A DNA stretch of 64,000 bases from an uncultured Gemmatimonadales bacterium (lineage in GTDB: Bacteria; Gemmatimonadota; Gemmatimonadetes; Gemmatimonadales; Gemmatimonadaceae): NCBI GenBank assembly GCA_963851265.1, contig CAWKNZ010000001.1, positions 128,001 to 192,000 of the forward strand, written 5' to 3'. A model generated the notes under the pieces. The model searched no databases. It was given only the letters and a program-made list of their open reading frames with translations, and was not told the origin of the DNA. Of the stretch, positions 1-64,000 are shown piece after piece. A program made the translations under genes and the position numbers. How positions within the stretch are numbered: the first letter of the stretch is position 1; the number at the start of each line of letters is the position of its first letter.

Positions 1-785
1 GAGTCGGCCGCGCTCACCCCGAGGACGATCACGTGCACGCTCCCGAGCCGCGCCTCCAGTGCGGGGAGCAGCGTGAGGCCGTCCCCGGCGCGGCGCGGGT
101 TGCCGGCGGTGACCGCGCCCCCCGCGATCGCCCGGTGGTCCGAGACGAAGGCGAGGTCGTACCCGGCCGCCGTGTGCCACGCGCGCCGCCACGCGGGGGT
201 GATCCACGCCGGCACGTCGTGCGAGGCCGCGGTGTGGCTGTGGAAATCGACGCGCACGAGGTCGGGGTCGGCGACGGCCAGCCCGGCCATCGGACGCGGG
301 CCGAGGATCGCGGCGGCGTAGGCGGACAGCAGGAAGGCGAGCGTGAGCCCGCCGGCGACGCACTCCGCGGCGAACGCGCGCGGAAACGAGCGGCGCTCGC
401 GGATCCGCACGCCGCTTACCCAGACGCGGCGCCGCATCGCGGCCACGCGAAGCGCGAGGACTGCCGCCGCGACGGTGGCGAGCACCGCGACGTGTTGGGC
501 CGTCGACAGCAGGCAGAGCGCGTCGGCGGCGCGCGCGAGCGGCGAGAGGGCCACGTACGCGGCGGGCAGGCGCAGCGTGGCCTGCACCGGGGGCGCGCCG
601 GCGACGCCGGGAAGGATCGAGACGCCCGCCGCGGGCGCGAGCGCGCCGGCCCCGACGAGCGCGACCACGGCGAGCGCGAGCCGGTGGCGGCCGAGCATGC
701 CGGGGCGCACGCGCGCCGCGCCGGCCGGCGCGGGCGTGGTCGCGGGTGAGGGGTCGGCCAGATCGGGGGCGAGAGCGGCGGACAC
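1..785 (-). CDS. Membrane-anchored PHP-domain (polymerase/histidinol phosphatase-like) protein, runs off left edge
   Basis: Not in the ORF track; read by hand on the minus strand. Hydrophobic N-terminal helices, then VDFHSHTAASHD and GYDLAFVSDH (PHP HxH and DH motifs). Start GTG 785 or ATG 698. Confidence 0.75.
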   Translation of the reverse strand, partial: MSAALAPDLADPSPATTPAPAGAARVRPGMLGRHRLALAVVALVGAGALAPAAGVSILPGVAGAPPVQATLRLPAAYVALSPLARAADALCLLSTAQHVAVLATVAAAVLALRVAAMRRRVWVSGVRIRERRSFPRAFAAECVAGGLTLAFLLSAYAAAILGPRPMAGLAVADPDLVRVDFHSHTAASHDVPAWITPAWRRAWHTAAGYDLAFVSDHRAIAGGAVTAGNPRRAGDGLTLLPALEARLGSVHVIVLGVSAAD

Positions 786-873
786 GGCGTGGCGGCGGGC
801 GGGCGTGGAGACGTCCGGGGCGAAGTTCGCGCGGTCCGTCGGGGGCGCGACGCGGGCGAAGTATTCTTAGCCG

Positions 874-1992
874 ATGTCCACGCCGCCGGCGCCCGCGCCG
901 CCCACCCTCGACCGCGTCTGCGTCGTCCTCCTCACCGGGCTCGGCGACGTCGTGCACGGCCTGCCGGTCGTCACGGCGCTGCGGCGTGCCGGCGTCACGC
1001 GGCACGTGACCTGGGTGGCCGAACCGATGCCCGCGCAGCTGCTCGTCGGGCACCCGGCGGTCGACCACGTCGTCCCGTTCCGGCGTCGCGAGGGGTGGCG
1101 CGGCGTGGTCGCGCTCCGCCGCGCGCTCGGCGCCGCGGCGCGCGCGGCCGGCGGCTTCGACGCCGCGCTCAACTTCAACGTGTATTTCAAGAGCGCGTGG
1201 CCGATGCTCTTCGCCGGCGCGCCCCTGCGCCTCGGCTTCGGGCCCGAGCGCGCCAGGGACGGCGTGTGGCTCGCCGCCAACCGGCGCGTGCCGCCCGGCC
1301 CGCGCCGGCACACGCAGGACATGTTCCTCGAGTTCCTCGACGCGTTAGGCGTGCCCTACGCGCCGCCGTCCGCGCCGGCCGACTGGGGGCTGGACGTGCT
1401 CACCCCCGCGGAGCGCGCCGCGCAGGCGGCGTGGCGCGCGGCGCGCACGGGGCGCCCGCGCGCGGCCATCGTCCCCGCCTCCGCGGTGGGCGCCAAGGAC
1501 TGGCCGCCCGAGCGCTGGGCGGCGGTCGCCGACGTGCTCGCCGCCCGGTACGGGTTCGAGGTCGTGCTCGTCGGCGGCCCGGGGGCGCACGAGACCGCCG
1601 CGGCGCGCGAGGTCGCCGCGCGGGCCGCGCACCCGCCCACGTGGGCGATGGGCGACGGCGTGCGGCGCGTGGCGTGGACCTTGGGGGCGTGCGACCTCGT
1701 GCTTGCCCCCGACACGGGGCCGCTGCACCTCGCGCGCGCGCTGGGCGTGCCCGTGGTGGGGCTGTACGGCCACACCAATCCGTGGCGCGTGGGGCCGTAC
1801 CGCGCCTACGAGGACCTCTGGGTGGACGCGTACACGCCCCCCGGTGCCGCCCCCGACGCGAGCGCGTTCGACCCGCCGCAGGACGACCGCATGAAAGCGA
1901 TCGCGGTCGAGCAGGTGCTCGAGCGCGTGGAGCGGGCCGTGGCACGCTATGGCGTGCTCGGGCGCGCCGCCCGACCGACGGCGCACGCGTAA
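874..1992 (+). CDS. Glycosyltransferase family 9 (ADP-heptose:LPS heptosyltransferase-like)
   Basis: LTGLGDVVHGLP, KDWPPERW, DTGPLHLARALGVPVVGLYG motifs. Confidence 0.9.
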   Translation: MSTPPAPAPPTLDRVCVVLLTGLGDVVHGLPVVTALRRAGVTRHVTWVAEPMPAQLLVGHPAVDHVVPFRRREGWRGVVALRRALGAAARAAGGFDAALNFNVYFKSAWPMLFAGAPLRLGFGPERARDGVWLAANRRVPPGPRRHTQDMFLEFLDALGVPYAPPSAPADWGLDVLTPAERAAQAAWRAARTGRPRAAIVPASAVGAKDWPPERWAAVADVLAARYGFEVVLVGGPGAHETAAAREVAARAAHPPTWAMGDGVRRVAWTLGACDLVLAPDTGPLHLARALGVPVVGLYGHTNPWRVGPYRAYEDLWVDAYTPPGAAPDASAFDPPQDDRMKAIAVEQVLERVERAVARYGVLGRAARPTAHA

Positions 1993-2059
1993 GGCGCGCC
2001 GCTCTCAGGGCGCGGCACGCGGATTGACTCAGTGTACGGGCTTCTCTCAGCCCCACCGC

Positions 2060-3265
2060 ATGCTCTCCGCACTCATTTTCGACCTCGACGGCACGCTCGT
2101 CGACACCAACGAGGCGCACACCGAAAGCTGGATCCGCGGCCTCGCCGAGCACGGCTACAAGGTGGCCCACGACCGCATCCGCCCCGAGATGGGCAAGGGT
2201 GGCGACAACCTCTTTCCCGACCTGTTCGGGCAGGAGGCCGAGGAGAAGCACGGCGAGCAGGTGCGCACGTCGGTCGGGAAGCAGTACGCCAAGGTCGTCG
2301 CGGAACGCGGCGTCACGCTCTTCGACGGCGCGGTCGAGCTACTCGCCGAAGTCAGGCGCCGCGGCATCCGTACGGCGCTCGCCACCTCCAGCGGCGAGGA
2401 CGACCTCAAGACCACCTTCGGCGCGCTCGGCGTCGACCTGCGCGAGCACGTCGACGAGGTCGTGATGAAGGACGACGTCGCGGCGAGCAAACCTTATCCC
2501 GACGTCGTGCTCGCCGCGCTCAAGAAGTTGAAGCTGTCGCCCGCGGAGTGTGCGATGGTGGGCGACACGCCGCACGACGCGGAAGCGGCGAAGCGGGCGG
2601 GGGTGGTCACGATCGGCTTCCTCGCCGGCCACATGAACGACGTGCGCACGCTGATGGGCGCCGGTGCACGCCGCGTGTACGAAGGCCCGGCCGACCTGCT
2701 CGCGCACCTCGACGAGGCGCTCGCGGTCGCGAGCCCGACCGCCGTCCGCCTCACCGACGAGCGCATGCAGGCGATGATGCGCGAGGCGCTGGCCGCGGCC
2801 GAGGACGGGATGGCGGCCGGCGAGGCGCCGATCGGGTGCGCGATCTTCGACGGCCATGGCCGGGTGGTGGCGCGCGGCTACAACGAGATGAACGCGACGC
2901 AGAACAAGACCGCGCACGCCGAGATCGTGACCTTCGCGAAGGCGGCCGGTAAGCTGCCGCTCGACGCGCACGACTTCGTCCTCGTCTCGACGCTCGAGCC
3001 GTGCGTGATGTGCACCGGTGCGGCGATGGAAGCCGCGGTCGACACGATCATCTACGCGCTGCAGGCGCCGGCCGACGCGGGGTCGGGGCGGGTGCGCCCG
3101 CCGGAGAGCCCCGAGAGCCAGATGCCACGCATCGTCGGCCGCGTGCTCGCGGACGAGAGCCGGGCGCTGTTCGAGCGCTGGCTCACCCGGCACCGGGGCG
3201 AGCCGCAGGCCTCGTACATCGAACAGCTACTCGCCCTCGTGGACGACGGGCACGCGGCGGCATGA
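2060..3265 (+). CDS. HAD phosphatase fused to a TadA/CDA-type zinc nucleoside deaminase
   Basis: N-terminal IFDLDGTLVD, KPYPD, MVGDTPHD; C-terminal HAEI...LEPCVMC. Confidence 0.88.
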   Translation: MLSALIFDLDGTLVDTNEAHTESWIRGLAEHGYKVAHDRIRPEMGKGGDNLFPDLFGQEAEEKHGEQVRTSVGKQYAKVVAERGVTLFDGAVELLAEVRRRGIRTALATSSGEDDLKTTFGALGVDLREHVDEVVMKDDVAASKPYPDVVLAALKKLKLSPAECAMVGDTPHDAEAAKRAGVVTIGFLAGHMNDVRTLMGAGARRVYEGPADLLAHLDEALAVASPTAVRLTDERMQAMMREALAAAEDGMAAGEAPIGCAIFDGHGRVVARGYNEMNATQNKTAHAEIVTFAKAAGKLPLDAHDFVLVSTLEPCVMCTGAAMEAAVDTIIYALQAPADAGSGRVRPPESPESQMPRIVGRVLADESRALFERWLTRHRGEPQASYIEQLLALVDDGHAAA

Positions 3266-3711
3266 GCGCGCCGCGTACTGAACCGCCGAATGCGCCGCCG
3301 GTCACCGGCGTACTCGAGACGGCGCTCTACGTGGCCGACATCGAGCGTGCCGCGGCGTTCTACGAGCGCCTGCTCGGCTCGCGCGTGCTGCTCGACGAGC
3401 CCGGGCGCATGCGCGCCCTCGACGTCGCCGAGCGGCAGGTGTTGCTGCTGTTCGCGATCGGCGCGTCGGAACGCTCGAACCCCGTGCCAGGTGGGGTCGT
3501 CCCGCCACACGACGCGCGCGGGCACATCCACGTGTGCTTCGCGATCCCTTCCACCGCCCTCGACGCGTGGGAGGCGCACCTCGCCGCGTCGGACATCGAG
3601 GTGATCAGCCGCGTGCACGCCGAGCGTGGTGGGACCTCGCTCTACTTCCGCGACCCCGACGGGCACCTCGTCGAGCTGGCCACGCCGGGGTTGTGGCAGG
3701 GGGTGTACTGA
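3262..3711 (+). CDS. VOC/glyoxalase family protein
   Basis: LETALYVADIERAAAFY, HVCF, SLYFRDPDGHLVEL; ATGA overlap with upstream stop. Confidence 0.9.
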   Translation: MSAPRTEPPNAPPVTGVLETALYVADIERAAAFYERLLGSRVLLDEPGRMRALDVAERQVLLLFAIGASERSNPVPGGVVPPHDARGHIHVCFAIPSTALDAWEAHLAASDIEVISRVHAERGGTSLYFRDPDGHLVELATPGLWQGVY

Positions 3712-3740
3712 GGCCGGCGCGAATCCGTCCGGCGCCTACA

Positions 3741-3762
3741 GCCCCCCGCGATTGCGGGGGGC
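3741..3762. terminator. GC hairpin between convergent genes (probable bidirectional terminator)
   Basis: gccccccgc-gatt-gcggggggc perfect 9-bp stem. Confidence 0.6.
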
Positions 3763-3775
3763 CACGCCGAGCACG

Positions 3776-3928
3776 TCAGACGACGGGCGAGCGCCCGCGA
3801 ACGAAGTGCAGGATCAGGGCGATCACCGCGATGACCAGAAGCAGGTGGATCACTGCGGCAGTCACGTGGAACGCGAGGAAGCCGAGCGCCCAGAGGACGA
3901 AGAGCACGATTGCGACGGTGAGCAGCAT
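3776..3928 (-). CDS. 50-aa small membrane protein, lmo0937/DUF5670-like
   Basis: MLLTVAIVLFVLWALGFLAFHVTAAVIHLLLVIAVIALILHFVRGRSPVV; GGAGA RBS upstream; below ORF-track cutoff. Confidence 0.85.
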   Translation of the reverse strand: MLLTVAIVLFVLWALGFLAFHVTAAVIHLLLVIAVIALILHFVRGRSPVV

Positions 3929-4260
3929 TGGGGGTCTCCGGAGTGGGAAAGGCATCGCGGCGCGGGTGCATCCCGACCGTGCACGTCACTTACGCATAGC
4001 CCGGGCCTGTCCGTACTTGGGGCCGCCATTGTGGCACTCGTGCCACAGTCCAGGCCTGCCGCGGCCGACCATCCGCCCTCTCCGCCCGACGTCGTTGGTC
4101 GCGTGCAGCAGTGCGTCCCGACGCGACGGCGTGGACGCCACGTTCGGCGTCACCGCGCGTTCGTACAGGATGGACGCGTGTCGCACCCGAATTGCCGAAC
4201 GGTACCGGGCTCGGGCTCGCCGTCCGCTGCCACGTCGCGCAGCGGATCGGCGGCGACGTG

Positions 4261-4302
4261 CATGTAGCAACCGACATGTAGCAACCGACACGTAGCAAGC
4301 GA
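4261..4302. repeat. Three tandem 14-bp direct repeats
   Basis: catgtagcaaccga / catgtagcaaccga / cacgtagcaagcga. Confidence 0.9.
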
Positions 4303-4733
4303 GCTCGGCGTTGGATCGGCCTTTGCAACCGCGCCGGCGCCGGCAGCCCCGGACAGCGCCGGTGCCACTTCGCACAACGCGTCACGGATCGAACGGGGGA
4401 GGCTCATGCTCGGACACGTTCGCGATGTCGTTCACACGACCGCTCGGCTCCGCGAAAGCGTGCTCGTCCCCGACGTGGCATCCGTCACCCAGACCGACCT
4501 CGAGGACCATCTCGGAACGTTCCTCACCGATTTCGCCCAGCAGTGCACGAGCCCGACGGGCAATTGGCCGGTATGCCGGTCTGGTCGCGTTGGACGACGG
4601 CAGTTGAGTGATCGATGCGAGAACCGCTCGATCAGTTCGACCGCCGTGCCACGTTCGGAGTAGCGCCAATGTTGCATTCCCATAGTTTCCGAGAGCACGA
4701 CTTCTCTTGGCTGCACCGGTAGGATCACTCGTC

Positions 4734-5507
4734 ATGGGCCCAACTCCACACACCGTCACTCCTCCGACCGACGCGCCCGCGGTGGCGCCACCGGGCGCGC
4801 TTGCGGACACCAACGGCGTGGCGGGCCGCGTCGTTTTCATCGAAGACGACCAGCTGGTGTCTCGCCTGTTCCAGCGCGTCCTGCAGGAGGCGCACTTCGA
4901 GGTGGTGACCGCCGCGAGCGTGGCCGAGGGGCGCCGCGCGCTGCTCGGCGCGCACGACGCGGTACTGCTGGACCTCGAGCTGCCCGACGCGAGCGGGCTC
5001 ACCCTGCTCGAGGAGCTCCGCGCGCGCGGCGACCGCGCCCCGGTCGTGATCCTGACCGGCCGCGGAGGAGACGACGAGATCGTGCGCGGTCTGGACGCGG
5101 GGGCGGACGACTTCGTCGAGAAGCCCGTTGGCGGGGCGGTGCTGCTCGCGCGACTTCGCGCCGTCATCCGCCGTGGCGCCCACCAGGCGTCGGGCCGTCG
5201 CGAGGCTGGCTCGCTCGCCCTCGGTCCGCTCTCCCTGGACCGGTTGGCCCGCCGGGCGATGGTGGACGGGCACACGCTCGACCTCACGCCCAAAGAGTTC
5301 ACGTTGCTCGAGTATCTCCTGCTCTGCGCAGAGGAGACGGTGACGCGTGCCGAACTCCTCGATCACGTGTGGGAACTCCAGGGCGAGCCGGAATCCAACG
5401 TCGTGGATGCCCATATGGCGCGGCTTCGCGCCAAGCTGCGGGCCGTCTCGCCCCGCCCCGACATCCGCACCGTTCGCGGCAAGGGGTTCGTGCTCACCGC
5501 GACCTGA
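4734..5507 (+). CDS. OmpR-family response regulator
   Basis: Receiver (IEDD, LLDLELPD, ILTG, EKP) plus winged helix (LTPKEF, NVVDAHMARLRAKL, TVRGKGF). Confidence 0.95.
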   Translation: MGPTPHTVTPPTDAPAVAPPGALADTNGVAGRVVFIEDDQLVSRLFQRVLQEAHFEVVTAASVAEGRRALLGAHDAVLLDLELPDASGLTLLEELRARGDRAPVVILTGRGGDDEIVRGLDAGADDFVEKPVGGAVLLARLRAVIRRGAHQASGRREAGSLALGPLSLDRLARRAMVDGHTLDLTPKEFTLLEYLLLCAEETVTRAELLDHVWELQGEPESNVVDAHMARLRAKLRAVSPRPDIRTVRGKGFVLTAT

Positions 5508-5603
5508 GCGGCGCGGCAGCCGCCCCGGCGGCGCCGCACGGCAGGGCCGCCCGGCAGGAACGCACGGCAGGAACGCCCAGGATCGTGGGCGGTACAGGAG
5601 CGA

Positions 5604-7520
5604 GTGCGTCACCTCCTCCCGACGGTCCGCCTCACCGCGCTCGCGCTCGCGACGTTCGGCGCTGGGGCGCGCGCGTCCGCTCAGGGCGGGGCCGCGGGGC
5701 GCGACCGGTCGACTCCGCCGCGGGGCATTGAACCCGCCGCGGTACGTGATGCCCGAGCCGCACAGCGTGACTTCGAATTCACGCGACGAGGCCGCCTGCC
5801 CGTCGACGATTCGCGGCCCGAGCAATCGCGTCCGTACTATGGAAACGGTTGTCCCGTGCGCATCGGACGGCTCTGCTGGTGGGACAACGACGACGACGGC
5901 ACGCCCCCGCCCGAGCCGGCGAGCATCCGTGATGCGCGTACCCGCCTCCTTGAGCGGCTCGACCGCGCCGCGGCCGCGGACTCCTCCGACGCGTGGGTGG
6001 CCGGGCAGCGCGTGCGGTATGCGGTCGAGGCACGTCGCCCGGCCGACGCGGTCGCGGCCGCCGTCGCGTGCCGCGCGTCGGCCGTCTGGTGCCTGGGGCT
6101 GCGCGGCGTGGCCTACCATCTCTCGAACCACCCGGTCGAGGCGGCAGCCGCGTTCGATTCGGCCGACGCGCTACGGACGCCGGCGGAACGATGCGCCTGG
6201 AACGACGTCGCGCCGTGGCTGGACGGGGGCGCGACGCGCGCGTACCACCGGCTGCCGTGCGGGAGCGCCGACCGGGACCGCTGGGAGTCGCGCTTCTGGC
6301 GATTGGCCCAGCCGTTGTGGCTGCTGCCGGTGAACGATCTGCGTAGCGAATGGCACGCGCGCCGCATCATGTCGCGCGTGCACGGTGACGGCGCGAACCC
6401 GTACGGTATGAGCTGGGGCGACGACCTCGACGAGTGCGAGCTGCGGTACGGCTGGCCGACGTCGTGGAGCGTACGAACTTCGCCGGCGGCGATGTCGACG
6501 TACGCGTTCGCGCCCGACGCCGGCCGCAGCGTGACGGGGTGGGAGCCGGCGCCGAGCTACGATTGGGTGCCGCGGCGCAACGCGCTCGCGGCGGACCGGC
6601 GCGGGGTGGCCGACGTGCCCGAGGGCGCATGGACCCTGCGCCCCTCGCCGTTCGACGAACCGACGCCCATGCGCTACGCCCCGGCGTACGCGGGCGGCGG
6701 CGTGGGCACGCCGACGCACCAGATCGCCCGCTTCCGGCACGGTGACACCGCGGTGGTGGTCGGCGCCTACGACACCAGCCGCGACAGTCTCTGGAGCGAG
6801 GGGCGCACGCCCCCGACGCTCTCGGCCGGACTTTTCGTCGTCGACGACTCCGGCACGGTGGTCGCGGCCGCGCGGAACGATTCGGCGGCGCGCGCCGGCA
6901 CGTTCGTCGCGCGGCTCTACAACCCGTCCGGAAGCGTTCGGACTGCGCAGTCCGATCCGCACTATCTGCTCGGACTCGAGATCCTGCAGCGGGACACCGT
7001 CCACACCGCCGACGGCCGCCGCGTTCTGGGCCGCGCGCTTCGCGATCGCGCGCCGCTCCGCCCGCTCGCTGCCGACGCGCGGCTCTCGGACCTGCTGCTG
7101 CTTCGCCGCTCGCCCGGCCCTACGCCGTCGCTCGACGATGCGCTCGACAGCGCGGCCGGGTCGCTCAGCTTCCGGCGAGGGGGCACGGTCGGGCTATACT
7201 GGGAACAGTATAGAATCACCCGAGCGCCAGTACAGGAAGGTGGCGCGTCTGCGGCGCCCGACACCATCGTCCTCACGGCGACCCGCCTGACGCGCAGCCT
7301 CCGTGAACGGCTCGCCAGCGCGGTGGGGCTGGGCAGCGTCGACCGGCCGATCGGACTGCGCTATCCCGACCTCGCCGGGGCCGGAGCCGGGCGCGCGATC
7401 GGCGTCACGTGGCCCGACGTCGCCGCCGGCGACTACCGCGTCGAGGTCACCCTCGTCCCCGGCGCCCCCGGGCGCCAGCCCGCGACGACCGCGCTCATCG
7501 TTCACATCACCGAGGACTGA
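5604..7520 (+). CDS. Exported hypothetical protein
   Basis: Signal peptide ending ARASA-Q; Trp/Cys-rich helical N-half with ELRYGWP; beta-rich C-half. Confidence 0.7.
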   Translation: MRHLLPTVRLTALALATFGAGARASAQGGAAGRDRSTPPRGIEPAAVRDARAAQRDFEFTRRGRLPVDDSRPEQSRPYYGNGCPVRIGRLCWWDNDDDGTPPPEPASIRDARTRLLERLDRAAAADSSDAWVAGQRVRYAVEARRPADAVAAAVACRASAVWCLGLRGVAYHLSNHPVEAAAAFDSADALRTPAERCAWNDVAPWLDGGATRAYHRLPCGSADRDRWESRFWRLAQPLWLLPVNDLRSEWHARRIMSRVHGDGANPYGMSWGDDLDECELRYGWPTSWSVRTSPAAMSTYAFAPDAGRSVTGWEPAPSYDWVPRRNALAADRRGVADVPEGAWTLRPSPFDEPTPMRYAPAYAGGGVGTPTHQIARFRHGDTAVVVGAYDTSRDSLWSEGRTPPTLSAGLFVVDDSGTVVAAARNDSAARAGTFVARLYNPSGSVRTAQSDPHYLLGLEILQRDTVHTADGRRVLGRALRDRAPLRPLAADARLSDLLLLRRSPGPTPSLDDALDSAAGSLSFRRGGTVGLYWEQYRITRAPVQEGGASAAPDTIVLTATRLTRSLRERLASAVGLGSVDRPIGLRYPDLAGAGAGRAIGVTWPDVAAGDYRVEVTLVPGAPGRQPATTALIVHITED

Positions 7521-7590
7521 CCGTGCCCCATCACCCCCCGCGCGACCGCGTCGCGCCGCCGCGAACCGTTCCCGCGTCCGGAACGCCGTC

Positions 7591-8511
7591 ATGAGCGAGA
7601 TCGACCACGACGACGCCGAACTCGTGCGGTATCGCGTCTGGGACCCCGCCGCGTACCGCCGTTTCGTGACCGAGTTCGACGACGACGTCGCGACGGCGCG
7701 CGAGGAGGGCGAGTCCCTGGGTGACCAGGACCGTGAGCTGGGCTGGACCCCGGCCGCGAGCCCGATGACGCTCTGGGCGCTGCTCGCCGACGTGTCCGGC
7801 GGGAGCGCACGATCACGCGCGGCCCTCGTCGCCTGCGTCACGCACGTCACTGGTGGACCGAACACCCTCCGTCCGCTCACCTTGGTCCCGGACCCTGAGG
7901 CCGCGCTCGTCCGCGCACTCGGTGGCACCGAGCCCAAGGACCGGGCGGCGTGGCCCCAATACCTCGCGTCGCTCGCGGTCGAGATCACGGAAGACGACGC
8001 GCGCCTGCCCAAGGGGCCGCTCGCCCACGTGCGGGAACGCGGGGCCCAGCTCGTCTCCGACACGGAGGACGAGATCCAGGACGCCGTGGCGGCGGCCTAC
8101 GAGGTGGCGGCCGTCGCCGGCGGCTGGGACGACGCCACCGAAGCCGGGGTGCGCCAGACGCAGGTCGTGGCGGGAACCGACGCGCTCGCGCGCGCCGTCG
8201 CCGACGCGCGCGTCGAGCGCGCGATCGCGGTCGCTGGCGCGAAGGCGCTGCCGATTCTGGCCGAGGACGGCGACCCGTCGGCCGTCGTGTCGGACGCGTT
8301 TCCTGCCGGCGTCGCAGTGTGGCGCGAACTCGTGCGCGCCGTCGTGCGCGGCGAGGTCGTCCCGGGTAGCGCGGGGTGGCGGGGCGCCCTGTGGGCGTTG
8401 CAGGTCGCCTTCGTCGCCGGCACGGGCGAGGTGGCCGCCGTGCGAACGGGCAGCCGCGTCGTGCGGCAGGCGGCGGACCGGGCCGGGGTCGGCGCGATCG
8501 TCACCCCCTGA
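7591..8511 (+). CDS. Hypothetical protein
   Basis: GC3-biased frame, acidic composition, fills gap; no recognised motif. Confidence 0.6.
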   Translation: MSEIDHDDAELVRYRVWDPAAYRRFVTEFDDDVATAREEGESLGDQDRELGWTPAASPMTLWALLADVSGGSARSRAALVACVTHVTGGPNTLRPLTLVPDPEAALVRALGGTEPKDRAAWPQYLASLAVEITEDDARLPKGPLAHVRERGAQLVSDTEDEIQDAVAAAYEVAAVAGGWDDATEAGVRQTQVVAGTDALARAVADARVERAIAVAGAKALPILAEDGDPSAVVSDAFPAGVAVWRELVRAVVRGEVVPGSAGWRGALWALQVAFVAGTGEVAAVRTGSRVVRQAADRAGVGAIVTP

Positions 8512-8521
8512 CGCGGCAGCG

Positions 8522-9175
8522 TCAGCCAGCGGGCTGCTGCACGGGCGCCGGGGTCGGCCCGCGCAGCCACACGGTCACCGTATACCCGTCGCGTGCGAGC
8601 AGGCCGCGCAACAGCGTGACCGCGTTCGCGCCGGCCCGGTCGGCGAGCCCGGTCTCCTGGCCGGCACGCAACAGCTGCGCGCGGACGGCTACCTGCAGGC
8701 TGTCGCGGTCGGCAGGGCGGAACGGGTTGAGCAGGCCGGCGTGCTCGTCGTAGGTGCGCACGTTCAGCACCTCGACCCCGAAGATCTGCGGGCGCGGCAG
8801 GGCGACCGTGATCCGCCGCGTCGCGTCGTCCACGTGCACGTCGGCCCCGCCACCGGCGTGCGTCGAGTCGAGGTCGATCCCCGCGCTCACCCGCCCGGTC
8901 ACGACGAGTAGCGCGCGCTTGGTCGAGAAGAACCGCGTGCTCTCGTACGCGACCACGTCCCGCACCGTCGCTTCGGCGGTCACGAGCTTCGCGACGGCGC
9001 GCACCTGCTCGATCACCAGGTCGTGCGACACGTGCGCCCGGGGCGGCTCGGGTATCACCCGGTCGGCCAGCCGCCGGCCCGCGACGAGCGCGAGGGTCAG
9101 CACCACACCCACCGCCCCGACGGCGAGCGCGAGCGCGGTGAGGCGACGCGTCCAGGGGTCGGTGGACCGGATCAC
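8522..9175 (-). CDS. DUF4230-domain protein
   Basis: N-terminal TM, then VAKLVTAE...ALLVVTGRVSAGIDL...ITVALPRPQI; start approximate. Confidence 0.8.
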   Translation of the reverse strand: MIRSTDPWTRRLTALALAVGAVGVVLTLALVAGRRLADRVIPEPPRAHVSHDLVIEQVRAVAKLVTAEATVRDVVAYESTRFFSTKRALLVVTGRVSAGIDLDSTHAGGGADVHVDDATRRITVALPRPQIFGVEVLNVRTYDEHAGLLNPFRPADRDSLQVAVRAQLLRAGQETGLADRAGANAVTLLRGLLARDGYTVTVWLRGPTPAPVQQPAG

Positions 9176-9268
9176 CCCGCAGTATACCCCGACGTGACAC
9201 CACGACGTGCGGCGACCCCGCGGCCGCGCCCGCGACGCGCGGCGTCGACCTTGCTCGATCGGCGCGCC

Positions 9269-9961
9269 ATGCCGACGCACTCCCCGCTCCGCCCTCCCGC
9301 TCCGACCGAATCGGACCCTGGCACGGTCGTCGACGCGGCCGCGCGCGTGGCCGTCGCGAGCGCGGTGTTCTCGGTCGTCCACAGTCTCCTCGCGAGCCAC
9401 CGCGCCAAGCGCACCGCCGAACGCGCACTCGGCGAACGGGTAGCCCGGGGCGGCTACCGCCTCGGGTACAACGCGATCGCCATGGGCATGACGCTCGGCC
9501 TCACGGCGTACGTGCTCCGCCGCCGCGGCCCGCTGGTCTACTCGCTCGACGGTCCCGCGGCAGTCCTCGTCCGCACCGCCCAACTCGGCGCACTCGGGGC
9601 CGCGTTCCGGGCGGGCATCGACGCCGGCTTCGCCGACCTGTCGGGCTTCGGCCCACTCTGGCGATTGGCCACCGGGGGACCGCTCGCGCCGATTCCCGAC
9701 GGTCAGGGCCCGTCGGAGCGCGGACCGGGCGAACCGACCCCCCACGGGCTGTTCACCCGGTCGCGCAACCCGCTGAACTTCTTCGTCATCCCGGTGCTCT
9801 GGCTCGCGCCGCGGGCGAGCGCGGGGCGGATCGGACTCAATCTCGTGTTCACCGCGTACTGCGTCGCGGGGTCATGGCACGCGAACCAGATGCTCCGGGC
9901 GAGACACGGGAAAGGGTGGGAAGGCTACGAGCAGGAGAAACCGCTGATGGTGCCGGCGTAG
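9269..9961 (+). CDS. NnrU/isoprenylcysteine-methyltransferase-like membrane protein
   Basis: FSVVHSLLAS, YRLGYN, GLFTRSRNPL, terminal YEQEKPLMVP. Confidence 0.7.
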   Translation: MPTHSPLRPPAPTESDPGTVVDAAARVAVASAVFSVVHSLLASHRAKRTAERALGERVARGGYRLGYNAIAMGMTLGLTAYVLRRRGPLVYSLDGPAAVLVRTAQLGALGAAFRAGIDAGFADLSGFGPLWRLATGGPLAPIPDGQGPSERGPGEPTPHGLFTRSRNPLNFFVIPVLWLAPRASAGRIGLNLVFTAYCVAGSWHANQMLRARHGKGWEGYEQEKPLMVPA

Positions 9962-10010
9962 TCGCCGCGGTCCCGGTTGGCTGGATCGTCGGCCCGGGCG
10001 GGCGGCGCGA

Positions 10011-11099
10011 CTACGCTCGGCGCTGACGGCCAGGGGAGAGGTACTGCGCTTCTCCCCACTCGAACGTCCTCCGCTCCGCGTAATAGTCCGGCCGCCACGG
10101 GATCCTCCCCCCCACGAACCCGACATGCCCGCCACGACGGTGGAACTCCACCGTGAGGCATGGGTTGACGTCGGCTACCCGTCGCACCTCGTCGAGCACG
10201 TCCGCCGGGAGAAACGGATCGTCTTCCGCGCTCAGCAGCAGCGTGGGGATGCGGATTCCCGCGAGGAAGCCGAGCGCGCTCGACCGGGCGTAGTAATCGG
10301 CCGCGTCGTTGAACCCGTGCACGGCCGCGGTGAGCACGTCGTCGAACTCCCACAGCGACCGGAGTCCCGCCAGCCGCTCCCGGTCCACCAGGTCCGGGTA
10401 GACCGCGAGTTTCTGTTCGACCTTACCCGTGAGCGACCGGAGGAAGTTGAGCTCGTAGATCCGCGAGAACCCGCGTCCCACGTGCCGGGACCCGCGCGCG
10501 AGATCGAACGGCACCGAGATCGCCACCGCCGCGCGCACGTTGGCCGGTACCGGATTTGGCGACGGCGCGCTCTGCTCCGGACCGCTCGGTCCGAGCGTCG
10601 GGTCGCCGCGCTCGCCGAGGTACTTGAGCAGCACGTTGCCCCCGAGCGAGACGCCGGCGAGCACGAGCGGGCGGTCCGGCTGCTCCGCCGCGATCCGCTC
10701 CACGACCAGCGCGAAGTCTGTCGTCTCGCCCGAGTGGTAGAAGCGGCGCTGCCGGTTCATCTCGCCGCCGCAGCTGCGGTGCACCAGCAGGTCCATCCCC
10801 CAGCCGCGCCGCCGTGACTGCGCGAACAGGCCCTGCACGTAGTGCGACCGTTCGCCGCCTTCGAGGCCGTGCAGCAGCAGCAGTCGCGGCGTCTCGCGCG
10901 CCGGCTCGAGGCGCACCACGTCGACGAAATCACCGTCCGGCGTGTCCCAGCGTTCCGTGCTGTAGCCTGGCGGACGGCGGCGGGCCAGGGTGCGCGAACT
11001 GCGCGGCTGACGGACGAACTTGCCGTACAGCGTTTGCGCGTGCGCGCCCGGCACCCACCACGCAGGGCGGTAACTCGGCGGCGGGACGACGATGGGCAT
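10011..11099 (-). CDS. YheT-family alpha/beta hydrolase
   Basis: HAQT, LLHGLEG, GVSLGG nucleophile elbow, DDPF, GGHVGF. Confidence 0.92.
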   Translation of the reverse strand: MPIVVPPPSYRPAWWVPGAHAQTLYGKFVRQPRSSRTLARRRPPGYSTERWDTPDGDFVDVVRLEPARETPRLLLLHGLEGGERSHYVQGLFAQSRRRGWGMDLLVHRSCGGEMNRQRRFYHSGETTDFALVVERIAAEQPDRPLVLAGVSLGGNVLLKYLGERGDPTLGPSGPEQSAPSPNPVPANVRAAVAISVPFDLARGSRHVGRGFSRIYELNFLRSLTGKVEQKLAVYPDLVDRERLAGLRSLWEFDDVLTAAVHGFNDAADYYARSSALGFLAGIRIPTLLLSAEDDPFLPADVLDEVRRVADVNPCLTVEFHRRGGHVGFVGGRIPWRPDYYAERRTFEWGEAQYLSPGRQRRA

Positions 11100-11152
11100 G
11101 GCAGATTATACCCTCGCTGTCCGATGTCGTCTTCAACGCCCGGTTTCTGCCA

Positions 11153-11485
11153 GTGCTCGACACGCCGCCTACCCTCGCGATCGTCGCCGTCGCCGTCGCC
11201 GGCGCGGCGGCGCCAGCGGCCGTGTTGCACCTCGTACTCGCACACGCGATGCGGGCCCGCGGGCTACCCCGCTGGCGTGTGGCCGACACGCTGCTCGTGA
11301 GTCCCCTGCTCTTCCTCGCCCTGCTCACCGGTTTCGCCGCGCTCGCGCACGCGGTGGCCCGCGTGGCGGCCGACGCGGCGACCGGCCGGGCCACGCATGC
11401 CGATCTCTTCGGCTCGCTCGCCGTCGCGGCGGGCGCGTTCGTCGTGGCGGGGTTCGGCGCGCGCGCGGTCGGGAAGTTGTATTGA
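11153..11485 (+). CDS. Small membrane protein (about 3 TM)
   Basis: Hydrophobic frame whose stop overlaps the next gene's TTG start; start approximate. Confidence 0.6.
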   Translation: MLDTPPTLAIVAVAVAGAAAPAAVLHLVLAHAMRARGLPRWRVADTLLVSPLLFLALLTGFAALAHAVARVAADAATGRATHADLFGSLAVAAGAFVVAGFGARAVGKLY

Positions 11486-12195
11486 CGGCGGTACTGCCGC
11501 CGCGTTCGGCCCCGCGCGCGATCCTCTTCGACTTCGGCGGCACGCTCGACGCCGACGGGGTGCCGACGGCGTCGCAGTTCCACGCCGCGTACGCGGCCGA
11601 GCGTGGAACCATCGATGCCGACGGATTCGCCGCCGCGTTCCGCACCTCCGACCATCAACTTGCCGCGCTCGCGCACATCGCCCGCCTCGGATATACCGAG
11701 ACCGTGGAGGCGCAGACCCGGCTCCTCGCCGCCCTCCTGCCCGACGCTGCGGCGGTCGACTGGACCTCGGTCGCCACGCGTGTGACCGCCGCGGCCCGCA
11801 CGATCGCGGCCCGCAACCGCCCCTTGCTCGCGACGCTCCGCGACGGCGCTCGGCTCGGCGTCGTGTCCAACTTCACCGGGAACGTCGATCGCTGCCTGGC
11901 CGAGCTCGGGCTCCTCGATCTGTTCGACACCGTGGCCGACTCCGCCGTCGTGGGCCAGGCGAAACCCGACCCCGCGCTATTCCAGGTGGCGCTCCGCGCG
12001 CTCGACACCCTGCCCGCTGACGCGATGATGGTTGGCGACAACCCGTTCTCCGACGTGCGTGCGGCTTCTGCGCTCGGCATGAGCACGTGCTGGCTCGCCC
12101 CGGCGGAGCGCCCGGTCCCGAGCGGCTGCGCGCCGACGTACCGCATCGCGCGGCTCCCCGAGTTGCGCGGCGTGCTGACGGCGAACGGGCAGTGA
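11482..12195 (+). CDS. HAD-family hydrolase/phosphatase
   Basis: ILFDFGGTLDADG, VVSN, KPDP, MVGDNPFSD. Confidence 0.9.
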   Translation: MTAVLPPRSAPRAILFDFGGTLDADGVPTASQFHAAYAAERGTIDADGFAAAFRTSDHQLAALAHIARLGYTETVEAQTRLLAALLPDAAAVDWTSVATRVTAAARTIAARNRPLLATLRDGARLGVVSNFTGNVDRCLAELGLLDLFDTVADSAVVGQAKPDPALFQVALRALDTLPADAMMVGDNPFSDVRAASALGMSTCWLAPAERPVPSGCAPTYRIARLPELRGVLTANGQ

Positions 12196-12202
12196 GGGTC
12201 GC

Positions 12203-12982
12203 GTGAGCACGTCGCCCCGGACCATCGCCATGCACGCGCTCGTCCTCGCCGGCGGCGAAGGGTCGCGGCTCGCGGCCGACGGCGTCACCGTCCCCAAGGC
12301 GCTCGTCGAGGTCGGCGGCCGCCCACAACTCGTCAGGCTCGTCCAGACGTTCGCGGACCTCGGCTGTCTCTCGGTCACCTGCCTCGTGCACGAGGCGGTC
12401 GCGCCGCAGATCGATCGCCACGCGCTCCGGGCGGCCGGCGGCGCGGCCGCCGTGCGCGTCGTCGCGTGCCGCACGCCGTCGTCGCTCCACACCCTCGTCG
12501 CCGGGCTCGACGCCGTGCCGGCCGGCCCGGTGTTCTGCTCGATGGTCGACACCGTGATGGCCCCGGCCGACTGGCACGCCGTCCACGCGGCGTGCGGCCG
12601 CGCGCTCGCCGCTGGCGCCGATGCGCTCCTCGCGGTCACGCCGGACCCCGAGGACGACGACGCTCCGCTGCGGGTGCGCGTCGGGCCCGACGGGCGCGTC
12701 GCGCGCGTCGGCGGCGACGCCGCGTCGTATGCGGCCGCGTACGCCTCCGGTGCGCCTCCCGTGCTCATTACCGGCGGAGTGTACGCCTTTGCCCCGGCCG
12801 CGCGCGCGCGGGCGCACGCCCTGGCGGCCGCGGGCGGGCAGCGCATGCGTGTCTTCCTCGCGGCGCTCGTCGACGAGGGCCGCGACGTGCGCGCCGCTGT
12901 GGTGCCGCGCATCCTCGACGTCGACCATCGGCGCGATCTTGACGCCGCGAACGCGTACGCCGCCGGGTGGCAGTCGGGCTGA
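12203..12982 (+). CDS. Nucleotidyltransferase (NTP_transf; cytidylyltransferase-like)
   Basis: VLAGGEGSRL...PKALVEVGG, terminal LDVDHRRDL. Confidence 0.9.
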   Translation: MSTSPRTIAMHALVLAGGEGSRLAADGVTVPKALVEVGGRPQLVRLVQTFADLGCLSVTCLVHEAVAPQIDRHALRAAGGAAAVRVVACRTPSSLHTLVAGLDAVPAGPVFCSMVDTVMAPADWHAVHAACGRALAAGADALLAVTPDPEDDDAPLRVRVGPDGRVARVGGDAASYAAAYASGAPPVLITGGVYAFAPAARARAHALAAAGGQRMRVFLAALVDEGRDVRAAVVPRILDVDHRRDLDAANAYAAGWQSG

Positions 12983-13027
12983 CCGTGCGCCAACCCGTGC
13001 CGTGCGGGCCGGGCGCCGCCGGCTTCC

Positions 13028-13084
13028 GTTAATCTGGGGTTAATCGGGAACCCCGCGCTCGGAAACCGTTGCGCAAGCGTTGCG
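13028..13084 (+). promoter_or_regulatory. Tandem direct-repeat boxes with 11-bp period (candidate response-regulator sites)
   Basis: GTTAATC at 13028 and 13039; CGTTGCG at 13067 and 13078; AT-rich island in the intergenic gap. Confidence 0.5.
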
Positions 13085-13147
13085 AACCTCGGTTGGGGTC
13101 GATTGCATACGCTGCGGATCGTGCTGGCCGCGTCACATGTCACCGTC

Positions 13148-14164
13148 ATGCCCCGCGTCGTCGCCCTCTTTCGCAAGTCGTCCTACTCGCCCGCGCAGCA
13201 CCGCACCAACGACACCGCAATCCTCGACGACACGCTCGCGCATTTCGTCGACGCCGGGTGGGACGTCGTGCGGGTGGACGAGGCCGCACTCGATGCGGGT
13301 GACGACGGCGATGACGCGCCGCCCCCCGCCCACGTCGTGCCCCGCGACGCGGACCTGTACCTGAGCATGTCGCAGGGGCCGGCCACCGCCCGCCTGCTCG
13401 AGCTCGAGCGGGCCGGCGCGGTGTTCATCAACCGTCCGTCGAGCGTGCTCGGCTGTCACCGCCACCGGCTCGTCCCGGCGCTCGCCGCGGCGGGCGTGCG
13501 TTTTCCCGCGACCGACGTCGTCGATCTCGCGCTCGCCGATCCGGCGACCGTGGCGGCCAGCCCGGTGGTGCGCGCGGCGGCGCTCTCGGGCGGGCGCGTC
13601 TGGATCAAACGCGGTGACGTGCACGCCGAGCGGGCCGACGACGTCGTCGTGGTCGCCGCGTCCGGCGTGGCGGCGGCCGCGGCGGAGTTCCGCGCGCGCG
13701 GCATCGGGCGCGTCGCGCTGCAGGCCGACGTCGGCGGACCGGTGATCAAGTTCTACGGCGTGGCCGACGGGCGCTTCTTCCGGTGGTACGACGCGGCGGT
13801 CGGGCTCGACGGCCCGCGGCCGGTGGTGGACGAGGAGCGACTGCGGGCGCTCGCCTTCGACGCCGCGCGCGCGCTCGGGCTCGAGGTGTTCGGCGGGGAC
13901 GTCGCGCTCCCAGCGCCAGACGTGCCGGTCCTCATCGACCTCAACGACTGGCCCAGCTTCGCGCCGTTCCGGGCCGAGGCGGCGGCGGCGATCGCTGGCT
14001 ACGCGCTGGGAGGCTGCGCGGCGGCCAACCAGCGGGGCGACGCGCGCGGTCGCTCCCGCGCCTTCCGCGAGACCGCCCTCGCCGCCCCGCGCGCGCGCGC
14101 GATGGCGCGGGGCGAGCACGATGGGGGCGGCCACGAGGGCCGCCCCTACGGCGACTTCGCCTAA
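13148..14164 (+). CDS. ATP-grasp-fold protein
   Basis: FINRP, VWIKRGD, IKFYGV, LEVFGGD, LIDLNDWPSF (ATP-grasp D/E-x-N motif). Confidence 0.8.
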   Translation: MPRVVALFRKSSYSPAQHRTNDTAILDDTLAHFVDAGWDVVRVDEAALDAGDDGDDAPPPAHVVPRDADLYLSMSQGPATARLLELERAGAVFINRPSSVLGCHRHRLVPALAAAGVRFPATDVVDLALADPATVAASPVVRAAALSGGRVWIKRGDVHAERADDVVVVAASGVAAAAAEFRARGIGRVALQADVGGPVIKFYGVADGRFFRWYDAAVGLDGPRPVVDEERLRALAFDAARALGLEVFGGDVALPAPDVPVLIDLNDWPSFAPFRAEAAAAIAGYALGGCAAANQRGDARGRSRAFRETALAAPRARAMARGEHDGGGHEGRPYGDFA

Positions 14165-14190
14165 TCAGGCACCTGCTAAACACCACGACC

Positions 14191-15585
14191 ATGGCCGGCG
14201 GCGTTCTTCTTCCCACCCACGCGTCCCCCGACGCCTTCACCGACGCGCCGACGGCCGCCGGCCCGCGCTCGCTCGCGATGCACGAGGCCGAGGCCGAGTA
14301 CCTCGCGCCCGGTACGCAGAGCGTCGCGCTCTTCAGCAAGCTCGCCATCGACCACGGCCAGGGGGTGCACCTGTGGGACGTGGACGGCAAGCGCTACACC
14401 GACCTCCTGGCCGGCGTCGGCGTGGCGAGCCTCGGCCACGCGCACCCCAAGTTCGTCGCGGCCATGCAGCGGCAGGTGGCCCGCGTGCACATCGGCTCGT
14501 TCACGAGCGAGCACCGCGCCGCGCTCGTCAAGCTCGTCGCCGACATCGCGCCCGGCGACCTCTCTCGCACGCAGCTGTACTCCAGCGGCGCCGAGGCCGT
14601 CGAGAGCGCGTTCCGCCTCGCCAAGGCCTACACCGGCAAGACCGAGTTCGTCGGCTTCTGGGGCGGCTTCCACGGCAAGACCGCGGGCGTGCTGCCGCTG
14701 CTCTCGGGCAGCTTCAAGCACGGGCTCGGGCCGCTCATGCCGGGCACGTACAGCACGCCCTACGCGGCCTACGGCCGCTGCCCGATCTGCCGCACCGGCG
14801 GCGCGTGCGACTGGACGTGCATCGATTTCCTGCGCAAGAAGATCTTCAACGAGACGGCCAACGACGTCGCCGCGATCATCGTCGAGCCGGTCCAGGGCAC
14901 GGCCGGCAACATCGTGCCCACGCCGGGCTTCCTGCGCCAGTTGCGTGCGCTGTGCGACGAGATCGGCGCGGTGCTCATCGCCGACGAGATGCTCACCGGC
15001 TTCGGGCGCACCGGCAAGATGTTCGCGGTCGAGCACGACGGCGTCGTGCCCGACATCATGACGATCGGCAAGGGCTTCGGCGGCGGCTTCCCGATGACCG
15101 GCCTCATCGTGCGCGACGAGGTCGCGCGGGCCAAGCCGTGGGCCAACCCGAGCGGCTCCTCGTCCAGCTACGGCGGCAACCCGCTCGCCGCGGCCGCGTC
15201 GCGCGTGACGATCGAGACCATGCTGGAAGAGGACCTCGTCGGCAACAGTCGCCGCGTGGGCGCGCGCATGCTGCACGAGGTGGAGCGCTGGGAGCGCGAG
15301 CTGCCCATCGTGCGCGGCGCGCGCGGCCGGGGGCTCATGATCGGCCTCGACCTCGTCTACCCGGACGGCCATCCCAAGGCGGGGCGGCTGCTCGACAAGC
15401 AGGTCACGCGCTGGATCTTCGACTCCGCGCTCGACCGCGGCGTGATGGCGATGCTCTACAACGCCGAGGTGCGCATCAATCCGCCGCTCGTGATCTCGGA
15501 GGCTGAGGCGCTCGAGGCGTTGGGCGTGGTCGAGGGCGTGCTGCGCGAGGCCGCGGAGCGGCTGTCCGAGCATCCGGGCGCCTGA
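14191..15585 (+). CDS. Class-III PLP aminotransferase
   Basis: SSGAEAVE, FHGKT, IVEPVQG, DEMLTGFGRTG, TIGKGFGGGFP, YGGNP. Confidence 0.95.
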   Translation: MAGGVLLPTHASPDAFTDAPTAAGPRSLAMHEAEAEYLAPGTQSVALFSKLAIDHGQGVHLWDVDGKRYTDLLAGVGVASLGHAHPKFVAAMQRQVARVHIGSFTSEHRAALVKLVADIAPGDLSRTQLYSSGAEAVESAFRLAKAYTGKTEFVGFWGGFHGKTAGVLPLLSGSFKHGLGPLMPGTYSTPYAAYGRCPICRTGGACDWTCIDFLRKKIFNETANDVAAIIVEPVQGTAGNIVPTPGFLRQLRALCDEIGAVLIADEMLTGFGRTGKMFAVEHDGVVPDIMTIGKGFGGGFPMTGLIVRDEVARAKPWANPSGSSSSYGGNPLAAAASRVTIETMLEEDLVGNSRRVGARMLHEVERWERELPIVRGARGRGLMIGLDLVYPDGHPKAGRLLDKQVTRWIFDSALDRGVMAMLYNAEVRINPPLVISEAEALEALGVVEGVLREAAERLSEHPGA

Positions 15586-15588
15586 CCG

Positions 15589-16587
15589 ATGGCCGACGCG
15601 CTGGCGAGCAAGGGCCGCGCGGTCGAGGAGTGGGTCGACCTCCGCTTCTTTCGCCCCGTCGGCATGCGCCTCGCCCGGGCGCTGCTGCCGACCCCGGTCT
15701 CGCCCGACCACGTCACGCTGGGCTGCCTGGCCCTCGGCCTCGCCGCAGGGTGGTGCTTCGTCCCCGCCAGCCCCGCGGTCAACGCGCTCGGGTTCGCGCT
15801 GTTCATCGCGTCCGACCTGCTCGACAGCGCCGACGGGCAGCTCGCGCGGCTCCGCGGCTCGTCCACGCGGTTCGGGCGCATCGTCGACGGCGTGTCGGAC
15901 AACACGCGCTTCATCAACCTGTACCTCAGCATCCTCGCGCGCCTCACGCTCACCGACGGGTGGCCGTGGTGGCCGGCGCTGCTGCTCGCGGCCGCGGCGG
16001 GCGTGAGCCACTCGTACCAGAGCGCGGCCGTGGATGCGGTGCGCAACGCGTACCTCGAAGTCGCGGAGCGCGGCGCCGGCGAGTTCGAACTGCCCGAGGA
16101 CACGCCGCCCGCGTCGGGCAACCCGCTGCTGCGCCTCGCGCAGGGCGGCTACGCCGCCTACGTGCGGCGGCAGGCGCTGCTGCTTCCCGCGACCGTGCGC
16201 CTCGTACGGCGCCTGCGCCGGCTGGACGGGCGCCCGCGGGGCGACCGCCCGGGGGTCGACGGGGCGGCGCGGGCCGCGCGCGACGCCTACGCCGAGCGCG
16301 AGGCGCCCGTGGTGCGCCAGTTCGCGTGGCTCGGGCAGAACATCCGCTTTCCGCTCGTCGCGATCCCGTGCGTCGTCGGGCGCCCGTCGGCGTTCCTCTG
16401 GCTGACGCTCGTCCCGCTCAACCTCGTGCTCGCGGCGGCGCTCGTCGCGCACGAGGGGCGTGCGGCGCGGGTCGCGGCGGCGCTCGACCGCGCCGCGCCC
16501 GAAGGCCCCACGTCCGAGGACCCGACGTCCGCCGCCGGCGAACGCGGGCCGGCCGCGGCCGCGGCGGGTGCGTATGCCCGCGGCTGA
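15589..16587 (+). CDS. CDP-alcohol phosphotransferase
   Basis: DSADGQLARLRGSSTRFGRIVDGVSD matches D-x2-DG-x2-AR-x8-G-x3-D-x3-D. Confidence 0.93.
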   Translation: MADALASKGRAVEEWVDLRFFRPVGMRLARALLPTPVSPDHVTLGCLALGLAAGWCFVPASPAVNALGFALFIASDLLDSADGQLARLRGSSTRFGRIVDGVSDNTRFINLYLSILARLTLTDGWPWWPALLLAAAAGVSHSYQSAAVDAVRNAYLEVAERGAGEFELPEDTPPASGNPLLRLAQGGYAAYVRRQALLLPATVRLVRRLRRLDGRPRGDRPGVDGAARAARDAYAEREAPVVRQFAWLGQNIRFPLVAIPCVVGRPSAFLWLTLVPLNLVLAAALVAHEGRAARVAAALDRAAPEGPTSEDPTSAAGERGPAAAAAGAYARG

Positions 16588-17659
16588 CGCGCGCGACGCC
16601 CGGAACTCCGCCCCCCGCCGTTGGCGCGGCGCGATCGTCGGGCTCGGCGGGATCGCGACGGGCTCGCACCTGCCCGCGTTCCGCGCCACGCCGGCCCTGC
16701 GCCAACGCGCGGAGGTCGTCTGCGCGGTCGACCCGCGGCACGCGGCGGCGGGCACGTTAGGCGGCCTGCGCGTCCTCCCCGACCTCGACGCGCTGGGCGG
16801 GGCGGGCGTCGACTTCGTCGACCTCGCGACGCCGAGCGCGACGCACGTCGCGCTCTCCCGGGACGCCCTCGCGCGCGGGCTGCACGTGCTCTGCGAGAAG
16901 CCGGTCGCCACGCGCCGCGCCGACGCGCTCGCGCTCGCCCGGCTCGCGCGCGAGGCGGGGCGCGTACTCGTGCCCTGCCACCAGTACCGCTTCAACCCGG
17001 TGTGGCGGCGCATCGGCGCGTGGCTCCGGGACGACGCGATCGGGCGCTGGCACCTGATCGAGGTGAGCGTGCACCGCGCCGGCGCCGACCCCGGGCAGCA
17101 GGGCGCCGACGAGGCGCTTCCCTGGCGCGTGCGCCGCGCCGACGCGGGCGGCGGCGTGCTCGTCGACCACGGCACCCACCTGCTCTACACCCTCCTCGAC
17201 CTCGGCGGCGCCCTGCCCGACCGCGTGAGCGCGTACACGGGGCGGCTGGCGCACGCGGAGTACGAAGTCGAGGACACGGCCGAGGTGCGCCTGGAGTACC
17301 ACGACGCCGAGGGCGACCGCGCGGCGCGGCTGTTCTGCACGTGGGCCGACCGGCGGCGCGAGACGCGGGTGAACGTGGTCGGCGCGCGCGGCGCGATCCG
17401 CTGGGTCGACGGCCTGCTCACGCTCGAGCGAGACGGCGAGGTCGAGACGCACGACGTCTCGCGCGAGCTGGACAAGGCCGCGTACGCGGGTTGGTTCGCC
17501 GAGCTGTTCGAGGACTTCGTGGGCGTGCTCGATGCCGGCGCGGGGAGCCAGCGGGCCGAGCGGGCGCTCGACGACGTCGTGCGGGTCGCAACGGTGCTGG
17601 AGGCGGCGTACGGGTCGGCCGCGTGCGGTGCGGGGGTGCGGCCGCTCGGCGCCGATTAG
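16574..17659 (+). CDS. Gfo/Idh/MocA-family oxidoreductase
   Basis: IVGLGGIA, HVLCEKP, GGGVLVDHGTH. Confidence 0.93.
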   Translation: MPAADARDARNSAPRRWRGAIVGLGGIATGSHLPAFRATPALRQRAEVVCAVDPRHAAAGTLGGLRVLPDLDALGGAGVDFVDLATPSATHVALSRDALARGLHVLCEKPVATRRADALALARLAREAGRVLVPCHQYRFNPVWRRIGAWLRDDAIGRWHLIEVSVHRAGADPGQQGADEALPWRVRRADAGGGVLVDHGTHLLYTLLDLGGALPDRVSAYTGRLAHAEYEVEDTAEVRLEYHDAEGDRAARLFCTWADRRRETRVNVVGARGAIRWVDGLLTLERDGEVETHDVSRELDKAAYAGWFAELFEDFVGVLDAGAGSQRAERALDDVVRVATVLEAAYGSAACGAGVRPLGAD

Positions 17660-17730
17660 CGAAATCGTTCGGCCCGTAGCATCCTGCACGGCCGCAGGGC
17701 GACGTCCGACCCCCAGCTCCCACCCCACCC

Positions 17731-19440
17731 ATGCGCACGCCCCTCTCCGCCCGCCGCGCCCTCGCGGTGCTCCTCGCCATCTCGTCCGCCGCCCTCGGCA
17801 CCGCCGCCGTCGGCACCGCCGCCGTCGCGCAGCAACCCGCGCCGCCCGCCGGGCCGCCCGCGGCGCCGCCGCGCCAGCCCGACGCCTCGGACTCGATCAA
17901 GTACGTCTACGCGAGTACGCCCCGCCTCGACGCGCTCAAGGCGGAGGCGGCGCGTGAGGTCGATGCGCGCGCGAAGCAGATCCAGGTGATGGTCGACCAG
18001 GTGTTCTCGTACGGCGAGCTCGGGATGCAGGAGGTCGAGACCTCGCGCTACCTGTCGGGGATCCTCGAGCAGAACGGGTTCACCGTCACCCGCGGCGTGG
18101 CCGGCCTCCCCACCGCGTTCGTCGCGCGCTGGGGCTCGGGCAAGCCCGTGATCTCGCTCGGCTCCGACATCGACGACATCCCGCAGGCGGGGCAGAAGCC
18201 CGGCGTCGGCTACCGCGACCCGATCGTCGCGGGCGCGCCCGGGCACGGCGAGGGGCACAACTCGGGCGTGCCGCTCAACATCGCGGCCGCGCTCGTGGTG
18301 AAGAAGATCATGGAGCGCGAGCACCTGCCGGGCACGCTCGTGCTCTGGCCCGGGGTGGCCGAGGAGGCGATGGCGGGCAAGGCGTTCCTAGTGCGCGACG
18401 GCGTGTTCAAGGACGTCGACGTCACGCTGTTCACGCACGTGGGCGACCGCCTGGCCGTGAGTTGGGGGCAGAGTGGGAGTAATGCGCTCATCTCGGCCCT
18501 CTTCAAGTTCCGCGGCACCAGCGCGCACGCCGCGGCCGCGCCGTGGCGCGGGCGGAGCGCGCTCGACGCGGTGATGCTGATGGCCAACGCGTGGGAGTTC
18601 CACCGCGAGCACATGGAGCTGCAGCAGCGCTCGCACTACGTGATCCCCGACGGCGGCGACCAGCCTAACGTGGTGCCCACCACGGCGAGCATCTGGTTCT
18701 ACTTCCGCGAGCGCGACTACGACCGCACGCGCCGGATGTTCGACGACGCGCGCAAGATGGCCGAGGGCGCGACGCTGATGACCGGCACGCAGCTCGACAC
18801 CGTGCAGATGGTCGGCTCGGGGTGGAGCGGGTACTTCTCGCGCCCGGTGGCCGAGGCGATGTACCAGAACATCAAGGCCGTGGGCATGCCCACGTGGGAC
18901 GCGCGCGACCAGGCACTCGCGCGCGGCATCCAGCGCGAGCTCGGCGTGCCCGACAGCGGGCTCTCGACGCGCCCGGGGCGACTCGTCGGGCCGGTCAACG
19001 AGGCCACGCGCATGGGCGGCGGCTCGGACGACATCGGCGACGTGAGCTGGACCGTGCCGACCATCACGCTCAACTATCCGTCCAACATCCCCAACCTGCC
19101 CGGCCACAACTGGGCCAACGCCATCGCGATGGCCACGCCCATCGCGCACAAGGGCGTCGTGGCGGGCGCCAAGGTGCAGGCGATGACGATGCTCGACCTG
19201 CTGTTCCAGCCGAAGCTCGTCGCCGACGCGTGGGACTTCTTCAACACGGTGCAGACCAAGACGGTCAAGTACCGCCCCTTCTTCGCGGCCACCGACAAGC
19301 CCCCCACGTGGCTCAATGAGGGGATCATGGCGAAGTACCGCCCCGAGATGAAAAAGTACTATTACGATCCCAAGAAGTACGGCACGTACCTCGAGCAGCT
19401 CGGCATCACCTACCCGACGGTGCGCAAGGTTGTCCAGTAG
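17731..19440 (+). CDS. Exported M20 amidohydrolase (AbgB-like)
   Basis: Signal peptide; GHGEGHN, AEE, SAHAAAAPWRGRSALDA, GGSDDIGDVSW. Confidence 0.9.
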   Translation: MRTPLSARRALAVLLAISSAALGTAAVGTAAVAQQPAPPAGPPAAPPRQPDASDSIKYVYASTPRLDALKAEAAREVDARAKQIQVMVDQVFSYGELGMQEVETSRYLSGILEQNGFTVTRGVAGLPTAFVARWGSGKPVISLGSDIDDIPQAGQKPGVGYRDPIVAGAPGHGEGHNSGVPLNIAAALVVKKIMEREHLPGTLVLWPGVAEEAMAGKAFLVRDGVFKDVDVTLFTHVGDRLAVSWGQSGSNALISALFKFRGTSAHAAAAPWRGRSALDAVMLMANAWEFHREHMELQQRSHYVIPDGGDQPNVVPTTASIWFYFRERDYDRTRRMFDDARKMAEGATLMTGTQLDTVQMVGSGWSGYFSRPVAEAMYQNIKAVGMPTWDARDQALARGIQRELGVPDSGLSTRPGRLVGPVNEATRMGGGSDDIGDVSWTVPTITLNYPSNIPNLPGHNWANAIAMATPIAHKGVVAGAKVQAMTMLDLLFQPKLVADAWDFFNTVQTKTVKYRPFFAATDKPPTWLNEGIMAKYRPEMKKYYYDPKKYGTYLEQLGITYPTVRKVVQ

Positions 19441-19464
19441 GGGCCGGCGCGCGGCCGCGGCCGG

Positions 19465-20541
19465 GTGAACCGCCGCGTTCAGGTTGGCGCGTTCCTCGCC
19501 GGCGTCGCGTTCCTCGCCTGGCTCGTCGTCACCACCGGTGCGCGTGCGATCCTCCGCGACCTCGCGCGCACCGGCTGGACGTTCGTCCCGCTCGTCCTGG
19601 TCTGGGGCGGCGTCTACGCGCTGAATACGGTCGCCTGGCTCGCGCTGCTGCGCGGGGCCGTCACGGCCGACGCCGCCGACGCGCGTGGGCAGCCGGCGCC
19701 GGGGGTGAGCGCGCTCGAGGGGATCGGCGTCGTGCCGTTCCCCCGCGCGTTCGCGATCACCGTCTCCGCGTTCGCGCTCAACTACGTCACGCCGTTCGTC
19801 AGTCTCGGCGGCGAGCCGTTCAAGGGCGCCGCGGCGGCGCGCTGGGTGGGGCGGCCGCGCGCGGCGGCGAGCGTCGTCGGCTTCCGCATCGTCCACACCC
19901 TCGGCCAGTTCCTCTTCTGGGTGCTGAGCATCCCGGTGGCGTGGGCGGTGCTCCCCGCGGACCGCACGATGCGCGCGCTACTGCTCGCGGCCAGCGTGGT
20001 GCTCGTCCCGGCGAGCGCGGGCGCGCTGCTGCTGCTCCGCGCGCGCGTGCTCGAGCGCGGGCTCGACGCGCTCGGCCGCGTGCGGCTCGGCCGCGCGCTC
20101 GACGCGTTAGGCGCGCGGCTGCTGGCGCGCCTCGAGCCGCGCCGCGCCGCGCTCGCCGCGGTCGACGCGGACCTCGCCGCGGTGGCCCGCCACCCCGCGA
20201 CGCTCGCCGTCGCGCTGGGCGCGGAGGTCGCCGGGCGCTTCCTGGCCGCGGTCGAGTTCGTGCTCGTCGCGCGCGTCGTCGGCGCGCGGTTCGGGTACGC
20301 CGACGCGGTGGTCGCCGCGGGCGTGTCGCAGGTCGTGATGAACCTGCTGTTCTTCGTCCCCTTCGAGGCCGGCACGCGCGAGGGCGGGCTCTTTCTCGTC
20401 GCGCGGCTGCTCGGACTGGCGCCGGCGGTGGGCGTCTACGCCGCGCTCGTCACCCGGCTGCGCGAGCTGACGTGGATCGGGATCGGGCTGGCGCTGATCT
20501 GGGCGACCGGGTCCGGCGGGCGGGCGCGGAACGAGGCGTAG
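19465..20541 (+). CDS. LPG_synthase_TM / flippase-like integral membrane protein
   Basis: Multi-TM; NYVTPFVSLGGEP, FVPFEAGTREGG, RLREL motifs. Confidence 0.85.
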   Translation: MNRRVQVGAFLAGVAFLAWLVVTTGARAILRDLARTGWTFVPLVLVWGGVYALNTVAWLALLRGAVTADAADARGQPAPGVSALEGIGVVPFPRAFAITVSAFALNYVTPFVSLGGEPFKGAAAARWVGRPRAAASVVGFRIVHTLGQFLFWVLSIPVAWAVLPADRTMRALLLAASVVLVPASAGALLLLRARVLERGLDALGRVRLGRALDALGARLLARLEPRRAALAAVDADLAAVARHPATLAVALGAEVAGRFLAAVEFVLVARVVGARFGYADAVVAAGVSQVVMNLLFFVPFEAGTREGGLFLVARLLGLAPAVGVYAALVTRLRELTWIGIGLALIWATGSGGRARNEA

Positions 20542-20557
20542 GCCGCGCCGGGGCCGC

Positions 20558-21760
20558 CTACAGCTCCCGGTCGTACAGGCGGTAGCGCTTCGTGATCTCC
20601 GCCCCGAGCTTCTCCATCGGCGTGCGCATGGCCATGTTGTCCTCGAGGATCCACGAGAACTCGCCGCTGCGCATCTTCTTCCGGATGCCCGTGCGGAAGA
20701 GGTACAGGTAGAGCAGCTCCGCCGCGCCGGTGCGCCGGAATTTCGGGAGCACGCCGAGCGTGAGCACGCGCAGCGCGTTGATCTTGCGCCCGTACCAGAG
20801 GCCCTTCGCCCAGCCGATCGGGAAGAGGCTCCCGTTCATCGGCTTGAGCGCCTGGTTGAGGTCGGGCAGCGCGATGGCGAAGCCGGCCGTCTCGCCCTTG
20901 ACCTCGACGAAGGCGACGAGGTCGAAATCCGCCACCGGCTTGAGCTGCTTCGCCAGGTGGTCGAACTCCTCGGGCGTGAACGGGACGAAGCCCCAGTTCG
21001 CCTCCCACGCGCCGTTGTACAGGTCGCGGATGCGCGTGATCTCGGCGTCGAAATTCTTCTTGTCGAACGGACGGACGACCACGCCGAAGCGCTCGCGCGC
21101 GAGGCGCTCGAAGTTGCGCAGGCGCTCCGGGATGTGGGGTGTCGCCTCCTCCTCGGTCGCGTTCGGCGGCACGCCGAGCGAGTCGGCCGAGAGCTCGTAG
21201 GCGAGCACGTCCTTGGCCTTGTGGAACCCCGCGCCCTCGATCAACTCCGCGTAGTACGGCGGGTTGTACGGCATCATGATGGACGGGTCGCGGTCGAACC
21301 CGTCGACGAGCAGCCCCCAATCCTCGTTGGACGAGAAGTTGGCCGGGCCGCGCATGACCGTGAGGCCGCGCTCGCGCAGCCAGTCGGCCGCCGCGTCGAG
21401 CAGCGCGCGTGCTACGTCGGGGCTGCGTTCGCACTCGAACAGCCCGAAGAACCCGACGGCCTCGTGATGCGTCTGTTCGTGCAGCCGGTTGCGGATCGCG
21501 GCCACGCGCCCGACGATCACGCCGGCCGAGTTGCGCGCGAGCAGCAGCTCCACCTCGGCGTGCGCGTGGAACGGGTGCTTCTTCGGATCGATGAGCGCGG
21601 CGACCTCGCCCTTGAGCGGGGGGACCCAGTGTGGCTCGGCGCGGTGCAGCCGGAAGGGCAGGTCGATGAACGCCCGCCTGTCGGCCGCACTGCGCACGGG
21701 CGTGATCTGAACGCGGGTCACGCGGCCGGTAGAGGGAGGAGATTCGAGCGACGTAGCCAA
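20558..21760 (-). CDS. YghO-like GNAT protein; bacterial ceramide synthase (bCerS)-like
   Basis: FIDLP...WVPPL...GRVAA...GFFGLFE...GP.NFSSN..GLLVDGF...MMPYNPPYY...NWGFVP...SWILEDN. Confidence 0.8.
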   Translation of the reverse strand: MATSLESPPSTGRVTRVQITPVRSAADRRAFIDLPFRLHRAEPHWVPPLKGEVAALIDPKKHPFHAHAEVELLLARNSAGVIVGRVAAIRNRLHEQTHHEAVGFFGLFECERSPDVARALLDAAADWLRERGLTVMRGPANFSSNEDWGLLVDGFDRDPSIMMPYNPPYYAELIEGAGFHKAKDVLAYELSADSLGVPPNATEEEATPHIPERLRNFERLARERFGVVVRPFDKKNFDAEITRIRDLYNGAWEANWGFVPFTPEEFDHLAKQLKPVADFDLVAFVEVKGETAGFAIALPDLNQALKPMNGSLFPIGWAKGLWYGRKINALRVLTLGVLPKFRRTGAAELLYLYLFRTGIRKKMRSGEFSWILEDNMAMRTPMEKLGAEITKRYRLYDREL

Positions 21761-22010
21761 AACGATTCGGGTTTGAGTGCTCTCCCAATGTGCGCCGCGC
21801 TACCACGGCGCGCCATGCGCGCACCAGGCCTCGGGAGCAAACAAGCCACCAAGTCGCATTCGGAATGGTTCGTGCTCGCCCTCGCGTTCGGCGCGCGGCG
21901 GCACGGCGGGTCCAGATCGGCGTGGACGTCCACATGTCTGCACGACGTCGGTGCCCGTTCACCTCGAACGGGCGCCACGCGCGATTGGACGCTTGCGTAC
22001 ACTAGCGTAC

Positions 22011-22478
22011 ATGGCTCTTCCGACCCACATGACGACGTCGTCGGTTCCGACCCCCGCCACGACCGCCACCGCAGGCACCGTTCCCGCGCGCTGGACGGAC
22101 CTCGTGCTGCTCGCGCTCCGCATCGTCGTGGGGCTCATGTTCGCCTGCCACGGAGCACAGAAGCTCCTCGGCTGGTTTGGTGGCCCCGGGGGCAAGGGCG
22201 GGTCGGTGCCGCTGTTCACGCTCCCGGGCATCGCCGGCGTGCTCGAGCTCATCGGCGGGGCGCTGATCGTGGTCGGATTCTCGACGCGCGCGGTCGCGTT
22301 CGTGCTCGCCGGGGAGATGGCCGTGGCGTATCTCATGGCTCACGCCCCGCGCGGCTTCCTGCCGATCGTGAACCACGGCGAGCCGGCGGTGCTCTACTGC
22401 TTCCTGTTCCTGGCCCTGTGGGCGGTAGGTCCGGGCGCCTACAGCGTGGACGCGCGGCGCGGGCTCGCGCGCGGCTGA
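22011..22478 (+). CDS. DoxX-family membrane protein
   Basis: LRIVVGLMFACHGAQKL, ELIGG, GEMAVAY, GPGAYSVD. Confidence 0.93.
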   Translation: MALPTHMTTSSVPTPATTATAGTVPARWTDLVLLALRIVVGLMFACHGAQKLLGWFGGPGGKGGSVPLFTLPGIAGVLELIGGALIVVGFSTRAVAFVLAGEMAVAYLMAHAPRGFLPIVNHGEPAVLYCFLFLALWAVGPGAYSVDARRGLARG

Positions 22479-22548
22479 GACGCGCGCGGGCTGAGACGCG
22501 CGCGGGCTGACCCCGAGCGGGCCTGCCGTGAGCGCGGCGACCGGGACG

Positions 22549-23808
22549 TCAGGTGAGCAACAGCCGGGCGGCGAGAGCGACTCCCAGTGCCGGCGGCATC
22601 ACGACCGCCCCGGTCCTGAGAAAGCGCCAGAACCCCACGTTCTCGCCCTCGCGGCGGATGGCCGTGAGCCAGAGGACGGTCGCGAGCGAGCCGGTCACCG
22701 AGAGGTTGGGGCCGAGATCGACGCCGATCAGGAGGGCGTCGGTGACCTGCTGCGGCGGGTGCGCCCGCGCGAGCGTCGCGCTCGCGACGAGTCCCGCGGG
22801 CAGGTTGTTGGTCAGATTGCAGACGACCGCCAGCAGACCGCCCGCGCCCCACGCCGTCCCGTCCGGCGAGCGTTGCACGGCCGCGCGCAACGCGTCCGCC
22901 AGATCCCCGACGACTCCGGTGCGGTCCAGCGCTTCGACGAGGGCGAAGAGCCCCGCGACGAGCGGAAGCACCGCCCACGACACCTCGCGCACCAGCGGCA
23001 GCGGGGAGGTCCGCGTCCGCACGAGCACGGCGGCCGCGGTGAGCATCCCCAGCACGGCCGTCGGCAGGCCGAGCGGCCGGTCGAGCGCGGATACCGCGAG
23101 CAGCACCACCGCGGTCAGGACGATTCCGGCGAGCGCCGTCCAGCCCCCTGCCGACAGCGGCGGGCAGTCGAGGTCGCCCGCGCACGCGGTCCCGAGCCGC
23201 CGCCCCTCCACGAAGCGCAGCGCCGCATACGTGGCGACCACCGAGAGGGCGGAGGGGAGCGCGAACCCGGCCAGCCAGCGTCCCAACGGCGGCGTGTGGT
23301 TGCCGTAGAGCACGATGTTGGCGGGATTGGAGATCGGCAGCACGAAGCTCGCGGCGTTGGCGATGAACGCGCAGACGAACAGGTAGGGCAGGGGCTCGAC
23401 CCGCGCCTTTCTGGTCGCCGCGAACACCGCGGGGGTGAGCACGACGGCCGCCGCGTCGTTGGACAGAAAGGCGGTGATCACGGTGCCCACCGCGTAGACG
23501 AGCAGGAAGAGCCGCGTCGGCGACCGGTGCGCCGCATTCACGGCGAGTGCCGCGACGGTGTCGAACAGCCCCTCGCGCCGCGCGACCTCCGACAGGAGCA
23601 TCATCCCGACGAGGAAGAGATACACGTCGAGGCCCCGGGCCACGCCGGCGGCGGCGGCGCTGAGCGGCAGGAGTCCGAGCGCGACGAGCAGCACCGCGCC
23701 CGAGACGGCCCACACGGCTTCGGGCAGCTGGAATGGACGGACGATGACGCCGGCGGTGGCGAGCCCCGCGAGCCCCCATGTGAGTTCGCGACCCACGGCC
23801 GGCGTCAC
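22549..23808 (-). CDS. ArsB/NhaD-family membrane transporter
   Basis: FLSNDAAAVVLTP, ANAASFVLPISNPAN, NNLPA, DLGPNLSVTGSLATVLW; start approximate. Confidence 0.9.
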   Translation of the reverse strand: MTPAVGRELTWGLAGLATAGVIVRPFQLPEAVWAVSGAVLLVALGLLPLSAAAAGVARGLDVYLFLVGMMLLSEVARREGLFDTVAALAVNAAHRSPTRLFLLVYAVGTVITAFLSNDAAAVVLTPAVFAATRKARVEPLPYLFVCAFIANAASFVLPISNPANIVLYGNHTPPLGRWLAGFALPSALSVVATYAALRFVEGRRLGTACAGDLDCPPLSAGGWTALAGIVLTAVVLLAVSALDRPLGLPTAVLGMLTAAAVLVRTRTSPLPLVREVSWAVLPLVAGLFALVEALDRTGVVGDLADALRAAVQRSPDGTAWGAGGLLAVVCNLTNNLPAGLVASATLARAHPPQQVTDALLIGVDLGPNLSVTGSLATVLWLTAIRREGENVGFWRFLRTGAVVMPPALGVALAARLLLT

Positions 23809-24006
23809 GCCGGGGCAGAGCTGGAGCACGCCCGGGCACCCCGCACCGTCGTCGGGGCGAGGGCGCGCGGCGCGCACGTGTGGGGTCGGATCGTCAGCGG
23901 CTTCACGCTCGGTTCACGAACAGATTGAGATCGACCCGGCGGTGGATCGAGTGGCGCCCCGGGCGGATCGCGGCGGACCACCGCCCGGCCGCGCTAACTT
24001 GGCGGC

Positions 24007-24378
24007 ATGGAGGTCCAGATCTTCGGGCACAAGAAAGACGCCGCCACGCGCGCCGCGCAGCGCTTCTTCGCCGAACGGCGCGTGAAGGTCCACTTCGTCG
24101 ACTTCATGGACCGCTGGCCGTCGGCCGGCGAGCTGAAGCGCTTCGCACAGAAGTTCGGCGTCGAGGCGCTCCTCGACCGCGACGGGAAGCGCTTCGCCGA
24201 GCGCGGGCTCGCGCCGGCGCGCTACGGCGACGAGCGGTGGCTCGAGATGCTCGTCGACGACCCGTGGTTACTGCGCGTGCCGCTCGTGCGATGGCAGCAC
24301 AAGCTCACCATCGGCGCGGCCGAGCGGGAATGGAAGGGCTGGATCGAGGCGGACCGGGCGGGAACGACGGTGGCCTGA
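24007..24378 (+). CDS. ArsC/Spx/YffB-family protein (no cysteine)
   Basis: VQIFG.KK...TRAAQRFF, P.LLRVPLV...IG. Confidence 0.8.
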   Translation: MEVQIFGHKKDAATRAAQRFFAERRVKVHFVDFMDRWPSAGELKRFAQKFGVEALLDRDGKRFAERGLAPARYGDERWLEMLVDDPWLLRVPLVRWQHKLTIGAAEREWKGWIEADRAGTTVA

Positions 24379-24522
24379 GGCGCTCCCCGGCCCCGGCCGG
24401 ATCGGCGTGACGCTCGCAGGGCCCGGGCGTCTCGGGAGTGTCCCGCGTTCGTGTCGACGCTCGGGCGATGCGCCCCGGTTGTTGTCCCGGGGGTCCCGTG
24501 CGCGGCCGCCCGCCGTCCTCTC

Positions 24523-26691
24523 GTGTCCACGACCGACCTCGCTCTCCTCACGCCCGACCAGATCCTTGCCGACGTCGATGCCGCGTTCCTGCGTGGCGCG
24601 ACGACCGAGGCGCTGGCCCTGTGCCGGGAGGGTGCACGCCGCCTGCGGAGCGCGGCCTCGCCGGGCGTGTTCGCCGGCCAGCTGGCGCGCTGCGAGGCGC
24701 GGGCCGCCCTGCTCGACGGCAATGCGGACGCGGCGCTCGACACCCTGGGTGCGGCGCTCGCCATCGCGGAGTGCTCGGGCGACGCGGACGGCGCGGCGCG
24801 CACGCTCAACAACATCGCGATCGTCCACCTGCAGCGTGGCGACCTGGATGTGGCCGAGCGGTTCTACGCGGCCGCGCGCACGCGCGCCCGCGCTGCCGCC
24901 GCGCTCGACATCGTCGCGCACGCGACGCTCAACCTCGGCATCGTGGCCAACGTGCGGGGCGACCTGCGGCGCGCGCGCGCCCACTACCGCCGCGCGCTGG
25001 TGGACCTGCGCGCGCTCGGCCAGGCGACCTACGTCGTACGCACCCTGAACAATCTCGGGCTCCTCTACGCCGACCAGGGCCAGTGGGACGACGCCGAGCG
25101 GTCGTATGCCGAGGCACTCGGCGTCTGCGTCCACGCGGGCGACCTCGAGGCGGCGGCCCGGCTGCACGGCAACCTCGCCGAGGTCTGGGCAGCGCGCGGC
25201 GACCTCGCACGCGCGGAGGCGGCGTGCGGCGAGGGCATGGCCGTCTGCGACCGCACGGCCCACGGCGCGGCCCGGGGCGAGCTGCACCGCACGAGCGGTG
25301 TCGTCGCGCGCGAGGCCGGCCGCTACGCCGAGGCCGACGCCCACCTCGCCGCGGCCGAGCGGTTCGGGCGTGAACGCGAGGACCTGCTCCTTCAGGCCGA
25401 GACGGCCCGCGAGCAGGCCGACCTCTTCCGTCGCCAGTCGCGCAACCGCGACACGTTCCAGGCGCTCAACCGCGCCCACCGCCTGTTCGAGCAGCTGCGC
25501 GCGCGGCGTGCGCTGGCCGACATCGGGCGGCGCATGGGGCGGCTCGAGGACGAGTTCGTCGACGTGGCGCGGCGCTGGGGCGAATCGATCGAAGCCAAGG
25601 ACCGCTACACCCAGGGTCACTGCCAGCGCGTGGCCGACCTCGCGTGCCTGATCGCCGAGCATGCCGGACCCGCGCACGGCTTCGACCCGCAGGCGCTGTT
25701 CTGGTTCCGCATCGGCGCGCTGTTGCACGACGTGGGCAAGCTCGACATCCCCGCCGAGGTCCTCAACAAGCCCGGGAAGCTCAGCGACGCGGAGTTCGCG
25801 CAGATGCGCGGGCACGCGGAGGCCGGCGTCGCGTTGCTGGCCGACATCGAGTTTCCGTGGGACGTGCGGCCGATCGTGCTCTCGCACCACGAGCGGTGGG
25901 ACGGTCGGGGGTACCCACACCGGCTGGCCGGCGACGCGATCCCGCTCACCGCACGCATCCTCGGCGTGGCCGACGTGTACGACGCGCTCACCTCGGTGCG
26001 CAGCTACAAGCGCGCGATGTCGCACGACGAGGCGACGACGATCCTCCGCAATGATGCGGGGACCGCGTTCGACCCGCAGGTCGTCGCCTGGTTCGAGGCC
26101 ATCGCGCCCGTGTGGGCCGCGCGCACTGCGGGCGAGCACGCGGAGCGCACGGCCAACGCGGCCGAGCCGGCGGACGTCCGAGCGCAACGCCGGATGCTCG
26201 GACTCGACGAGGCGACCGGTCTGCCGGGTCGTCAGGCGTTCTTCGTCGAGTGCGCCCGCGTCCTGGCCGCCCGCGCCCACGACGGCCGCCCGACGGCGCT
26301 CCTGCTGGTGACGCTGAACGCGGCAACGACCGCGCTGCGCCCCGAGTCCGACGGCGTGGCCGCGGTCGTCGCCGAGGCGCTCAGTCGCCACACCCGGGGC
26401 GGCGACTTCGTGGGCCGCTACGCCGCGGGCGAGTTCGTCGTGCTGCTCGCCGACGTGTCGGCCGACGAGGCGCACGAGACGGCGGCGCGCCTGGCCGAGG
26501 TGGCGGGCGACGCGCTGGCCGATGCGGGCGAGGACGCGCGCGCGTCGGTCCACGTCGCCGTCGGTATTGCCCCGACCGGCAGCAGTGCGCCCGAGGCGCT
26601 TCTGGCGGCGGCCGACGCGGCCCGCCGCCGGGGGACACCGGACGGGACCGCCACCACCTCGCCGCGGCACGCGCTCGTGGCGGCCGCGTAA
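24523..26691 (+). CDS. TPR + HD-GYP phosphodiesterase + degenerate GGDEF protein
   Basis: NNIA/NLG/NNLG TPR repeats; LHDVGK, HHERWDGRGYP, ADVYDALT; DEATGL...GRYAAGEF. Confidence 0.92.
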   Translation: MSTTDLALLTPDQILADVDAAFLRGATTEALALCREGARRLRSAASPGVFAGQLARCEARAALLDGNADAALDTLGAALAIAECSGDADGAARTLNNIAIVHLQRGDLDVAERFYAAARTRARAAAALDIVAHATLNLGIVANVRGDLRRARAHYRRALVDLRALGQATYVVRTLNNLGLLYADQGQWDDAERSYAEALGVCVHAGDLEAAARLHGNLAEVWAARGDLARAEAACGEGMAVCDRTAHGAARGELHRTSGVVAREAGRYAEADAHLAAAERFGREREDLLLQAETAREQADLFRRQSRNRDTFQALNRAHRLFEQLRARRALADIGRRMGRLEDEFVDVARRWGESIEAKDRYTQGHCQRVADLACLIAEHAGPAHGFDPQALFWFRIGALLHDVGKLDIPAEVLNKPGKLSDAEFAQMRGHAEAGVALLADIEFPWDVRPIVLSHHERWDGRGYPHRLAGDAIPLTARILGVADVYDALTSVRSYKRAMSHDEATTILRNDAGTAFDPQVVAWFEAIAPVWAARTAGEHAERTANAAEPADVRAQRRMLGLDEATGLPGRQAFFVECARVLAARAHDGRPTALLLVTLNAATTALRPESDGVAAVVAEALSRHTRGGDFVGRYAAGEFVVLLADVSADEAHETAARLAEVAGDALADAGEDARASVHVAVGIAPTGSSAPEALLAAADAARRRGTPDGTATTSPRHALVAAA

Positions 26692-26787
26692 TCGCCGCGT
26701 CGGCGCACCTCCAGAACGCGCGAAACCGGCGCCCGGGGCAGCTGCCCCGGGCGCCGGCTCGTACAGGACCGCTCGTATCGGACTCGG

Positions 26788-27495
26788 TCAGTGACGCGAC
26801 CAGGCGACGAGGTATCCCGAGAAGTGCGGGACCGCCCAAGTCATGGTCGCACCGCCCACGTTGACCCCGCTGGGCATGAATTCGTTCACGAGCGCATCAC
26901 CGGTCGTGAAGTTGACCTGGCTCTCGTTGGCGAAGTAGCTGCCCGACGAGCTCTGGTAGTAGCCGGCCGGCAGGTTATAGCTCTTCCAGTTCGTGTGCCC
27001 GAGCTGCTGGACCGCGGTGAGCGGCTTCAGGAACTTCACGCCGTGCGGCTGGAAGTCGTACGCGACGACGTTCCCGGCGTATGCCGTGATCGTGAACGTC
27101 ATGCCCGTGTCGCCGGGAATCGCTCCGTTGGGCACCTGGAGCTGAAGGTCGGTGCCGGGCACCGTGATCCCGCCGCCGCCGCGCGAGAGGTACTTGGTCA
27201 CGACGACCGTCTGCGTGAGCGGCGCCGTGCGCAGCAGCCCCTGCACCTGCGTCAGCGTCGTGCTGCTGGTCGACGTGCCCTCGGACGTGCTCGTGGACGT
27301 GCTCGTGGACGTGCTGCTCGAGTAGTTGGGGCTCTGCGACGTCGCGCGCGCGGCGGCGGTCGCCTGGGCGGCGGCCGAGGGGCTGGTCGGGCTGTCGGCG
27401 CAGGCGGCGAGGGCCGCGGTGACGACGGCGGTGCCGAGGGCGATCGCCGGGGTGGCCGTGCGCAGGGCGCGGCGGAACGTGGAGAATTCGGTCAT
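26788..27495 (-). CDS. Lipoprotein with Ser/Thr linker and ZU5-like beta domain
   Basis: Lipobox LAAC; STST repeat; GGGITV...VPNGAI...FQPHG..F.KP...PHFSGY. Confidence 0.75.
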   Translation of the reverse strand: MTEFSTFRRALRTATPAIALGTAVVTAALAACADSPTSPSAAAQATAAARATSQSPNYSSSTSTSTSTSTSEGTSTSSTTLTQVQGLLRTAPLTQTVVVTKYLSRGGGGITVPGTDLQLQVPNGAIPGDTGMTFTITAYAGNVVAYDFQPHGVKFLKPLTAVQQLGHTNWKSYNLPAGYYQSSSGSYFANESQVNFTTGDALVNEFMPSGVNVGGATMTWAVPHFSGYLVAWSRH

Positions 27496-27757
27496 TGCTC
27501 AGACATCCGTTGAGGTAGAGGACGTCGACGTTGGGGCGCTGCCAGGCGCCCGGTCGACGCGGGCGATGTGGCGCGGGCGCGGCAGCGGCGAGCGACTGTT
27601 GCGGCGTGGCGACATGTGCGTCTTTGCTGTGAGAGCGGGGTGCGCGAGGCACGGACGCCAGGGGGGCGGCGGCCTCGCGCTCCGGTATCGGCAGGCACGC
27701 GTGCGGACTTGAGTCCTGTCGGCGTGGGCGCGCCGCTGGCCGGGTTAGCTTCCGGGC

Positions 27758-29814
<2,057 letters not shown>

Positions 29815-30009
29815 CGGACGGACACGCCGGCGGCGTGCTGGCGTGTCCGGAGCCGCGGGTGAAGCATCGCGGCGACCGCCGCGCGCTCGGCCTGCTGCGC
29901 AACGCGTTCGGCCGCGAGCTGCTGCACCCGCGGGGGTGAGGCCCGCGCGGCCGCCGAGCGCCTAACGTCATGGCGCCCGGCGGCCCGGCGTGCGGCGCTT
30001 TACCGCGCC

Positions 30010-30900
30010 TTACGGCGCCTTGTTGCTCGGCCGGATGGTCTGGAACTCGTAGGAGAGGACGCTCTTGAGCGTGAGCTTGTCGCTCCCCGGGGTGAGCCCC
30101 TTCACGAGGCCGAGGTTCCAGTCGAGCCCGGGGATGAACCGGACGTCCACCGTCGGGACGATCGCGTGCCGCTGGTCGCGGACGGAGAGCAACTGGCCTA
30201 ACGGCCCGACCTGGTTGTAGTACTCGACCCCGGGCTGGAGCAGGTGGTAGCGCCGCCAGTAGATCCCCCCGGCGAAGCCGCCCGAGAACCGGCTCCCGGC
30301 GTTCTCGGTGCCGACCATCTCGCTGCCGCCCCCGTGCTCGCCCGACGACCCGCCGCCGGAGGACGCGCGCTGCTCGTTGCTGAACGTGCGCCCGACGATC
30401 GGGTTGAGCACGAGGCGGAAGTCGTTCAGGTCGCGCTGCAGGATGAGCCGCGCCTCGAGTTCCTGCGCCGCCTCGTACTTGGCGCGCGGCACCGAGTACT
30501 CCAGGTACACCGCCGGGTCGAGGAAGCGCTGGTAGCGGCTCCCGAAGCGGTAGCGCCCCTCGATGCGTGCGGCCGTGTAGCGCAGCGGCAGTCCGGGCGC
30601 GCTCTCGAAGTCGGTGTAGCCGGCGAGCGTGAACCGGTCGGTCATCCCGTACTCGAGTTCGGCGCTGTGTGCGGTGACGCCCTGCTCGCTGACGGTCCGG
30701 CCGAAGTGGCTGTAGTCGAGCGTGCTGCGCGCCACCCACGAATCCCACAGTGCGGGCTCCGCCCACCCCTGCATGGGCGTGTCCCACTGGTACACGCGGT
30801 AGCGCTGGGCCGACGCGGGTGCGGCGGCGGCGCCCATGAGGCACGCCGTCGTTAGGCATGCGGCCGTGAGGCGCGCGGCGGTCGAGGTGCGTGCGATCAT
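30010..30900 (-). CDS. Exported, probable outer-membrane beta-barrel protein
   Basis: Signal peptide APASA-Q; amphipathic aromatic-rich strands (ELEYGMTDRF, YLEYS, PGVEYY, LSYEF); ATGA-coupled to upstream gene. Confidence 0.65.
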   Translation of the reverse strand: MIARTSTAARLTAACLTTACLMGAAAAPASAQRYRVYQWDTPMQGWAEPALWDSWVARSTLDYSHFGRTVSEQGVTAHSAELEYGMTDRFTLAGYTDFESAPGLPLRYTAARIEGRYRFGSRYQRFLDPAVYLEYSVPRAKYEAAQELEARLILQRDLNDFRLVLNPIVGRTFSNEQRASSGGGSSGEHGGGSEMVGTENAGSRFSGGFAGGIYWRRYHLLQPGVEYYNQVGPLGQLLSVRDQRHAIVPTVDVRFIPGLDWNLGLVKGLTPGSDKLTLKSVLSYEFQTIRPSNKAP

Positions 30901-32195
30901 TTCTGCCCCGTCACGATCTTCAGGTGGTCGATGGTGGCGTCTACCGGCCCCGCGAACAGCCGCTCGGCCCCGGGGCCGTATCGGCGGTAGGGCGGCGGGT
31001 CGGCGTGGATGCGGACGCTGTACGCGCCGCTGTGCGCGACGCGGAAGTTCATCCCGTAGTGGTGGATCCAGGAATGCCACATGAACGGCGGTTCGTAGGT
31101 GCCCACGGTGCGCCCCGCGGCGTCGAGCACCGTGCCGCGCACGTGCAACCCCGGCATGAAGCGGCCGGTGAGCGAGTCGCGCACGCCGATCTCGAGGTGC
31201 GCGTTGCGCGCGGCGCTCTCGTCCGCCTCGATCGTGTAGCGCAGGTTGACCCCCTCGCGGTTGGTCCCGTGGGGCACCCAGTACCCTTCCGACCGCTCGA
31301 ACGCGATGTACGGCAGGTACTCGCCCGCGCGTACCGAGCCGCCGCTCACGGCCACGTTGTTGGCCATCTCGTTGAGCGACCGGGCGAGCGCCGCCCCCTC
31401 GTTGGCCGCGAGCGTAAGGCGCGCCGTGTCCGAGGCCGGCGACGCGGCCGCCTGCGCCGCGCGCGCGAGCGCCGCCGGCCGCACGGTCACGTTCGTGAAC
31501 TCGGCGGTCACGCTGTCCGCGAAGCGGTCGCCGTTGCTGGGGTCGTGCCGCCAGTAGGTCGGCGGGGCGATCTCGACGCGCACCGTGACGGCGCCCGGGT
31601 CGCCGCCGCCCGCACTGCCCGCGCCGAGCCCCGGCCAGCGCAGGTTGTCGCCGTAGCGGTTGAGGAGCGGGTACCAGCCGAACGCGAGCGCGCGCGCGTC
31701 GAGCGTGCGGCCGCTCGCGTCGAGGAGCGTCGCGCGCACGGCGAGGCCCGGGACCACGCGGCCGTCGGCGGCGTCGCGCACGACGACGCCGAGGTGGACC
31801 TCGCCCGGCGCGGGGTCGTGCCGCACGAGGCGGCCGCCGGCGTCGGGCTCGGCGTACGGGAGCGCCGGGGTGACGGTGTAGGCGACGCGGTACTCGCCCG
31901 CCGCCATCTCGGCGCTCGCCACGGCCTCGTGCGCGCGCACCCACTCGAGTTCCTGGCGCACGGCGTTGCCCTGGTCGCGCGCGCGCTCCAGCTCCTCGGC
32001 CGTGGCCTCGTCGCTCTGCTCGAACGGCGGCAACTGGGGCGCGGTCCCGCGGCCCGCCTCGGTCATCCGCATGCCGCGCGGTGCGTTGGGGTTGATCGTC
32101 AGGCAGCCGGCGGCCGCGAGGGCGGTCGTGGCGAGCGCGAGGCGCACCGGGGCGCGGGGCCCGCGCGCGCGGGGGCGGGGTCGTGGCGACGTCAT
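30897..32195 (-). CDS. Lipoprotein with two tandem P19/Tp34-like (Fe/Cu periplasmic binding) domains
   Basis: Lipobox AAGC; repeated AGEY...HL(G/E)..VRD...GR..PGL.VR.T.LD..GRT...YG.N. Confidence 0.75.
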   Translation of the reverse strand: MTSPRPRPRARGPRAPVRLALATTALAAAGCLTINPNAPRGMRMTEAGRGTAPQLPPFEQSDEATAEELERARDQGNAVRQELEWVRAHEAVASAEMAAGEYRVAYTVTPALPYAEPDAGGRLVRHDPAPGEVHLGVVVRDAADGRVVPGLAVRATLLDASGRTLDARALAFGWYPLLNRYGDNLRWPGLGAGSAGGGDPGAVTVRVEIAPPTYWRHDPSNGDRFADSVTAEFTNVTVRPAALARAAQAAASPASDTARLTLAANEGAALARSLNEMANNVAVSGGSVRAGEYLPYIAFERSEGYWVPHGTNREGVNLRYTIEADESAARNAHLEIGVRDSLTGRFMPGLHVRGTVLDAAGRTVGTYEPPFMWHSWIHHYGMNFRVAHSGAYSVRIHADPPPYRRYGPGAERLFAGPVDATIDHLKIVTGQK

Positions 32196-32638
32196 CTTGG
32201 CGAAAGGGTGTGGAGGACCGGCGTCGCGCCCGGCCGTGCGCGGACGGGCGGCCGCGGACGGTGGGCACACGGATTCCCCAACGCATCCGGTGCGCCGGCG
32301 CGGTCCCGATCGGGGGGTTGACCGGGCCCGCGCCGGCCGGTCGCGGCCCCGCCTGCTGCCCCGCCCGCCACCCCGTCCGCGGCGGCTCCGCGGGCCACTC
32401 CGCGTCCCGGTCGCGCGACGCGGCGCGCGGCGCGGCGGAGCGCGGCGCGACGGGACGCCGCGAGTGCCTAACGGTGCGCGATCGCGGTCGCCGGACGACG
32501 TCCGGTGCCTAACGATCGGTGCCTGCGCGCGCGCGCCGTAGCCCTCGCGCTACGGCGCGCGCGCGCGGAACGGGTGTTGCACCCTGGGGCGTCCCACGGT
32601 TCGACCGTCTATATCCACTCCGCTTGGAGGGTACGCCG

Positions 32639-32899
32639 ATGCGCACGCCCCGTTTCGCCCGTCACGCCGCCGCGATCGCCGGCCTCGCACTCCCCGCGCT
32701 TCTCGTCGCCTCGTCCTCGGGCGCGCAGGAGCCGCACCACAGCAAGACCAAGGGCGCCGTCGTTGGCGGCGCGACCGGCGCGGTCGTCGGCGGTCCCGTG
32801 GGCGCGGTCGCCGGCGCGGCTGTCGGCGCCGAGGTCCAGCACCACCGCAACGTGAAGGCCCGCCGCCGCGCCGCGCGCGCGGCTCGCGCGGGGCACTAG
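32639..32899 (+). CDS. Small secreted glycine-zipper protein
   Basis: GGAGG RBS, signal peptide, KGAVVGGATGAVVGGPVGAVAGAAVG. Confidence 0.8.
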   Translation: MRTPRFARHAAAIAGLALPALLVASSSGAQEPHHSKTKGAVVGGATGAVVGGPVGAVAGAAVGAEVQHHRNVKARRRAARAARAGH

Positions 32900-33074
32900 G
32901 CCCCGCGGGGCGGGCCGGCACAATCGGCGGCGGGTGCGCGATCGCGCACCCGCCGCTGATTGTGTCAGCCCCGCCGAGAGGTACATACTCCCTCCGCGCG
33001 CCGCACGGCCACGTGGAACGGCGCGGGTGACGTACGCGGGGGAGCATCGGGTGGGCACACGGGTCGGATCGAGC

Positions 33075-34457
33075 ATGGGGCCGCGCGGTCGCGCGGCGTG
33101 GCAAAGGGTTCTCGTGGGCGCGGCGGCTCTCGGGGCGGCCGGTACAGCGGCCGCCTGTGCCACCGCGCGGCCGGCCGCCAAGCCGCCGGCCGCGTCGGTC
33201 GCGTCGCCGGTGCCGGTGGTCGTAGTGCCGCCGGCGCCCGACACGTCACTGCTCGTCGCCGCACGCGCGGCGGCCGCCGCGCGTCGCGACACCGCACCCG
33301 CTCCCCCGCCGCAACCGCCGGCGCTCGACTCGGCGCCGCCCCCGCTCGACCCCACCGACGGCAGCGGCCGTGTGCGTTGGGTGGGGCGCGAGGCCGACCG
33401 CACGATCGCTCCGGCCGACCGCGCGCTGCTGCGCAGCGTGTTCGGCATCGACGACGTGCGGCGCATCTACGTGCCCACCACGCCAGGCGAGGTGCTGCGC
33501 TACGCGGCGCACGCCCCCGGCTGCCCCGACGTCGGCCCGAACGGCGGGCGCCCCACCACCCGCGGCGGCGCGTGCCGCGTGGTCGGCGTGCGCATCGGAC
33601 TCGCCGCGCCGCGTGACAGCACCGAGACCTGGGACGCGTTCACGGCGCGCGTGGAGCGAGGCGGCCCGCGCGTTTGGTCTGCCAACGGAGGGCGCGCCGC
33701 GTACTCCGGGCTCGACGCGCTCGACCCCGAGGCGCGCCCCGCCTTCCAGCGTCTGATCGACGACGCCCGCGCCGCAGGGTTTCCGATCCACGTGCGCGAG
33801 ACGTACCGCACGCCCGAACGCCAGGCGGCGATCCTCGCCCGCAACGACGGCCGCACCACGACGCTCACGTCGGCGCACTCGTTCGGGCGCGCGGTCGACA
33901 TCGCGGTGAGCGGCCGACACAGCACCTGGGTCGAGTTCCGGCGCTGGGTGCTGCGGCAGCAGAACGGCGCGTTCCGCCTGATCGGCACTCCCGAGAGCAC
34001 GTGGGACTGGCCGCACGTCGAGTACGTCGGCCCGGCCGGGGGCCCGCCGCTCGGCTACGCGTCGGTCGACGCACTCGTCGCCGCGGCGCGCGTGTGCCGC
34101 GCCGGGGCAGCGAGCGACGTGGAGGCGGCCCGGCGCTGCACGCAGGAGTCGCCGCGCCCGGCGGAGAGCGTGCTCGCCACCACCGTCTCGGACGACGAAC
34201 CGGTCGGGCGCGCGCGGCGCGGACACCGGCACGGGCGGCATGCGTCGGCCCGCAGCGTGCGCGGAAGGAGCGCGCGCGGCAGCCGGTCGCACGGCGCGCG
34301 TCAATCGACGACGCACCACGGGTCGAAGGGCGACGAGTCGTCGGCGCACTCGTCGTCCGCGCATTCGTCGTCGAAGCACGCGTCGTCCAAGCACGGGGCG
34401 TCCAAGCACGGGGCGTCCGGGGGCGGCTCGTCACGCGCCAAACACCGCTCCCGCTGA
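33075..34457 (+). CDS. M15-family zinc peptidase lipoprotein with His/Ser/Arg-rich tail
   Basis: Lipobox AAAC; ETYRTPERQ, SAHSFGRAVD (SxHxxGxAxD), DWPHVE. Confidence 0.8.
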   Translation: MGPRGRAAWQRVLVGAAALGAAGTAAACATARPAAKPPAASVASPVPVVVVPPAPDTSLLVAARAAAAARRDTAPAPPPQPPALDSAPPPLDPTDGSGRVRWVGREADRTIAPADRALLRSVFGIDDVRRIYVPTTPGEVLRYAAHAPGCPDVGPNGGRPTTRGGACRVVGVRIGLAAPRDSTETWDAFTARVERGGPRVWSANGGRAAYSGLDALDPEARPAFQRLIDDARAAGFPIHVRETYRTPERQAAILARNDGRTTTLTSAHSFGRAVDIAVSGRHSTWVEFRRWVLRQQNGAFRLIGTPESTWDWPHVEYVGPAGGPPLGYASVDALVAAARVCRAGAASDVEAARRCTQESPRPAESVLATTVSDDEPVGRARRGHRHGRHASARSVRGRSARGSRSHGARQSTTHHGSKGDESSAHSSSAHSSSKHASSKHGASKHGASGGGSSRAKHRSR

Positions 34458-34487
34458 CCCGCGGACGGGGCGGCTAAGTTCGTGGCC

Positions 34488-35357
34488 ATGTCGCCCTGGA
34501 TCCTCGGCGCCCGCCCGCGCACCCTCCCCGCCGCCGTCGTGCCCGTGGTCGTGGGCACCGCGTGCGCCGCGCCGCACGTGATCTGGTGGCGCGCCCTCGC
34601 CGCCCTCGTCGTCGCCCTGGCCCTGCAGGTGGGCGTCAACTACGCCAACGACTACAGCGACGGCGTGCGCGGCACCGACGCCGAACGCGTGGGCCCGGTG
34701 CGCCTCGTCGCATCGGGGCTCAAGCCGGCCGGCGCCGTGCGGCGCGCCGCGTTCCTCGCCTTCGCGGTCGCCGCGATCGCCGGCGCGGCCCTCGCCGCGG
34801 CCGCCGACCCGCGACTCGTGCTCGTCGGCCTCGGCTGCATCTTCGCGGCGTGGTTCTACACCGGCGGCGCGCGCCCTTACGGCTACCGCGGCTTCGGCGA
34901 GCTGAGCGTGTTCGTCTTCTTCGGCCTCGTCGCGACCATCGGCACGGCGTACGTGCAGGCGCCCGGCTGGAACGCCGCCACGCAGCTCGCCGCGCGCGCG
35001 GCCGGCCCGCTCGGACTCCTCGCCTGCGCGATGCTCGTCGTCAACAACCTGCGCGATCTGCCCGGCGACCGCGCCGTGGGCAAGCACACCCTCGCCGTCC
35101 GTCTCGGCGACGGCCGCACGCGTGGACTGTACGCGGCGTGCGTGCTGCTCCCGTTCTTCGGACTGGGCTCGTTCTCGCTCGCGCGGCCGACGGCGCTCGC
35201 CGCGCTCTTCGCCCTGCCGCTGGCGGTGCGCGCGGTGGGGCGCGTGCGCGCCGGCGCCCGCGGGCCGGCCCTCATTCCCGTGCTCGGCGAAACGGGGCGG
35301 CTACAACTGGCCTACGGCGCCCTGCTGGTGATAGGTCTGGTGCTCGGGGCACGGTAG
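34488..35357 (+). CDS. menA: 1,4-dihydroxy-2-naphthoate polyprenyltransferase
   Basis: ARPRTLPAA, NYANDYSDGVRGTD, YTGG..PYGY.GFGE, NNLRDLPGD...GKHTLAVRLG. Confidence 0.95.
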   Translation: MSPWILGARPRTLPAAVVPVVVGTACAAPHVIWWRALAALVVALALQVGVNYANDYSDGVRGTDAERVGPVRLVASGLKPAGAVRRAAFLAFAVAAIAGAALAAAADPRLVLVGLGCIFAAWFYTGGARPYGYRGFGELSVFVFFGLVATIGTAYVQAPGWNAATQLAARAAGPLGLLACAMLVVNNLRDLPGDRAVGKHTLAVRLGDGRTRGLYAACVLLPFFGLGSFSLARPTALAALFALPLAVRAVGRVRAGARGPALIPVLGETGRLQLAYGALLVIGLVLGAR

Positions 35358-35409
35358 CGTTCGGCACGCGCGCGTCCCGGCCTGCGCGCTCCTCGCCAGC
35401 CCCGCGATC

Positions 35410-36765
35410 ATGACCGCCCTCCTCGCCCGACTCGGCCTTCGCACCCCCGCCCTGCGCGCGTGGGCGCTGTACGACGTCGGGATGGCCGCCGTGTTCACGA
35501 TCCTCATCACGGCCGTCTTCCCGATCTACTTCGCGAAGGCCGCCGCCGCGACGCTTCCCCCCAACGTCGCCAGCGCGCGCTTCTCGCTCGGCAGCGCGGT
35601 CGCCCTCCTCCTCGCGGTCGTCGTCTCTCCGCTCCTCGGCGCCATCGCCGACGCCCGCCCCCTCAAGAAGCGCGTTCTCGTCCTCTCGGTCGGCGTCGGC
35701 GCGCTCGCCACCGCGGCCCTCGGCCTCGCCGGACGCGGCGACTGGGCCTTTGCCCTGTTCGCGTTCGGCGTGCTCAACGTCGCGGTCAACGGCAGTCAGG
35801 TGGTCTACGACGCCATCCTGCCGCACATCGCGCGGCGCGACGAACTGGATCGCGCCTCCACGGCCGCGTACGGCGTGCACTACCTGGGCGGTGGGCTCAT
35901 CCTGCTCGTCGCGCTGTTCGTCATTCAGAATCCGGCCGCCGTGGGACTCGGCGCCGTGGCGGCGCGCGACGGCACCGTCCCCACGCGCCTCGTCTTCGTC
36001 GGCGTGGCCGTGTGGTGGGCGCTGTTCACGATCCCGCTCGTCCGCCGCGTCCCCGAGCCGCCCGCCGCCCCGCGCCCGCCCGGCACGCCCGAGCCGTCGC
36101 TCGGCCAGGCTGCCGCGGGCGCGTTCGCGTCCCTCGCCCGCACGGTGCGCACCCTGCGCGCGCTCCCCAACACGGGGCGCTTCCTGCTCGGCTTCATCTT
36201 CTACAACGACGGCGTCAACACGATCATCCGCCTCGCCACGGTCTACGGCGCGGAGCTGAAGCTGCGGGACTCCGCGCTCATCACCGCGATCGTGATGGTG
36301 CAGTTCGTCGGCATCCCGTTCGCCTTCGCCTTCGGCGCGCTCGCCGATCGGGTGGGCGCCAAGCGCGCGGTGCTCGGCGCGATCGGCGTGTACGTGGTGA
36401 TCTCGGGGATCGCCTACGGCATGAAGACCGAGCGCGACTTCTTCCTGCTCGCCGCGCTCGTCGCGACCGTGCAGGGCGGTGCGCAGGCGCTGTCCCGCTC
36501 GCTCTACGCGAGTCTCACTCCCGCGTCGCGCTCGGGTGAGTTCTTCGCCCTCTTCTCGGTGTTCAGCCGCTTCGGTGGGCTCATCGGTCAGGTGGCGTTC
36601 TTCGTCATCACGACGCTCACCGGGTCCAGCCGGCTCGGGATTCTTTCGGTGGTCGCGCTGTTCGTCGCGGGTGGAGCGCTGCTCGCGCGGGTGAAGCTCG
36701 ACCAGGGACGGGCAGACGCGCGTGCGCTCGACGCGTCGCTGGCCGGGGTCGCGGCGGCCGCGTGA
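35410..36765 (+). CDS. MFS transporter, UMF1/ATG22-like
   Basis: WALYD, PLLGAIAD, YNDGVNT, GGAQALSRSLYA, GEFF. Confidence 0.9.
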   Translation: MTALLARLGLRTPALRAWALYDVGMAAVFTILITAVFPIYFAKAAAATLPPNVASARFSLGSAVALLLAVVVSPLLGAIADARPLKKRVLVLSVGVGALATAALGLAGRGDWAFALFAFGVLNVAVNGSQVVYDAILPHIARRDELDRASTAAYGVHYLGGGLILLVALFVIQNPAAVGLGAVAARDGTVPTRLVFVGVAVWWALFTIPLVRRVPEPPAAPRPPGTPEPSLGQAAAGAFASLARTVRTLRALPNTGRFLLGFIFYNDGVNTIIRLATVYGAELKLRDSALITAIVMVQFVGIPFAFAFGALADRVGAKRAVLGAIGVYVVISGIAYGMKTERDFFLLAALVATVQGGAQALSRSLYASLTPASRSGEFFALFSVFSRFGGLIGQVAFFVITTLTGSSRLGILSVVALFVAGGALLARVKLDQGRADARALDASLAGVAAAA

Positions 36766-36795
36766 GCGACGCGGACGGCGAGTACCTTGGTAGGC

Positions 36796-37425
36796 GTGCC
36801 CGCGACGCTGCGCCACGAGATCGCCCGCAAGTCCATCCACCTCGCCTCCGCGGCCATTCCGGTCGCGTACGCGGCCGGGCTGCCGCGCGCCGTGCTCGTG
36901 CCGGCGCTCGCCGCCGCGGGGGTGACGGCGGCGACGATCGAGGTCGCCCGCGTGCGCTCGCCGCGCGTGCGGGTCGCGTTCGAGCGGCTGGTCGGGCCGC
37001 TGCTCAGGCCGCACGAGCGTGGGCGGTGGTCGGGCGCGACGTGGATGTGCGCGGCCTATCTCCTCGCCGCACTCGTCTTTCCCCGCGCCGTGGCGGTGGC
37101 GGCGATGCTCGCGGTGGCACTCGGCGATGCGGCGGCCGCCGTCGTCGGGCGCGTGGCGAGCGCGGGCGCGCGGGCGCGGCGCGCGGAAGGACCGGACGCG
37201 CGCGCGGCGGGGCGCAAGACGTGGGCGGGGAGCCTGTCGTGCTTCGCCGCGACCGCCGTCGGCGCGCTCGTCGTCGCGCGCCTGGACGCGCCGGCCGCGC
37301 TCGCGTGCGGGGCGGCGGCGATGCTCGCCGAGCGGCCGCGCTGGGCGGTCGACGACAACGTGCGCATCGTGGTGGCCGCCGGCGCCGTGGCGTGGGGGGT
37401 CGCGTGGGCGGTGCACCGCGTGTGA
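36796..37425 (+). CDS. CTP-dependent polyprenol/diacylglycerol kinase-like membrane protein (dolichol/phytol kinase family)
   Basis: RKSIH, GDAAAAVVG, KTWAGS, DDN motifs. Confidence 0.8.
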   Translation: MPATLRHEIARKSIHLASAAIPVAYAAGLPRAVLVPALAAAGVTAATIEVARVRSPRVRVAFERLVGPLLRPHERGRWSGATWMCAAYLLAALVFPRAVAVAAMLAVALGDAAAAVVGRVASAGARARRAEGPDARAAGRKTWAGSLSCFAATAVGALVVARLDAPAALACGAAAMLAERPRWAVDDNVRIVVAAGAVAWGVAWAVHRV

Positions 37426-37442
37426 CGGCCGACGACGCGTTC

Positions 37443-37471
37443 TTGACAGCTTCGCCGGTCGATCCTATATA
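37443..37471 (+). promoter_or_regulatory. Sigma70-type promoter of the cold-shock gene
   Basis: TTGACA (37443-48), 17-bp spacer, TATATA (37466-71); implies a 5' UTR of about 100 nt. Confidence 0.75.
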
Positions 37472-37581
37472 GGCGCCGCGCCGGCCGTCTGGTGGGCGTC
37501 GCCGGTCGCGCGTGGGCGCGTGCGGCGTGAGAGCACCCGCATCACCGGTGCGCACCGAGCGCACCGCAGGAGACAGCGCGC

Positions 37582-37782
37582 ATGGCCAGGGGCAAGGTCA
37601 AGTGGTTCAATGACGCCAAGGGGTACGGCTTCATCGAACAGGACGGCGGCGAAGACGTGTTCGTCCACTTCTCGTCGATCACCATGGACGGCTTCAAGAC
37701 CCTCGCCGAGGGACAGGCCGTCGAGTTCGAGATCAAGAACGGCGACAAGGGGCTGCACGCCGCCAACGTCCAGCGGGTCTGA
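37582..37782 (+). CDS. csp: Cold-shock protein
   Basis: [30 protein letters not shown]. Confidence 0.98.
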
Positions 37783-37812
37783 CCTGGCGGCTCTGCCGCG
37801 CGCTGAGCACCG

Positions 37813-37854
37813 ACGACACCGCCCGCCCGGGACACCCCGGGCGGGCGGTGTCGT
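37813..37854 (+). terminator. Perfect 19-bp hairpin after csp
   Basis: acgacaccgcccgcccggg-acac-cccgggcgggcggtgtcgt. Confidence 0.75.
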
Positions 37855-37884
37855 ATCGGGGCGCCGCGCGCGTATCATCCCGGC

Positions 37885-40959
<3,075 letters not shown>

Positions 40960-41073
40960 CCGGTCGGGCGACCCGCCCCGTGATCCGCCCGGTGACGGGT
41001 TCGATGACGGGGCGTGACGCGGGCGGTGGACCGGGCGTCACGCGCAGAGCCGCTTCCACCGAGGTCCGTCCCC

Positions 41074-41481
41074 GTGTCCACCACCCGTCCACACCGCACG
41101 CCGCGCCGCCGTACGGGCTTCACGCTCGTCGAAATGCTCATCGTGGTGGTGATCATCGGGATCCTCGCCGCGGTCGTGATCCCGAAGTTCTCCAACACGA
41201 CGGCGAAGGCCGACCTGGCGAACGTGAAGTCGGACCTGCACAGCATCGTGCTGACCGAGGAGGGCTACTACAACGAGCACGCGGTCTACACGGCGAGCCT
41301 CGCGCTGCTGGGGGTGCAGTCGTCGCAGGGCGTGATCACGACGGTCGTGGAGGCCGGGCCGCAGGGGTACTCCGCGATGGCCGTGCACCCGGCCGCGGTG
41401 CCGGTGACGTGCGCGGTGTTCTACGGCGCGGCCACGCCGCTCGCGCCCGCGGTCACCGAGGGCGTCATCACCTGCAAGTAG
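41074..41481 (+). CDS. Type IV pilin / prepilin-type protein
   Basis: G|FTLVEMLIVVVIIGILAAVVIPKF; C-terminal Cys pair. Confidence 0.93.
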   Translation: MSTTRPHRTPRRRTGFTLVEMLIVVVIIGILAAVVIPKFSNTTAKADLANVKSDLHSIVLTEEGYYNEHAVYTASLALLGVQSSQGVITTVVEAGPQGYSAMAVHPAAVPVTCAVFYGAATPLAPAVTEGVITCK

Positions 41482-41503
41482 GGCGCGGGTAGGGCGGACG
41501 CGC

Positions 41504-41791
41504 GTGTCGGGACGTCCGCCCCTCCGCGAGTCGTACCGCGAGTTCGCCCTGCGCCGCGACGGCATGTTGCACGCGATGGACGGCGGACTCTGGCTGCACC
41601 GCCACGTGTGGCGCGGCACGCCGATGGCGCACCTGGTCTCGACGGACCGCGAGGCGCTGCTCGCCTACGGGCGCGCGGCCGGGCTCGACGCGCGGCGGCT
41701 GCAGTTCAAGCCCTTGAAGGACCCGCGCACGGGCGAGCGGCGGAACGCGTGGCACTGGGACCTCGTGGGGCGGTCGCTGCCGCCGCGTTAG
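41504..41791 (+). CDS. DUF4031-like small protein
   Basis: WRG..MAHLVS...LLAY...GL....LQ...HWDL. Confidence 0.7.
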   Translation: MSGRPPLRESYREFALRRDGMLHAMDGGLWLHRHVWRGTPMAHLVSTDREALLAYGRAAGLDARRLQFKPLKDPRTGERRNAWHWDLVGRSLPPR

Positions 41792-41831
41792 GCACGGGGC
41801 CGCCGGCCGCGCGGTGCGCGGCCGCGCGCCG

Positions 41832-43127
41832 TCAGTCGAGCGCCCGCCCGCGCGTCTCGGGCGCGCGCGCGAGGGCGACGAGCGCGGGCACGGCCATGAG
41901 CGCGGCGTAGGCCGACACCGGCGCGGTCGAGCCGTAGCGCGCGAGGAGCGCGACGCCGACGATCGGCGCGACCGCGCCCGACGCCACCGAGGCGAGCTGA
42001 TAGCCTAACGAGAAGCCCGTGTAGCGCGCGGCGGTCGGGAACAGCTCGACGAAGAACGCCGACATGCCGCCGACGATCACCCCGTGGGCGATTCCGCCGC
42101 CGACGGCGACGAGCGTGAGGCCGAGCGCGCCGGCCGGGGCGCCCAACCGGAAGAGGGCGAAGGACCACGCGGCCGCGGCGAGGAGGCCGGCGGCCGTGAC
42201 CGGGCGCCGCCCGACACGGTCCGACCACCGCCCGGCGAGCACGATCACGCCCACCTCGACGGCCGAGGCGACGACCGTGGCGGTGAGCGCGACGCCGCGC
42301 GGGCGGTGCAGCACCCGCGTCACCCAGACGACGAAGAAGGTCGTGAAGACGTAGAAGAGCGCGTTCTCGCCGGCCTTCACGCAGAACACGGTGAGCAGGG
42401 CGCGCCAGTGCGCGGCGACGGTGGCCGCGAGCGGCGCGCGCGCGTCGGGCGCGCGCGCGGCCCGGCGCGCCTGGTACGCCTCGAACAGCGGCGACTCCTC
42501 GATGCGCGCGCGCATCCAGAGCCCGACGGCGACGAGCACGCCCGAGAGCAGGAACGCGACGCGCCAGCCCCACGCGCCGAACTGCGCCTCGGTGAGGGCG
42601 CCCGAGAGCAGGGCGAGCACGCCCGCCGCGGCGACGTTGCCCGCGGGCCCGCCGGTCTGCGGCCACGCGGTCCACTCGCCGCGGCGTGGCGCGTCCAGCG
42701 ACTCGGCCACGAGCAGCACCGCCCCGCCGACCTCGCCGCCGACCGCGACGCCCTGCACGAGCCGGAGCAGGACGAGCAGCGCGGGGGCGACGGGGCCCGC
42801 CTGGGCGTAGGTGGGCAGGAGCCCGACGCCGACGGTGGCCGCGCCCATCAGCAGGAGGCTCGCGACGAGGGCGCGCTTGCGCCCGCGGCGGTCGCCGAGC
42901 GCGCCGAAGAGCGCGCCGCCTAACGGTCGGGTGGCGAAGCCGACCGCGTAGGTCATCAGGGCGAGCAGCGTGCCGGTGAGCGGGTCGGTGCGGGGGAAGA
43001 AGGCGCGGTCGAAGACCAGCGCGGCGGCGGAGGCGAAGACGAAGAAGTCGTACCACTCGACGACGCTGCCGACGGCGCTGGCAACCAGCACCCGTCGCGT
43101 GTCGCCCGCCGGTGCCGTCGCGAGCAT
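41832..43127 (-). CDS. MFS metabolite:H+ symporter (MHS, ShiA-like)
   Basis: VEWYDF, RPLGG..FG..GDRRGRK, QGVAVGGEVGGA, WGWRVAF, ELFP...RY. Confidence 0.93.
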   Translation of the reverse strand: MLATAPAGDTRRVLVASAVGSVVEWYDFFVFASAAALVFDRAFFPRTDPLTGTLLALMTYAVGFATRPLGGALFGALGDRRGRKRALVASLLLMGAATVGVGLLPTYAQAGPVAPALLVLLRLVQGVAVGGEVGGAVLLVAESLDAPRRGEWTAWPQTGGPAGNVAAAGVLALLSGALTEAQFGAWGWRVAFLLSGVLVAVGLWMRARIEESPLFEAYQARRAARAPDARAPLAATVAAHWRALLTVFCVKAGENALFYVFTTFFVVWVTRVLHRPRGVALTATVVASAVEVGVIVLAGRWSDRVGRRPVTAAGLLAAAAWSFALFRLGAPAGALGLTLVAVGGGIAHGVIVGGMSAFFVELFPTAARYTGFSLGYQLASVASGAVAPIVGVALLARYGSTAPVSAYAALMAVPALVALARAPETRGRALD

Positions 43128-43190
43128 GTCGAGGGAGCTGCCGCGGCCCGCGGGTGGCGCACCCGGGGAGGGAGGCACGGACGACGACGA

Positions 43191-45299
<2,109 letters not shown>

Positions 45300-45410
45300 G
45301 ACGGGAACGTGGTGCGCGCGCGGGCGCGGTGCAACTGCAGCATGCGCCGCTCGCCGCGCACCGGCCGGCCCTCTATCGGCGTGGACGGGGGCGGTCGATA
45401 TTGGCGCGCC

Positions 45411-45887
45411 ATGCTGACCTTTCGGATGTTGGGAGGCGTCGCGCTCGCGGGCGATGACGGGGCCGAGGTCGACGCGCTCCTGCGCCAGACCAAGCACGTC
45501 GCGCTGCTCGCCTACCTCGCGCTGCCCCGGCCCGGCACGTGGCACCGGCGGGACACGTTGCTCGCCATCTTCTGGCCCGAGCTGGACGAGGCGCGCGCGC
45601 GCACCGCGCTGCGCAGCGCGCTCCACATCCTCCGCCGGCACGTCGGCCCGCATACCGTCCGGAACCGTGGTACCGGCGAGGTCGGGCTCGCCCCCGAGGC
45701 GCTCGCCACCGACGTCGGCCGGCTGCGCGACGCCGCAGCCGATCGTCGCCACGCCGACGCGCTGGCGTGCTACCGCGGCGAGTTGCTCCCGGCGCTGCAC
45801 GTCGACGACGCGGACGGGTTCCAGCGGTGGCTCGAGGCGGAGCGGGTGGGGCTGGTCACGCAACCCCCGACACCGAGGAAATCGTGA
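45411..45887 (+). pseudogene. Truncated SARP/BTAD-type transcriptional activator (N-terminal part only, 158 aa)
   Basis: FRMLGG...ALLAYLA...RRDTLLAIFWPE...ARTALRSALH.LR...YRGELLP...F.RWLEAER, then early stop. Confidence 0.7.
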
Positions 45888-46696
45888 AGCAGACGACGAG
45901 CGCGACGGGCGCGAGAACCGCGTCGGTCAACGGCGACCTGTGGGGCGCGCGGGCCCGTGACTGGGCCGACGTGCAGGAGGGGCAGGCGCGGGTGCTCTAC
46001 GACGCCGTCCTCGAAGCGCTCGCGGTCCGTCGCGGGACGCAGCTCCTGGATGCGGGGTGCGGCGCCGGGATGGTCGCGATGCTCGCCGCGGCGCGCGGGG
46101 CGACCGTCACGGGCGTCGACGCGTCGGACGCGCTGCTCGCGATCGCCCGCGAGCGCGTCCCGGACGCCGAGTTTCGCCGGGGCGACCTGGAATTGCTGCC
46201 CGTTTCCGACGCGCAGTTCGACGCCGTGACCGGCTTCAACGCGTTTCAGTATGCCGGGTCGCCCGTCGCGGCGCTTCGCGAGGCGCGTCGCGTCGCGCGC
46301 CCCGGGGCGCCGGTGGTGATTGCCACCTGGGGTCGGCCGGACGGGATGCCCGCCGCGTCGCTCGTCACCGCGCTGCGCCCGTTGTTGCCGCCCCCGCCCC
46401 CCGGCGCGCCGGGCCCGTTCGCGCTCTCCGACGAGGCGGCGCTCCGCGCGCTCGCGAGCGAGGCCGGGCTCGTGCCCGAGCGCGTGGCCGATGTCGAGGC
46501 GACGTGGACGTACCCCGACCTCGCCACGGCCGTGCGCGGGCTCAACGCGTCGGGCGTCGCGCAGCGTGCCATCCGGTACGCGGGCGAGGACGCGGTGACG
46601 CGCGCCCACGCCGACGCGCTCGCGCCGTTCGGCACGCGCGACGGCGGGTTCGCCGTGGGCGCGACGTTCCGCTACCTCGTCGCGCGCGCGGCGTGA
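45884..46696 (+). CDS. Class I SAM-dependent methyltransferase
   Basis: LLDAGCGAG, GVDAS, GDLE.LP..D..FDAV; GAGG RBS; GTGA overlap. Confidence 0.92.
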   Translation: MKQTTSATGARTASVNGDLWGARARDWADVQEGQARVLYDAVLEALAVRRGTQLLDAGCGAGMVAMLAAARGATVTGVDASDALLAIARERVPDAEFRRGDLELLPVSDAQFDAVTGFNAFQYAGSPVAALREARRVARPGAPVVIATWGRPDGMPAASLVTALRPLLPPPPPGAPGPFALSDEAALRALASEAGLVPERVADVEATWTYPDLATAVRGLNASGVAQRAIRYAGEDAVTRAHADALAPFGTRDGGFAVGATFRYLVARAA

Positions 46697-46936
46697 CGCC
46701 GGAGGCGCGCTGTTAGGCTCTCCACTCGATGCCGCCGCCGGGCCGGTGCCCGGGCGCTGACACGCCGGGCACGCGGTCCGCGCCGAGATGGGCGGCCGGG
46801 ACGCGGGCTCGCGTCGTGAACGCCTCAACCGCGACGATCGGAACCCGGACGTCGCGGGGTCGCCGCCGCCCCCGGATCCGCGCGAAAGCGCCTCGCCGAC
46901 GCGCGTCGCCGGGAGCGCGGCGTCAGCGGCGCCGGG

Positions 46937-48859
46937 TCACGCGGTGAACCACGACGCCCACCCGGAGCTCCCGTCCCACGACGTCGCGTAGACCAGCCCG
47001 TCCGAGCCGACCGTGAACAGGTCCAGGTGCGCCGTGAGGCGCGAGATCGCCGCGACCGTTCCGCCGGGCTCTCCCACGCCGCCCGCCACCCAGAACCACC
47101 CGGCCCAGCCCGTGGCCGCGTCCCACCACGTGCTGTAGACGCGGTTGTCGGTGCCGATCGTGAACACGTCGAGGTGGTTGGTGAAGCGCGACACCGCCGT
47201 GACCTGCGCGCCCGGCGACGCCACGCCGCCCGAGACCTGGAACCACCCCGCCGCCCACCCGGTGTGTACGTCCCACCAGGTCGACATCGTGGCGCCGTTC
47301 GCGGCCGTCGTGAACAGGTCGAGGTGGTCCACGAAGCGCACGACCGCGTTCACCACCGAGTCGGGGCGGCACACGACGCCGTTGAGCGGGAACCACGCGT
47401 GCCAGCCGCTCGCCGCGTCCCACCAGCAGCTGTAGACGCGCTCGTCCGTGCCCACCGTGAACAGGTCGAGGTGGGTGGGGAAGCGTGCGACGGCGGTCAC
47501 GGTGGCGCCGGGCGCGGCCACGCCGCCCATCACCTGGAACCAGCCGGCCCAGCCCGTGCTCGCGTCCCACCACGTCGACACGGTGGCGCCGTCGGCCGCC
47601 GTCGTGAACAGGTCGAGGTGGTTGATGTTGCGCGAGACGACGTTCACCGTCGACCCGGGGCGGCACGCCATCGTGCCGAGCGGGAACCACGGGTGCCACC
47701 CGCTCGACGCGTCCCACCAGCAGCTGTAGACGCGGTTGTCGGTGCCGACGGTGAACAGGTCGAGGTGGTTGGCGAAGCGCGACACGGAGGTGACCGGCGA
47801 GCCCGCGCCGCCGGGCGACGCGACGCCGCCCTCGACCTGGAACCAGTTGGCCCACCCGAAGCTCGCGTCCCACCAGTCCGACATCGTGCGCCCGTCGTTG
47901 GCGACGGCGAACACGTCGAGGTGCGTGGGCACGCGCGCGACCGCGCTCATCGGCGTGCGCGGTCGTGCGGCGAGCGTCGCGCGCGGCGGCCGGAGCACGC
48001 AGGCGTTGGCGCTGTTCGACCACTCGGTCTGGATCGTGAACCCGCCGAGGTTCGTCACCGACCCGTTGCAGATGTCGCCGATCTCGTTGCCGGTGGCGCT
48101 GTCCCACCACGCGTTGAGCGCGGGGTCGGTGATGGCCTCGCACAGCTCGTGGCTGCTCACCTTGGTGAGCGTGTTGAGGATCGTCCCGAACGAGCACCCG
48201 CCGCACGTCACGAACGGCTCGACGGCGTAGTAGACCGCGCCGGTCGGGGCGTTGAAGTGGCCGTGGTAGCCGCAGTACTGCACGCACGACGACTGGGTGC
48301 CCTGGGTCGAGACGACGCCCGGGGGCAGGTACACGAAGTAGAGCGTGTTGGGCGTGACCGCCGGCACGGTCCCGGCCGCGATCCACCCCGCGAGGGCCGC
48401 CTGAATCTGCCCGTCGCTCACCGTGCCGCTCCCGCCGCCGGGCTCCGACGTGGTGATCGTGCGCGAGCCGATGTGGGTGCCGTGGCCGATCGGCGCGCCG
48501 GGGAGGCTGTACTCGGCGAGCTGGTCGATGAGCGAGCTGGTGAGGATGAAGTTGAAGAAGGCGTCCACCTGACCGCGCAGCGGCGCCTGCGCCGGCTGCG
48601 TCCACGCCGCGCCCCAGTAGACGGTGACGACCTGCACCGCCGACAGCACCGGGCCGCCGTGGTACGTGAGGTGGGGCGGCGGCGCGGCCGGCGCCGGGGC
48701 GCCGGCGGCCGGAGTGCCTAACGTTAGGCCCTTGTCGTCCGCCGGCGGCGTGTGCAGCGGGACGATGTTGCGCGGCCCCACCGGCTGCGCGCCCGCGAGT
48801 TGGGGCGTGTACGAGGCGAGGGGCGCGCCCTCTCGCGTGCTGCCGTGTTCGGGTGTCAT
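46937..48859 (-). CDS. Phi-1/EXORDIUM-like domain fused to 7 fucose-lectin-type (PLL/AAL-like) propeller repeats
   Basis: LTYHGGPVL...YWG...YCGYH...HELCEAITDP..NAWWD...EIGDIC; seven ~48-aa repeats HLD(L/V)F....D.....WWD...GW..WF. Confidence 0.8.
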   Translation of the reverse strand: MTPEHGSTREGAPLASYTPQLAGAQPVGPRNIVPLHTPPADDKGLTLGTPAAGAPAPAAPPPHLTYHGGPVLSAVQVVTVYWGAAWTQPAQAPLRGQVDAFFNFILTSSLIDQLAEYSLPGAPIGHGTHIGSRTITTSEPGGGSGTVSDGQIQAALAGWIAAGTVPAVTPNTLYFVYLPPGVVSTQGTQSSCVQYCGYHGHFNAPTGAVYYAVEPFVTCGGCSFGTILNTLTKVSSHELCEAITDPALNAWWDSATGNEIGDICNGSVTNLGGFTIQTEWSNSANACVLRPPRATLAARPRTPMSAVARVPTHLDVFAVANDGRTMSDWWDASFGWANWFQVEGGVASPGGAGSPVTSVSRFANHLDLFTVGTDNRVYSCWWDASSGWHPWFPLGTMACRPGSTVNVVSRNINHLDLFTTAADGATVSTWWDASTGWAGWFQVMGGVAAPGATVTAVARFPTHLDLFTVGTDERVYSCWWDAASGWHAWFPLNGVVCRPDSVVNAVVRFVDHLDLFTTAANGATMSTWWDVHTGWAAGWFQVSGGVASPGAQVTAVSRFTNHLDVFTIGTDNRVYSTWWDAATGWAGWFWVAGGVGEPGGTVAAISRLTAHLDLFTVGSDGLVYATSWDGSSGWASWFTA

Positions 48860-49121
48860 GAGGCCCTCCGGGGCGCTCGCCCGGACCATTCCGGGCGCGC
48901 CCTCAATCGTTTCACGACGGCAATAAGTCAAGCGCGCCGGGAGGGCGACGCGCGACGTGCGGCTTCCGGGGCGTAGCACCCTCGCTGCCCGCCCGCCGCT
49001 GCGGCGTGGCGCGCGTGTCAGGGCCCGCCGGGCGCCTGGACGGCGCCGCGCCGCCGTCGTGCCGACCACGCCCGGGCGGACGCTTGCGCGCAGGCCCGGC
49101 CGTCGCCACATTGGCCGGACC

Positions 49122-49223
49122 ATGCGCCGCCCGACCGCCGCCCAGTATTACTTTAGCAGCTATCGCTACTTCGGCTTCCCGCCGGGGACAGCGGTGCTGT
49201 GCGCGCGCTTGAGCAGGCAGTAG
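49122..49223 (+). CDS. Tyr/Phe-rich attenuator leader peptide (33 aa)
   Basis: MRRPTAAQYYFSSYRYFGFPPGTAVLCARLSRQ: 4 Tyr + 3 Phe within 11 codons, directly upstream of the Phe/Tyr operon. Confidence 0.85.
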   Translation: MRRPTAAQYYFSSYRYFGFPPGTAVLCARLSRQ

Positions 49224-49250
49224 CTCCAAAGCGACCTCGCGATACACGCC

Positions 49251-49282
49251 AGCGGCCCCCGAATCTCGGGGGCCGCTTTTTT
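49251..49282 (+). terminator. Intrinsic terminator (attenuator)
   Basis: agcggcccccga-atc-tcgggggccgct followed by a T-run, about 22 nt before the aroF ATG. Confidence 0.92.
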
Positions 49283-49304
49283 GTTGTCCCCTGCCGCTAC
49301 CACC

Positions 49305-50284
<980 letters not shown>

Positions 50285-50288
<4 letters not shown>

Positions 50289-51235
50289 GCACCGCCGCGA
50301 CCGGGGGCGCGCCGGCGGTCGCGCTCCGCCCGCCTACCGCGGCAGCCGCTCCGCGTGTGGCGTTCCAGGGCGAACACGGTGCGTACAGCGAGGAGGCCGT
50401 CGCGGCGTGGTGGGGCGGCGCGGCGGTCGCCGTGCCGGCGCGCGAGTGCGCCGACGTCGCGCGCCTGGTCGAGTCGGGCGCGGTCGACCACGGAATGCTC
50501 GCCATCGAGAACACGCTCGCCGGTAGCGTGCTCGCCGCCTACGACGCACTCGCGACGGCCGCGGGCGTGACGGTCGTGGGCGAGGTGGTGTTGCCCATCC
50601 ACCACTGCGTGCTCGCCCCGCCGGGGGCCGACCTCGCGTCGCTCTCCACGGTGGAAAGTCACCCGGTGGCTCTCGCGCAGTGCGGGCGCTTTCTCGCCGA
50701 CCACCCGCACGTCGACGCCCGCGCCGCCTACGACACCGCCGGCGCGGCGCGGGCGGTGGCCGCGCGCGGCGACCCCCGCTGCGCGGCAATCGCCGGTCAC
50801 GGGGCGGCCGAGCGGTTCGGCCTCGCGGTGCTCGCGGCCAACGTCGAGGACCGGCCCGACAACCAGACGCGCTTTCTCGTGCTCGCCCCTGCATCTGCCG
50901 GGCGGATCGTGAACGTGGCAGCGGCGCTGCCCGAGGGCGCGCCCGCGCGCACCGCGCTCATCGCCGTCACCGACAACGTGCCGGGCGCACTCCTGCGCCT
51001 CCTCGCCCCGCTCGCGGCGGCCGCGCTCAACGTGAGCAAGATCGAGTCGCGCCCCACCGGCGTGCCGTGGGCCTACCGCTTCTTCCTCGAATTCGAGCAC
51101 GCGGCCGCCGATCCGCGCGTGGACGACGCGCTCGCCGCCGTGCGCGGCGCGTCGCGCGAACTCCGCACGCTCGGCACCTTCGCGCGCGCCCACCCGGCCG
51201 ATGCCTCGCCAACCACCCGGGGGCACGATGGCTGA
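50285..51235 (+). CDS. pheA: Prephenate dehydratase with ACT domain
   Basis: [38 protein letters not shown]. Confidence 0.95.
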
Positions 51236-52199
51236 ACGCGCCGTGGGAATCGTGGGCCTCGGGTTGATCGGGGGCTCGCTGGCCCGGGCGCTCCTCGCGC
51301 GCGGCGTGCGCGTACTGGGGACCGCGCACGACGCCGAGGACCGTCGGCTCGCGGCGCGGTGCGGGGTGGAGGTCACGGGCGGCGTGGCCGAACTCGCGGC
51401 CGCGATGCCCGCCGCCGGTGCGCCGGCCAGCCATCCCACGAGACCACCGGCGCCCAGCGTGGTGGTGCTCGCCGTCCCGCTCCCGGCGCTCGGGGCGGCG
51501 GCGGGCGCGCTGCTCGGTTCGCTCGCGCCCGACGCGGTCGTGCTGCACGCCGCCGGTCTGCAGCGGCCGGCGGCCACCGGGCTCGACGCCGTCGCGAGGG
51601 CGCGCGTGATTGGGACGCACCCACTGGCGGGGTCGCACGAGGCCGGGTTCGCGGCGTCGCGCGCGGATCTGTTCGCGGGGGCGGCGGTGTGGGCGGAGGA
51701 GCGCGCGGGCGACGCGGCGCGCGCCTGCCTCGAATGGCTGTGGGCGTGCGTGGGCGCGCGCGCCGTCGAGTACCGGAGCGCCGAATCGCACGACGCGGCG
51801 ATGGCCTGGGTCAGCCACCTGCCGCAACTCGCGTCGACCGCGCTCGCGGCGGCGCTCGACACCGCCGGCATGCCGGCCACGCTCGGCGGACCCGGCCTGC
51901 GCGACGCGACCCGCCTCGCCGCGAGCCCGTTCCCCCTCTGGCAGGACGTGCTGCGCGCGGCTCCCCCCGAGACCGACGCGGCGCTCGCTCGGCTGGCCGA
52001 CACGATCGCGCAGCTCCGCGCCGCGCTCGCCCGCGGCGACGGCGACGCGCTGGCCGCGCTGTGGGAGCGGGCCGGCAACTGGCGAACCGGGCGCACACCG
52101 GTGCCCCACGACCGGGCCAACGACGACGGTCCGGACCACCCTGATTCGGAGGAGACCGCGATGCACGAGGCGGGAATGGAGGGTGCCGCGCGATGGTGA
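51228..52199 (+). CDS. tyrA: Prephenate/arogenate dehydrogenase
   Basis: IVGLGLIGGSLA, HPLAGS, HD..MAWVSHLP, GPGLRDATRLAAS. Confidence 0.92.
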   Translation: MAERAVGIVGLGLIGGSLARALLARGVRVLGTAHDAEDRRLAARCGVEVTGGVAELAAAMPAAGAPASHPTRPPAPSVVVLAVPLPALGAAAGALLGSLAPDAVVLHAAGLQRPAATGLDAVARARVIGTHPLAGSHEAGFAASRADLFAGAAVWAEERAGDAARACLEWLWACVGARAVEYRSAESHDAAMAWVSHLPQLASTALAAALDTAGMPATLGGPGLRDATRLAASPFPLWQDVLRAAPPETDAALARLADTIAQLRAALARGDGDALAALWERAGNWRTGRTPVPHDRANDDGPDHPDSEETAMHEAGMEGAARW

Positions 52200-52591
52200 A
52201 CGCGACGGGTCTGGCGGTACGCGCGATTCGCGGCGCGACCGCCGTCGACGTCGACGAGCCCGAGGCGGTGAAGGCCGCGACGCGCGAACTCCTCGCGTGC
52301 ATCGTCGAACGCAACGGCGTGGGTCCGGACGACCTGATCAGCGCCGTGTTCACGGTCACCGGCGACCTCACGAGCACCTTCCCCGCACACGCCGCGCGCG
52401 AGATGGGGTGGACCGACGTGCCGCTGCTCTGCGCGCTCGAGATCCCGGTGCCCGGCGCGCTCGCGCGCTGCGTGCGCGTCCTGCTCCACGTCATGAGCGA
52501 CCGGCCGCGCGCGGCCGTTCAGCACGTCTACCTCCGCGGCGCGGTCGTGCTCCGCCCCGACCTCACCGCCGTGGCCGCGCATGACGCCTGA
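52193..52591 (+). CDS. aroH: Chorismate mutase, AroH class
   Basis: VRAIRGAT, FPAHAAR, EIPVPGAL.RCVR, HVYLRGA..LRPD. Confidence 0.95.
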   Translation: MVNATGLAVRAIRGATAVDVDEPEAVKAATRELLACIVERNGVGPDDLISAVFTVTGDLTSTFPAHAAREMGWTDVPLLCALEIPVPGALARCVRVLLHVMSDRPRAAVQHVYLRGAVVLRPDLTAVAAHDA

Positions 52592-53924
52592 CCTCGCCTG
52601 GGCACCGTCATCGCGCGTGCCACCCGTCGTGCCGCCCGTGGCATCATCCGTCCCGCCGATTCTCGCCGAGGGGCAGGACGCCGGCGCGCGCTGCGCCGAT
52701 CGGGCCCGCCAGCTCGGCGTCGCCGGGGCATCGGGCGCAACCGACGTGCTGGCTGCGGCCCGCGCGCTCGAAGCGGCGGGTCGGCGCATCGTGCACCTCG
52801 AGGTGGGCGAGCCCGACGCCCCGACGCCGCCGCACATCGTCGAGGCCGGGATGCGTGCCCTGCGCGACGGGCACACGCGTTACGGGCCGCCGGCCGGCAT
52901 CCCCGAGCTGCGCGCGGCGGCGGCCGACGCGCTCCGCGCGCGCGGCGCGCCGGCCGACGCCGCGCGCGTGGTGGTCGCGCCGGGCGCGCGCGCCGTGCTG
53001 TTCACGACGCTGCTGGCCGCGGTCCGCCCCGGCGACGAGGTGCTCGTCCCCGACCCGGGCTACGGCACCTACGGCGCGGTGGCCGAGTTCGCCGGCGGGC
53101 GCGCCGTGCGCTACGCGCTCGACGCGGCGCGCGGGTTCGCGATCGACGTCGCCGCGATCGCGGCGCGCGTCACGCCACGCACGCGCGTCCTCGTCGTCAA
53201 CGCGCCCCACAACCCGACGGGCGCGGTGGCCGACGCGGCCGCCTGGGAGGCGGTCGCCGAACTCGCCTGCCGGCACGACCTGCTCGTCGTCTCGGACGAG
53301 ATCTACTCCCGGCACGTCTACACCGACGCGCGGGACCCCATCGCGCCGGACGGCATCGGGAGCGACGCGTCGGGCGCCGTCGGTCACCCGAGCATCGCCG
53401 CCGCGCCGGAGATGGCCGGGCGCACGGTCGTGGTGGACGGCTTTTCCAAGGCGTACGCAATGACGGGGTGGCGGCTCGGCTACGGCCTCCTGCCGGCGGG
53501 GCTCGTCGCGCCGGTCACCGCCCTCCTCACGCAGAGCGCGTCGTGCACGGCGACGTTCGTGCAGCACGCGGGGGTCGCGGCGCTCACGGGGCCGCAGGAC
53601 GCGGTGGCCGCGCAGACGGCGGAGTTTCGGCGGCGGCGCGACTGGTTGGTCGACGCGTTGAACCGGATCGACGGCGTGGCGTGCGCGACGCCCGGCGGCG
53701 CGTTCTACGTGTTTCCCCGCGTCGAGGCCGCACTCGCGGGTACGGGGCAGACGGAGGGTACGCTCGCGCGGCGCCTGCTCGACGCGCACGGCGTGGCGTG
53801 CGTACCGGGGACGGCGTTCGGGCCGGCCGGGACGGGGCATCTGCGCTTCGCGTACACGGCACCGTTCGGCGATCTCGAGATCGCGGTCGAGGCACTGCGG
53901 GCGTCTGTAAGCCAGGGTTCGTAG
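52581..53924 (+). CDS. Class I/II PLP aminotransferase (aspartate/prephenate/aromatic type)
   Basis: GEPD, NAPHNPTG, SDEIY, GFSKAYAMTGWRLG, GAFYVFP. Confidence 0.93.
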   Translation: MTPDLAWAPSSRVPPVVPPVASSVPPILAEGQDAGARCADRARQLGVAGASGATDVLAAARALEAAGRRIVHLEVGEPDAPTPPHIVEAGMRALRDGHTRYGPPAGIPELRAAAADALRARGAPADAARVVVAPGARAVLFTTLLAAVRPGDEVLVPDPGYGTYGAVAEFAGGRAVRYALDAARGFAIDVAAIAARVTPRTRVLVVNAPHNPTGAVADAAAWEAVAELACRHDLLVVSDEIYSRHVYTDARDPIAPDGIGSDASGAVGHPSIAAAPEMAGRTVVVDGFSKAYAMTGWRLGYGLLPAGLVAPVTALLTQSASCTATFVQHAGVAALTGPQDAVAAQTAEFRRRRDWLVDALNRIDGVACATPGGAFYVFPRVEAALAGTGQTEGTLARRLLDAHGVACVPGTAFGPAGTGHLRFAYTAPFGDLEIAVEALRASVSQGS

Positions 53925-53986
53925 GGCCGGTTGCCTCCACCGCCCCTGGCGGGTATCGTGGCGCACCCCGACCTGCGAGGTGTACC

Positions 53987-55111
53987 CTGCCGTCGTTCGT
54001 CCACCCCCGCCGCCTCGGCGCCACGCTCCTCGTCGGCGCCGCCCTGACCCGCGCGAGCGCGCCGAGCGGATGGCGCGTCGACGCGCGGCCCGCGGCGCCG
54101 ACCGTCTCCCCCGCCCTGCTCGTCCTCTCGAAGACCGACCACGTGCTCAGCGTCGTCGACCCCGCGACGCTCCGGGTCGTCGGGCAGGTGCCGTCGGGCC
54201 CCGATCCCCACGAGGTCATCGCGTCGGCCGACGGCCGCATGGCGTACATCTCCAACTACGGAGGCGGCGCGTACCACACGCTCACCCCCGTCGATCTCTC
54301 GGGGCCGCGCGCGCTTCCGGTGATCGAACTCGGCGCGCTCCGCGGCCCGCACGGCCTCGCGGTCGCGGGTGGCAAGGTCTGGTTCACCGCCGAAGCCGCC
54401 AGGGTCGTCGGCCGGTACGATCCCGCGACGGCGCAGGTCGACTGGGTACTCGGCACCGGACAGGACCGCACGCACATGGTCGACGTGTCGCCCGATGGTA
54501 AGCGGGTGATCACGACCAACGTGAGCGCGGGCACCGTGAGCATCCTCGAAGAGCGCGCCGCCCGAGGCCCGGGCGGTCCACCGCCCGGCGCCCCGCCCGG
54601 CGCCCCGCCCGGTCCACCGCCCGGCGCCCCGCCGGGGCCGCCGCCCGGCGCGCCGCGTACCGACTGGACGTCGACGGTGGTGTCCGTGGGCCGGGGCGCG
54701 GAGGGGTTCGACGTCACGCCCGACGGGAAGGAGGCGTGGGTCGCGAACGCGGGCGACGGCACCATCTCGGTCGTCGACCTCGCGGCGCGGCGGGTCGTGC
54801 AGACGATCGACGCCGGCGTGCGGGGCGCCAACCGGCTGAAGTTCACTCCCGACGGCGCGCTCGCCTTCGTTTCGACGTTAGGCGGCCCCGACGTGACGGT
54901 GCTGCGCGTCGCGACGCGGGCCGTCGTGAAGCGCGTGCCGGTGGGGCACGGGGCGGCCGGGCTGCAGGTCCAGCCCGACGGCGCCCGCGTGTACGTGGCG
55001 TGCACGCCCGACGATTACGTCGCGGTGGTCGACGTGCGGTCGCTCGCGGTGGTCGGGCGGATCGCGGCGGGGCGGGAGCCCGACGGGCTGGCGTGGGCAG
55101 TGCGGCCGTAG
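53987..55111 (+). CDS. YVTN/YncE-type beta-propeller protein with Pro-Gly insert; start uncertain
   Basis: Repeats DPHEV..S.DG..AY.SN, PDGK.A.VAN, PDG..VYV; no clean in-frame ATG/GTG near the signal peptide. Confidence 0.8.
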   Translation: MPSFVHPRRLGATLLVGAALTRASAPSGWRVDARPAAPTVSPALLVLSKTDHVLSVVDPATLRVVGQVPSGPDPHEVIASADGRMAYISNYGGGAYHTLTPVDLSGPRALPVIELGALRGPHGLAVAGGKVWFTAEAARVVGRYDPATAQVDWVLGTGQDRTHMVDVSPDGKRVITTNVSAGTVSILEERAARGPGGPPPGAPPGAPPGPPPGAPPGPPPGAPRTDWTSTVVSVGRGAEGFDVTPDGKEAWVANAGDGTISVVDLAARRVVQTIDAGVRGANRLKFTPDGALAFVSTLGGPDVTVLRVATRAVVKRVPVGHGAAGLQVQPDGARVYVACTPDDYVAVVDVRSLAVVGRIAAGREPDGLAWAVRP

Positions 55112-55200
55112 CGGCGGTGAGGCCGTAGCGGCGGTGGGCCGGTCACGGGCCGCCGCGCCGAACCGATCCGCGACCCACCGCTCTACCCATCCCGCTCGGA

Positions 55201-57054
<1,854 letters not shown>

Positions 57055-57063
57055 TTACGCCCC

Positions 57064-58116
57064 GTGCTGACGACGAGCTACGGGGAGCGCGCGGAAATCT
57101 CGCGGCCGGCGACGCGGTGCCTGGTCGCCGTGCTCGCGGCGCTTGCCGGGTGCGGGCGCGACGCGCCGCGGCCGGCTGCCCGCGTCGCGGCGCGCGCGCC
57201 AGCAGTCGTGGTCGCGACGCCGGCGGGGCACGAACACACCTGGGACGACGCCGCGGGCGTCGGACTCGTGGTGCACGCGGGCACGGGGCAGGAGGTGCTC
57301 GTCTCGCCCGACACGGCCGAGGCGCGCAGCGGCCTGGCCCGCGCCGCGGCGGGCGCGTCCGACGGCGGCGTCGTCCTCTTCGGGCGGGCGGGCCTGCTCG
57401 GCCACGCCCAGGCCGACTCCACGTTCGACGGCGTTCCGCTCGCGGGCGCGTGCGCGACCTGGTCCGCGCTGCGGCTCGGGCCGTCGTCGGGCGCGGACGT
57501 CTCGCCAGCCTGGTCGGTCGGCTTCGTCGTTCCCGCGGGCACCGCACGACCGAAGGCGCTCGCCCTCGATTCGCTCGGCGTACTTTCGTCGCGCGATTCG
57601 GCCACGCTCGCCGCGGCGGTCACGCGTCTGGCCGCGTCGCTCCCCGACACGGGCGCCCGCGGCATTCGTCGGCGGCCTGCCCTCCGCGGCGTGCCGTTCC
57701 GCGTCCGCGACGCGCACCGCTTCACCACGAACGACGGATCGAGTGCCGTCGTTGCCGTCCTCACGCGCACCATGAATACCGAAGCCACCCCGTTCGCCGA
57801 GCAGATCCTGCTCGTCGCCGAGCGTCGATCGACGCAGCCGTACCGGCTCACCTATGCGGAGTCGGTCGCAGGCGTCGAGGAGTCGCTCCCCGCGATGGAC
57901 GTGCTCGCCGCCGTCGAGCTGCCCGCGACGGCCACGTCCCTGCCGCCCGCCCAGCCCGCGCGCGCCGCGCTCGTCCTCGGTCGCGATGGTGACGACGGCA
58001 GTCGGTACACGCTGCTCGAGCGCGAGTCGCCGGGCCGCTGGCGGGCGCGCTGGACGAGCGCGGTCTGCCGCGTCGGCGGCGCGTCGGCCACCCGCGGGAG
58101 CGTGCATGCGAGCTGA
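57064..58116 (+). CDS. Hypothetical lipoprotein
   Basis: Lipobox LAGC; coding-like frame; start approximate. Confidence 0.65.
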   Translation: MLTTSYGERAEISRPATRCLVAVLAALAGCGRDAPRPAARVAARAPAVVVATPAGHEHTWDDAAGVGLVVHAGTGQEVLVSPDTAEARSGLARAAAGASDGGVVLFGRAGLLGHAQADSTFDGVPLAGACATWSALRLGPSSGADVSPAWSVGFVVPAGTARPKALALDSLGVLSSRDSATLAAAVTRLAASLPDTGARGIRRRPALRGVPFRVRDAHRFTTNDGSSAVVAVLTRTMNTEATPFAEQILLVAERRSTQPYRLTYAESVAGVEESLPAMDVLAAVELPATATSLPPAQPARAALVLGRDGDDGSRYTLLERESPGRWRARWTSAVCRVGGASATRGSVHAS

Positions 58117-59035
58117 CCGCGGCCGCAGGGCCCACGGCGCCGCCCCACCCGTCGCCCGGCGCGGCGCCTATCGGACCGCCCACCGCGCCGCCCACCGCGC
58201 CGCCTTCGGCCCGGTCCGCGCCGCGATGACCCTCGGTGCTGCCGTGCTTCTCGCCGCAGCCTGCACGGCGCCGAGCGTGCCACGTGCCACACCTGCGCCG
58301 GCTCCTGTCGCGTCGGCGAGCGGCGCGGCGGGTTCGAGCGGGGTCGGGACGAGGGACGTGAGCACGACGGGAGCTGGCTCGCCGGCGGCGTCCGCGCGAA
58401 CGCCTGTCACGACCGCCGCCGATTCGTCGCTCGCGACGACCAACGCCCCCCCGGCGCCGCTCGCCGACGACGCGACCGCGGCCGCACTGATGACCGACGT
58501 GCGCGCCGCCGAGTCGACCATTCGCGTCGAACTCCGTTACGCGACGCCGTACAACTTCACCGGTGCCGTGCTCCCGGGCTACGAGGCACCCCATGCACTC
58601 CTACGTCGCGAGGCCGCGGCCGCACTCGCCCAGGTGCAGCGCGCCCTCGCAGCCGACGGGCTCGGGCTCAAGGTGTTCGACGCGTACCGGCCCGTGCGTG
58701 CGACCGACGCGATGGTCGCGTGGACGCGCCAGGTGCACCGTGAGGACCTGCTCCGGGATGGGTACATCGCCGAGTTGAGCCGGCACAACCTCGGCGTGGC
58801 CGTCGACCTCACGCTGGTGGAGCTCGCCAGCGGCCGCGAGCTGAAGATGGGCACCGCGTTCGACACCTTCGCCGCGTCGGCGCACACCGCGAACGCGACC
58901 GGTGAGGCCGCGCGCAACCGGGCGCGCCTCGTGCGCGCGATGGGTGCCGCAGGGTTCGTGAACCTTCCGGAGGAGTGGTGGCATTTCAGCTATCCGGTGC
59001 CCGACCCGCGGCGGTTCGACCTCGTCATCCGCTGA
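58106..59035 (+). CDS. D-Ala-D-Ala dipeptidase (M15D, VanX/DdpX-like) lipoprotein
   Basis: LRYAT..NFTG, KVFDAYRP, SRHNLGVAVDLTL, MGTAFD, EEWWHF; alternative start 58226. Confidence 0.9.
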   Translation: MRADRGRRAHGAAPPVARRGAYRTAHRAAHRAAFGPVRAAMTLGAAVLLAAACTAPSVPRATPAPAPVASASGAAGSSGVGTRDVSTTGAGSPAASARTPVTTAADSSLATTNAPPAPLADDATAAALMTDVRAAESTIRVELRYATPYNFTGAVLPGYEAPHALLRREAAAALAQVQRALAADGLGLKVFDAYRPVRATDAMVAWTRQVHREDLLRDGYIAELSRHNLGVAVDLTLVELASGRELKMGTAFDTFAASAHTANATGEAARNRARLVRAMGAAGFVNLPEEWWHFSYPVPDPRRFDLVIR

Positions 59036-59058
59036 TCCGTCTCCTCTTCCTTCAGTTC

Positions 59059-59982
59059 ATGCCCGCACCTCGCACGATCGCCCCACTCGCCGCCGCGCTC
59101 GGAATCGCGCTGGTCACCGCCTGCGCGTCCAGCCCGAGCATGGTCCACGATCACGCCGGAATGGCGGGGATGAGTCCCGCGCCGGCCGCCGCTCCGACGC
59201 CGGGCGTGGGCGCGGCCAACCTCCCCGCCGACGCGGCCGGTGCGGTCGCGCGGCTCAACGCCTCGCCACGGCATGGCGAGTACGTCACCATCCGGTCCGG
59301 CAACGATTCCGTGCGCGCGTGGGTGGTCTATCCCCAGCGCTCCACTCGCGCCCCGGTGGTCGTGGTCGTGCACGAAATCTTCGGCCTGTCGAGCTGGGTG
59401 CGTGCGGTGGCCGACCAGCTCGCGGCCGAAGGGTACATCGCGATCGCGCCCGACTTCCTCACCGGGTACCCGAACGAGGGGAACCCCGACAACGTCGGCA
59501 TGCAGGGCGCCGTGCGGCAGATCTCGCAGCTCGACGTGGGGCAGGTGCAGCGGCGGATCACGATGGCCGCCGAGTACGCCACGAGCCAGCCCTCGGCGCT
59601 GCTGCAGTACGGCGTGGTCGGATTTTGCTGGGGCGGATCGATCTCGTTCGCGCACGCGGTTTTCGCGGCGTCGCAGGGCACGCCGCAGCTCAAGGCGTCG
59701 GTGGTCTACTACGGGACCGCGCCGCGCTCGTCCGAGCTGGCCAGCGAGCGCGTGCCGATCCTCGGCCTGTTCGGCGGCAACGACGCGCGCGTGGTCTCGA
59801 CGCTCCCGCCGGCCGACTCGACCCTCCGCGCGCTCGGGCGCACGCACGAGTTCGACGTGTACGCGGGCGCGGGGCACGGCTTCCTGCGCCAGCAGAGCGA
59901 CTCGAGCGGCGCCAACCTCGCCGCGACCCGTCAGGCCTGGCCGCGTACGGTCGCCTGGTTCAAGCAGTACCTTGGCAGCTGA
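59059..59982 (+). CDS. Dienelactone hydrolase family lipoprotein
   Basis: VHEIFG, GFCWGG, YYG, AGHGF; lipobox VTAC. Confidence 0.92.
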   Translation: MPAPRTIAPLAAALGIALVTACASSPSMVHDHAGMAGMSPAPAAAPTPGVGAANLPADAAGAVARLNASPRHGEYVTIRSGNDSVRAWVVYPQRSTRAPVVVVVHEIFGLSSWVRAVADQLAAEGYIAIAPDFLTGYPNEGNPDNVGMQGAVRQISQLDVGQVQRRITMAAEYATSQPSALLQYGVVGFCWGGSISFAHAVFAASQGTPQLKASVVYYGTAPRSSELASERVPILGLFGGNDARVVSTLPPADSTLRALGRTHEFDVYAGAGHGFLRQQSDSSGANLAATRQAWPRTVAWFKQYLGS

Positions 59983-60049
59983 CGGCTGACGCGCCGCCGC
60001 CGGGAACCACCGGCGGACCGCGCGCGCTGTTCCGCTTTACATTGGCCGC

Positions 60050-60613
60050 ATGTCGCTGCTTTTCGTCGCCTGCTTCGTCGCCGGACTCGTGCTCGGCGTG
60101 TACGTCATGCTCAACGGCGTGGAACGCGCGCCGCAGCCGACGGGGCGCGCGCCGCACGAGGAGACCGGCGCGCACGACCCGCGTACGGAACCGCCGAAAG
60201 TCTTCAACGTTCAGACCGCGTCGGCGTTCGCGGTCGTCTTCGGCGGGGCGGGGTACCTCGCCATGCGGGCAGGGTGGACCAGCGCGGCCACCCTGGGCGT
60301 CGCGATCGTGGCCGGCGTCGCCAGCGCGGTGCTCTCGTTCGTCCTGCTCGCCAAGTGGGCACTGCCGAGTGCGCGGCGCGATGTCGTCGACGCGCGCTAC
60401 CTGATGCAGGGACATCCCGCCACGGTCACCCGTGCCATCCCGGCGGGCGGACTCGGCGAGATCGCCTACGAGATGGACGGGCGACGCTGGACGCTCGAGG
60501 CACGTGGGTGGGATGACTCGCCGGTCGGGCTCGGTGAGGAAGTGGCGATCGATCGGGTGGAAGGTGGGGTGGCGTACGTCGAGCAGTGGGCGCAGGTGGA
60601 AGCACGCCTCTGA
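60050..60613 (+). CDS. NfeD-like membrane protein (C-terminal OB fold)
   Basis: TM helices, then G..ATV...IPAGGLGEI...G.EVAIDRVEGG.AYV. Confidence 0.8.
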   Translation: MSLLFVACFVAGLVLGVYVMLNGVERAPQPTGRAPHEETGAHDPRTEPPKVFNVQTASAFAVVFGGAGYLAMRAGWTSAATLGVAIVAGVASAVLSFVLLAKWALPSARRDVVDARYLMQGHPATVTRAIPAGGLGEIAYEMDGRRWTLEARGWDDSPVGLGEEVAIDRVEGGVAYVEQWAQVEARL

Positions 60614-60635
60614 CGCGAGGCGGGGGGGTGGTGCG

Positions 60636-60929
60636 ATGTCGGACGCGGTCATCTTCGTGCTCGTCTTCGGGGGCCTCTTCGTCCTCCGAATCGTCGCGGC
60701 CACGGTGTTCTTCTTCTGTCTGCTGCCCGAAGGAGATCGTTGCCTGAACTGCGACGCGCCCACCCTTCGCGTACAGCGCGTGTTCTGGCACCGATGGGTA
60801 CCCTGGTTCCGGCCGAGCTGGTGCATGGAGTGCGGCTGGCACGGCCTGTTACGTTCCGGTCCGACCACCCCGCAGCCGACCGACGTCGCGCTGCCGCCGC
60901 CGAAGATCGTGACCAAGAAGCCGACGTAA
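60636..60929 (+). CDS. Small membrane-anchored zinc-ribbon protein
   Basis: N-terminal TM; CLNC ... CMEC. Confidence 0.7.
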   Translation: MSDAVIFVLVFGGLFVLRIVAATVFFFCLLPEGDRCLNCDAPTLRVQRVFWHRWVPWFRPSWCMECGWHGLLRSGPTTPQPTDVALPPPKIVTKKPT

Positions 60930-60948
60930 CGTCGGCGAACCGCCCTGA

Positions 60949-61812
60949 ATGGATCGACGCAAGTTCCTGCAGCACCTCGGTTGGCGCGGAACGGGCGTCG
61001 CAGCACTCGCGGGAACGGCAGCTCTCGGGATCTACGCGCACGACGTCGAGCCGTTCTGGGACGAACTCGTCGTGCGGCAGCTGCCGGTCGCGTCACTTCC
61101 GCCCGCACTCGACGGCGCCCGCCTCGCTCTACTTACCGACCTTCACGTCGGTCCGAGCGTCAGCGACGTCTACCTGGCCGGCGTCTTCGCTCGGGTTCGT
61201 CAGACCCGCCCCGACATCGTCGTCCTCGGCGGCGACGCGCTGACCCACCGCTCACGGGGCGGCGAAGCGCAGTACCTGCGCCTCCGCTCCGTGCTCGCCG
61301 GATTCCCCCGCGGCCGACTCGCCACGGTCGCCGTGCTCGGCAACCATGATTACGGCAGAGACTGGCGCGAGCCCGACGTGGCTGCCCGGGTCACGGCCGA
61401 GCTCGAGCGGGCCGGCGTCCGCGTCCTGCGCAACGACGCGGTGAACGTTGCCGGGCTCGATCTCGTCGGCGTCGAAGACCTGTGGTCCGGCGGCGCGGAC
61501 GCGTGGCGCGCCCTCAGCGCACGCCGCGGTGACGCCGCGATCGCGATCTGTCACAACCCGGATGGGGCCGACGAACTCGACTGGGGGGATTTCCGCGGCT
61601 GGATTCTCGCCGGGCACACGCACGGCGGCCAGTGCCGCCCGCCCTTTCTCCCGCCGCCCATCCTCCCGGTGCGCAACCACCGGTACAGCGCCGGCGAGGT
61701 GAGTGCGCCCGGCGGGCGCACGCTCTACATCAGTCGTGGCGTGGGGCACATCCTCAGAGTGCGGTTCAACGTGAGGCCGGAGGCGACTGTTTTCACGTTG
61801 CGGGCCGTGTGA
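60949..61812 (+). CDS. Metallophosphoesterase (YkuE-like) with Tat-like signal
   Basis: MDRRKFL; DLH, GD, GNHD, HNPD, GHTHGGQ, SRGVG. Confidence 0.93.
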   Translation: MDRRKFLQHLGWRGTGVAALAGTAALGIYAHDVEPFWDELVVRQLPVASLPPALDGARLALLTDLHVGPSVSDVYLAGVFARVRQTRPDIVVLGGDALTHRSRGGEAQYLRLRSVLAGFPRGRLATVAVLGNHDYGRDWREPDVAARVTAELERAGVRVLRNDAVNVAGLDLVGVEDLWSGGADAWRALSARRGDAAIAICHNPDGADELDWGDFRGWILAGHTHGGQCRPPFLPPPILPVRNHRYSAGEVSAPGGRTLYISRGVGHILRVRFNVRPEATVFTLRAV

Positions 61813-61968
61813 TGCGAGGGGGTGCGCGGGATCGGATCCGCGTGGGAGCCCGTGACCGGCCGCGGATGCAGGGACCGGCGAGTACATCCCCGGCCCCGGT
61901 GTTCGATCAGCACCTATCCGTGGCCGGTCACGGCCACGCGCGACGCCCTCGCCGTTCGCCCCGCCAGT

Positions 61969-62883
61969 TCACCGCCTCCGCTGTCGCTGGATCGGCACAT
62001 ACTCCCCGCGCTGCAACGCGATCGTGTACGCCCGCACCCGCGCGAGGTAATCCGCCGCCTCCACCCCCGCCGGCCCGAGCTCGGGCAACCGCCGCACCCA
62101 CTCGACCCCCAGGCGGTCGACCGCGTCGTGGGTCCAGACGTAGCCCTGGTTGTAACTCACGGCCACGAGGTCGAACAGCCGGTCCGACCCGATCGGCTGC
62201 CCGGCTGCGAGCTTCTGGCTGGCGAAGGTGCCGTACCCGCCGGGCCATGCATCGCTCGTCCACTTGGTCTGCAGCAGCCGGATCCAGTACTCGGCCGCCC
62301 GCGTGCTCAGCGCGGGATCGAACAGGTACTCGGTCCGGCTCGTGACGGCGCCGCGGGCGAGGCGGGCCCGCACGCTGTCGGCGCTGATGGGCGTCGCGGT
62401 CGAATCGACGTGGATTGCCGGATCGCGCGGCCACCCGTTGACCTCGGCCGCCATCCACGAGAACGACGGCGAGACGGTCATCGCACGCAGGTCGGCGTCG
62501 GCGCGCGGGGTGAGCTGTGCGATGCCGAGCGCGGGGACCGGGCTCACGGCGAGCGTATCGAGCGCGCTCTCCTTGATGAACAGGGCGGCGACGAAATTGG
62601 GGTCGATCTGGATGCGCGGGTTGACCGCGTCGCGTTCGAGCATGGGCACGACCCGCGTGTAGAACGCGTCGCGGTCGCTCGCCTGGATGAGGCGCGGCGA
62701 TCCGTTGGCATTCGTGAACGCGGTCGGCGACGGCCGACCGACGTGGGCCTCGCCGTACAACGTCACAGACAGCGGATCGGGGTGCGACGCGCACGCCGCG
62801 CCGAGCACGGTTGTGAGGGCGGCACCGACGGTGCGCAGGGGTAGGGCGAACGCGCCGGATGGGCGCGGGGCAGATCGAAGCAT
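61969..62883 (-). CDS. SLT/lytic-transglycosylase-like lipoprotein
   Basis: Lipobox GAAC; AALFIKES, ALGIAQL, SYNQG. Confidence 0.75.
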   Translation of the reverse strand: MLRSAPRPSGAFALPLRTVGAALTTVLGAACASHPDPLSVTLYGEAHVGRPSPTAFTNANGSPRLIQASDRDAFYTRVVPMLERDAVNPRIQIDPNFVAALFIKESALDTLAVSPVPALGIAQLTPRADADLRAMTVSPSFSWMAAEVNGWPRDPAIHVDSTATPISADSVRARLARGAVTSRTEYLFDPALSTRAAEYWIRLLQTKWTSDAWPGGYGTFASQKLAAGQPIGSDRLFDLVAVSYNQGYVWTHDAVDRLGVEWVRRLPELGPAGVEAADYLARVRAYTIALQRGEYVPIQRQRRR

Positions 62884-63039
62884 GAACCGGGTCAATGTGG
62901 TGCGGCGTGGAACGGGCGTCGGAGTCGTGCGGGCTCGCGCCGCTCGGCAGACCCGAGTCCCTCGGGGCGGCGCGTGCAGATCGCCCGTGGTGCGTCGCGC
63001 GCGGATTTCCATGCGGCGGTACAGCGCGGGCCTTCGCTG

Positions 63040-63360
63040 CTACGGCATCGCTCCCGCACCTTGTACACCCGATCCCCCGGCATCCCCCACGTACACGCGG
63101 AGCCACTCCGGCCAGTTGCTCGGCATTTCGAAGAAATCGTCGAAGTAGCGCAGGCCGAGCGCTTCGAGGTCGGCGAGAAGGGCACCGAGTGCGTCCTCGT
63201 CGTGAATCGGACCGAGCGCCACGAGTCCGCCCTCCACACGAAACTCGTCCGCCGTGAGCGTGAGTCGTTCGTCGAGCGCGGCTCGCACGAGCCCGGCGCG
63301 CTCGTAGGCGGCGCGCCGGATGACGAGCGTGACGTGGCCGGGGGTGATGCTGAGTGCCAT
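63040..63360 (-). CDS. Hypothetical protein
   Basis: Coding-like frame MALSITPG...GLRYFDDFFE. Confidence 0.65.
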   Translation of the reverse strand: MALSITPGHVTLVIRRAAYERAGLVRAALDERLTLTADEFRVEGGLVALGPIHDEDALGALLADLEALGLRYFDDFFEMPSNWPEWLRVYVGDAGGSGVQGAGAMP

Positions 63361-63385
63361 GCGGGCGTGTGGATCGAAGGAGTGG

Positions 63386-64000
63386 TCAGGGCCGCGTGTC
63401 GCGCGCATCGCGCGGCGTAGTGCCGCGCGCCAGCCGGCTCATGAAGACGGCCGCGCGCGCCGCGCTCATCCGGAGCGACGGCAGGTAGATGAGTTCATGC
63501 GGGCTGTGCGCGCCCGCCCCGTCCACCCCCAGCCCGTCGATGCCGGGCATGAGCGGCGCCACGAACGACACGTCCCCCGCCCCGCGGCTCTCGGGCGGCG
63601 AGGTCGTCACGGCGGGGTAGCCCAGCGCGGAGCTCGCGCCGGAGTAGAGCGCGAGCAGGCGCGCGTTGGCCGGTGTCGCGGTCATCGCGGGGTACGCGTC
63701 CTCGAACGTGAAGCGCGCCTCGGTGCCGGCGAGCGAGTGCCCCGCGATCTGCCGCATGCGCGTGCGTGCCGAATCCTTCTGCCCCTCCGACAGAAACCGC
63801 AAGTCTCCTGTCGCCTCGAACGCGGGCGGCACGATGTTGCTCTTGCCGTCGGCCAGCAGCGTTCCCGCGGCCGAATCGGCGGCGACATGGGCCCCGCCGG
63901 CGAGGAGTCCCACGTTGAGCGTGAGTCCCGGCTCCCCGGACAGCGTGCGCCGCACGTCATCCAGGACCCGGGCACCTTCGTACACGGCCCCGTAGCCCAC
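63386..64000 (-). CDS. M20/M25/M40 metallopeptidase, C-terminal part (runs off right edge)
   Basis: KSNIVP...GDLR, GAGDVSF, DGLG..GAGAHSPHE. Confidence 0.88.
   Translation of the reverse strand: MGYGAVYEGARVLDDVRRTLSGEPGLTLNVGLLAGGAHVAADSAAGTLLADGKSNIVPPAFEATGDLRFLSEGQKDSARTRMRQIAGHSLAGTEARFTFEDAYPAMTATPANARLLALYSGASSALGYPAVTTSPPESRGAGDVSFVAPLMPGIDGLGVDGAGAHSPHELIYLPSLRMSAARAAVFMSRLARGTTPRDARDTRP

Follow-up and report, generated by a model that had tools for sequence, protein, structure and literature searches.

Why does one short word recur throughout the genome of an uncultured Gemmatimonadaceae bacterium, within genes as well as between them? The question is raised by a 64,000-nucleotide window of this genome (G000; G001, G004, G012, G021, G235 and similar labels denote other genomes compared), in which an octamer occurs eight times as CGTTAGGC and eight times as GCCTAACG, with one TGTTAGGC variant. 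Every coordinate listed for these copies in a preliminary description was reproduced. So were its reading frames (nine copies in frame as NCG-TTA-GGC, one as CCT-AAC, one as CTA-ACG, one forming a TAG stop, the remaining four intergenic) and the rarity of TTA elsewhere, as 9 of the 11 TTA codons of called window genes are TTA-GGC. TTAGG or CCTAA had been said to lie almost always inside the word, and 17 of the 18 window pentamers belong to GTTAGGC. The octamer is the top 8-mer of the window under Markov orders 1–3 (16 observed vs 1.06, 0.57 and 0.44 expected). The copies are as follows.

1343..1350, +: CGTTAGGC, in frame as GCG-TTA-GGC (Ala-Leu-Gly) in a GT9 glycosyltransferase gene (874-1992, +)
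16755..16762, +: CGTTAGGC, in frame as ACG-TTA-GGC in a Gfo/Idh/MocA oxidoreductase gene (16574-17659, +); closes a 15.4-kb stretch without copies
18663..18670, -: antisense, read as CAG-CCT-AAC-G (Gln-Pro-Asn) in an M20-peptidase-like gene (17731-19440, +)
20105..20112, +: CGTTAGGC, in frame as GCG-TTA-GGC in an LPG-synthase-TM gene (19465-20541, +)
28985..28992, +: CGTTAGGC, in frame as CCG-TTA-GGC in an ABC-F ATPase gene, C-terminal half (28894-29814, +)
29960..29967, -: intergenic, between convergent genes
30196..30203, -: in frame as CCG-TTA-GGC in a gene with no Pfam match (30010-30837, -)
30850..30857, +: intergenic in the gene model used, directly upstream of the gene at 30010-30837 (-)
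32466..32473, -: intergenic, first copy of a direct pair 41 bp apart
32507..32514, -: intergenic, second copy of this pair
41786..41793, +: CGT-TAG-GC, supplying the final codon and TAG stop of a gene (41504-41791, +)
42003..42010, -: in frame as TCG-TTA-GGC in an MFS transporter gene (41832-43127, -)
42918..42925, -: in frame as CCG-TTA-GGC in the same MFS transporter gene
46711..46718, +: TGTTAGGC variant, intergenic, 15 bp past the stop of a methyltransferase gene; its first letter, T, ranks second genome-wide
48716..48729: overlapping inverted pair GCCTAACGTTAGGC, a 14-bp palindrome, GGC-CTA-ACG-TTA-GGC in a gene (46937-48889, -); one of only 26 pairs less than 100 bp apart in G000
54876..54883, +: in frame as ACG-TTA-GGC in a beta-propeller gene (54143-55111, +); followed by the largest gap of G000
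54884..64000: start of this 45.1-kb copy-free stretch (G000 C1:182877-227962), which runs on past the window

Abundance and orientation of the word

Genome-wide, G000 has 1396 CGTTAGGC octamers (708 forward, 688 reverse) and 1762 GTTAGGC heptamers, and the word is present on all 12 contigs at 0.27–0.41 octamers per kb. Its coding sequences contain 1033 octamers as compared to 22–41 in 20 synonymous-codon shuffles, and the enrichment was seen again in other genomes; the abundance is thus neither what codon usage predicts nor confined to this window or assembly. The strict core is GTTAG(G), with the initial C favoured (C>T>A,G) and dispensable. An RNA family or tRNA element was rejected, as an Rfam search of the window gave no match. 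No description of the word turned up in the papers covered, although supplementary methylome tables or REBASE-type lists could hold a methylated GCCTAAC motif.

Of 2880 NCG-Leu-GGC contexts in G000, 780 have TTA as the leucine codon (27%), vs 50 of 21058 control contexts (0.24%), a retention of the word about 100 times the background TTA rate. Synonymous opportunities were converted to the word alike in sense (780/4634) and antisense (167/787), with antisense Pro-Asn contexts converting at 21% and Ala-stop contexts at 15%. The distribution relative to replication, a check proposed earlier, showed no orientation bias: among genes of contig C2, where dif lies at about 1,369 kb, the Leu-Gly class was converted in 185/1079 leading-strand (17.1%) and 103/595 lagging-strand (17.3%) opportunities, and the Pro-Asn class at 18.6% and 19.3%, respectively. 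Because the sense, antisense, stop-codon, leading and lagging rates are alike, the data support a genome-wide, non-polar signal that is read at the DNA level, in keeping with the chromosome-wide selected signal first proposed. In G000 the word has neither replication nor transcription polarity, and Chi/KOPS-type polarity, argued against earlier from the 8:8 split, is rejected. Chi (RecBCD/AddAB) and KOPS are likewise short, over-represented, non-palindromic chromosomal words, from which this one differs by lacking replication polarity; RecC was not found in three motif-rich genomes tested and was found in one motif-poor genome only. Three further explanations are extremely improbable: a codon or translational device (rare TTA, bldA-like), a polar signal of the Chi/KOPS type, and an artefact of assembly. 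In G000, 992 of the 1762 GTTAGGC copies are in-frame TTA-GGC and GGC follows 1001 of 1292 TTA codons, but the antisense, stop-codon and 282 intergenic copies and the codon shuffles rule out the first, equal leading and lagging conversion rules out the second, and the word occurs in independent assemblies from three families of the order Gemmatimonadales.

Spacing, base composition and turnover of sites

Copies in G000 keep apart within about 300–450 bp. Only 9 in-frame neighbours were found at less than 300 bp, compared with 46.6±6.2 in 500 permutations over synonymous opportunities, and the same deficit was present in G001, G004, G012 and G235 (fractions of permutations as low: 0, 0.03, 0 and 0.025). 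Pair distances up to 6 kb had no periodicity apparent by eye.

The exclusion zone has the width of a halo in base composition. GC at four-fold sites declines from 0.964 within 100 bp of the word to 0.911 beyond 8 kb, and within genes a symmetric peak of +1.3 to +1.5 points is gone by 300–450 bp, while unconverted look-alike sites have a flat profile with no peak. A/T-ending codons are down by about a third in the halo, A3 and T3 each falling to 0.64–0.76 of expectation within 100 bp on both sides of sense-strand sites. In a paired within-gene test of G000, AT3 was 3.6% vs 5.75% (282 genes lower, 103 higher, n=391), with 0 of 2000 sign flips as extreme. The other motif-rich genomes together gave 60 vs 32 of 96 (P=0.04), whereas the halo was below significance in each of three non-G000 subsets alone (P 0.13–0.18) and weak in G012. 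Word density is higher in genes with higher GC3: when genes are ranked in GC3 octiles, conversion climbs from 5% to 32%. Between genes, density tracks the GC3 of the flanks.

Ten of 30 relatives are rich in the word, which scattered members of the order have in hundreds to thousands of copies, with motif-poor lineages interleaved; among close relatives its density ranges from background to 1.5 copies per kb, the densest genomes having 1.25–1.5. Single sites turn over between related genomes, and the specificity is graded and drifts between lineages. Conservation at orthologous positions, another check suggested beforehand, was above background: 7/14 and 12/22 were kept within the genus vs about 9% conversion of unconverted shared opportunities, and 6/57 were kept across genera. 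Dialect words in motif-poor genomes were considered and rejected, as no alternative iterated word was found in 4 x 120 kb. In screens of three motif-rich and two motif-poor genomes, no gene set separated rich from poor; ComEC, MutL, DprA, ScpA and HhH (ComEA-type) were each present in 5/5, and NucS in 0/5.

These features suggest that the word marks spots of DNA recombination or repair, much as "self" tags do in Neisseria, Haemophilus and cyanobacteria. We lean towards (C)GTTAGGC being a self tag, uptake- or HIP1-like, that sets off short tracts of homologous recombination and owes its spread to the resulting bias. A putative reader protein would recognise (C)GTTAGGC on double-stranded DNA and start short homologous-recombination (gene-conversion) events, either through preferential uptake of short environmental fragments, as for DUS/USS, or at a step after uptake, as proposed for HIP1. 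Recombination would then be more frequent in DNA that is no further from the word than the length of a fragment or tract; because of this, local GC would rise (through a GC bias in conversion, or because A/T mutations are purged more effectively), new sites would be favoured only where no existing site is in reach, and the tag would act weakly where ParB or DnaA coat the DNA. Such a tag fits the TTA retention, the lack of polarity, the exclusion and symmetric halo of one width, the rise of conversion with GC3 and the turnover of sites. ComEC, ComEA-type HhH and DprA are encoded, but equally so in the two motif-poor genomes tested; ComP searches matched 0/5 genomes, although the same search matched 0/14 controls. 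Of the four options first offered, uptake-like and HIP1-like signals fit exclusion, halo and turnover best; a modification target is possible, and a nucleoid or segregation site is less likely.

According to the passages covered, Neisseria DUS spacing corresponds to conversion-tract length (PMC2397512), short-fragment uptake in H. influenzae peaks at USS (PMC7811141), and HIP1 raises transformation (bioRxiv 2024.09.10.611283). The DUS of Neisseriaceae and USS of Pasteurellaceae are, in the same passages and in PMC1939737, also short, non-palindromic and non-polar, with hundreds to thousands of copies that lie mostly in genes at permissive positions, are scarcer in compositionally atypical DNA and drift between lineages (PMC2397512, PMC1939737, PMC7811141). 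Our word is a different and shorter one (7–8 bp) in another phylum, is patchy within one family with no match to competence-gene presence, and almost lacks the inverted terminator pairs of DUS: in a total of about 1750 intervals, just 6 separate opposite-strand neighbours by less than 50 bp, and close pairs are depleted overall. Neither a GC halo nor depletion at origins and par loci is described for DUS/USS in the passages covered, and the latter trait suits an intracellular reader at least equally well.

The word also resembles cyanobacterial HIP1 (GCGATCGC). In the parts of the sources covered, HIP1 is an octamer tens- to hundreds-fold over-represented against codon preference, kept at orthologous sites with non-random spacing, accompanied by a lineage-conserved DNA methyltransferase candidate, and tied to transformation (PMC5861425, PMC4390886, bioRxiv 2024.09.10.611283, PMC13756078). 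Unlike the HIP1 palindrome, CGTTAGGC is not self-complementary; it is limited to a minority of the order's lineages, the poor genomes having no alternative word, and the methyltransferase here is only a candidate, which does not track the word.

Repair, partition and integron readings

The exclusion and the halo are predicted equally by site-directed repair, a possible though less likely basis for the word. Here it would be the target of an adenine methyltransferase whose methylation steers repair nearby, as in a ratchet of the Elhai type. Repair patches, a few hundred bp long, would, at the same tentative level, guard against GC-to-AT change, with new sites fixed only out of reach of existing ones. 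The enzyme proposed, no more firmly, is a predicted order-wide type IIG-like methyltransferase (C7:582086-585511) beside an SNF2 helicase (C7:579717-581996). It is the only long DNA-methyltransferase candidate in a motif scan of G000 gene calls and matches Pfam Eco57I/MmeI and, in PADLOC, type IIG (1e-39) and DrmMI (5e-26), the helicase matching DrmD (8.5e-21); MutL, as noted, is present. Type IIG/BREX enzymes usually have asymmetric 6–7-mers with a penultimate A as targets, and GCCTAAC is of this shape. As in class I DISARM (DrmMI/DrmD), BREX (PglX) and type IIG systems, a gamma-class adenine methyltransferase stands beside an SNF2 helicase, but the NCBIfam scores of the pair are all far below curated cut-offs and the pair is kept order-wide rather than patchily. 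An orthologue is present in 50/50 genomes of the order tested and adjoins the helicase at 17/20 loci, an unusual constancy for a restriction-type enzyme.

This constancy also counts against repair, as 30/30 motif-poor genomes have the enzyme. Between 12 rich and 8 poor orthologues, no residue separated the two beyond label permutation (maximum 0.75 vs a permuted 95th percentile of 0.83), and neither the presence nor the sequence of the enzyme, the latter compared by a quick tree, was retained as the determinant of abundance; a PDB search gave weak BrxX matches only, with no specificity information. The lack of an alternative iterated word in poor genomes is a further difficulty, and a graded, drifting specificity resembles binding affinity more than a methyltransferase target. 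In favour of repair, the Elhai model predicts that density levels off at about one site per kb and that none is gained beside existing sites (PMC4390886); our richest genomes, as noted, have 1.25–1.5 per kb.

Turning to origins and partition loci, the origin/parABS loci of G000 have 0 copies vs 18 expected, and a GC3-matched expectation of 9.2 coding copies within 5 kb of its five origin/par loci compares with 0 observed. Each of the four parA-parB loci in G000 falls inside a copy-free gap; these gaps are 45.1, 21.4, 15.2 and 14.6 kb long and rank 1, 3, 11 and 15 of 1774 (Fisher P 3.4e-4, and 3.3e-3 without the first). The largest, which begins in the window, spans gidA-parA-parB together with two presumed parS sites, both 16-bp palindromes, beyond the window. 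The rep-parAB locus of G004:C3 lies inside an independent 17.8-kb gap, and a prospective test of 11 dnaA loci gave 25 vs 51.7 copies within 10 kb, compared with 75 vs 81.2 at methyltransferase loci, the sole non-origin control outside G000. Outside G000 the depletion is partial, about 0.6x after opportunity normalisation (oriC 26/41.3, parS 31/52.1, secondary 6/14.7). Copies lie 0.8–1.6 kb from parS in G206, G159 and G114, the orthologous par locus of G001:C4 has no gap, and 13/14 narrow-class opportunities are converted within 10 kb of dnaA in G012. Hard exclusion from parS zones was thus replicated only in part, and we restate it as a depletion to about 0.6x near origins and par loci. The canonical parS consensus had no match in the genus; the word is unrelated to the local par palindrome and depleted at par loci, so it behaves as neither parS nor half-parS.

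The gaps and depletion would agree with the word being the site of a nucleoid-organising protein on all replicons that is absent from the origin/partition domain, which we consider distinctly unlikely. There, as a similarly doubtful addition, the protein would get in the way of initiation and of the spreading of ParB, or be masked by them. Besides the partial depletion outside G000 and the exceptions above, the density of the word varies more than 1000-fold inside one family, no periodicity is apparent, and a structural protein alone leaves the halo unexplained.

What the preliminary description missed in its four options is that the word is, letter for letter, the R' end of local attC sites, and in G000 the R'' end too (R box, GTTRRRY). 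Attachment sites ending in CGTTAGGC make up 23/25 matched in G021 and 8/9 in G000, whose cassette array lies at C10:188-211 kb and C6:0.9-1.7 kb with an interrupted intI, and many of the few copies in motif-poor genomes lie in attC arrays. The copies might be tied to integrons as integrase footprints or decoys at secondary sites, or because a receptor of the host is adapted to attC ends, but this is very unlikely. IntI was found in 16/21 rich or intermediate and 20/30 poor genomes, so its presence does not predict abundance. In contrast to attC sites, the genomic copies are single and in frame, with no hairpin, no L boxes and no flank consensus among 1395 copies; R''..R' spaced pairs occur at 15 places in G000, and those that are clearly of hairpin type belong to the C6/C10 array. 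Enrichment of GTTAGAC, an attC variant, is slight (11/2154 Leu-Asp contexts), and 1288 intragenic insertions would harm the host. Integrase genomic targets require GWT only, in the passages covered (bioRxiv 2022.09.11.507474).

Meaning for the Gemmatimonadales

The word is new, and the phylum that has it is abundant and little cultured. To our knowledge, few groups have hyper-abundant self words, namely Neisseriaceae, Pasteurellaceae and cyanobacteria, and it is debated whether such words are signals under selection or have arisen by molecular drive. Here, two measurable footprints of one length scale, the exclusion and the symmetric GC halo, together with a cold zone at origins, make the process testable by population data alone, and with the word, GC-biased gene conversion in bacteria can be tested at defined sites. 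As a practical use, it could raise the transformation efficiency of Gemmatimonadota and help to bin their contigs. A bolder and unlikely possibility is that Gemmatimonadales have a further class of sequence-specific DNA-exchange signal, with a putative reader tuned to the attC core. The cell would preferentially capture or recombine short DNA with cassette ends at its termini, and that bias would have written the word genome-wide, each copy being a small recombination hotspot with its own footprint of GC-biased conversion, kept out of origin and partition zones.

The word in the window and the genome

All 16 copies of the octamer CGTTAGGC, on either strand, and the variant TGTTAGGC at window position 46711 were found at the coordinates listed in the preliminary description. 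The octamer ranks first among 8-mers in the window (16 copies versus 0.4–1.1 expected under Markov orders 1–3), and 17 of the 18 TTAGG/CCTAA pentamers fall inside the heptamer GTTAGGC. The reading frames proposed earlier also hold, with nine copies in NCG-TTA-GGC, one each in CCT-AAC, CTA-ACG and a TAG stop, and four intergenic, according to gene calls from a simple codon model rather than curated annotation. The host genes are ordinary and mutually unrelated, no Rfam family matched in the window, and a search of main article texts for the word or the phylum listed no paper on the word.

An ABC-F ATPase gene in the window (27758–29814) lies in two frames (27758–28975 and 28894–29814) with ABC domains in both, which is probably a sequencing indel and possibly a real frameshift, and a type IV pilin-like gene (41134–41481; weak PilA/GspG matches) adjoins polA. 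At the start of the same contig (C1:1–9000), where GC falls to 0.65, IS3-like and other foreign-looking genes mark an island or a chimeric join.

The window corresponds to C1:128001–192000 of the source genome (G000; 4.60 Mb, 12 contigs, 73% GC). Proteins resembling its PolA come mostly from Gemmatimonadota, and the closest named relatives of its ParB belong to Gemmatimonadaceae. G000 carries 1396 CGTTAGGC and 1762 GTTAGGC, with every contig represented, and its 1033 coding octamers exceed a codon-aware null (22–41 in 20 codon shuffles), so the suspected genome-wide signal is real. Leucine is encoded by TTA in 780 of the 2880 NCG-Leu-GGC contexts as compared to 50 of 21058 control contexts. 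Counting as opportunities the places where synonymous codons could spell the word, and as conversion the fraction spelled so, 780/4634 sense-class opportunities were converted, and the opposite-strand word was written as readily (Pro-Asn 167/787, Ala-stop 129/869, Arg-stop 98/734). The word is a signal at the level of DNA. The absence of Chi/KOPS-type polarity was borne out on contig C2, where conversion was 185/1079 in leading and 103/595 in lagging genes, with dif placed at about 1,369 kb. Gene ends are crowded with copies: the word contains 125 of the 441 TAA and 84 of the 759 TAG stop codons, and reaches 1.35 copies per kb in convergent versus 0.33 in divergent (promoter) spacers. No consensus flanking the genomic copies was found in G000. 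The word has a strict core, GTTAG(G), between graded outer letters (first-letter conversion C 27%, T 11%, A 5%, G 3%), and its tolerance drifts by lineage; the last letter is relaxed in the relative G012, and T is accepted at the seventh position in G235.

Enrichment extends beyond this assembly. Ten of 30 relatives contain 194–6360 octamers (all four congeners, five other genera of the family and one genome from another family), and the remaining 20 contain 3–65 each. In 250 further genomes sampled from the phylum, at least 600 heptamers occur in 5/53 of the own family and 3/113 of a second family, the latter all in one genus whose two other members have 419 and 204, while 0/81 outside the order exceed 185; the tallies take in four unpublished genomes (G011, G078, G117 and G198) as motif-poor, with no conclusion depending on them. 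A quickly built tree from a single conserved protein interleaves rich with poor genomes (5 changes, of which at least 4 are forced), so abundance of the word arose or disappeared repeatedly. In partial genome samples, orthologous sites were retained at 7/14 and 12/22 in two congeners (77% protein identity), 6/57 in four other rich genera and 0/50 in four poor genomes. Individual sites turn over while overall density is maintained.

Mutual exclusion and the GC halo

Copies of the word avoid each other and sit in a halo of high GC, two footprints that share one length scale. In G000, 0, 9 and 36 in-frame neighbours are closer together than 100, 300 and 500 bp, versus 17, 47 and 75 for equally many sites drawn at random from the synonymous opportunities (500 permutations). 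The deficit below 300 bp was found again in G001, G004, G012 and G235; long-range spacing is nearly random (CV 1.07).

Despite its AT-rich codon, the word is most frequent where genes are richest in GC. Across octiles of GC at third codon positions (GC3), conversion climbs from 5% to 32%, and intergenic copies track flanking GC3 from 0.48 to 1.41 per kb, while non-motif TTA shows the opposite trend. This association is local. Four-fold sites have a GC of 0.964 when a copy lies no more than 100 bp away, and the value declines steadily with distance, reaching 0.911 beyond 8 kb. Inside genes there is a symmetrical peak centred on the copy, lost by 300–450 bp, whereas unconverted look-alikes are flat. 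Both A- and T-ending codons are fewer near copies, on both flanks and in all codon classes, at 0.64–0.76 of expectation for sense and 0.61–0.87 for the fewer antisense copies. When copies were paired with unconverted twins of the same gene, AT at third positions was lower near the copy in 282 of 391 genes of G000 and higher in 103 (0/2000 sign flips as extreme). The other rich genomes pooled gave 60 lower and 32 higher (n = 96, P = 0.04; no single subset significant), and twin sites in poor genomes stood at 0.975 of the gene mean. Since stronger codon selection would resist TTA, we infer that some process acts locally around the word. It could be recombination, accompanied either by GC-biased conversion or by more efficient removal of A/T mutations, or it could be repair directed to the site.

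Origins and partition loci

Copies are fewer near oriC and par loci than expected. The largest gap in G000 (45.1 kb) begins at the last copy in the window (54876) and takes in gidA-parA-parB together with two perfect palindromes. The relevant features, including those of the congeners G001 and G004, are:

G000:C1:192709 and 195715, perfect 16-bp palindromes TGTGGCACGTGCCACA, upstream of gidA and parA, beyond the window end
G000:C6:80.7–85.1 kb, rep-parA-parB locus
G000:C8:256.2–260.5 kb, rep-parA-parB locus
G000:C9:123.2–127.2 kb, rep-parA-parB locus
G000:C1, dnaA at 11–13 kb, parAB at 196 kb
G001:C5, dnaA at 604 kb, parAB at 731 kb
G004:C1, dnaA at 1342 kb, parAB at 1523 kb

The TGTGGCACGTGCCACA pair also flanks parB in G001 and G004, canonical parS was not found in the genus, and the palindromes are likely its variant parS. 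The three rep-parA-parB loci, which indicate three secondary replicons in G000, lie within gaps of 21.4, 15.2 and 14.6 kb (par loci in large gaps, Fisher P = 3.4e-4, or 3.3e-3 when the first locus is left out, at post hoc thresholds). GC3 is lower in the origin/par zones of G000, yet they hold 0 coding copies within 5 kb versus 9.2 after GC3 matching.

Outside G000 the depletion is only partial. The rep-parAB locus of G004:C3 is inside a 17.8-kb gap and that of G001:C4 has none; dnaA-dnaN lies under large gaps in G114, G206, G159, G008 and G012, three of which have copies 0.8–1.6 kb from parS. When 11 further dnaA loci were tested prospectively, there were 4 copies versus 14.9 within 2.5 kb and 25 versus 51.7 within 10 kb, with recovery at 15–20 kb (18 versus 18.6). 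This depletion arises in part because opportunities are fewer there: a narrow count gives 38/153 near versus 165/496 far (13/14 near in G012). Under a broad normalisation within 5 kb, copies number 26 versus 41.3 at oriC (12 loci), 31 versus 52.1 at parS (10), 6 versus 14.7 at secondary loci (3) and 0 versus 18.2 at five G000 loci. Non-origin controls, which outside G000 consist of the methyltransferase neighbourhoods, are near expectation (12 methyltransferase neighbourhoods, 75 versus 81.2; eight G000 housekeeping windows, 4–11 versus 7.7). Loci from kin genomes are non-independent. ParB coating of DNA blocks other enzymes. Spreading of ParB to about 15 kb from parS is reported (PMC9242446).

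Several further features were seen in these genomes. Palindrome GTTCGGTAACCGAAC has four copies on G000:C9 (122.8–123.0 kb), and C12:43.6–45.4 kb holds a rep-like gene without par genes. Besides those at dnaA, a cluster of DnaA-box-like 9-mers lies directly downstream of parB (G000:C1:197572–197651), as in G001, G004, G159 and G124. In the genus dnaA is no longer next to mnmE and lies 127–185 kb away from parAB, compared to 19–39 kb between dnaA and parB in other genera. Two NifH-fold ATPases in a motif-rich region (G000:C10:143206–144099 and 159433–160464), presumably BchL- and BchX-like, hint at a photosynthesis gene cluster.

Candidate readings of the word

Methylation-directed repair at the word is a doubtful reading. 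A motif scan of G000 gene calls gave one long DNA-methyltransferase candidate, a type IIG/DrmMI-like adenine methyltransferase, followed by an SNF2 helicase (C7:579717–585511); orthologues occur in 50/50 Gemmatimonadales genomes tested (three families), the two genes are adjacent at 17/20 loci, and the pair resembles a domesticated DISARM-like core. The situation is reminiscent of HIP1, which is likewise accompanied by conserved methyltransferases. Both an exclusion zone and saturation at about one site per kb are expected under Elhai's ratchet (PMC4390886, section 3.4). However, the candidate does not track the word in presence or sequence between rich and poor genomes, and no alternative word was found in four 120-kb samples of the latter. 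Two marine Gemmatimonadetes MAGs, of a lineage that may not be the host's, are reported to have had no methylated motifs or methyltransferases (PMC8919816; repeated in 10.64898/2026.06.24.734251).

In the search for a protein that reads the word, three rich and two poor genomes could not be told apart by their competence, repair or SMC genes. Binding of the word by a nucleoid protein is improbable. Less credible still is an integrase link, despite a striking identity of letters. Where the word is scarce, a large part of its copies stand in arrays about 550 bp apart, as classic attC sites ending in CGTTAGGC. G000 itself has a cassette array (C10:188–211 kb) and an intI interrupted by a serine-recombinase element (C6:0.9–6.0 kb); R'' ends of its attC sites read ..TAACG, the perfect complement of the word, at 8/9 sites, versus ..TAACA at 23/25 in motif-poor G021. 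But intI presence does not predict the word (16/21 rich or intermediate versus 20/30 poor genomes), genomic copies lack the hairpin and are not attC members, the attC variant GTTAGAC shows hardly any enrichment, and genomic targets of integrases require GWT alone (bioRxiv 2022.09.11.507474). The identity is retained as an unexplained link.

Known systems offer partial likenesses: spacing of Neisseria DUS matches conversion-tract length (PMC2397512; DUS features in PMC1939737), short-fragment uptake peaks at USS (PMC7811141), and HIP1, whose conservation and spacing are described (PMC5861425), makes transformation more efficient, perhaps by acting during recombination (bioRxiv 2024.09.10.611283; PMC13756078). 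The word is not a member of DUS/USS, lacking their terminator pairs, nor of the palindromic HIP1, nor of Chi. On balance, we lean towards a word that works like an uptake/recombination tag, with word-linked uptake in this family being putative.

Follow-up and report, generated by a model that had tools for sequence, protein, structure and literature searches.

A Putative Leader-Peptide Attenuator Rich in Tyr and Phe Codons Precedes an aroF-pheA-tyrA Operon in a Gemmatimonad and Its Relatives

INTRODUCTION

The pheL, trpL, and pheM leaders of E. coli are each devoted to a single amino acid and are led by a Shine-Dalgarno (SD) sequence. An attenuator at aroR-aroF of C. glutamicum was reportedly described by Neshat et al. 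in 2014. In the available sections of PMC11802643, aroR, with Phe-Tyr-Phe before aroF, is stated to respond to Phe and not to Tyr, and one of three sources (PMC11802643, PMC4046766, PMC7356990) describes its control as translational and as exerted by both Phe and Tyr. Attenuators have also been predicted before aroA(I-beta)/tyrA (plus pheA) operons of Thermus thermophilus, Thermoanaerobacter, and Bacteroides thetaiotaomicron, as given in the accessible part of Table 7 of PMC1173090, which draws on Merino's database. Leader ORFs that begin at the transcript start are known from the available text of several papers, which describe the ilvB leader of C. diphtheriae (start mapped; PMC5784534), the ilvL, leuL1, and trpL2 leaders of Streptomyces lividans (starts mapped; PMC8079986), and the mycobacterial poly-Cys leader ORFs (10.1101/834739).

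In a search that covered few subscription journals and no supplements, we found no literature on leader-peptide attenuation in Gemmatimonadota. Papers on gemmatimonad leaderless genes yielded none on attenuation by title or start of the abstract, and the accessible parts of PMC2659441, PMC12125101, and PMC2965389 contain nothing on Gemmatimonadota leaders. The Korolev 2016 leader-gene lists (PMC4833913, in the part available), Merino's database, and subscription comparative papers could list a Gemmatimonas aroF leader.

Here, we analyze a 64,000-nucleotide stretch of an uncultured Gemmatimonadales bacterium (the window; GCA_963851265.1, contig CAWKNZ010000001.1, positions 128,001 to 192,000). 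An initial annotation, made from the letters of the window, had proposed that a leader peptide reads both Tyr-tRNA and Phe-tRNA ahead of an aromatic amino acid operon. That annotation omitted the probable leaderless start, the Trp codons found in over half of the relatives, and the absent N-terminal regulatory domain of aroF, all of which are taken up below. Coordinates are those of the window, and features lie on the forward strand unless stated otherwise.

RESULTS

The operon and its leader ORF

The leader and terminator stand where the initial annotation had placed them, directly before aroF-pheA-tyrA-aroH-aminotransferase. The first gene, aroF (49305 to 50288), encodes a type I-beta DAHP synthase that scores above the cutoffs of PRK08673 and TIGR01361. 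It is followed by pheA (50285 to 51235), a prephenate dehydratase with an ACT domain, and tyrA (51228 to 52199), a prephenate/arogenate dehydrogenase, both assigned by domain search and both the sole copies found in a genome that is 94% complete, to which the single-copy statement applies. Next come aroH (52193 to 52591), a class I chorismate mutase (TIGR01796, 153 bits against a cutoff of 82), and a class I/II aminotransferase (52581 to 53924; PF00155) that overlaps aroH and, judged from this context, likely supplies the operon with its aromatic transaminase. The genes downstream of the aroF start overlap one another. On the opposite strand, positions 46937 to 48856 encode a divergent protein of 639 amino acids whose C-terminal part matches a beta-propeller lectin domain (NF052348, 256 bits against a cutoff of 200); its N-terminal domain matches no assigned family and contains SHELCEAITDP, which we take to resemble a zinc-peptidase motif.

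The 33-codon ORF with 4 Tyr and 3 Phe in 11 codons reported earlier is present from an ATG at 49122 to a TAG at 49223. Its aromatic codons, Y9, Y10, F11, Y14, Y16, F17, and F19, occupy 49146 to 49178, and three of the seven end in U. The same interval bears out the AT-rich patch, with a GC content of 42% versus 74% for the whole window. Among 11,204 short ATG ORFs of 12 to 45 amino acids in the whole genome, three have at least 5 Tyr/Phe residues in 11 codons, and this leader ORF alone has at least 6. A genome-wide scan for the combined pattern of -35 box, short ORF, and terminator matched this locus only, and thus revealed no second attenuator of like architecture. Inspection by eye of the 400 nucleotides 5' of the open frames of both chorismate-binding genes and of the second aroF, which stopped short of where the trp gene cluster begins, likewise revealed no attenuator. 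The peptide matched no family in Pfam or NCBIfam. Clustered end-product codons, a mark of the classical class of attenuators, are thus found here as 4 Tyr and 3 Phe codons ahead of pheA/tyrA.

Distribution among relatives

Matches to this aroF (E ≤ 1e-88) were present in 149 of the 251 genomes of a family-level search. We gathered 155 loci (55 plus 100 of 105 further listed places), of which one without upstream DNA was dropped, and defined a same-clade set of 136 loci at ≥60% identity, window included, to which a few genomes contribute two or three. The best-matching titled aroF relatives mostly carry a Gemmatimonadota label, at 65 to 76% identity. With a leader defined as an aromatic-rich ORF of 12 to 45 codons upstream of aroF, the expectation of Y/F-rich leaders in related genomes was borne out at 110 of the 136 loci (109 of 135 without the window), 94 of which also have the terminator. 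At distant paralogue loci, weak leader matches occurred in 3 of 18 and a terminator in none of the 18. Structural analyses below use 93 loci, i.e., the 94 with leader and terminator less one whose hairpin call fell inside the ORF.

The 26 loci that lack a leader ORF comprise 16 aroF copies in methyltransferase clusters, 3 with short upstream DNA, 2 behind pheA, 3 in which a -35 box is followed by a weaker leader-like ORF, and 2 that are unexplained. With downstream operons typed by tblastn, the leader was found at none of the 16 aroF copies before methyltransferase-cluster genes, which occupy three places on the aroF tree. These copies (L005, L009, L046, L047, L078, L080, L101, L128, L130, L134, L139, L142, L143, L147, L152, and L155) likely serve a chorismate-derived specialized pathway, to judge from their gene neighborhoods; several sit directly behind a gene whose sequence resembles pyruvate phosphate dikinase. 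Three of four same-genus genomes (G001, G002, and G003; 97, 78, and 85% complete) gave no match to the aroF clade at E ≤ 1e-88, only the paralogue, and the attenuated operon looks patchy even inside the genus. Among neighboring genes, one resembling isopropylmalate synthase (leuA) adjoins the leader-aroF unit in a single subclade (L074, L084, and L108), and an SRP RNA (RF00169) lies just past the CM2/tyrA-type operon (CM2, chorismate mutase II) at L036:3529-3624 and L055:3506-3601 (minus strand).

Elsewhere in the phylum, where the loci were the best-scoring ones and not a random sample, leader, -35 box, and terminator occurred together in 9 of 17 loci of family f2, 3 of 4 of f4, 2 of 4 of f8, and 3 of 18 of f7, and in none of the loci from f6 (3), f10 (1), and f11 (1). 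Seven further f7 matches, about 700 nucleotides upstream (L259, L264, L266, L271, L275, L277, and L278), lack a terminator and were judged false. In other phyla, Phe/Tyr/Trp-rich short ORFs with terminator hairpins were seen by eye before type I-beta aroF at 8 of 80 loci, 440 to 890 nucleotides 5' of the aroF match: L207, L209, L222, L227, and L229 in Planctomycetota, L162 and L171 in Chloroflexota, and L172 in Clostridia. The L162 ORF has six consecutive Tyr codons, and both L162 and L172 have a purine-rich, SD-like sequence ahead of the start. A Solirubrobacterales/Actinomycetota variant, at 13 of the 80 loci (L197, L198, L204, L208, L213, L215, L216, L223, L224, L231, L232, L234, and L235), is an ORF of 22 to 33 codons with a near-invariant tail, Tyr-x-x-Trp-Arg-Phe-(Ser/Ile)-stop. 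Its aromatic codons are at the stop, 12 of the 13 are without a hairpin plus T-run, and it may use Rho-dependent or translational control.

A predicted promoter and leaderless start

A -35 box (TTGCGC, 49084 to 49089) is predicted from the sequence and from a motif position kept in relatives, and a -10 box (CACATT, 49107 to 49112) from its 17-nucleotide spacing and from A/T-rich columns in relatives. In 100 of 110 loci, the motif TTGAC/TTGCR/TTTAC starts 33 to 41 nucleotides 5' of the leader start; the other approximately 90 positions scanned had 33 matches in all. It peaks at -35/-36 (58 of 110 loci), with a further 39 of 110 at -37 to -39, which fits a 5' untranslated region of 0 to 4 nucleotides, and in the 100 loci A/T-rich, -10-like columns follow 23 to 29 nucleotides past the -35 start. 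A strict sigma-70 scan at the locus called no promoter. The transcription start of the window is predicted at about 49119, which would give a 3-nucleotide 5' untranslated region and a leaderless leader ORF. A match of SD strength precedes the leader in only 6 of 110 loci. The phylum seems SD poor, with a value of 22 for Gemmatimonadetes in a table of PMC10783764 that we take, its header not being in view, as the share of SD-led genes, so the absence of an SD sequence from 104 of 110 leaders is weak evidence for a leaderless start.

Terminator and the predicted antiterminator and protector structures

The perfect 12-bp hairpin and T-run pointed out before aroF form an intrinsic terminator at 49251 to 49282, with a stem (49251 to 49277) that has 10 GC pairs and a 3-nucleotide loop. 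It is the only terminator-like site in 48700 to 49500, where shuffles give 0.4, and its T-run ends only about 22 nucleotides from the aroF start. In alignment A1, which was built with MAFFT, blind to structure, from 48 leaders hand-picked for spread among the 93, the terminator pairing holds in 97.1% of cells and shows compensatory changes.

Complementarity between the left arm of the terminator and an upstream segment, which the initial annotation had put forward as an antiterminator, was found between 49183 to 49196 (region 2) and 49247 to 49261, with a duplex energy of -19.0 kcal/mol. The corresponding columns of A1 (99 to 106 with 197 to 204) are paired in 90.6% of 382 cells, and both partners have changed at 6 of 8 pairs and in 45 cells; none of 500 shuffles scored as high, and slid registers reached at most 53%. 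In 83 of 93 loci, the duplex formed within the locus was stronger than the median of the cross-locus duplexes. A swap test between 38 sister pairs gave 15 own-better, 14 swap-better, and 9 ties (P = 1.0), the large differences being on the own-better side. The main compensatory switch, from one terminator class to another, requires a single change when placed on the aroF tree, and independent-pair tests on this switch and on the shift in operon type had one pair available. Since the terminator-class switch and the Tyr/Phe shift described below each map to one tree change, each counts as one event and not many, and we make no claim of repeated coevolution.

A predicted 1:2 protector hairpin spans 49156 to 49201, pairing 49156 to 49175 with 49181 to 49201, and is the minimum free energy (MFE) fold of transcripts that end at 49230 or 49250. 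Its duplex energy is -26.7 kcal/mol, and the probability that region 2 is paired upstream is 0.84 in the window and exceeds 0.5 in 64 of 93 loci. A different 1:2 helix had been suggested, which would join the control codons to the stop region of the leader. The complementarity exists as sequence and is weak (-6.5 and -8.5 kcal/mol; -11.2 kcal/mol together), and the helix itself was rejected, with about 2e-5 expected pairs in the folding ensemble of the window. It has ≥3 expected pairs in 20 of the 93 loci; for pairing of the control codons with region 2, the figure is 45 of 93 loci.

Folding with a ribosome mask

In a mask model, the ribosome was given a footprint of its A site plus 12 nucleotides, and nascent transcripts stopped before the 3' arm of the terminator. 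The mutually exclusive folds that had been anticipated appear in this model, with the antiterminator favored only when the ribosome is on the aromatic codons. In the window, its probability was 0.49 to 0.62 with a stall at codons 9 to 17; farther on, F19 gave 0.14, codon 22 gave 0.0, codon 28 gave 0.29, and the stop gave 0.15. Averaged over the 93 loci, the probability was 0.85 at the first aromatic codon, 0.86 at a middle one, and 0.58 at the last, and it fell to 0.27, 0.16, and 0.13 two, four, and six codons past the last and to 0.00 at the stop. Shuffling of region 2 gave a mean of 0.54, and the real value was higher in 88 of 93 loci. The median geometry over the same loci places the first aromatic codon at 8, the last at 15, the start of region 2 at 9 nucleotides past the last aromatic codon, and the stem 27 nucleotides past the stop. 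In the model, F19 lies so near region 2 that it probably cannot serve for control. An antiterminator that is exclusive with the terminator and has its 5' strand just past the ribosome footprint, as in the classical class, is present computationally. The off state without a ribosome is not clean in the model, the antiterminator then having a probability of 0.47 in the window and a mean of 0.52 over the 93 loci.

Equilibrium folding of the whole leader was rejected as a display of the switch. In the finished transcript of the window, the terminator has a probability of 0.97 in every ribosome state tested, and the switch therefore has to be kinetic. That same dominance at equilibrium would suit a constitutive terminator, one that closes a small RNA or a small aromatic peptide gene while aroF is driven elsewhere or by fixed leakage. 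We hold this to be very improbable: the T-run lies only about 22 nucleotides from the aroF start, leader peptides of relatives are conserved in composition and not in sequence beyond it, region 2 covaries with the terminator arm, and no aroF copy in a methyltransferase cluster has the element.

A control of aroF translation by start-site sequestration, or a trans-acting factor or tRNA on the leader RNA (TRAP- or T-box-like), seems hardly less improbable. The full-length MFE structure does pair region 2 with 49282 to 49294, in the stretch from the T-run to aroF, and read-through RNA may thus be subject to a further, translational control. The conserved parts, in contrast, are the ORF, the aromatic cluster, and the hairpin plus T-run, and no Rfam leader family reaches its gathering score here or at 20 other leader loci. 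The Phe_leader family (RF01859) gave 18.9 bits in the window against the 55 needed (E = 1.8), in the terminator part only, and the T-box model was absent from the four Rfam matches up to E = 10 in 48800 to 49500. Taken with the mask model, the evidence strongly favors the element at 49122 to 49282 being a real, ribosome-dependent transcription attenuator.

Amino acids that the leader may read

The 110 leaders differ in their aromatic residues. Tyr, Phe, and Trp occur together in 56, Tyr and Phe in 39 (the window included), Tyr only in 10, Tyr and Trp in 3, and Phe and Trp in 2, so that Trp codons are found in 61. The ratio Phe/(Phe + Tyr) is 0.53 before pheA-type operons (54 loci) versus 0.23 before CM2/tyrA-type operons (37 loci); the operon type changes once on the aroF tree, and the Tyr/Phe shift rides with that one change. 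U-ending control codons are enriched relative to aroF of the same loci (TAT, 0.37 versus 0.16; TTT, 0.57 versus 0.19), and U-ending His, Asn, and Asp codons in the leaders are lower, not higher, than in aroF. The genome has only tRNA-Phe(GAA) and tRNA-Tyr(GUA), so U-ending Tyr and Phe codons are read by wobble. We infer from the codon usage that wobble reading may sensitize stalling, and RNA-structure constraints could explain the U-ending bias instead.

From its codons, the leader of the window probably senses both Tyr and Phe. The same attenuator could be effectively single-input, with a shortage of Tyr alone (four of the six well-placed codons) or of Phe alone causing the stall, as would accord with the report, in the available text of PMC11802643, that aroR with Phe-Tyr-Phe answers Phe alone, with the 10 of 110 leaders that have only Tyr, and with the bad placement of F19 in the mask model. 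We consider a single input unlikely, at perhaps one chance among several, in view of the retention of both Tyr and Phe in 95 of 110 leaders, the enrichment of TAT and TTT alike, the position of F11 and F17 inside the effective zone, and the fact that the operon carries the sole pheA and tyrA found.

DISCUSSION

The events at this locus might run as follows. RNA polymerase would start about 3 nucleotides before the leader AUG, and a ribosome would load at the 5' end of the transcript. A shortage of charged Tyr- or Phe-tRNA would stall the ribosome at codons 9 to 17, where it would mask region 1 and leave 49183 to 49196 free to pair with 49247 to 49261 before the 3' arm of the terminator exists. 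The antiterminator, once formed, would allow read-through into aroF. If neither charged tRNA is lacking, translation would carry the ribosome across region 2 to the stop, 27 nucleotides before the stem, and the terminator would form. In a transcript that is not translated, region 2 would be sequestered in the 1:2 hairpin, leaving the operon off by default.

The enzyme at the head of the operon may offer one reason for such control. In DAHP synthase, the ferredoxin-like domain PF18152 has an allosteric role. The aroF product of the window matches PF00793 only and lacks this N-terminal domain, unlike the long-form relatives and unlike the second aroF copy of the genome, which carries it. Attenuation likely takes the place of allosteric feedback, which so short a DAHP synthase would lack. 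By the distance from terminator to catalytic core, 56 of the 93 leader loci have a long aroF and 37 a short one, so the leader is not only a feedback substitute.

A broader reading is attractive, and we offer it tentatively, at somewhat less than even confidence. Throughout Gemmatimonadota, this DAHP synthase clade may ancestrally be regulated by a leaderless, multivalent aromatic attenuator that reads Tyr, Phe, and, in over half of the lineages, Trp, with rare wobble-read codons as sensitizers. Its codon mix would have been retuned with operon content, Tyr rich before CM/tyrA and Phe/Trp rich before pheA. The attenuator would have disappeared upon the transfer of aroF to methyltransferase clusters, and in the domain-less enzyme it would replace allosteric feedback. 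Quite apart from this reading, the attenuator gives the little-studied Gemmatimonadota a well-supported mechanism for sensing amino acids, and the predicted start would imply that leaderless initiation is coupled to transcription in the phylum. The roughly 110 natural variants, which differ in their Tyr:Phe:Trp mix, provide a test of whether mixed leaders read several tRNAs, and the leader set can serve as the seed for a missing Rfam family. If the look-alikes in Planctomycetota, Chloroflexota, Clostridia, and Thermoleophilia are true, they would point to a regulator family that is widespread and has no model in Rfam.

The principle is that of textbook attenuation, and the surprise is moderate. 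The initial annotation compared the architecture with enterobacterial attenuators, and the likeness to trpL and pheL stands; the class, however, occurs outside enterobacteria too, and a DAHP synthase gene preceded by a mixed Phe/Tyr leader has already been published. As in pheL-pheA, trpL-trpE, and pheM-pheST of E. coli (in the available text of PMC11802643), an ORF of cognate codons is followed just after by an antiterminator strand and then by an intrinsic terminator. For the operons of PMC1173090, which likewise have a terminator and an antiterminator predicted ahead of them, the word "leader" is absent from the main text, and the accessible part of Table 7 includes no Gemmatimonadota. The leaderless attenuators of Actinomycetota, as far as the available texts describe them, likewise have their ORF at the first bases of the transcript; they serve other amino acids and operons, and their starts are mapped whereas ours is predicted. 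The closest parallel we compared, by its partial description, is aroR-aroF, in which a mixed Phe/Tyr leader also stands directly before a DAHP synthase operon and stalling raises transcription. The gemmatimonad leader differs from that description in its seven aromatic codons, in the Trp codons frequent among its relatives, in the type I-beta enzyme, in the whole Phe/Tyr branch that lies downstream, and in the phylum. The value of the locus lies in that phylum, in the predicted leaderless start, and in a large natural series of codon mixes.
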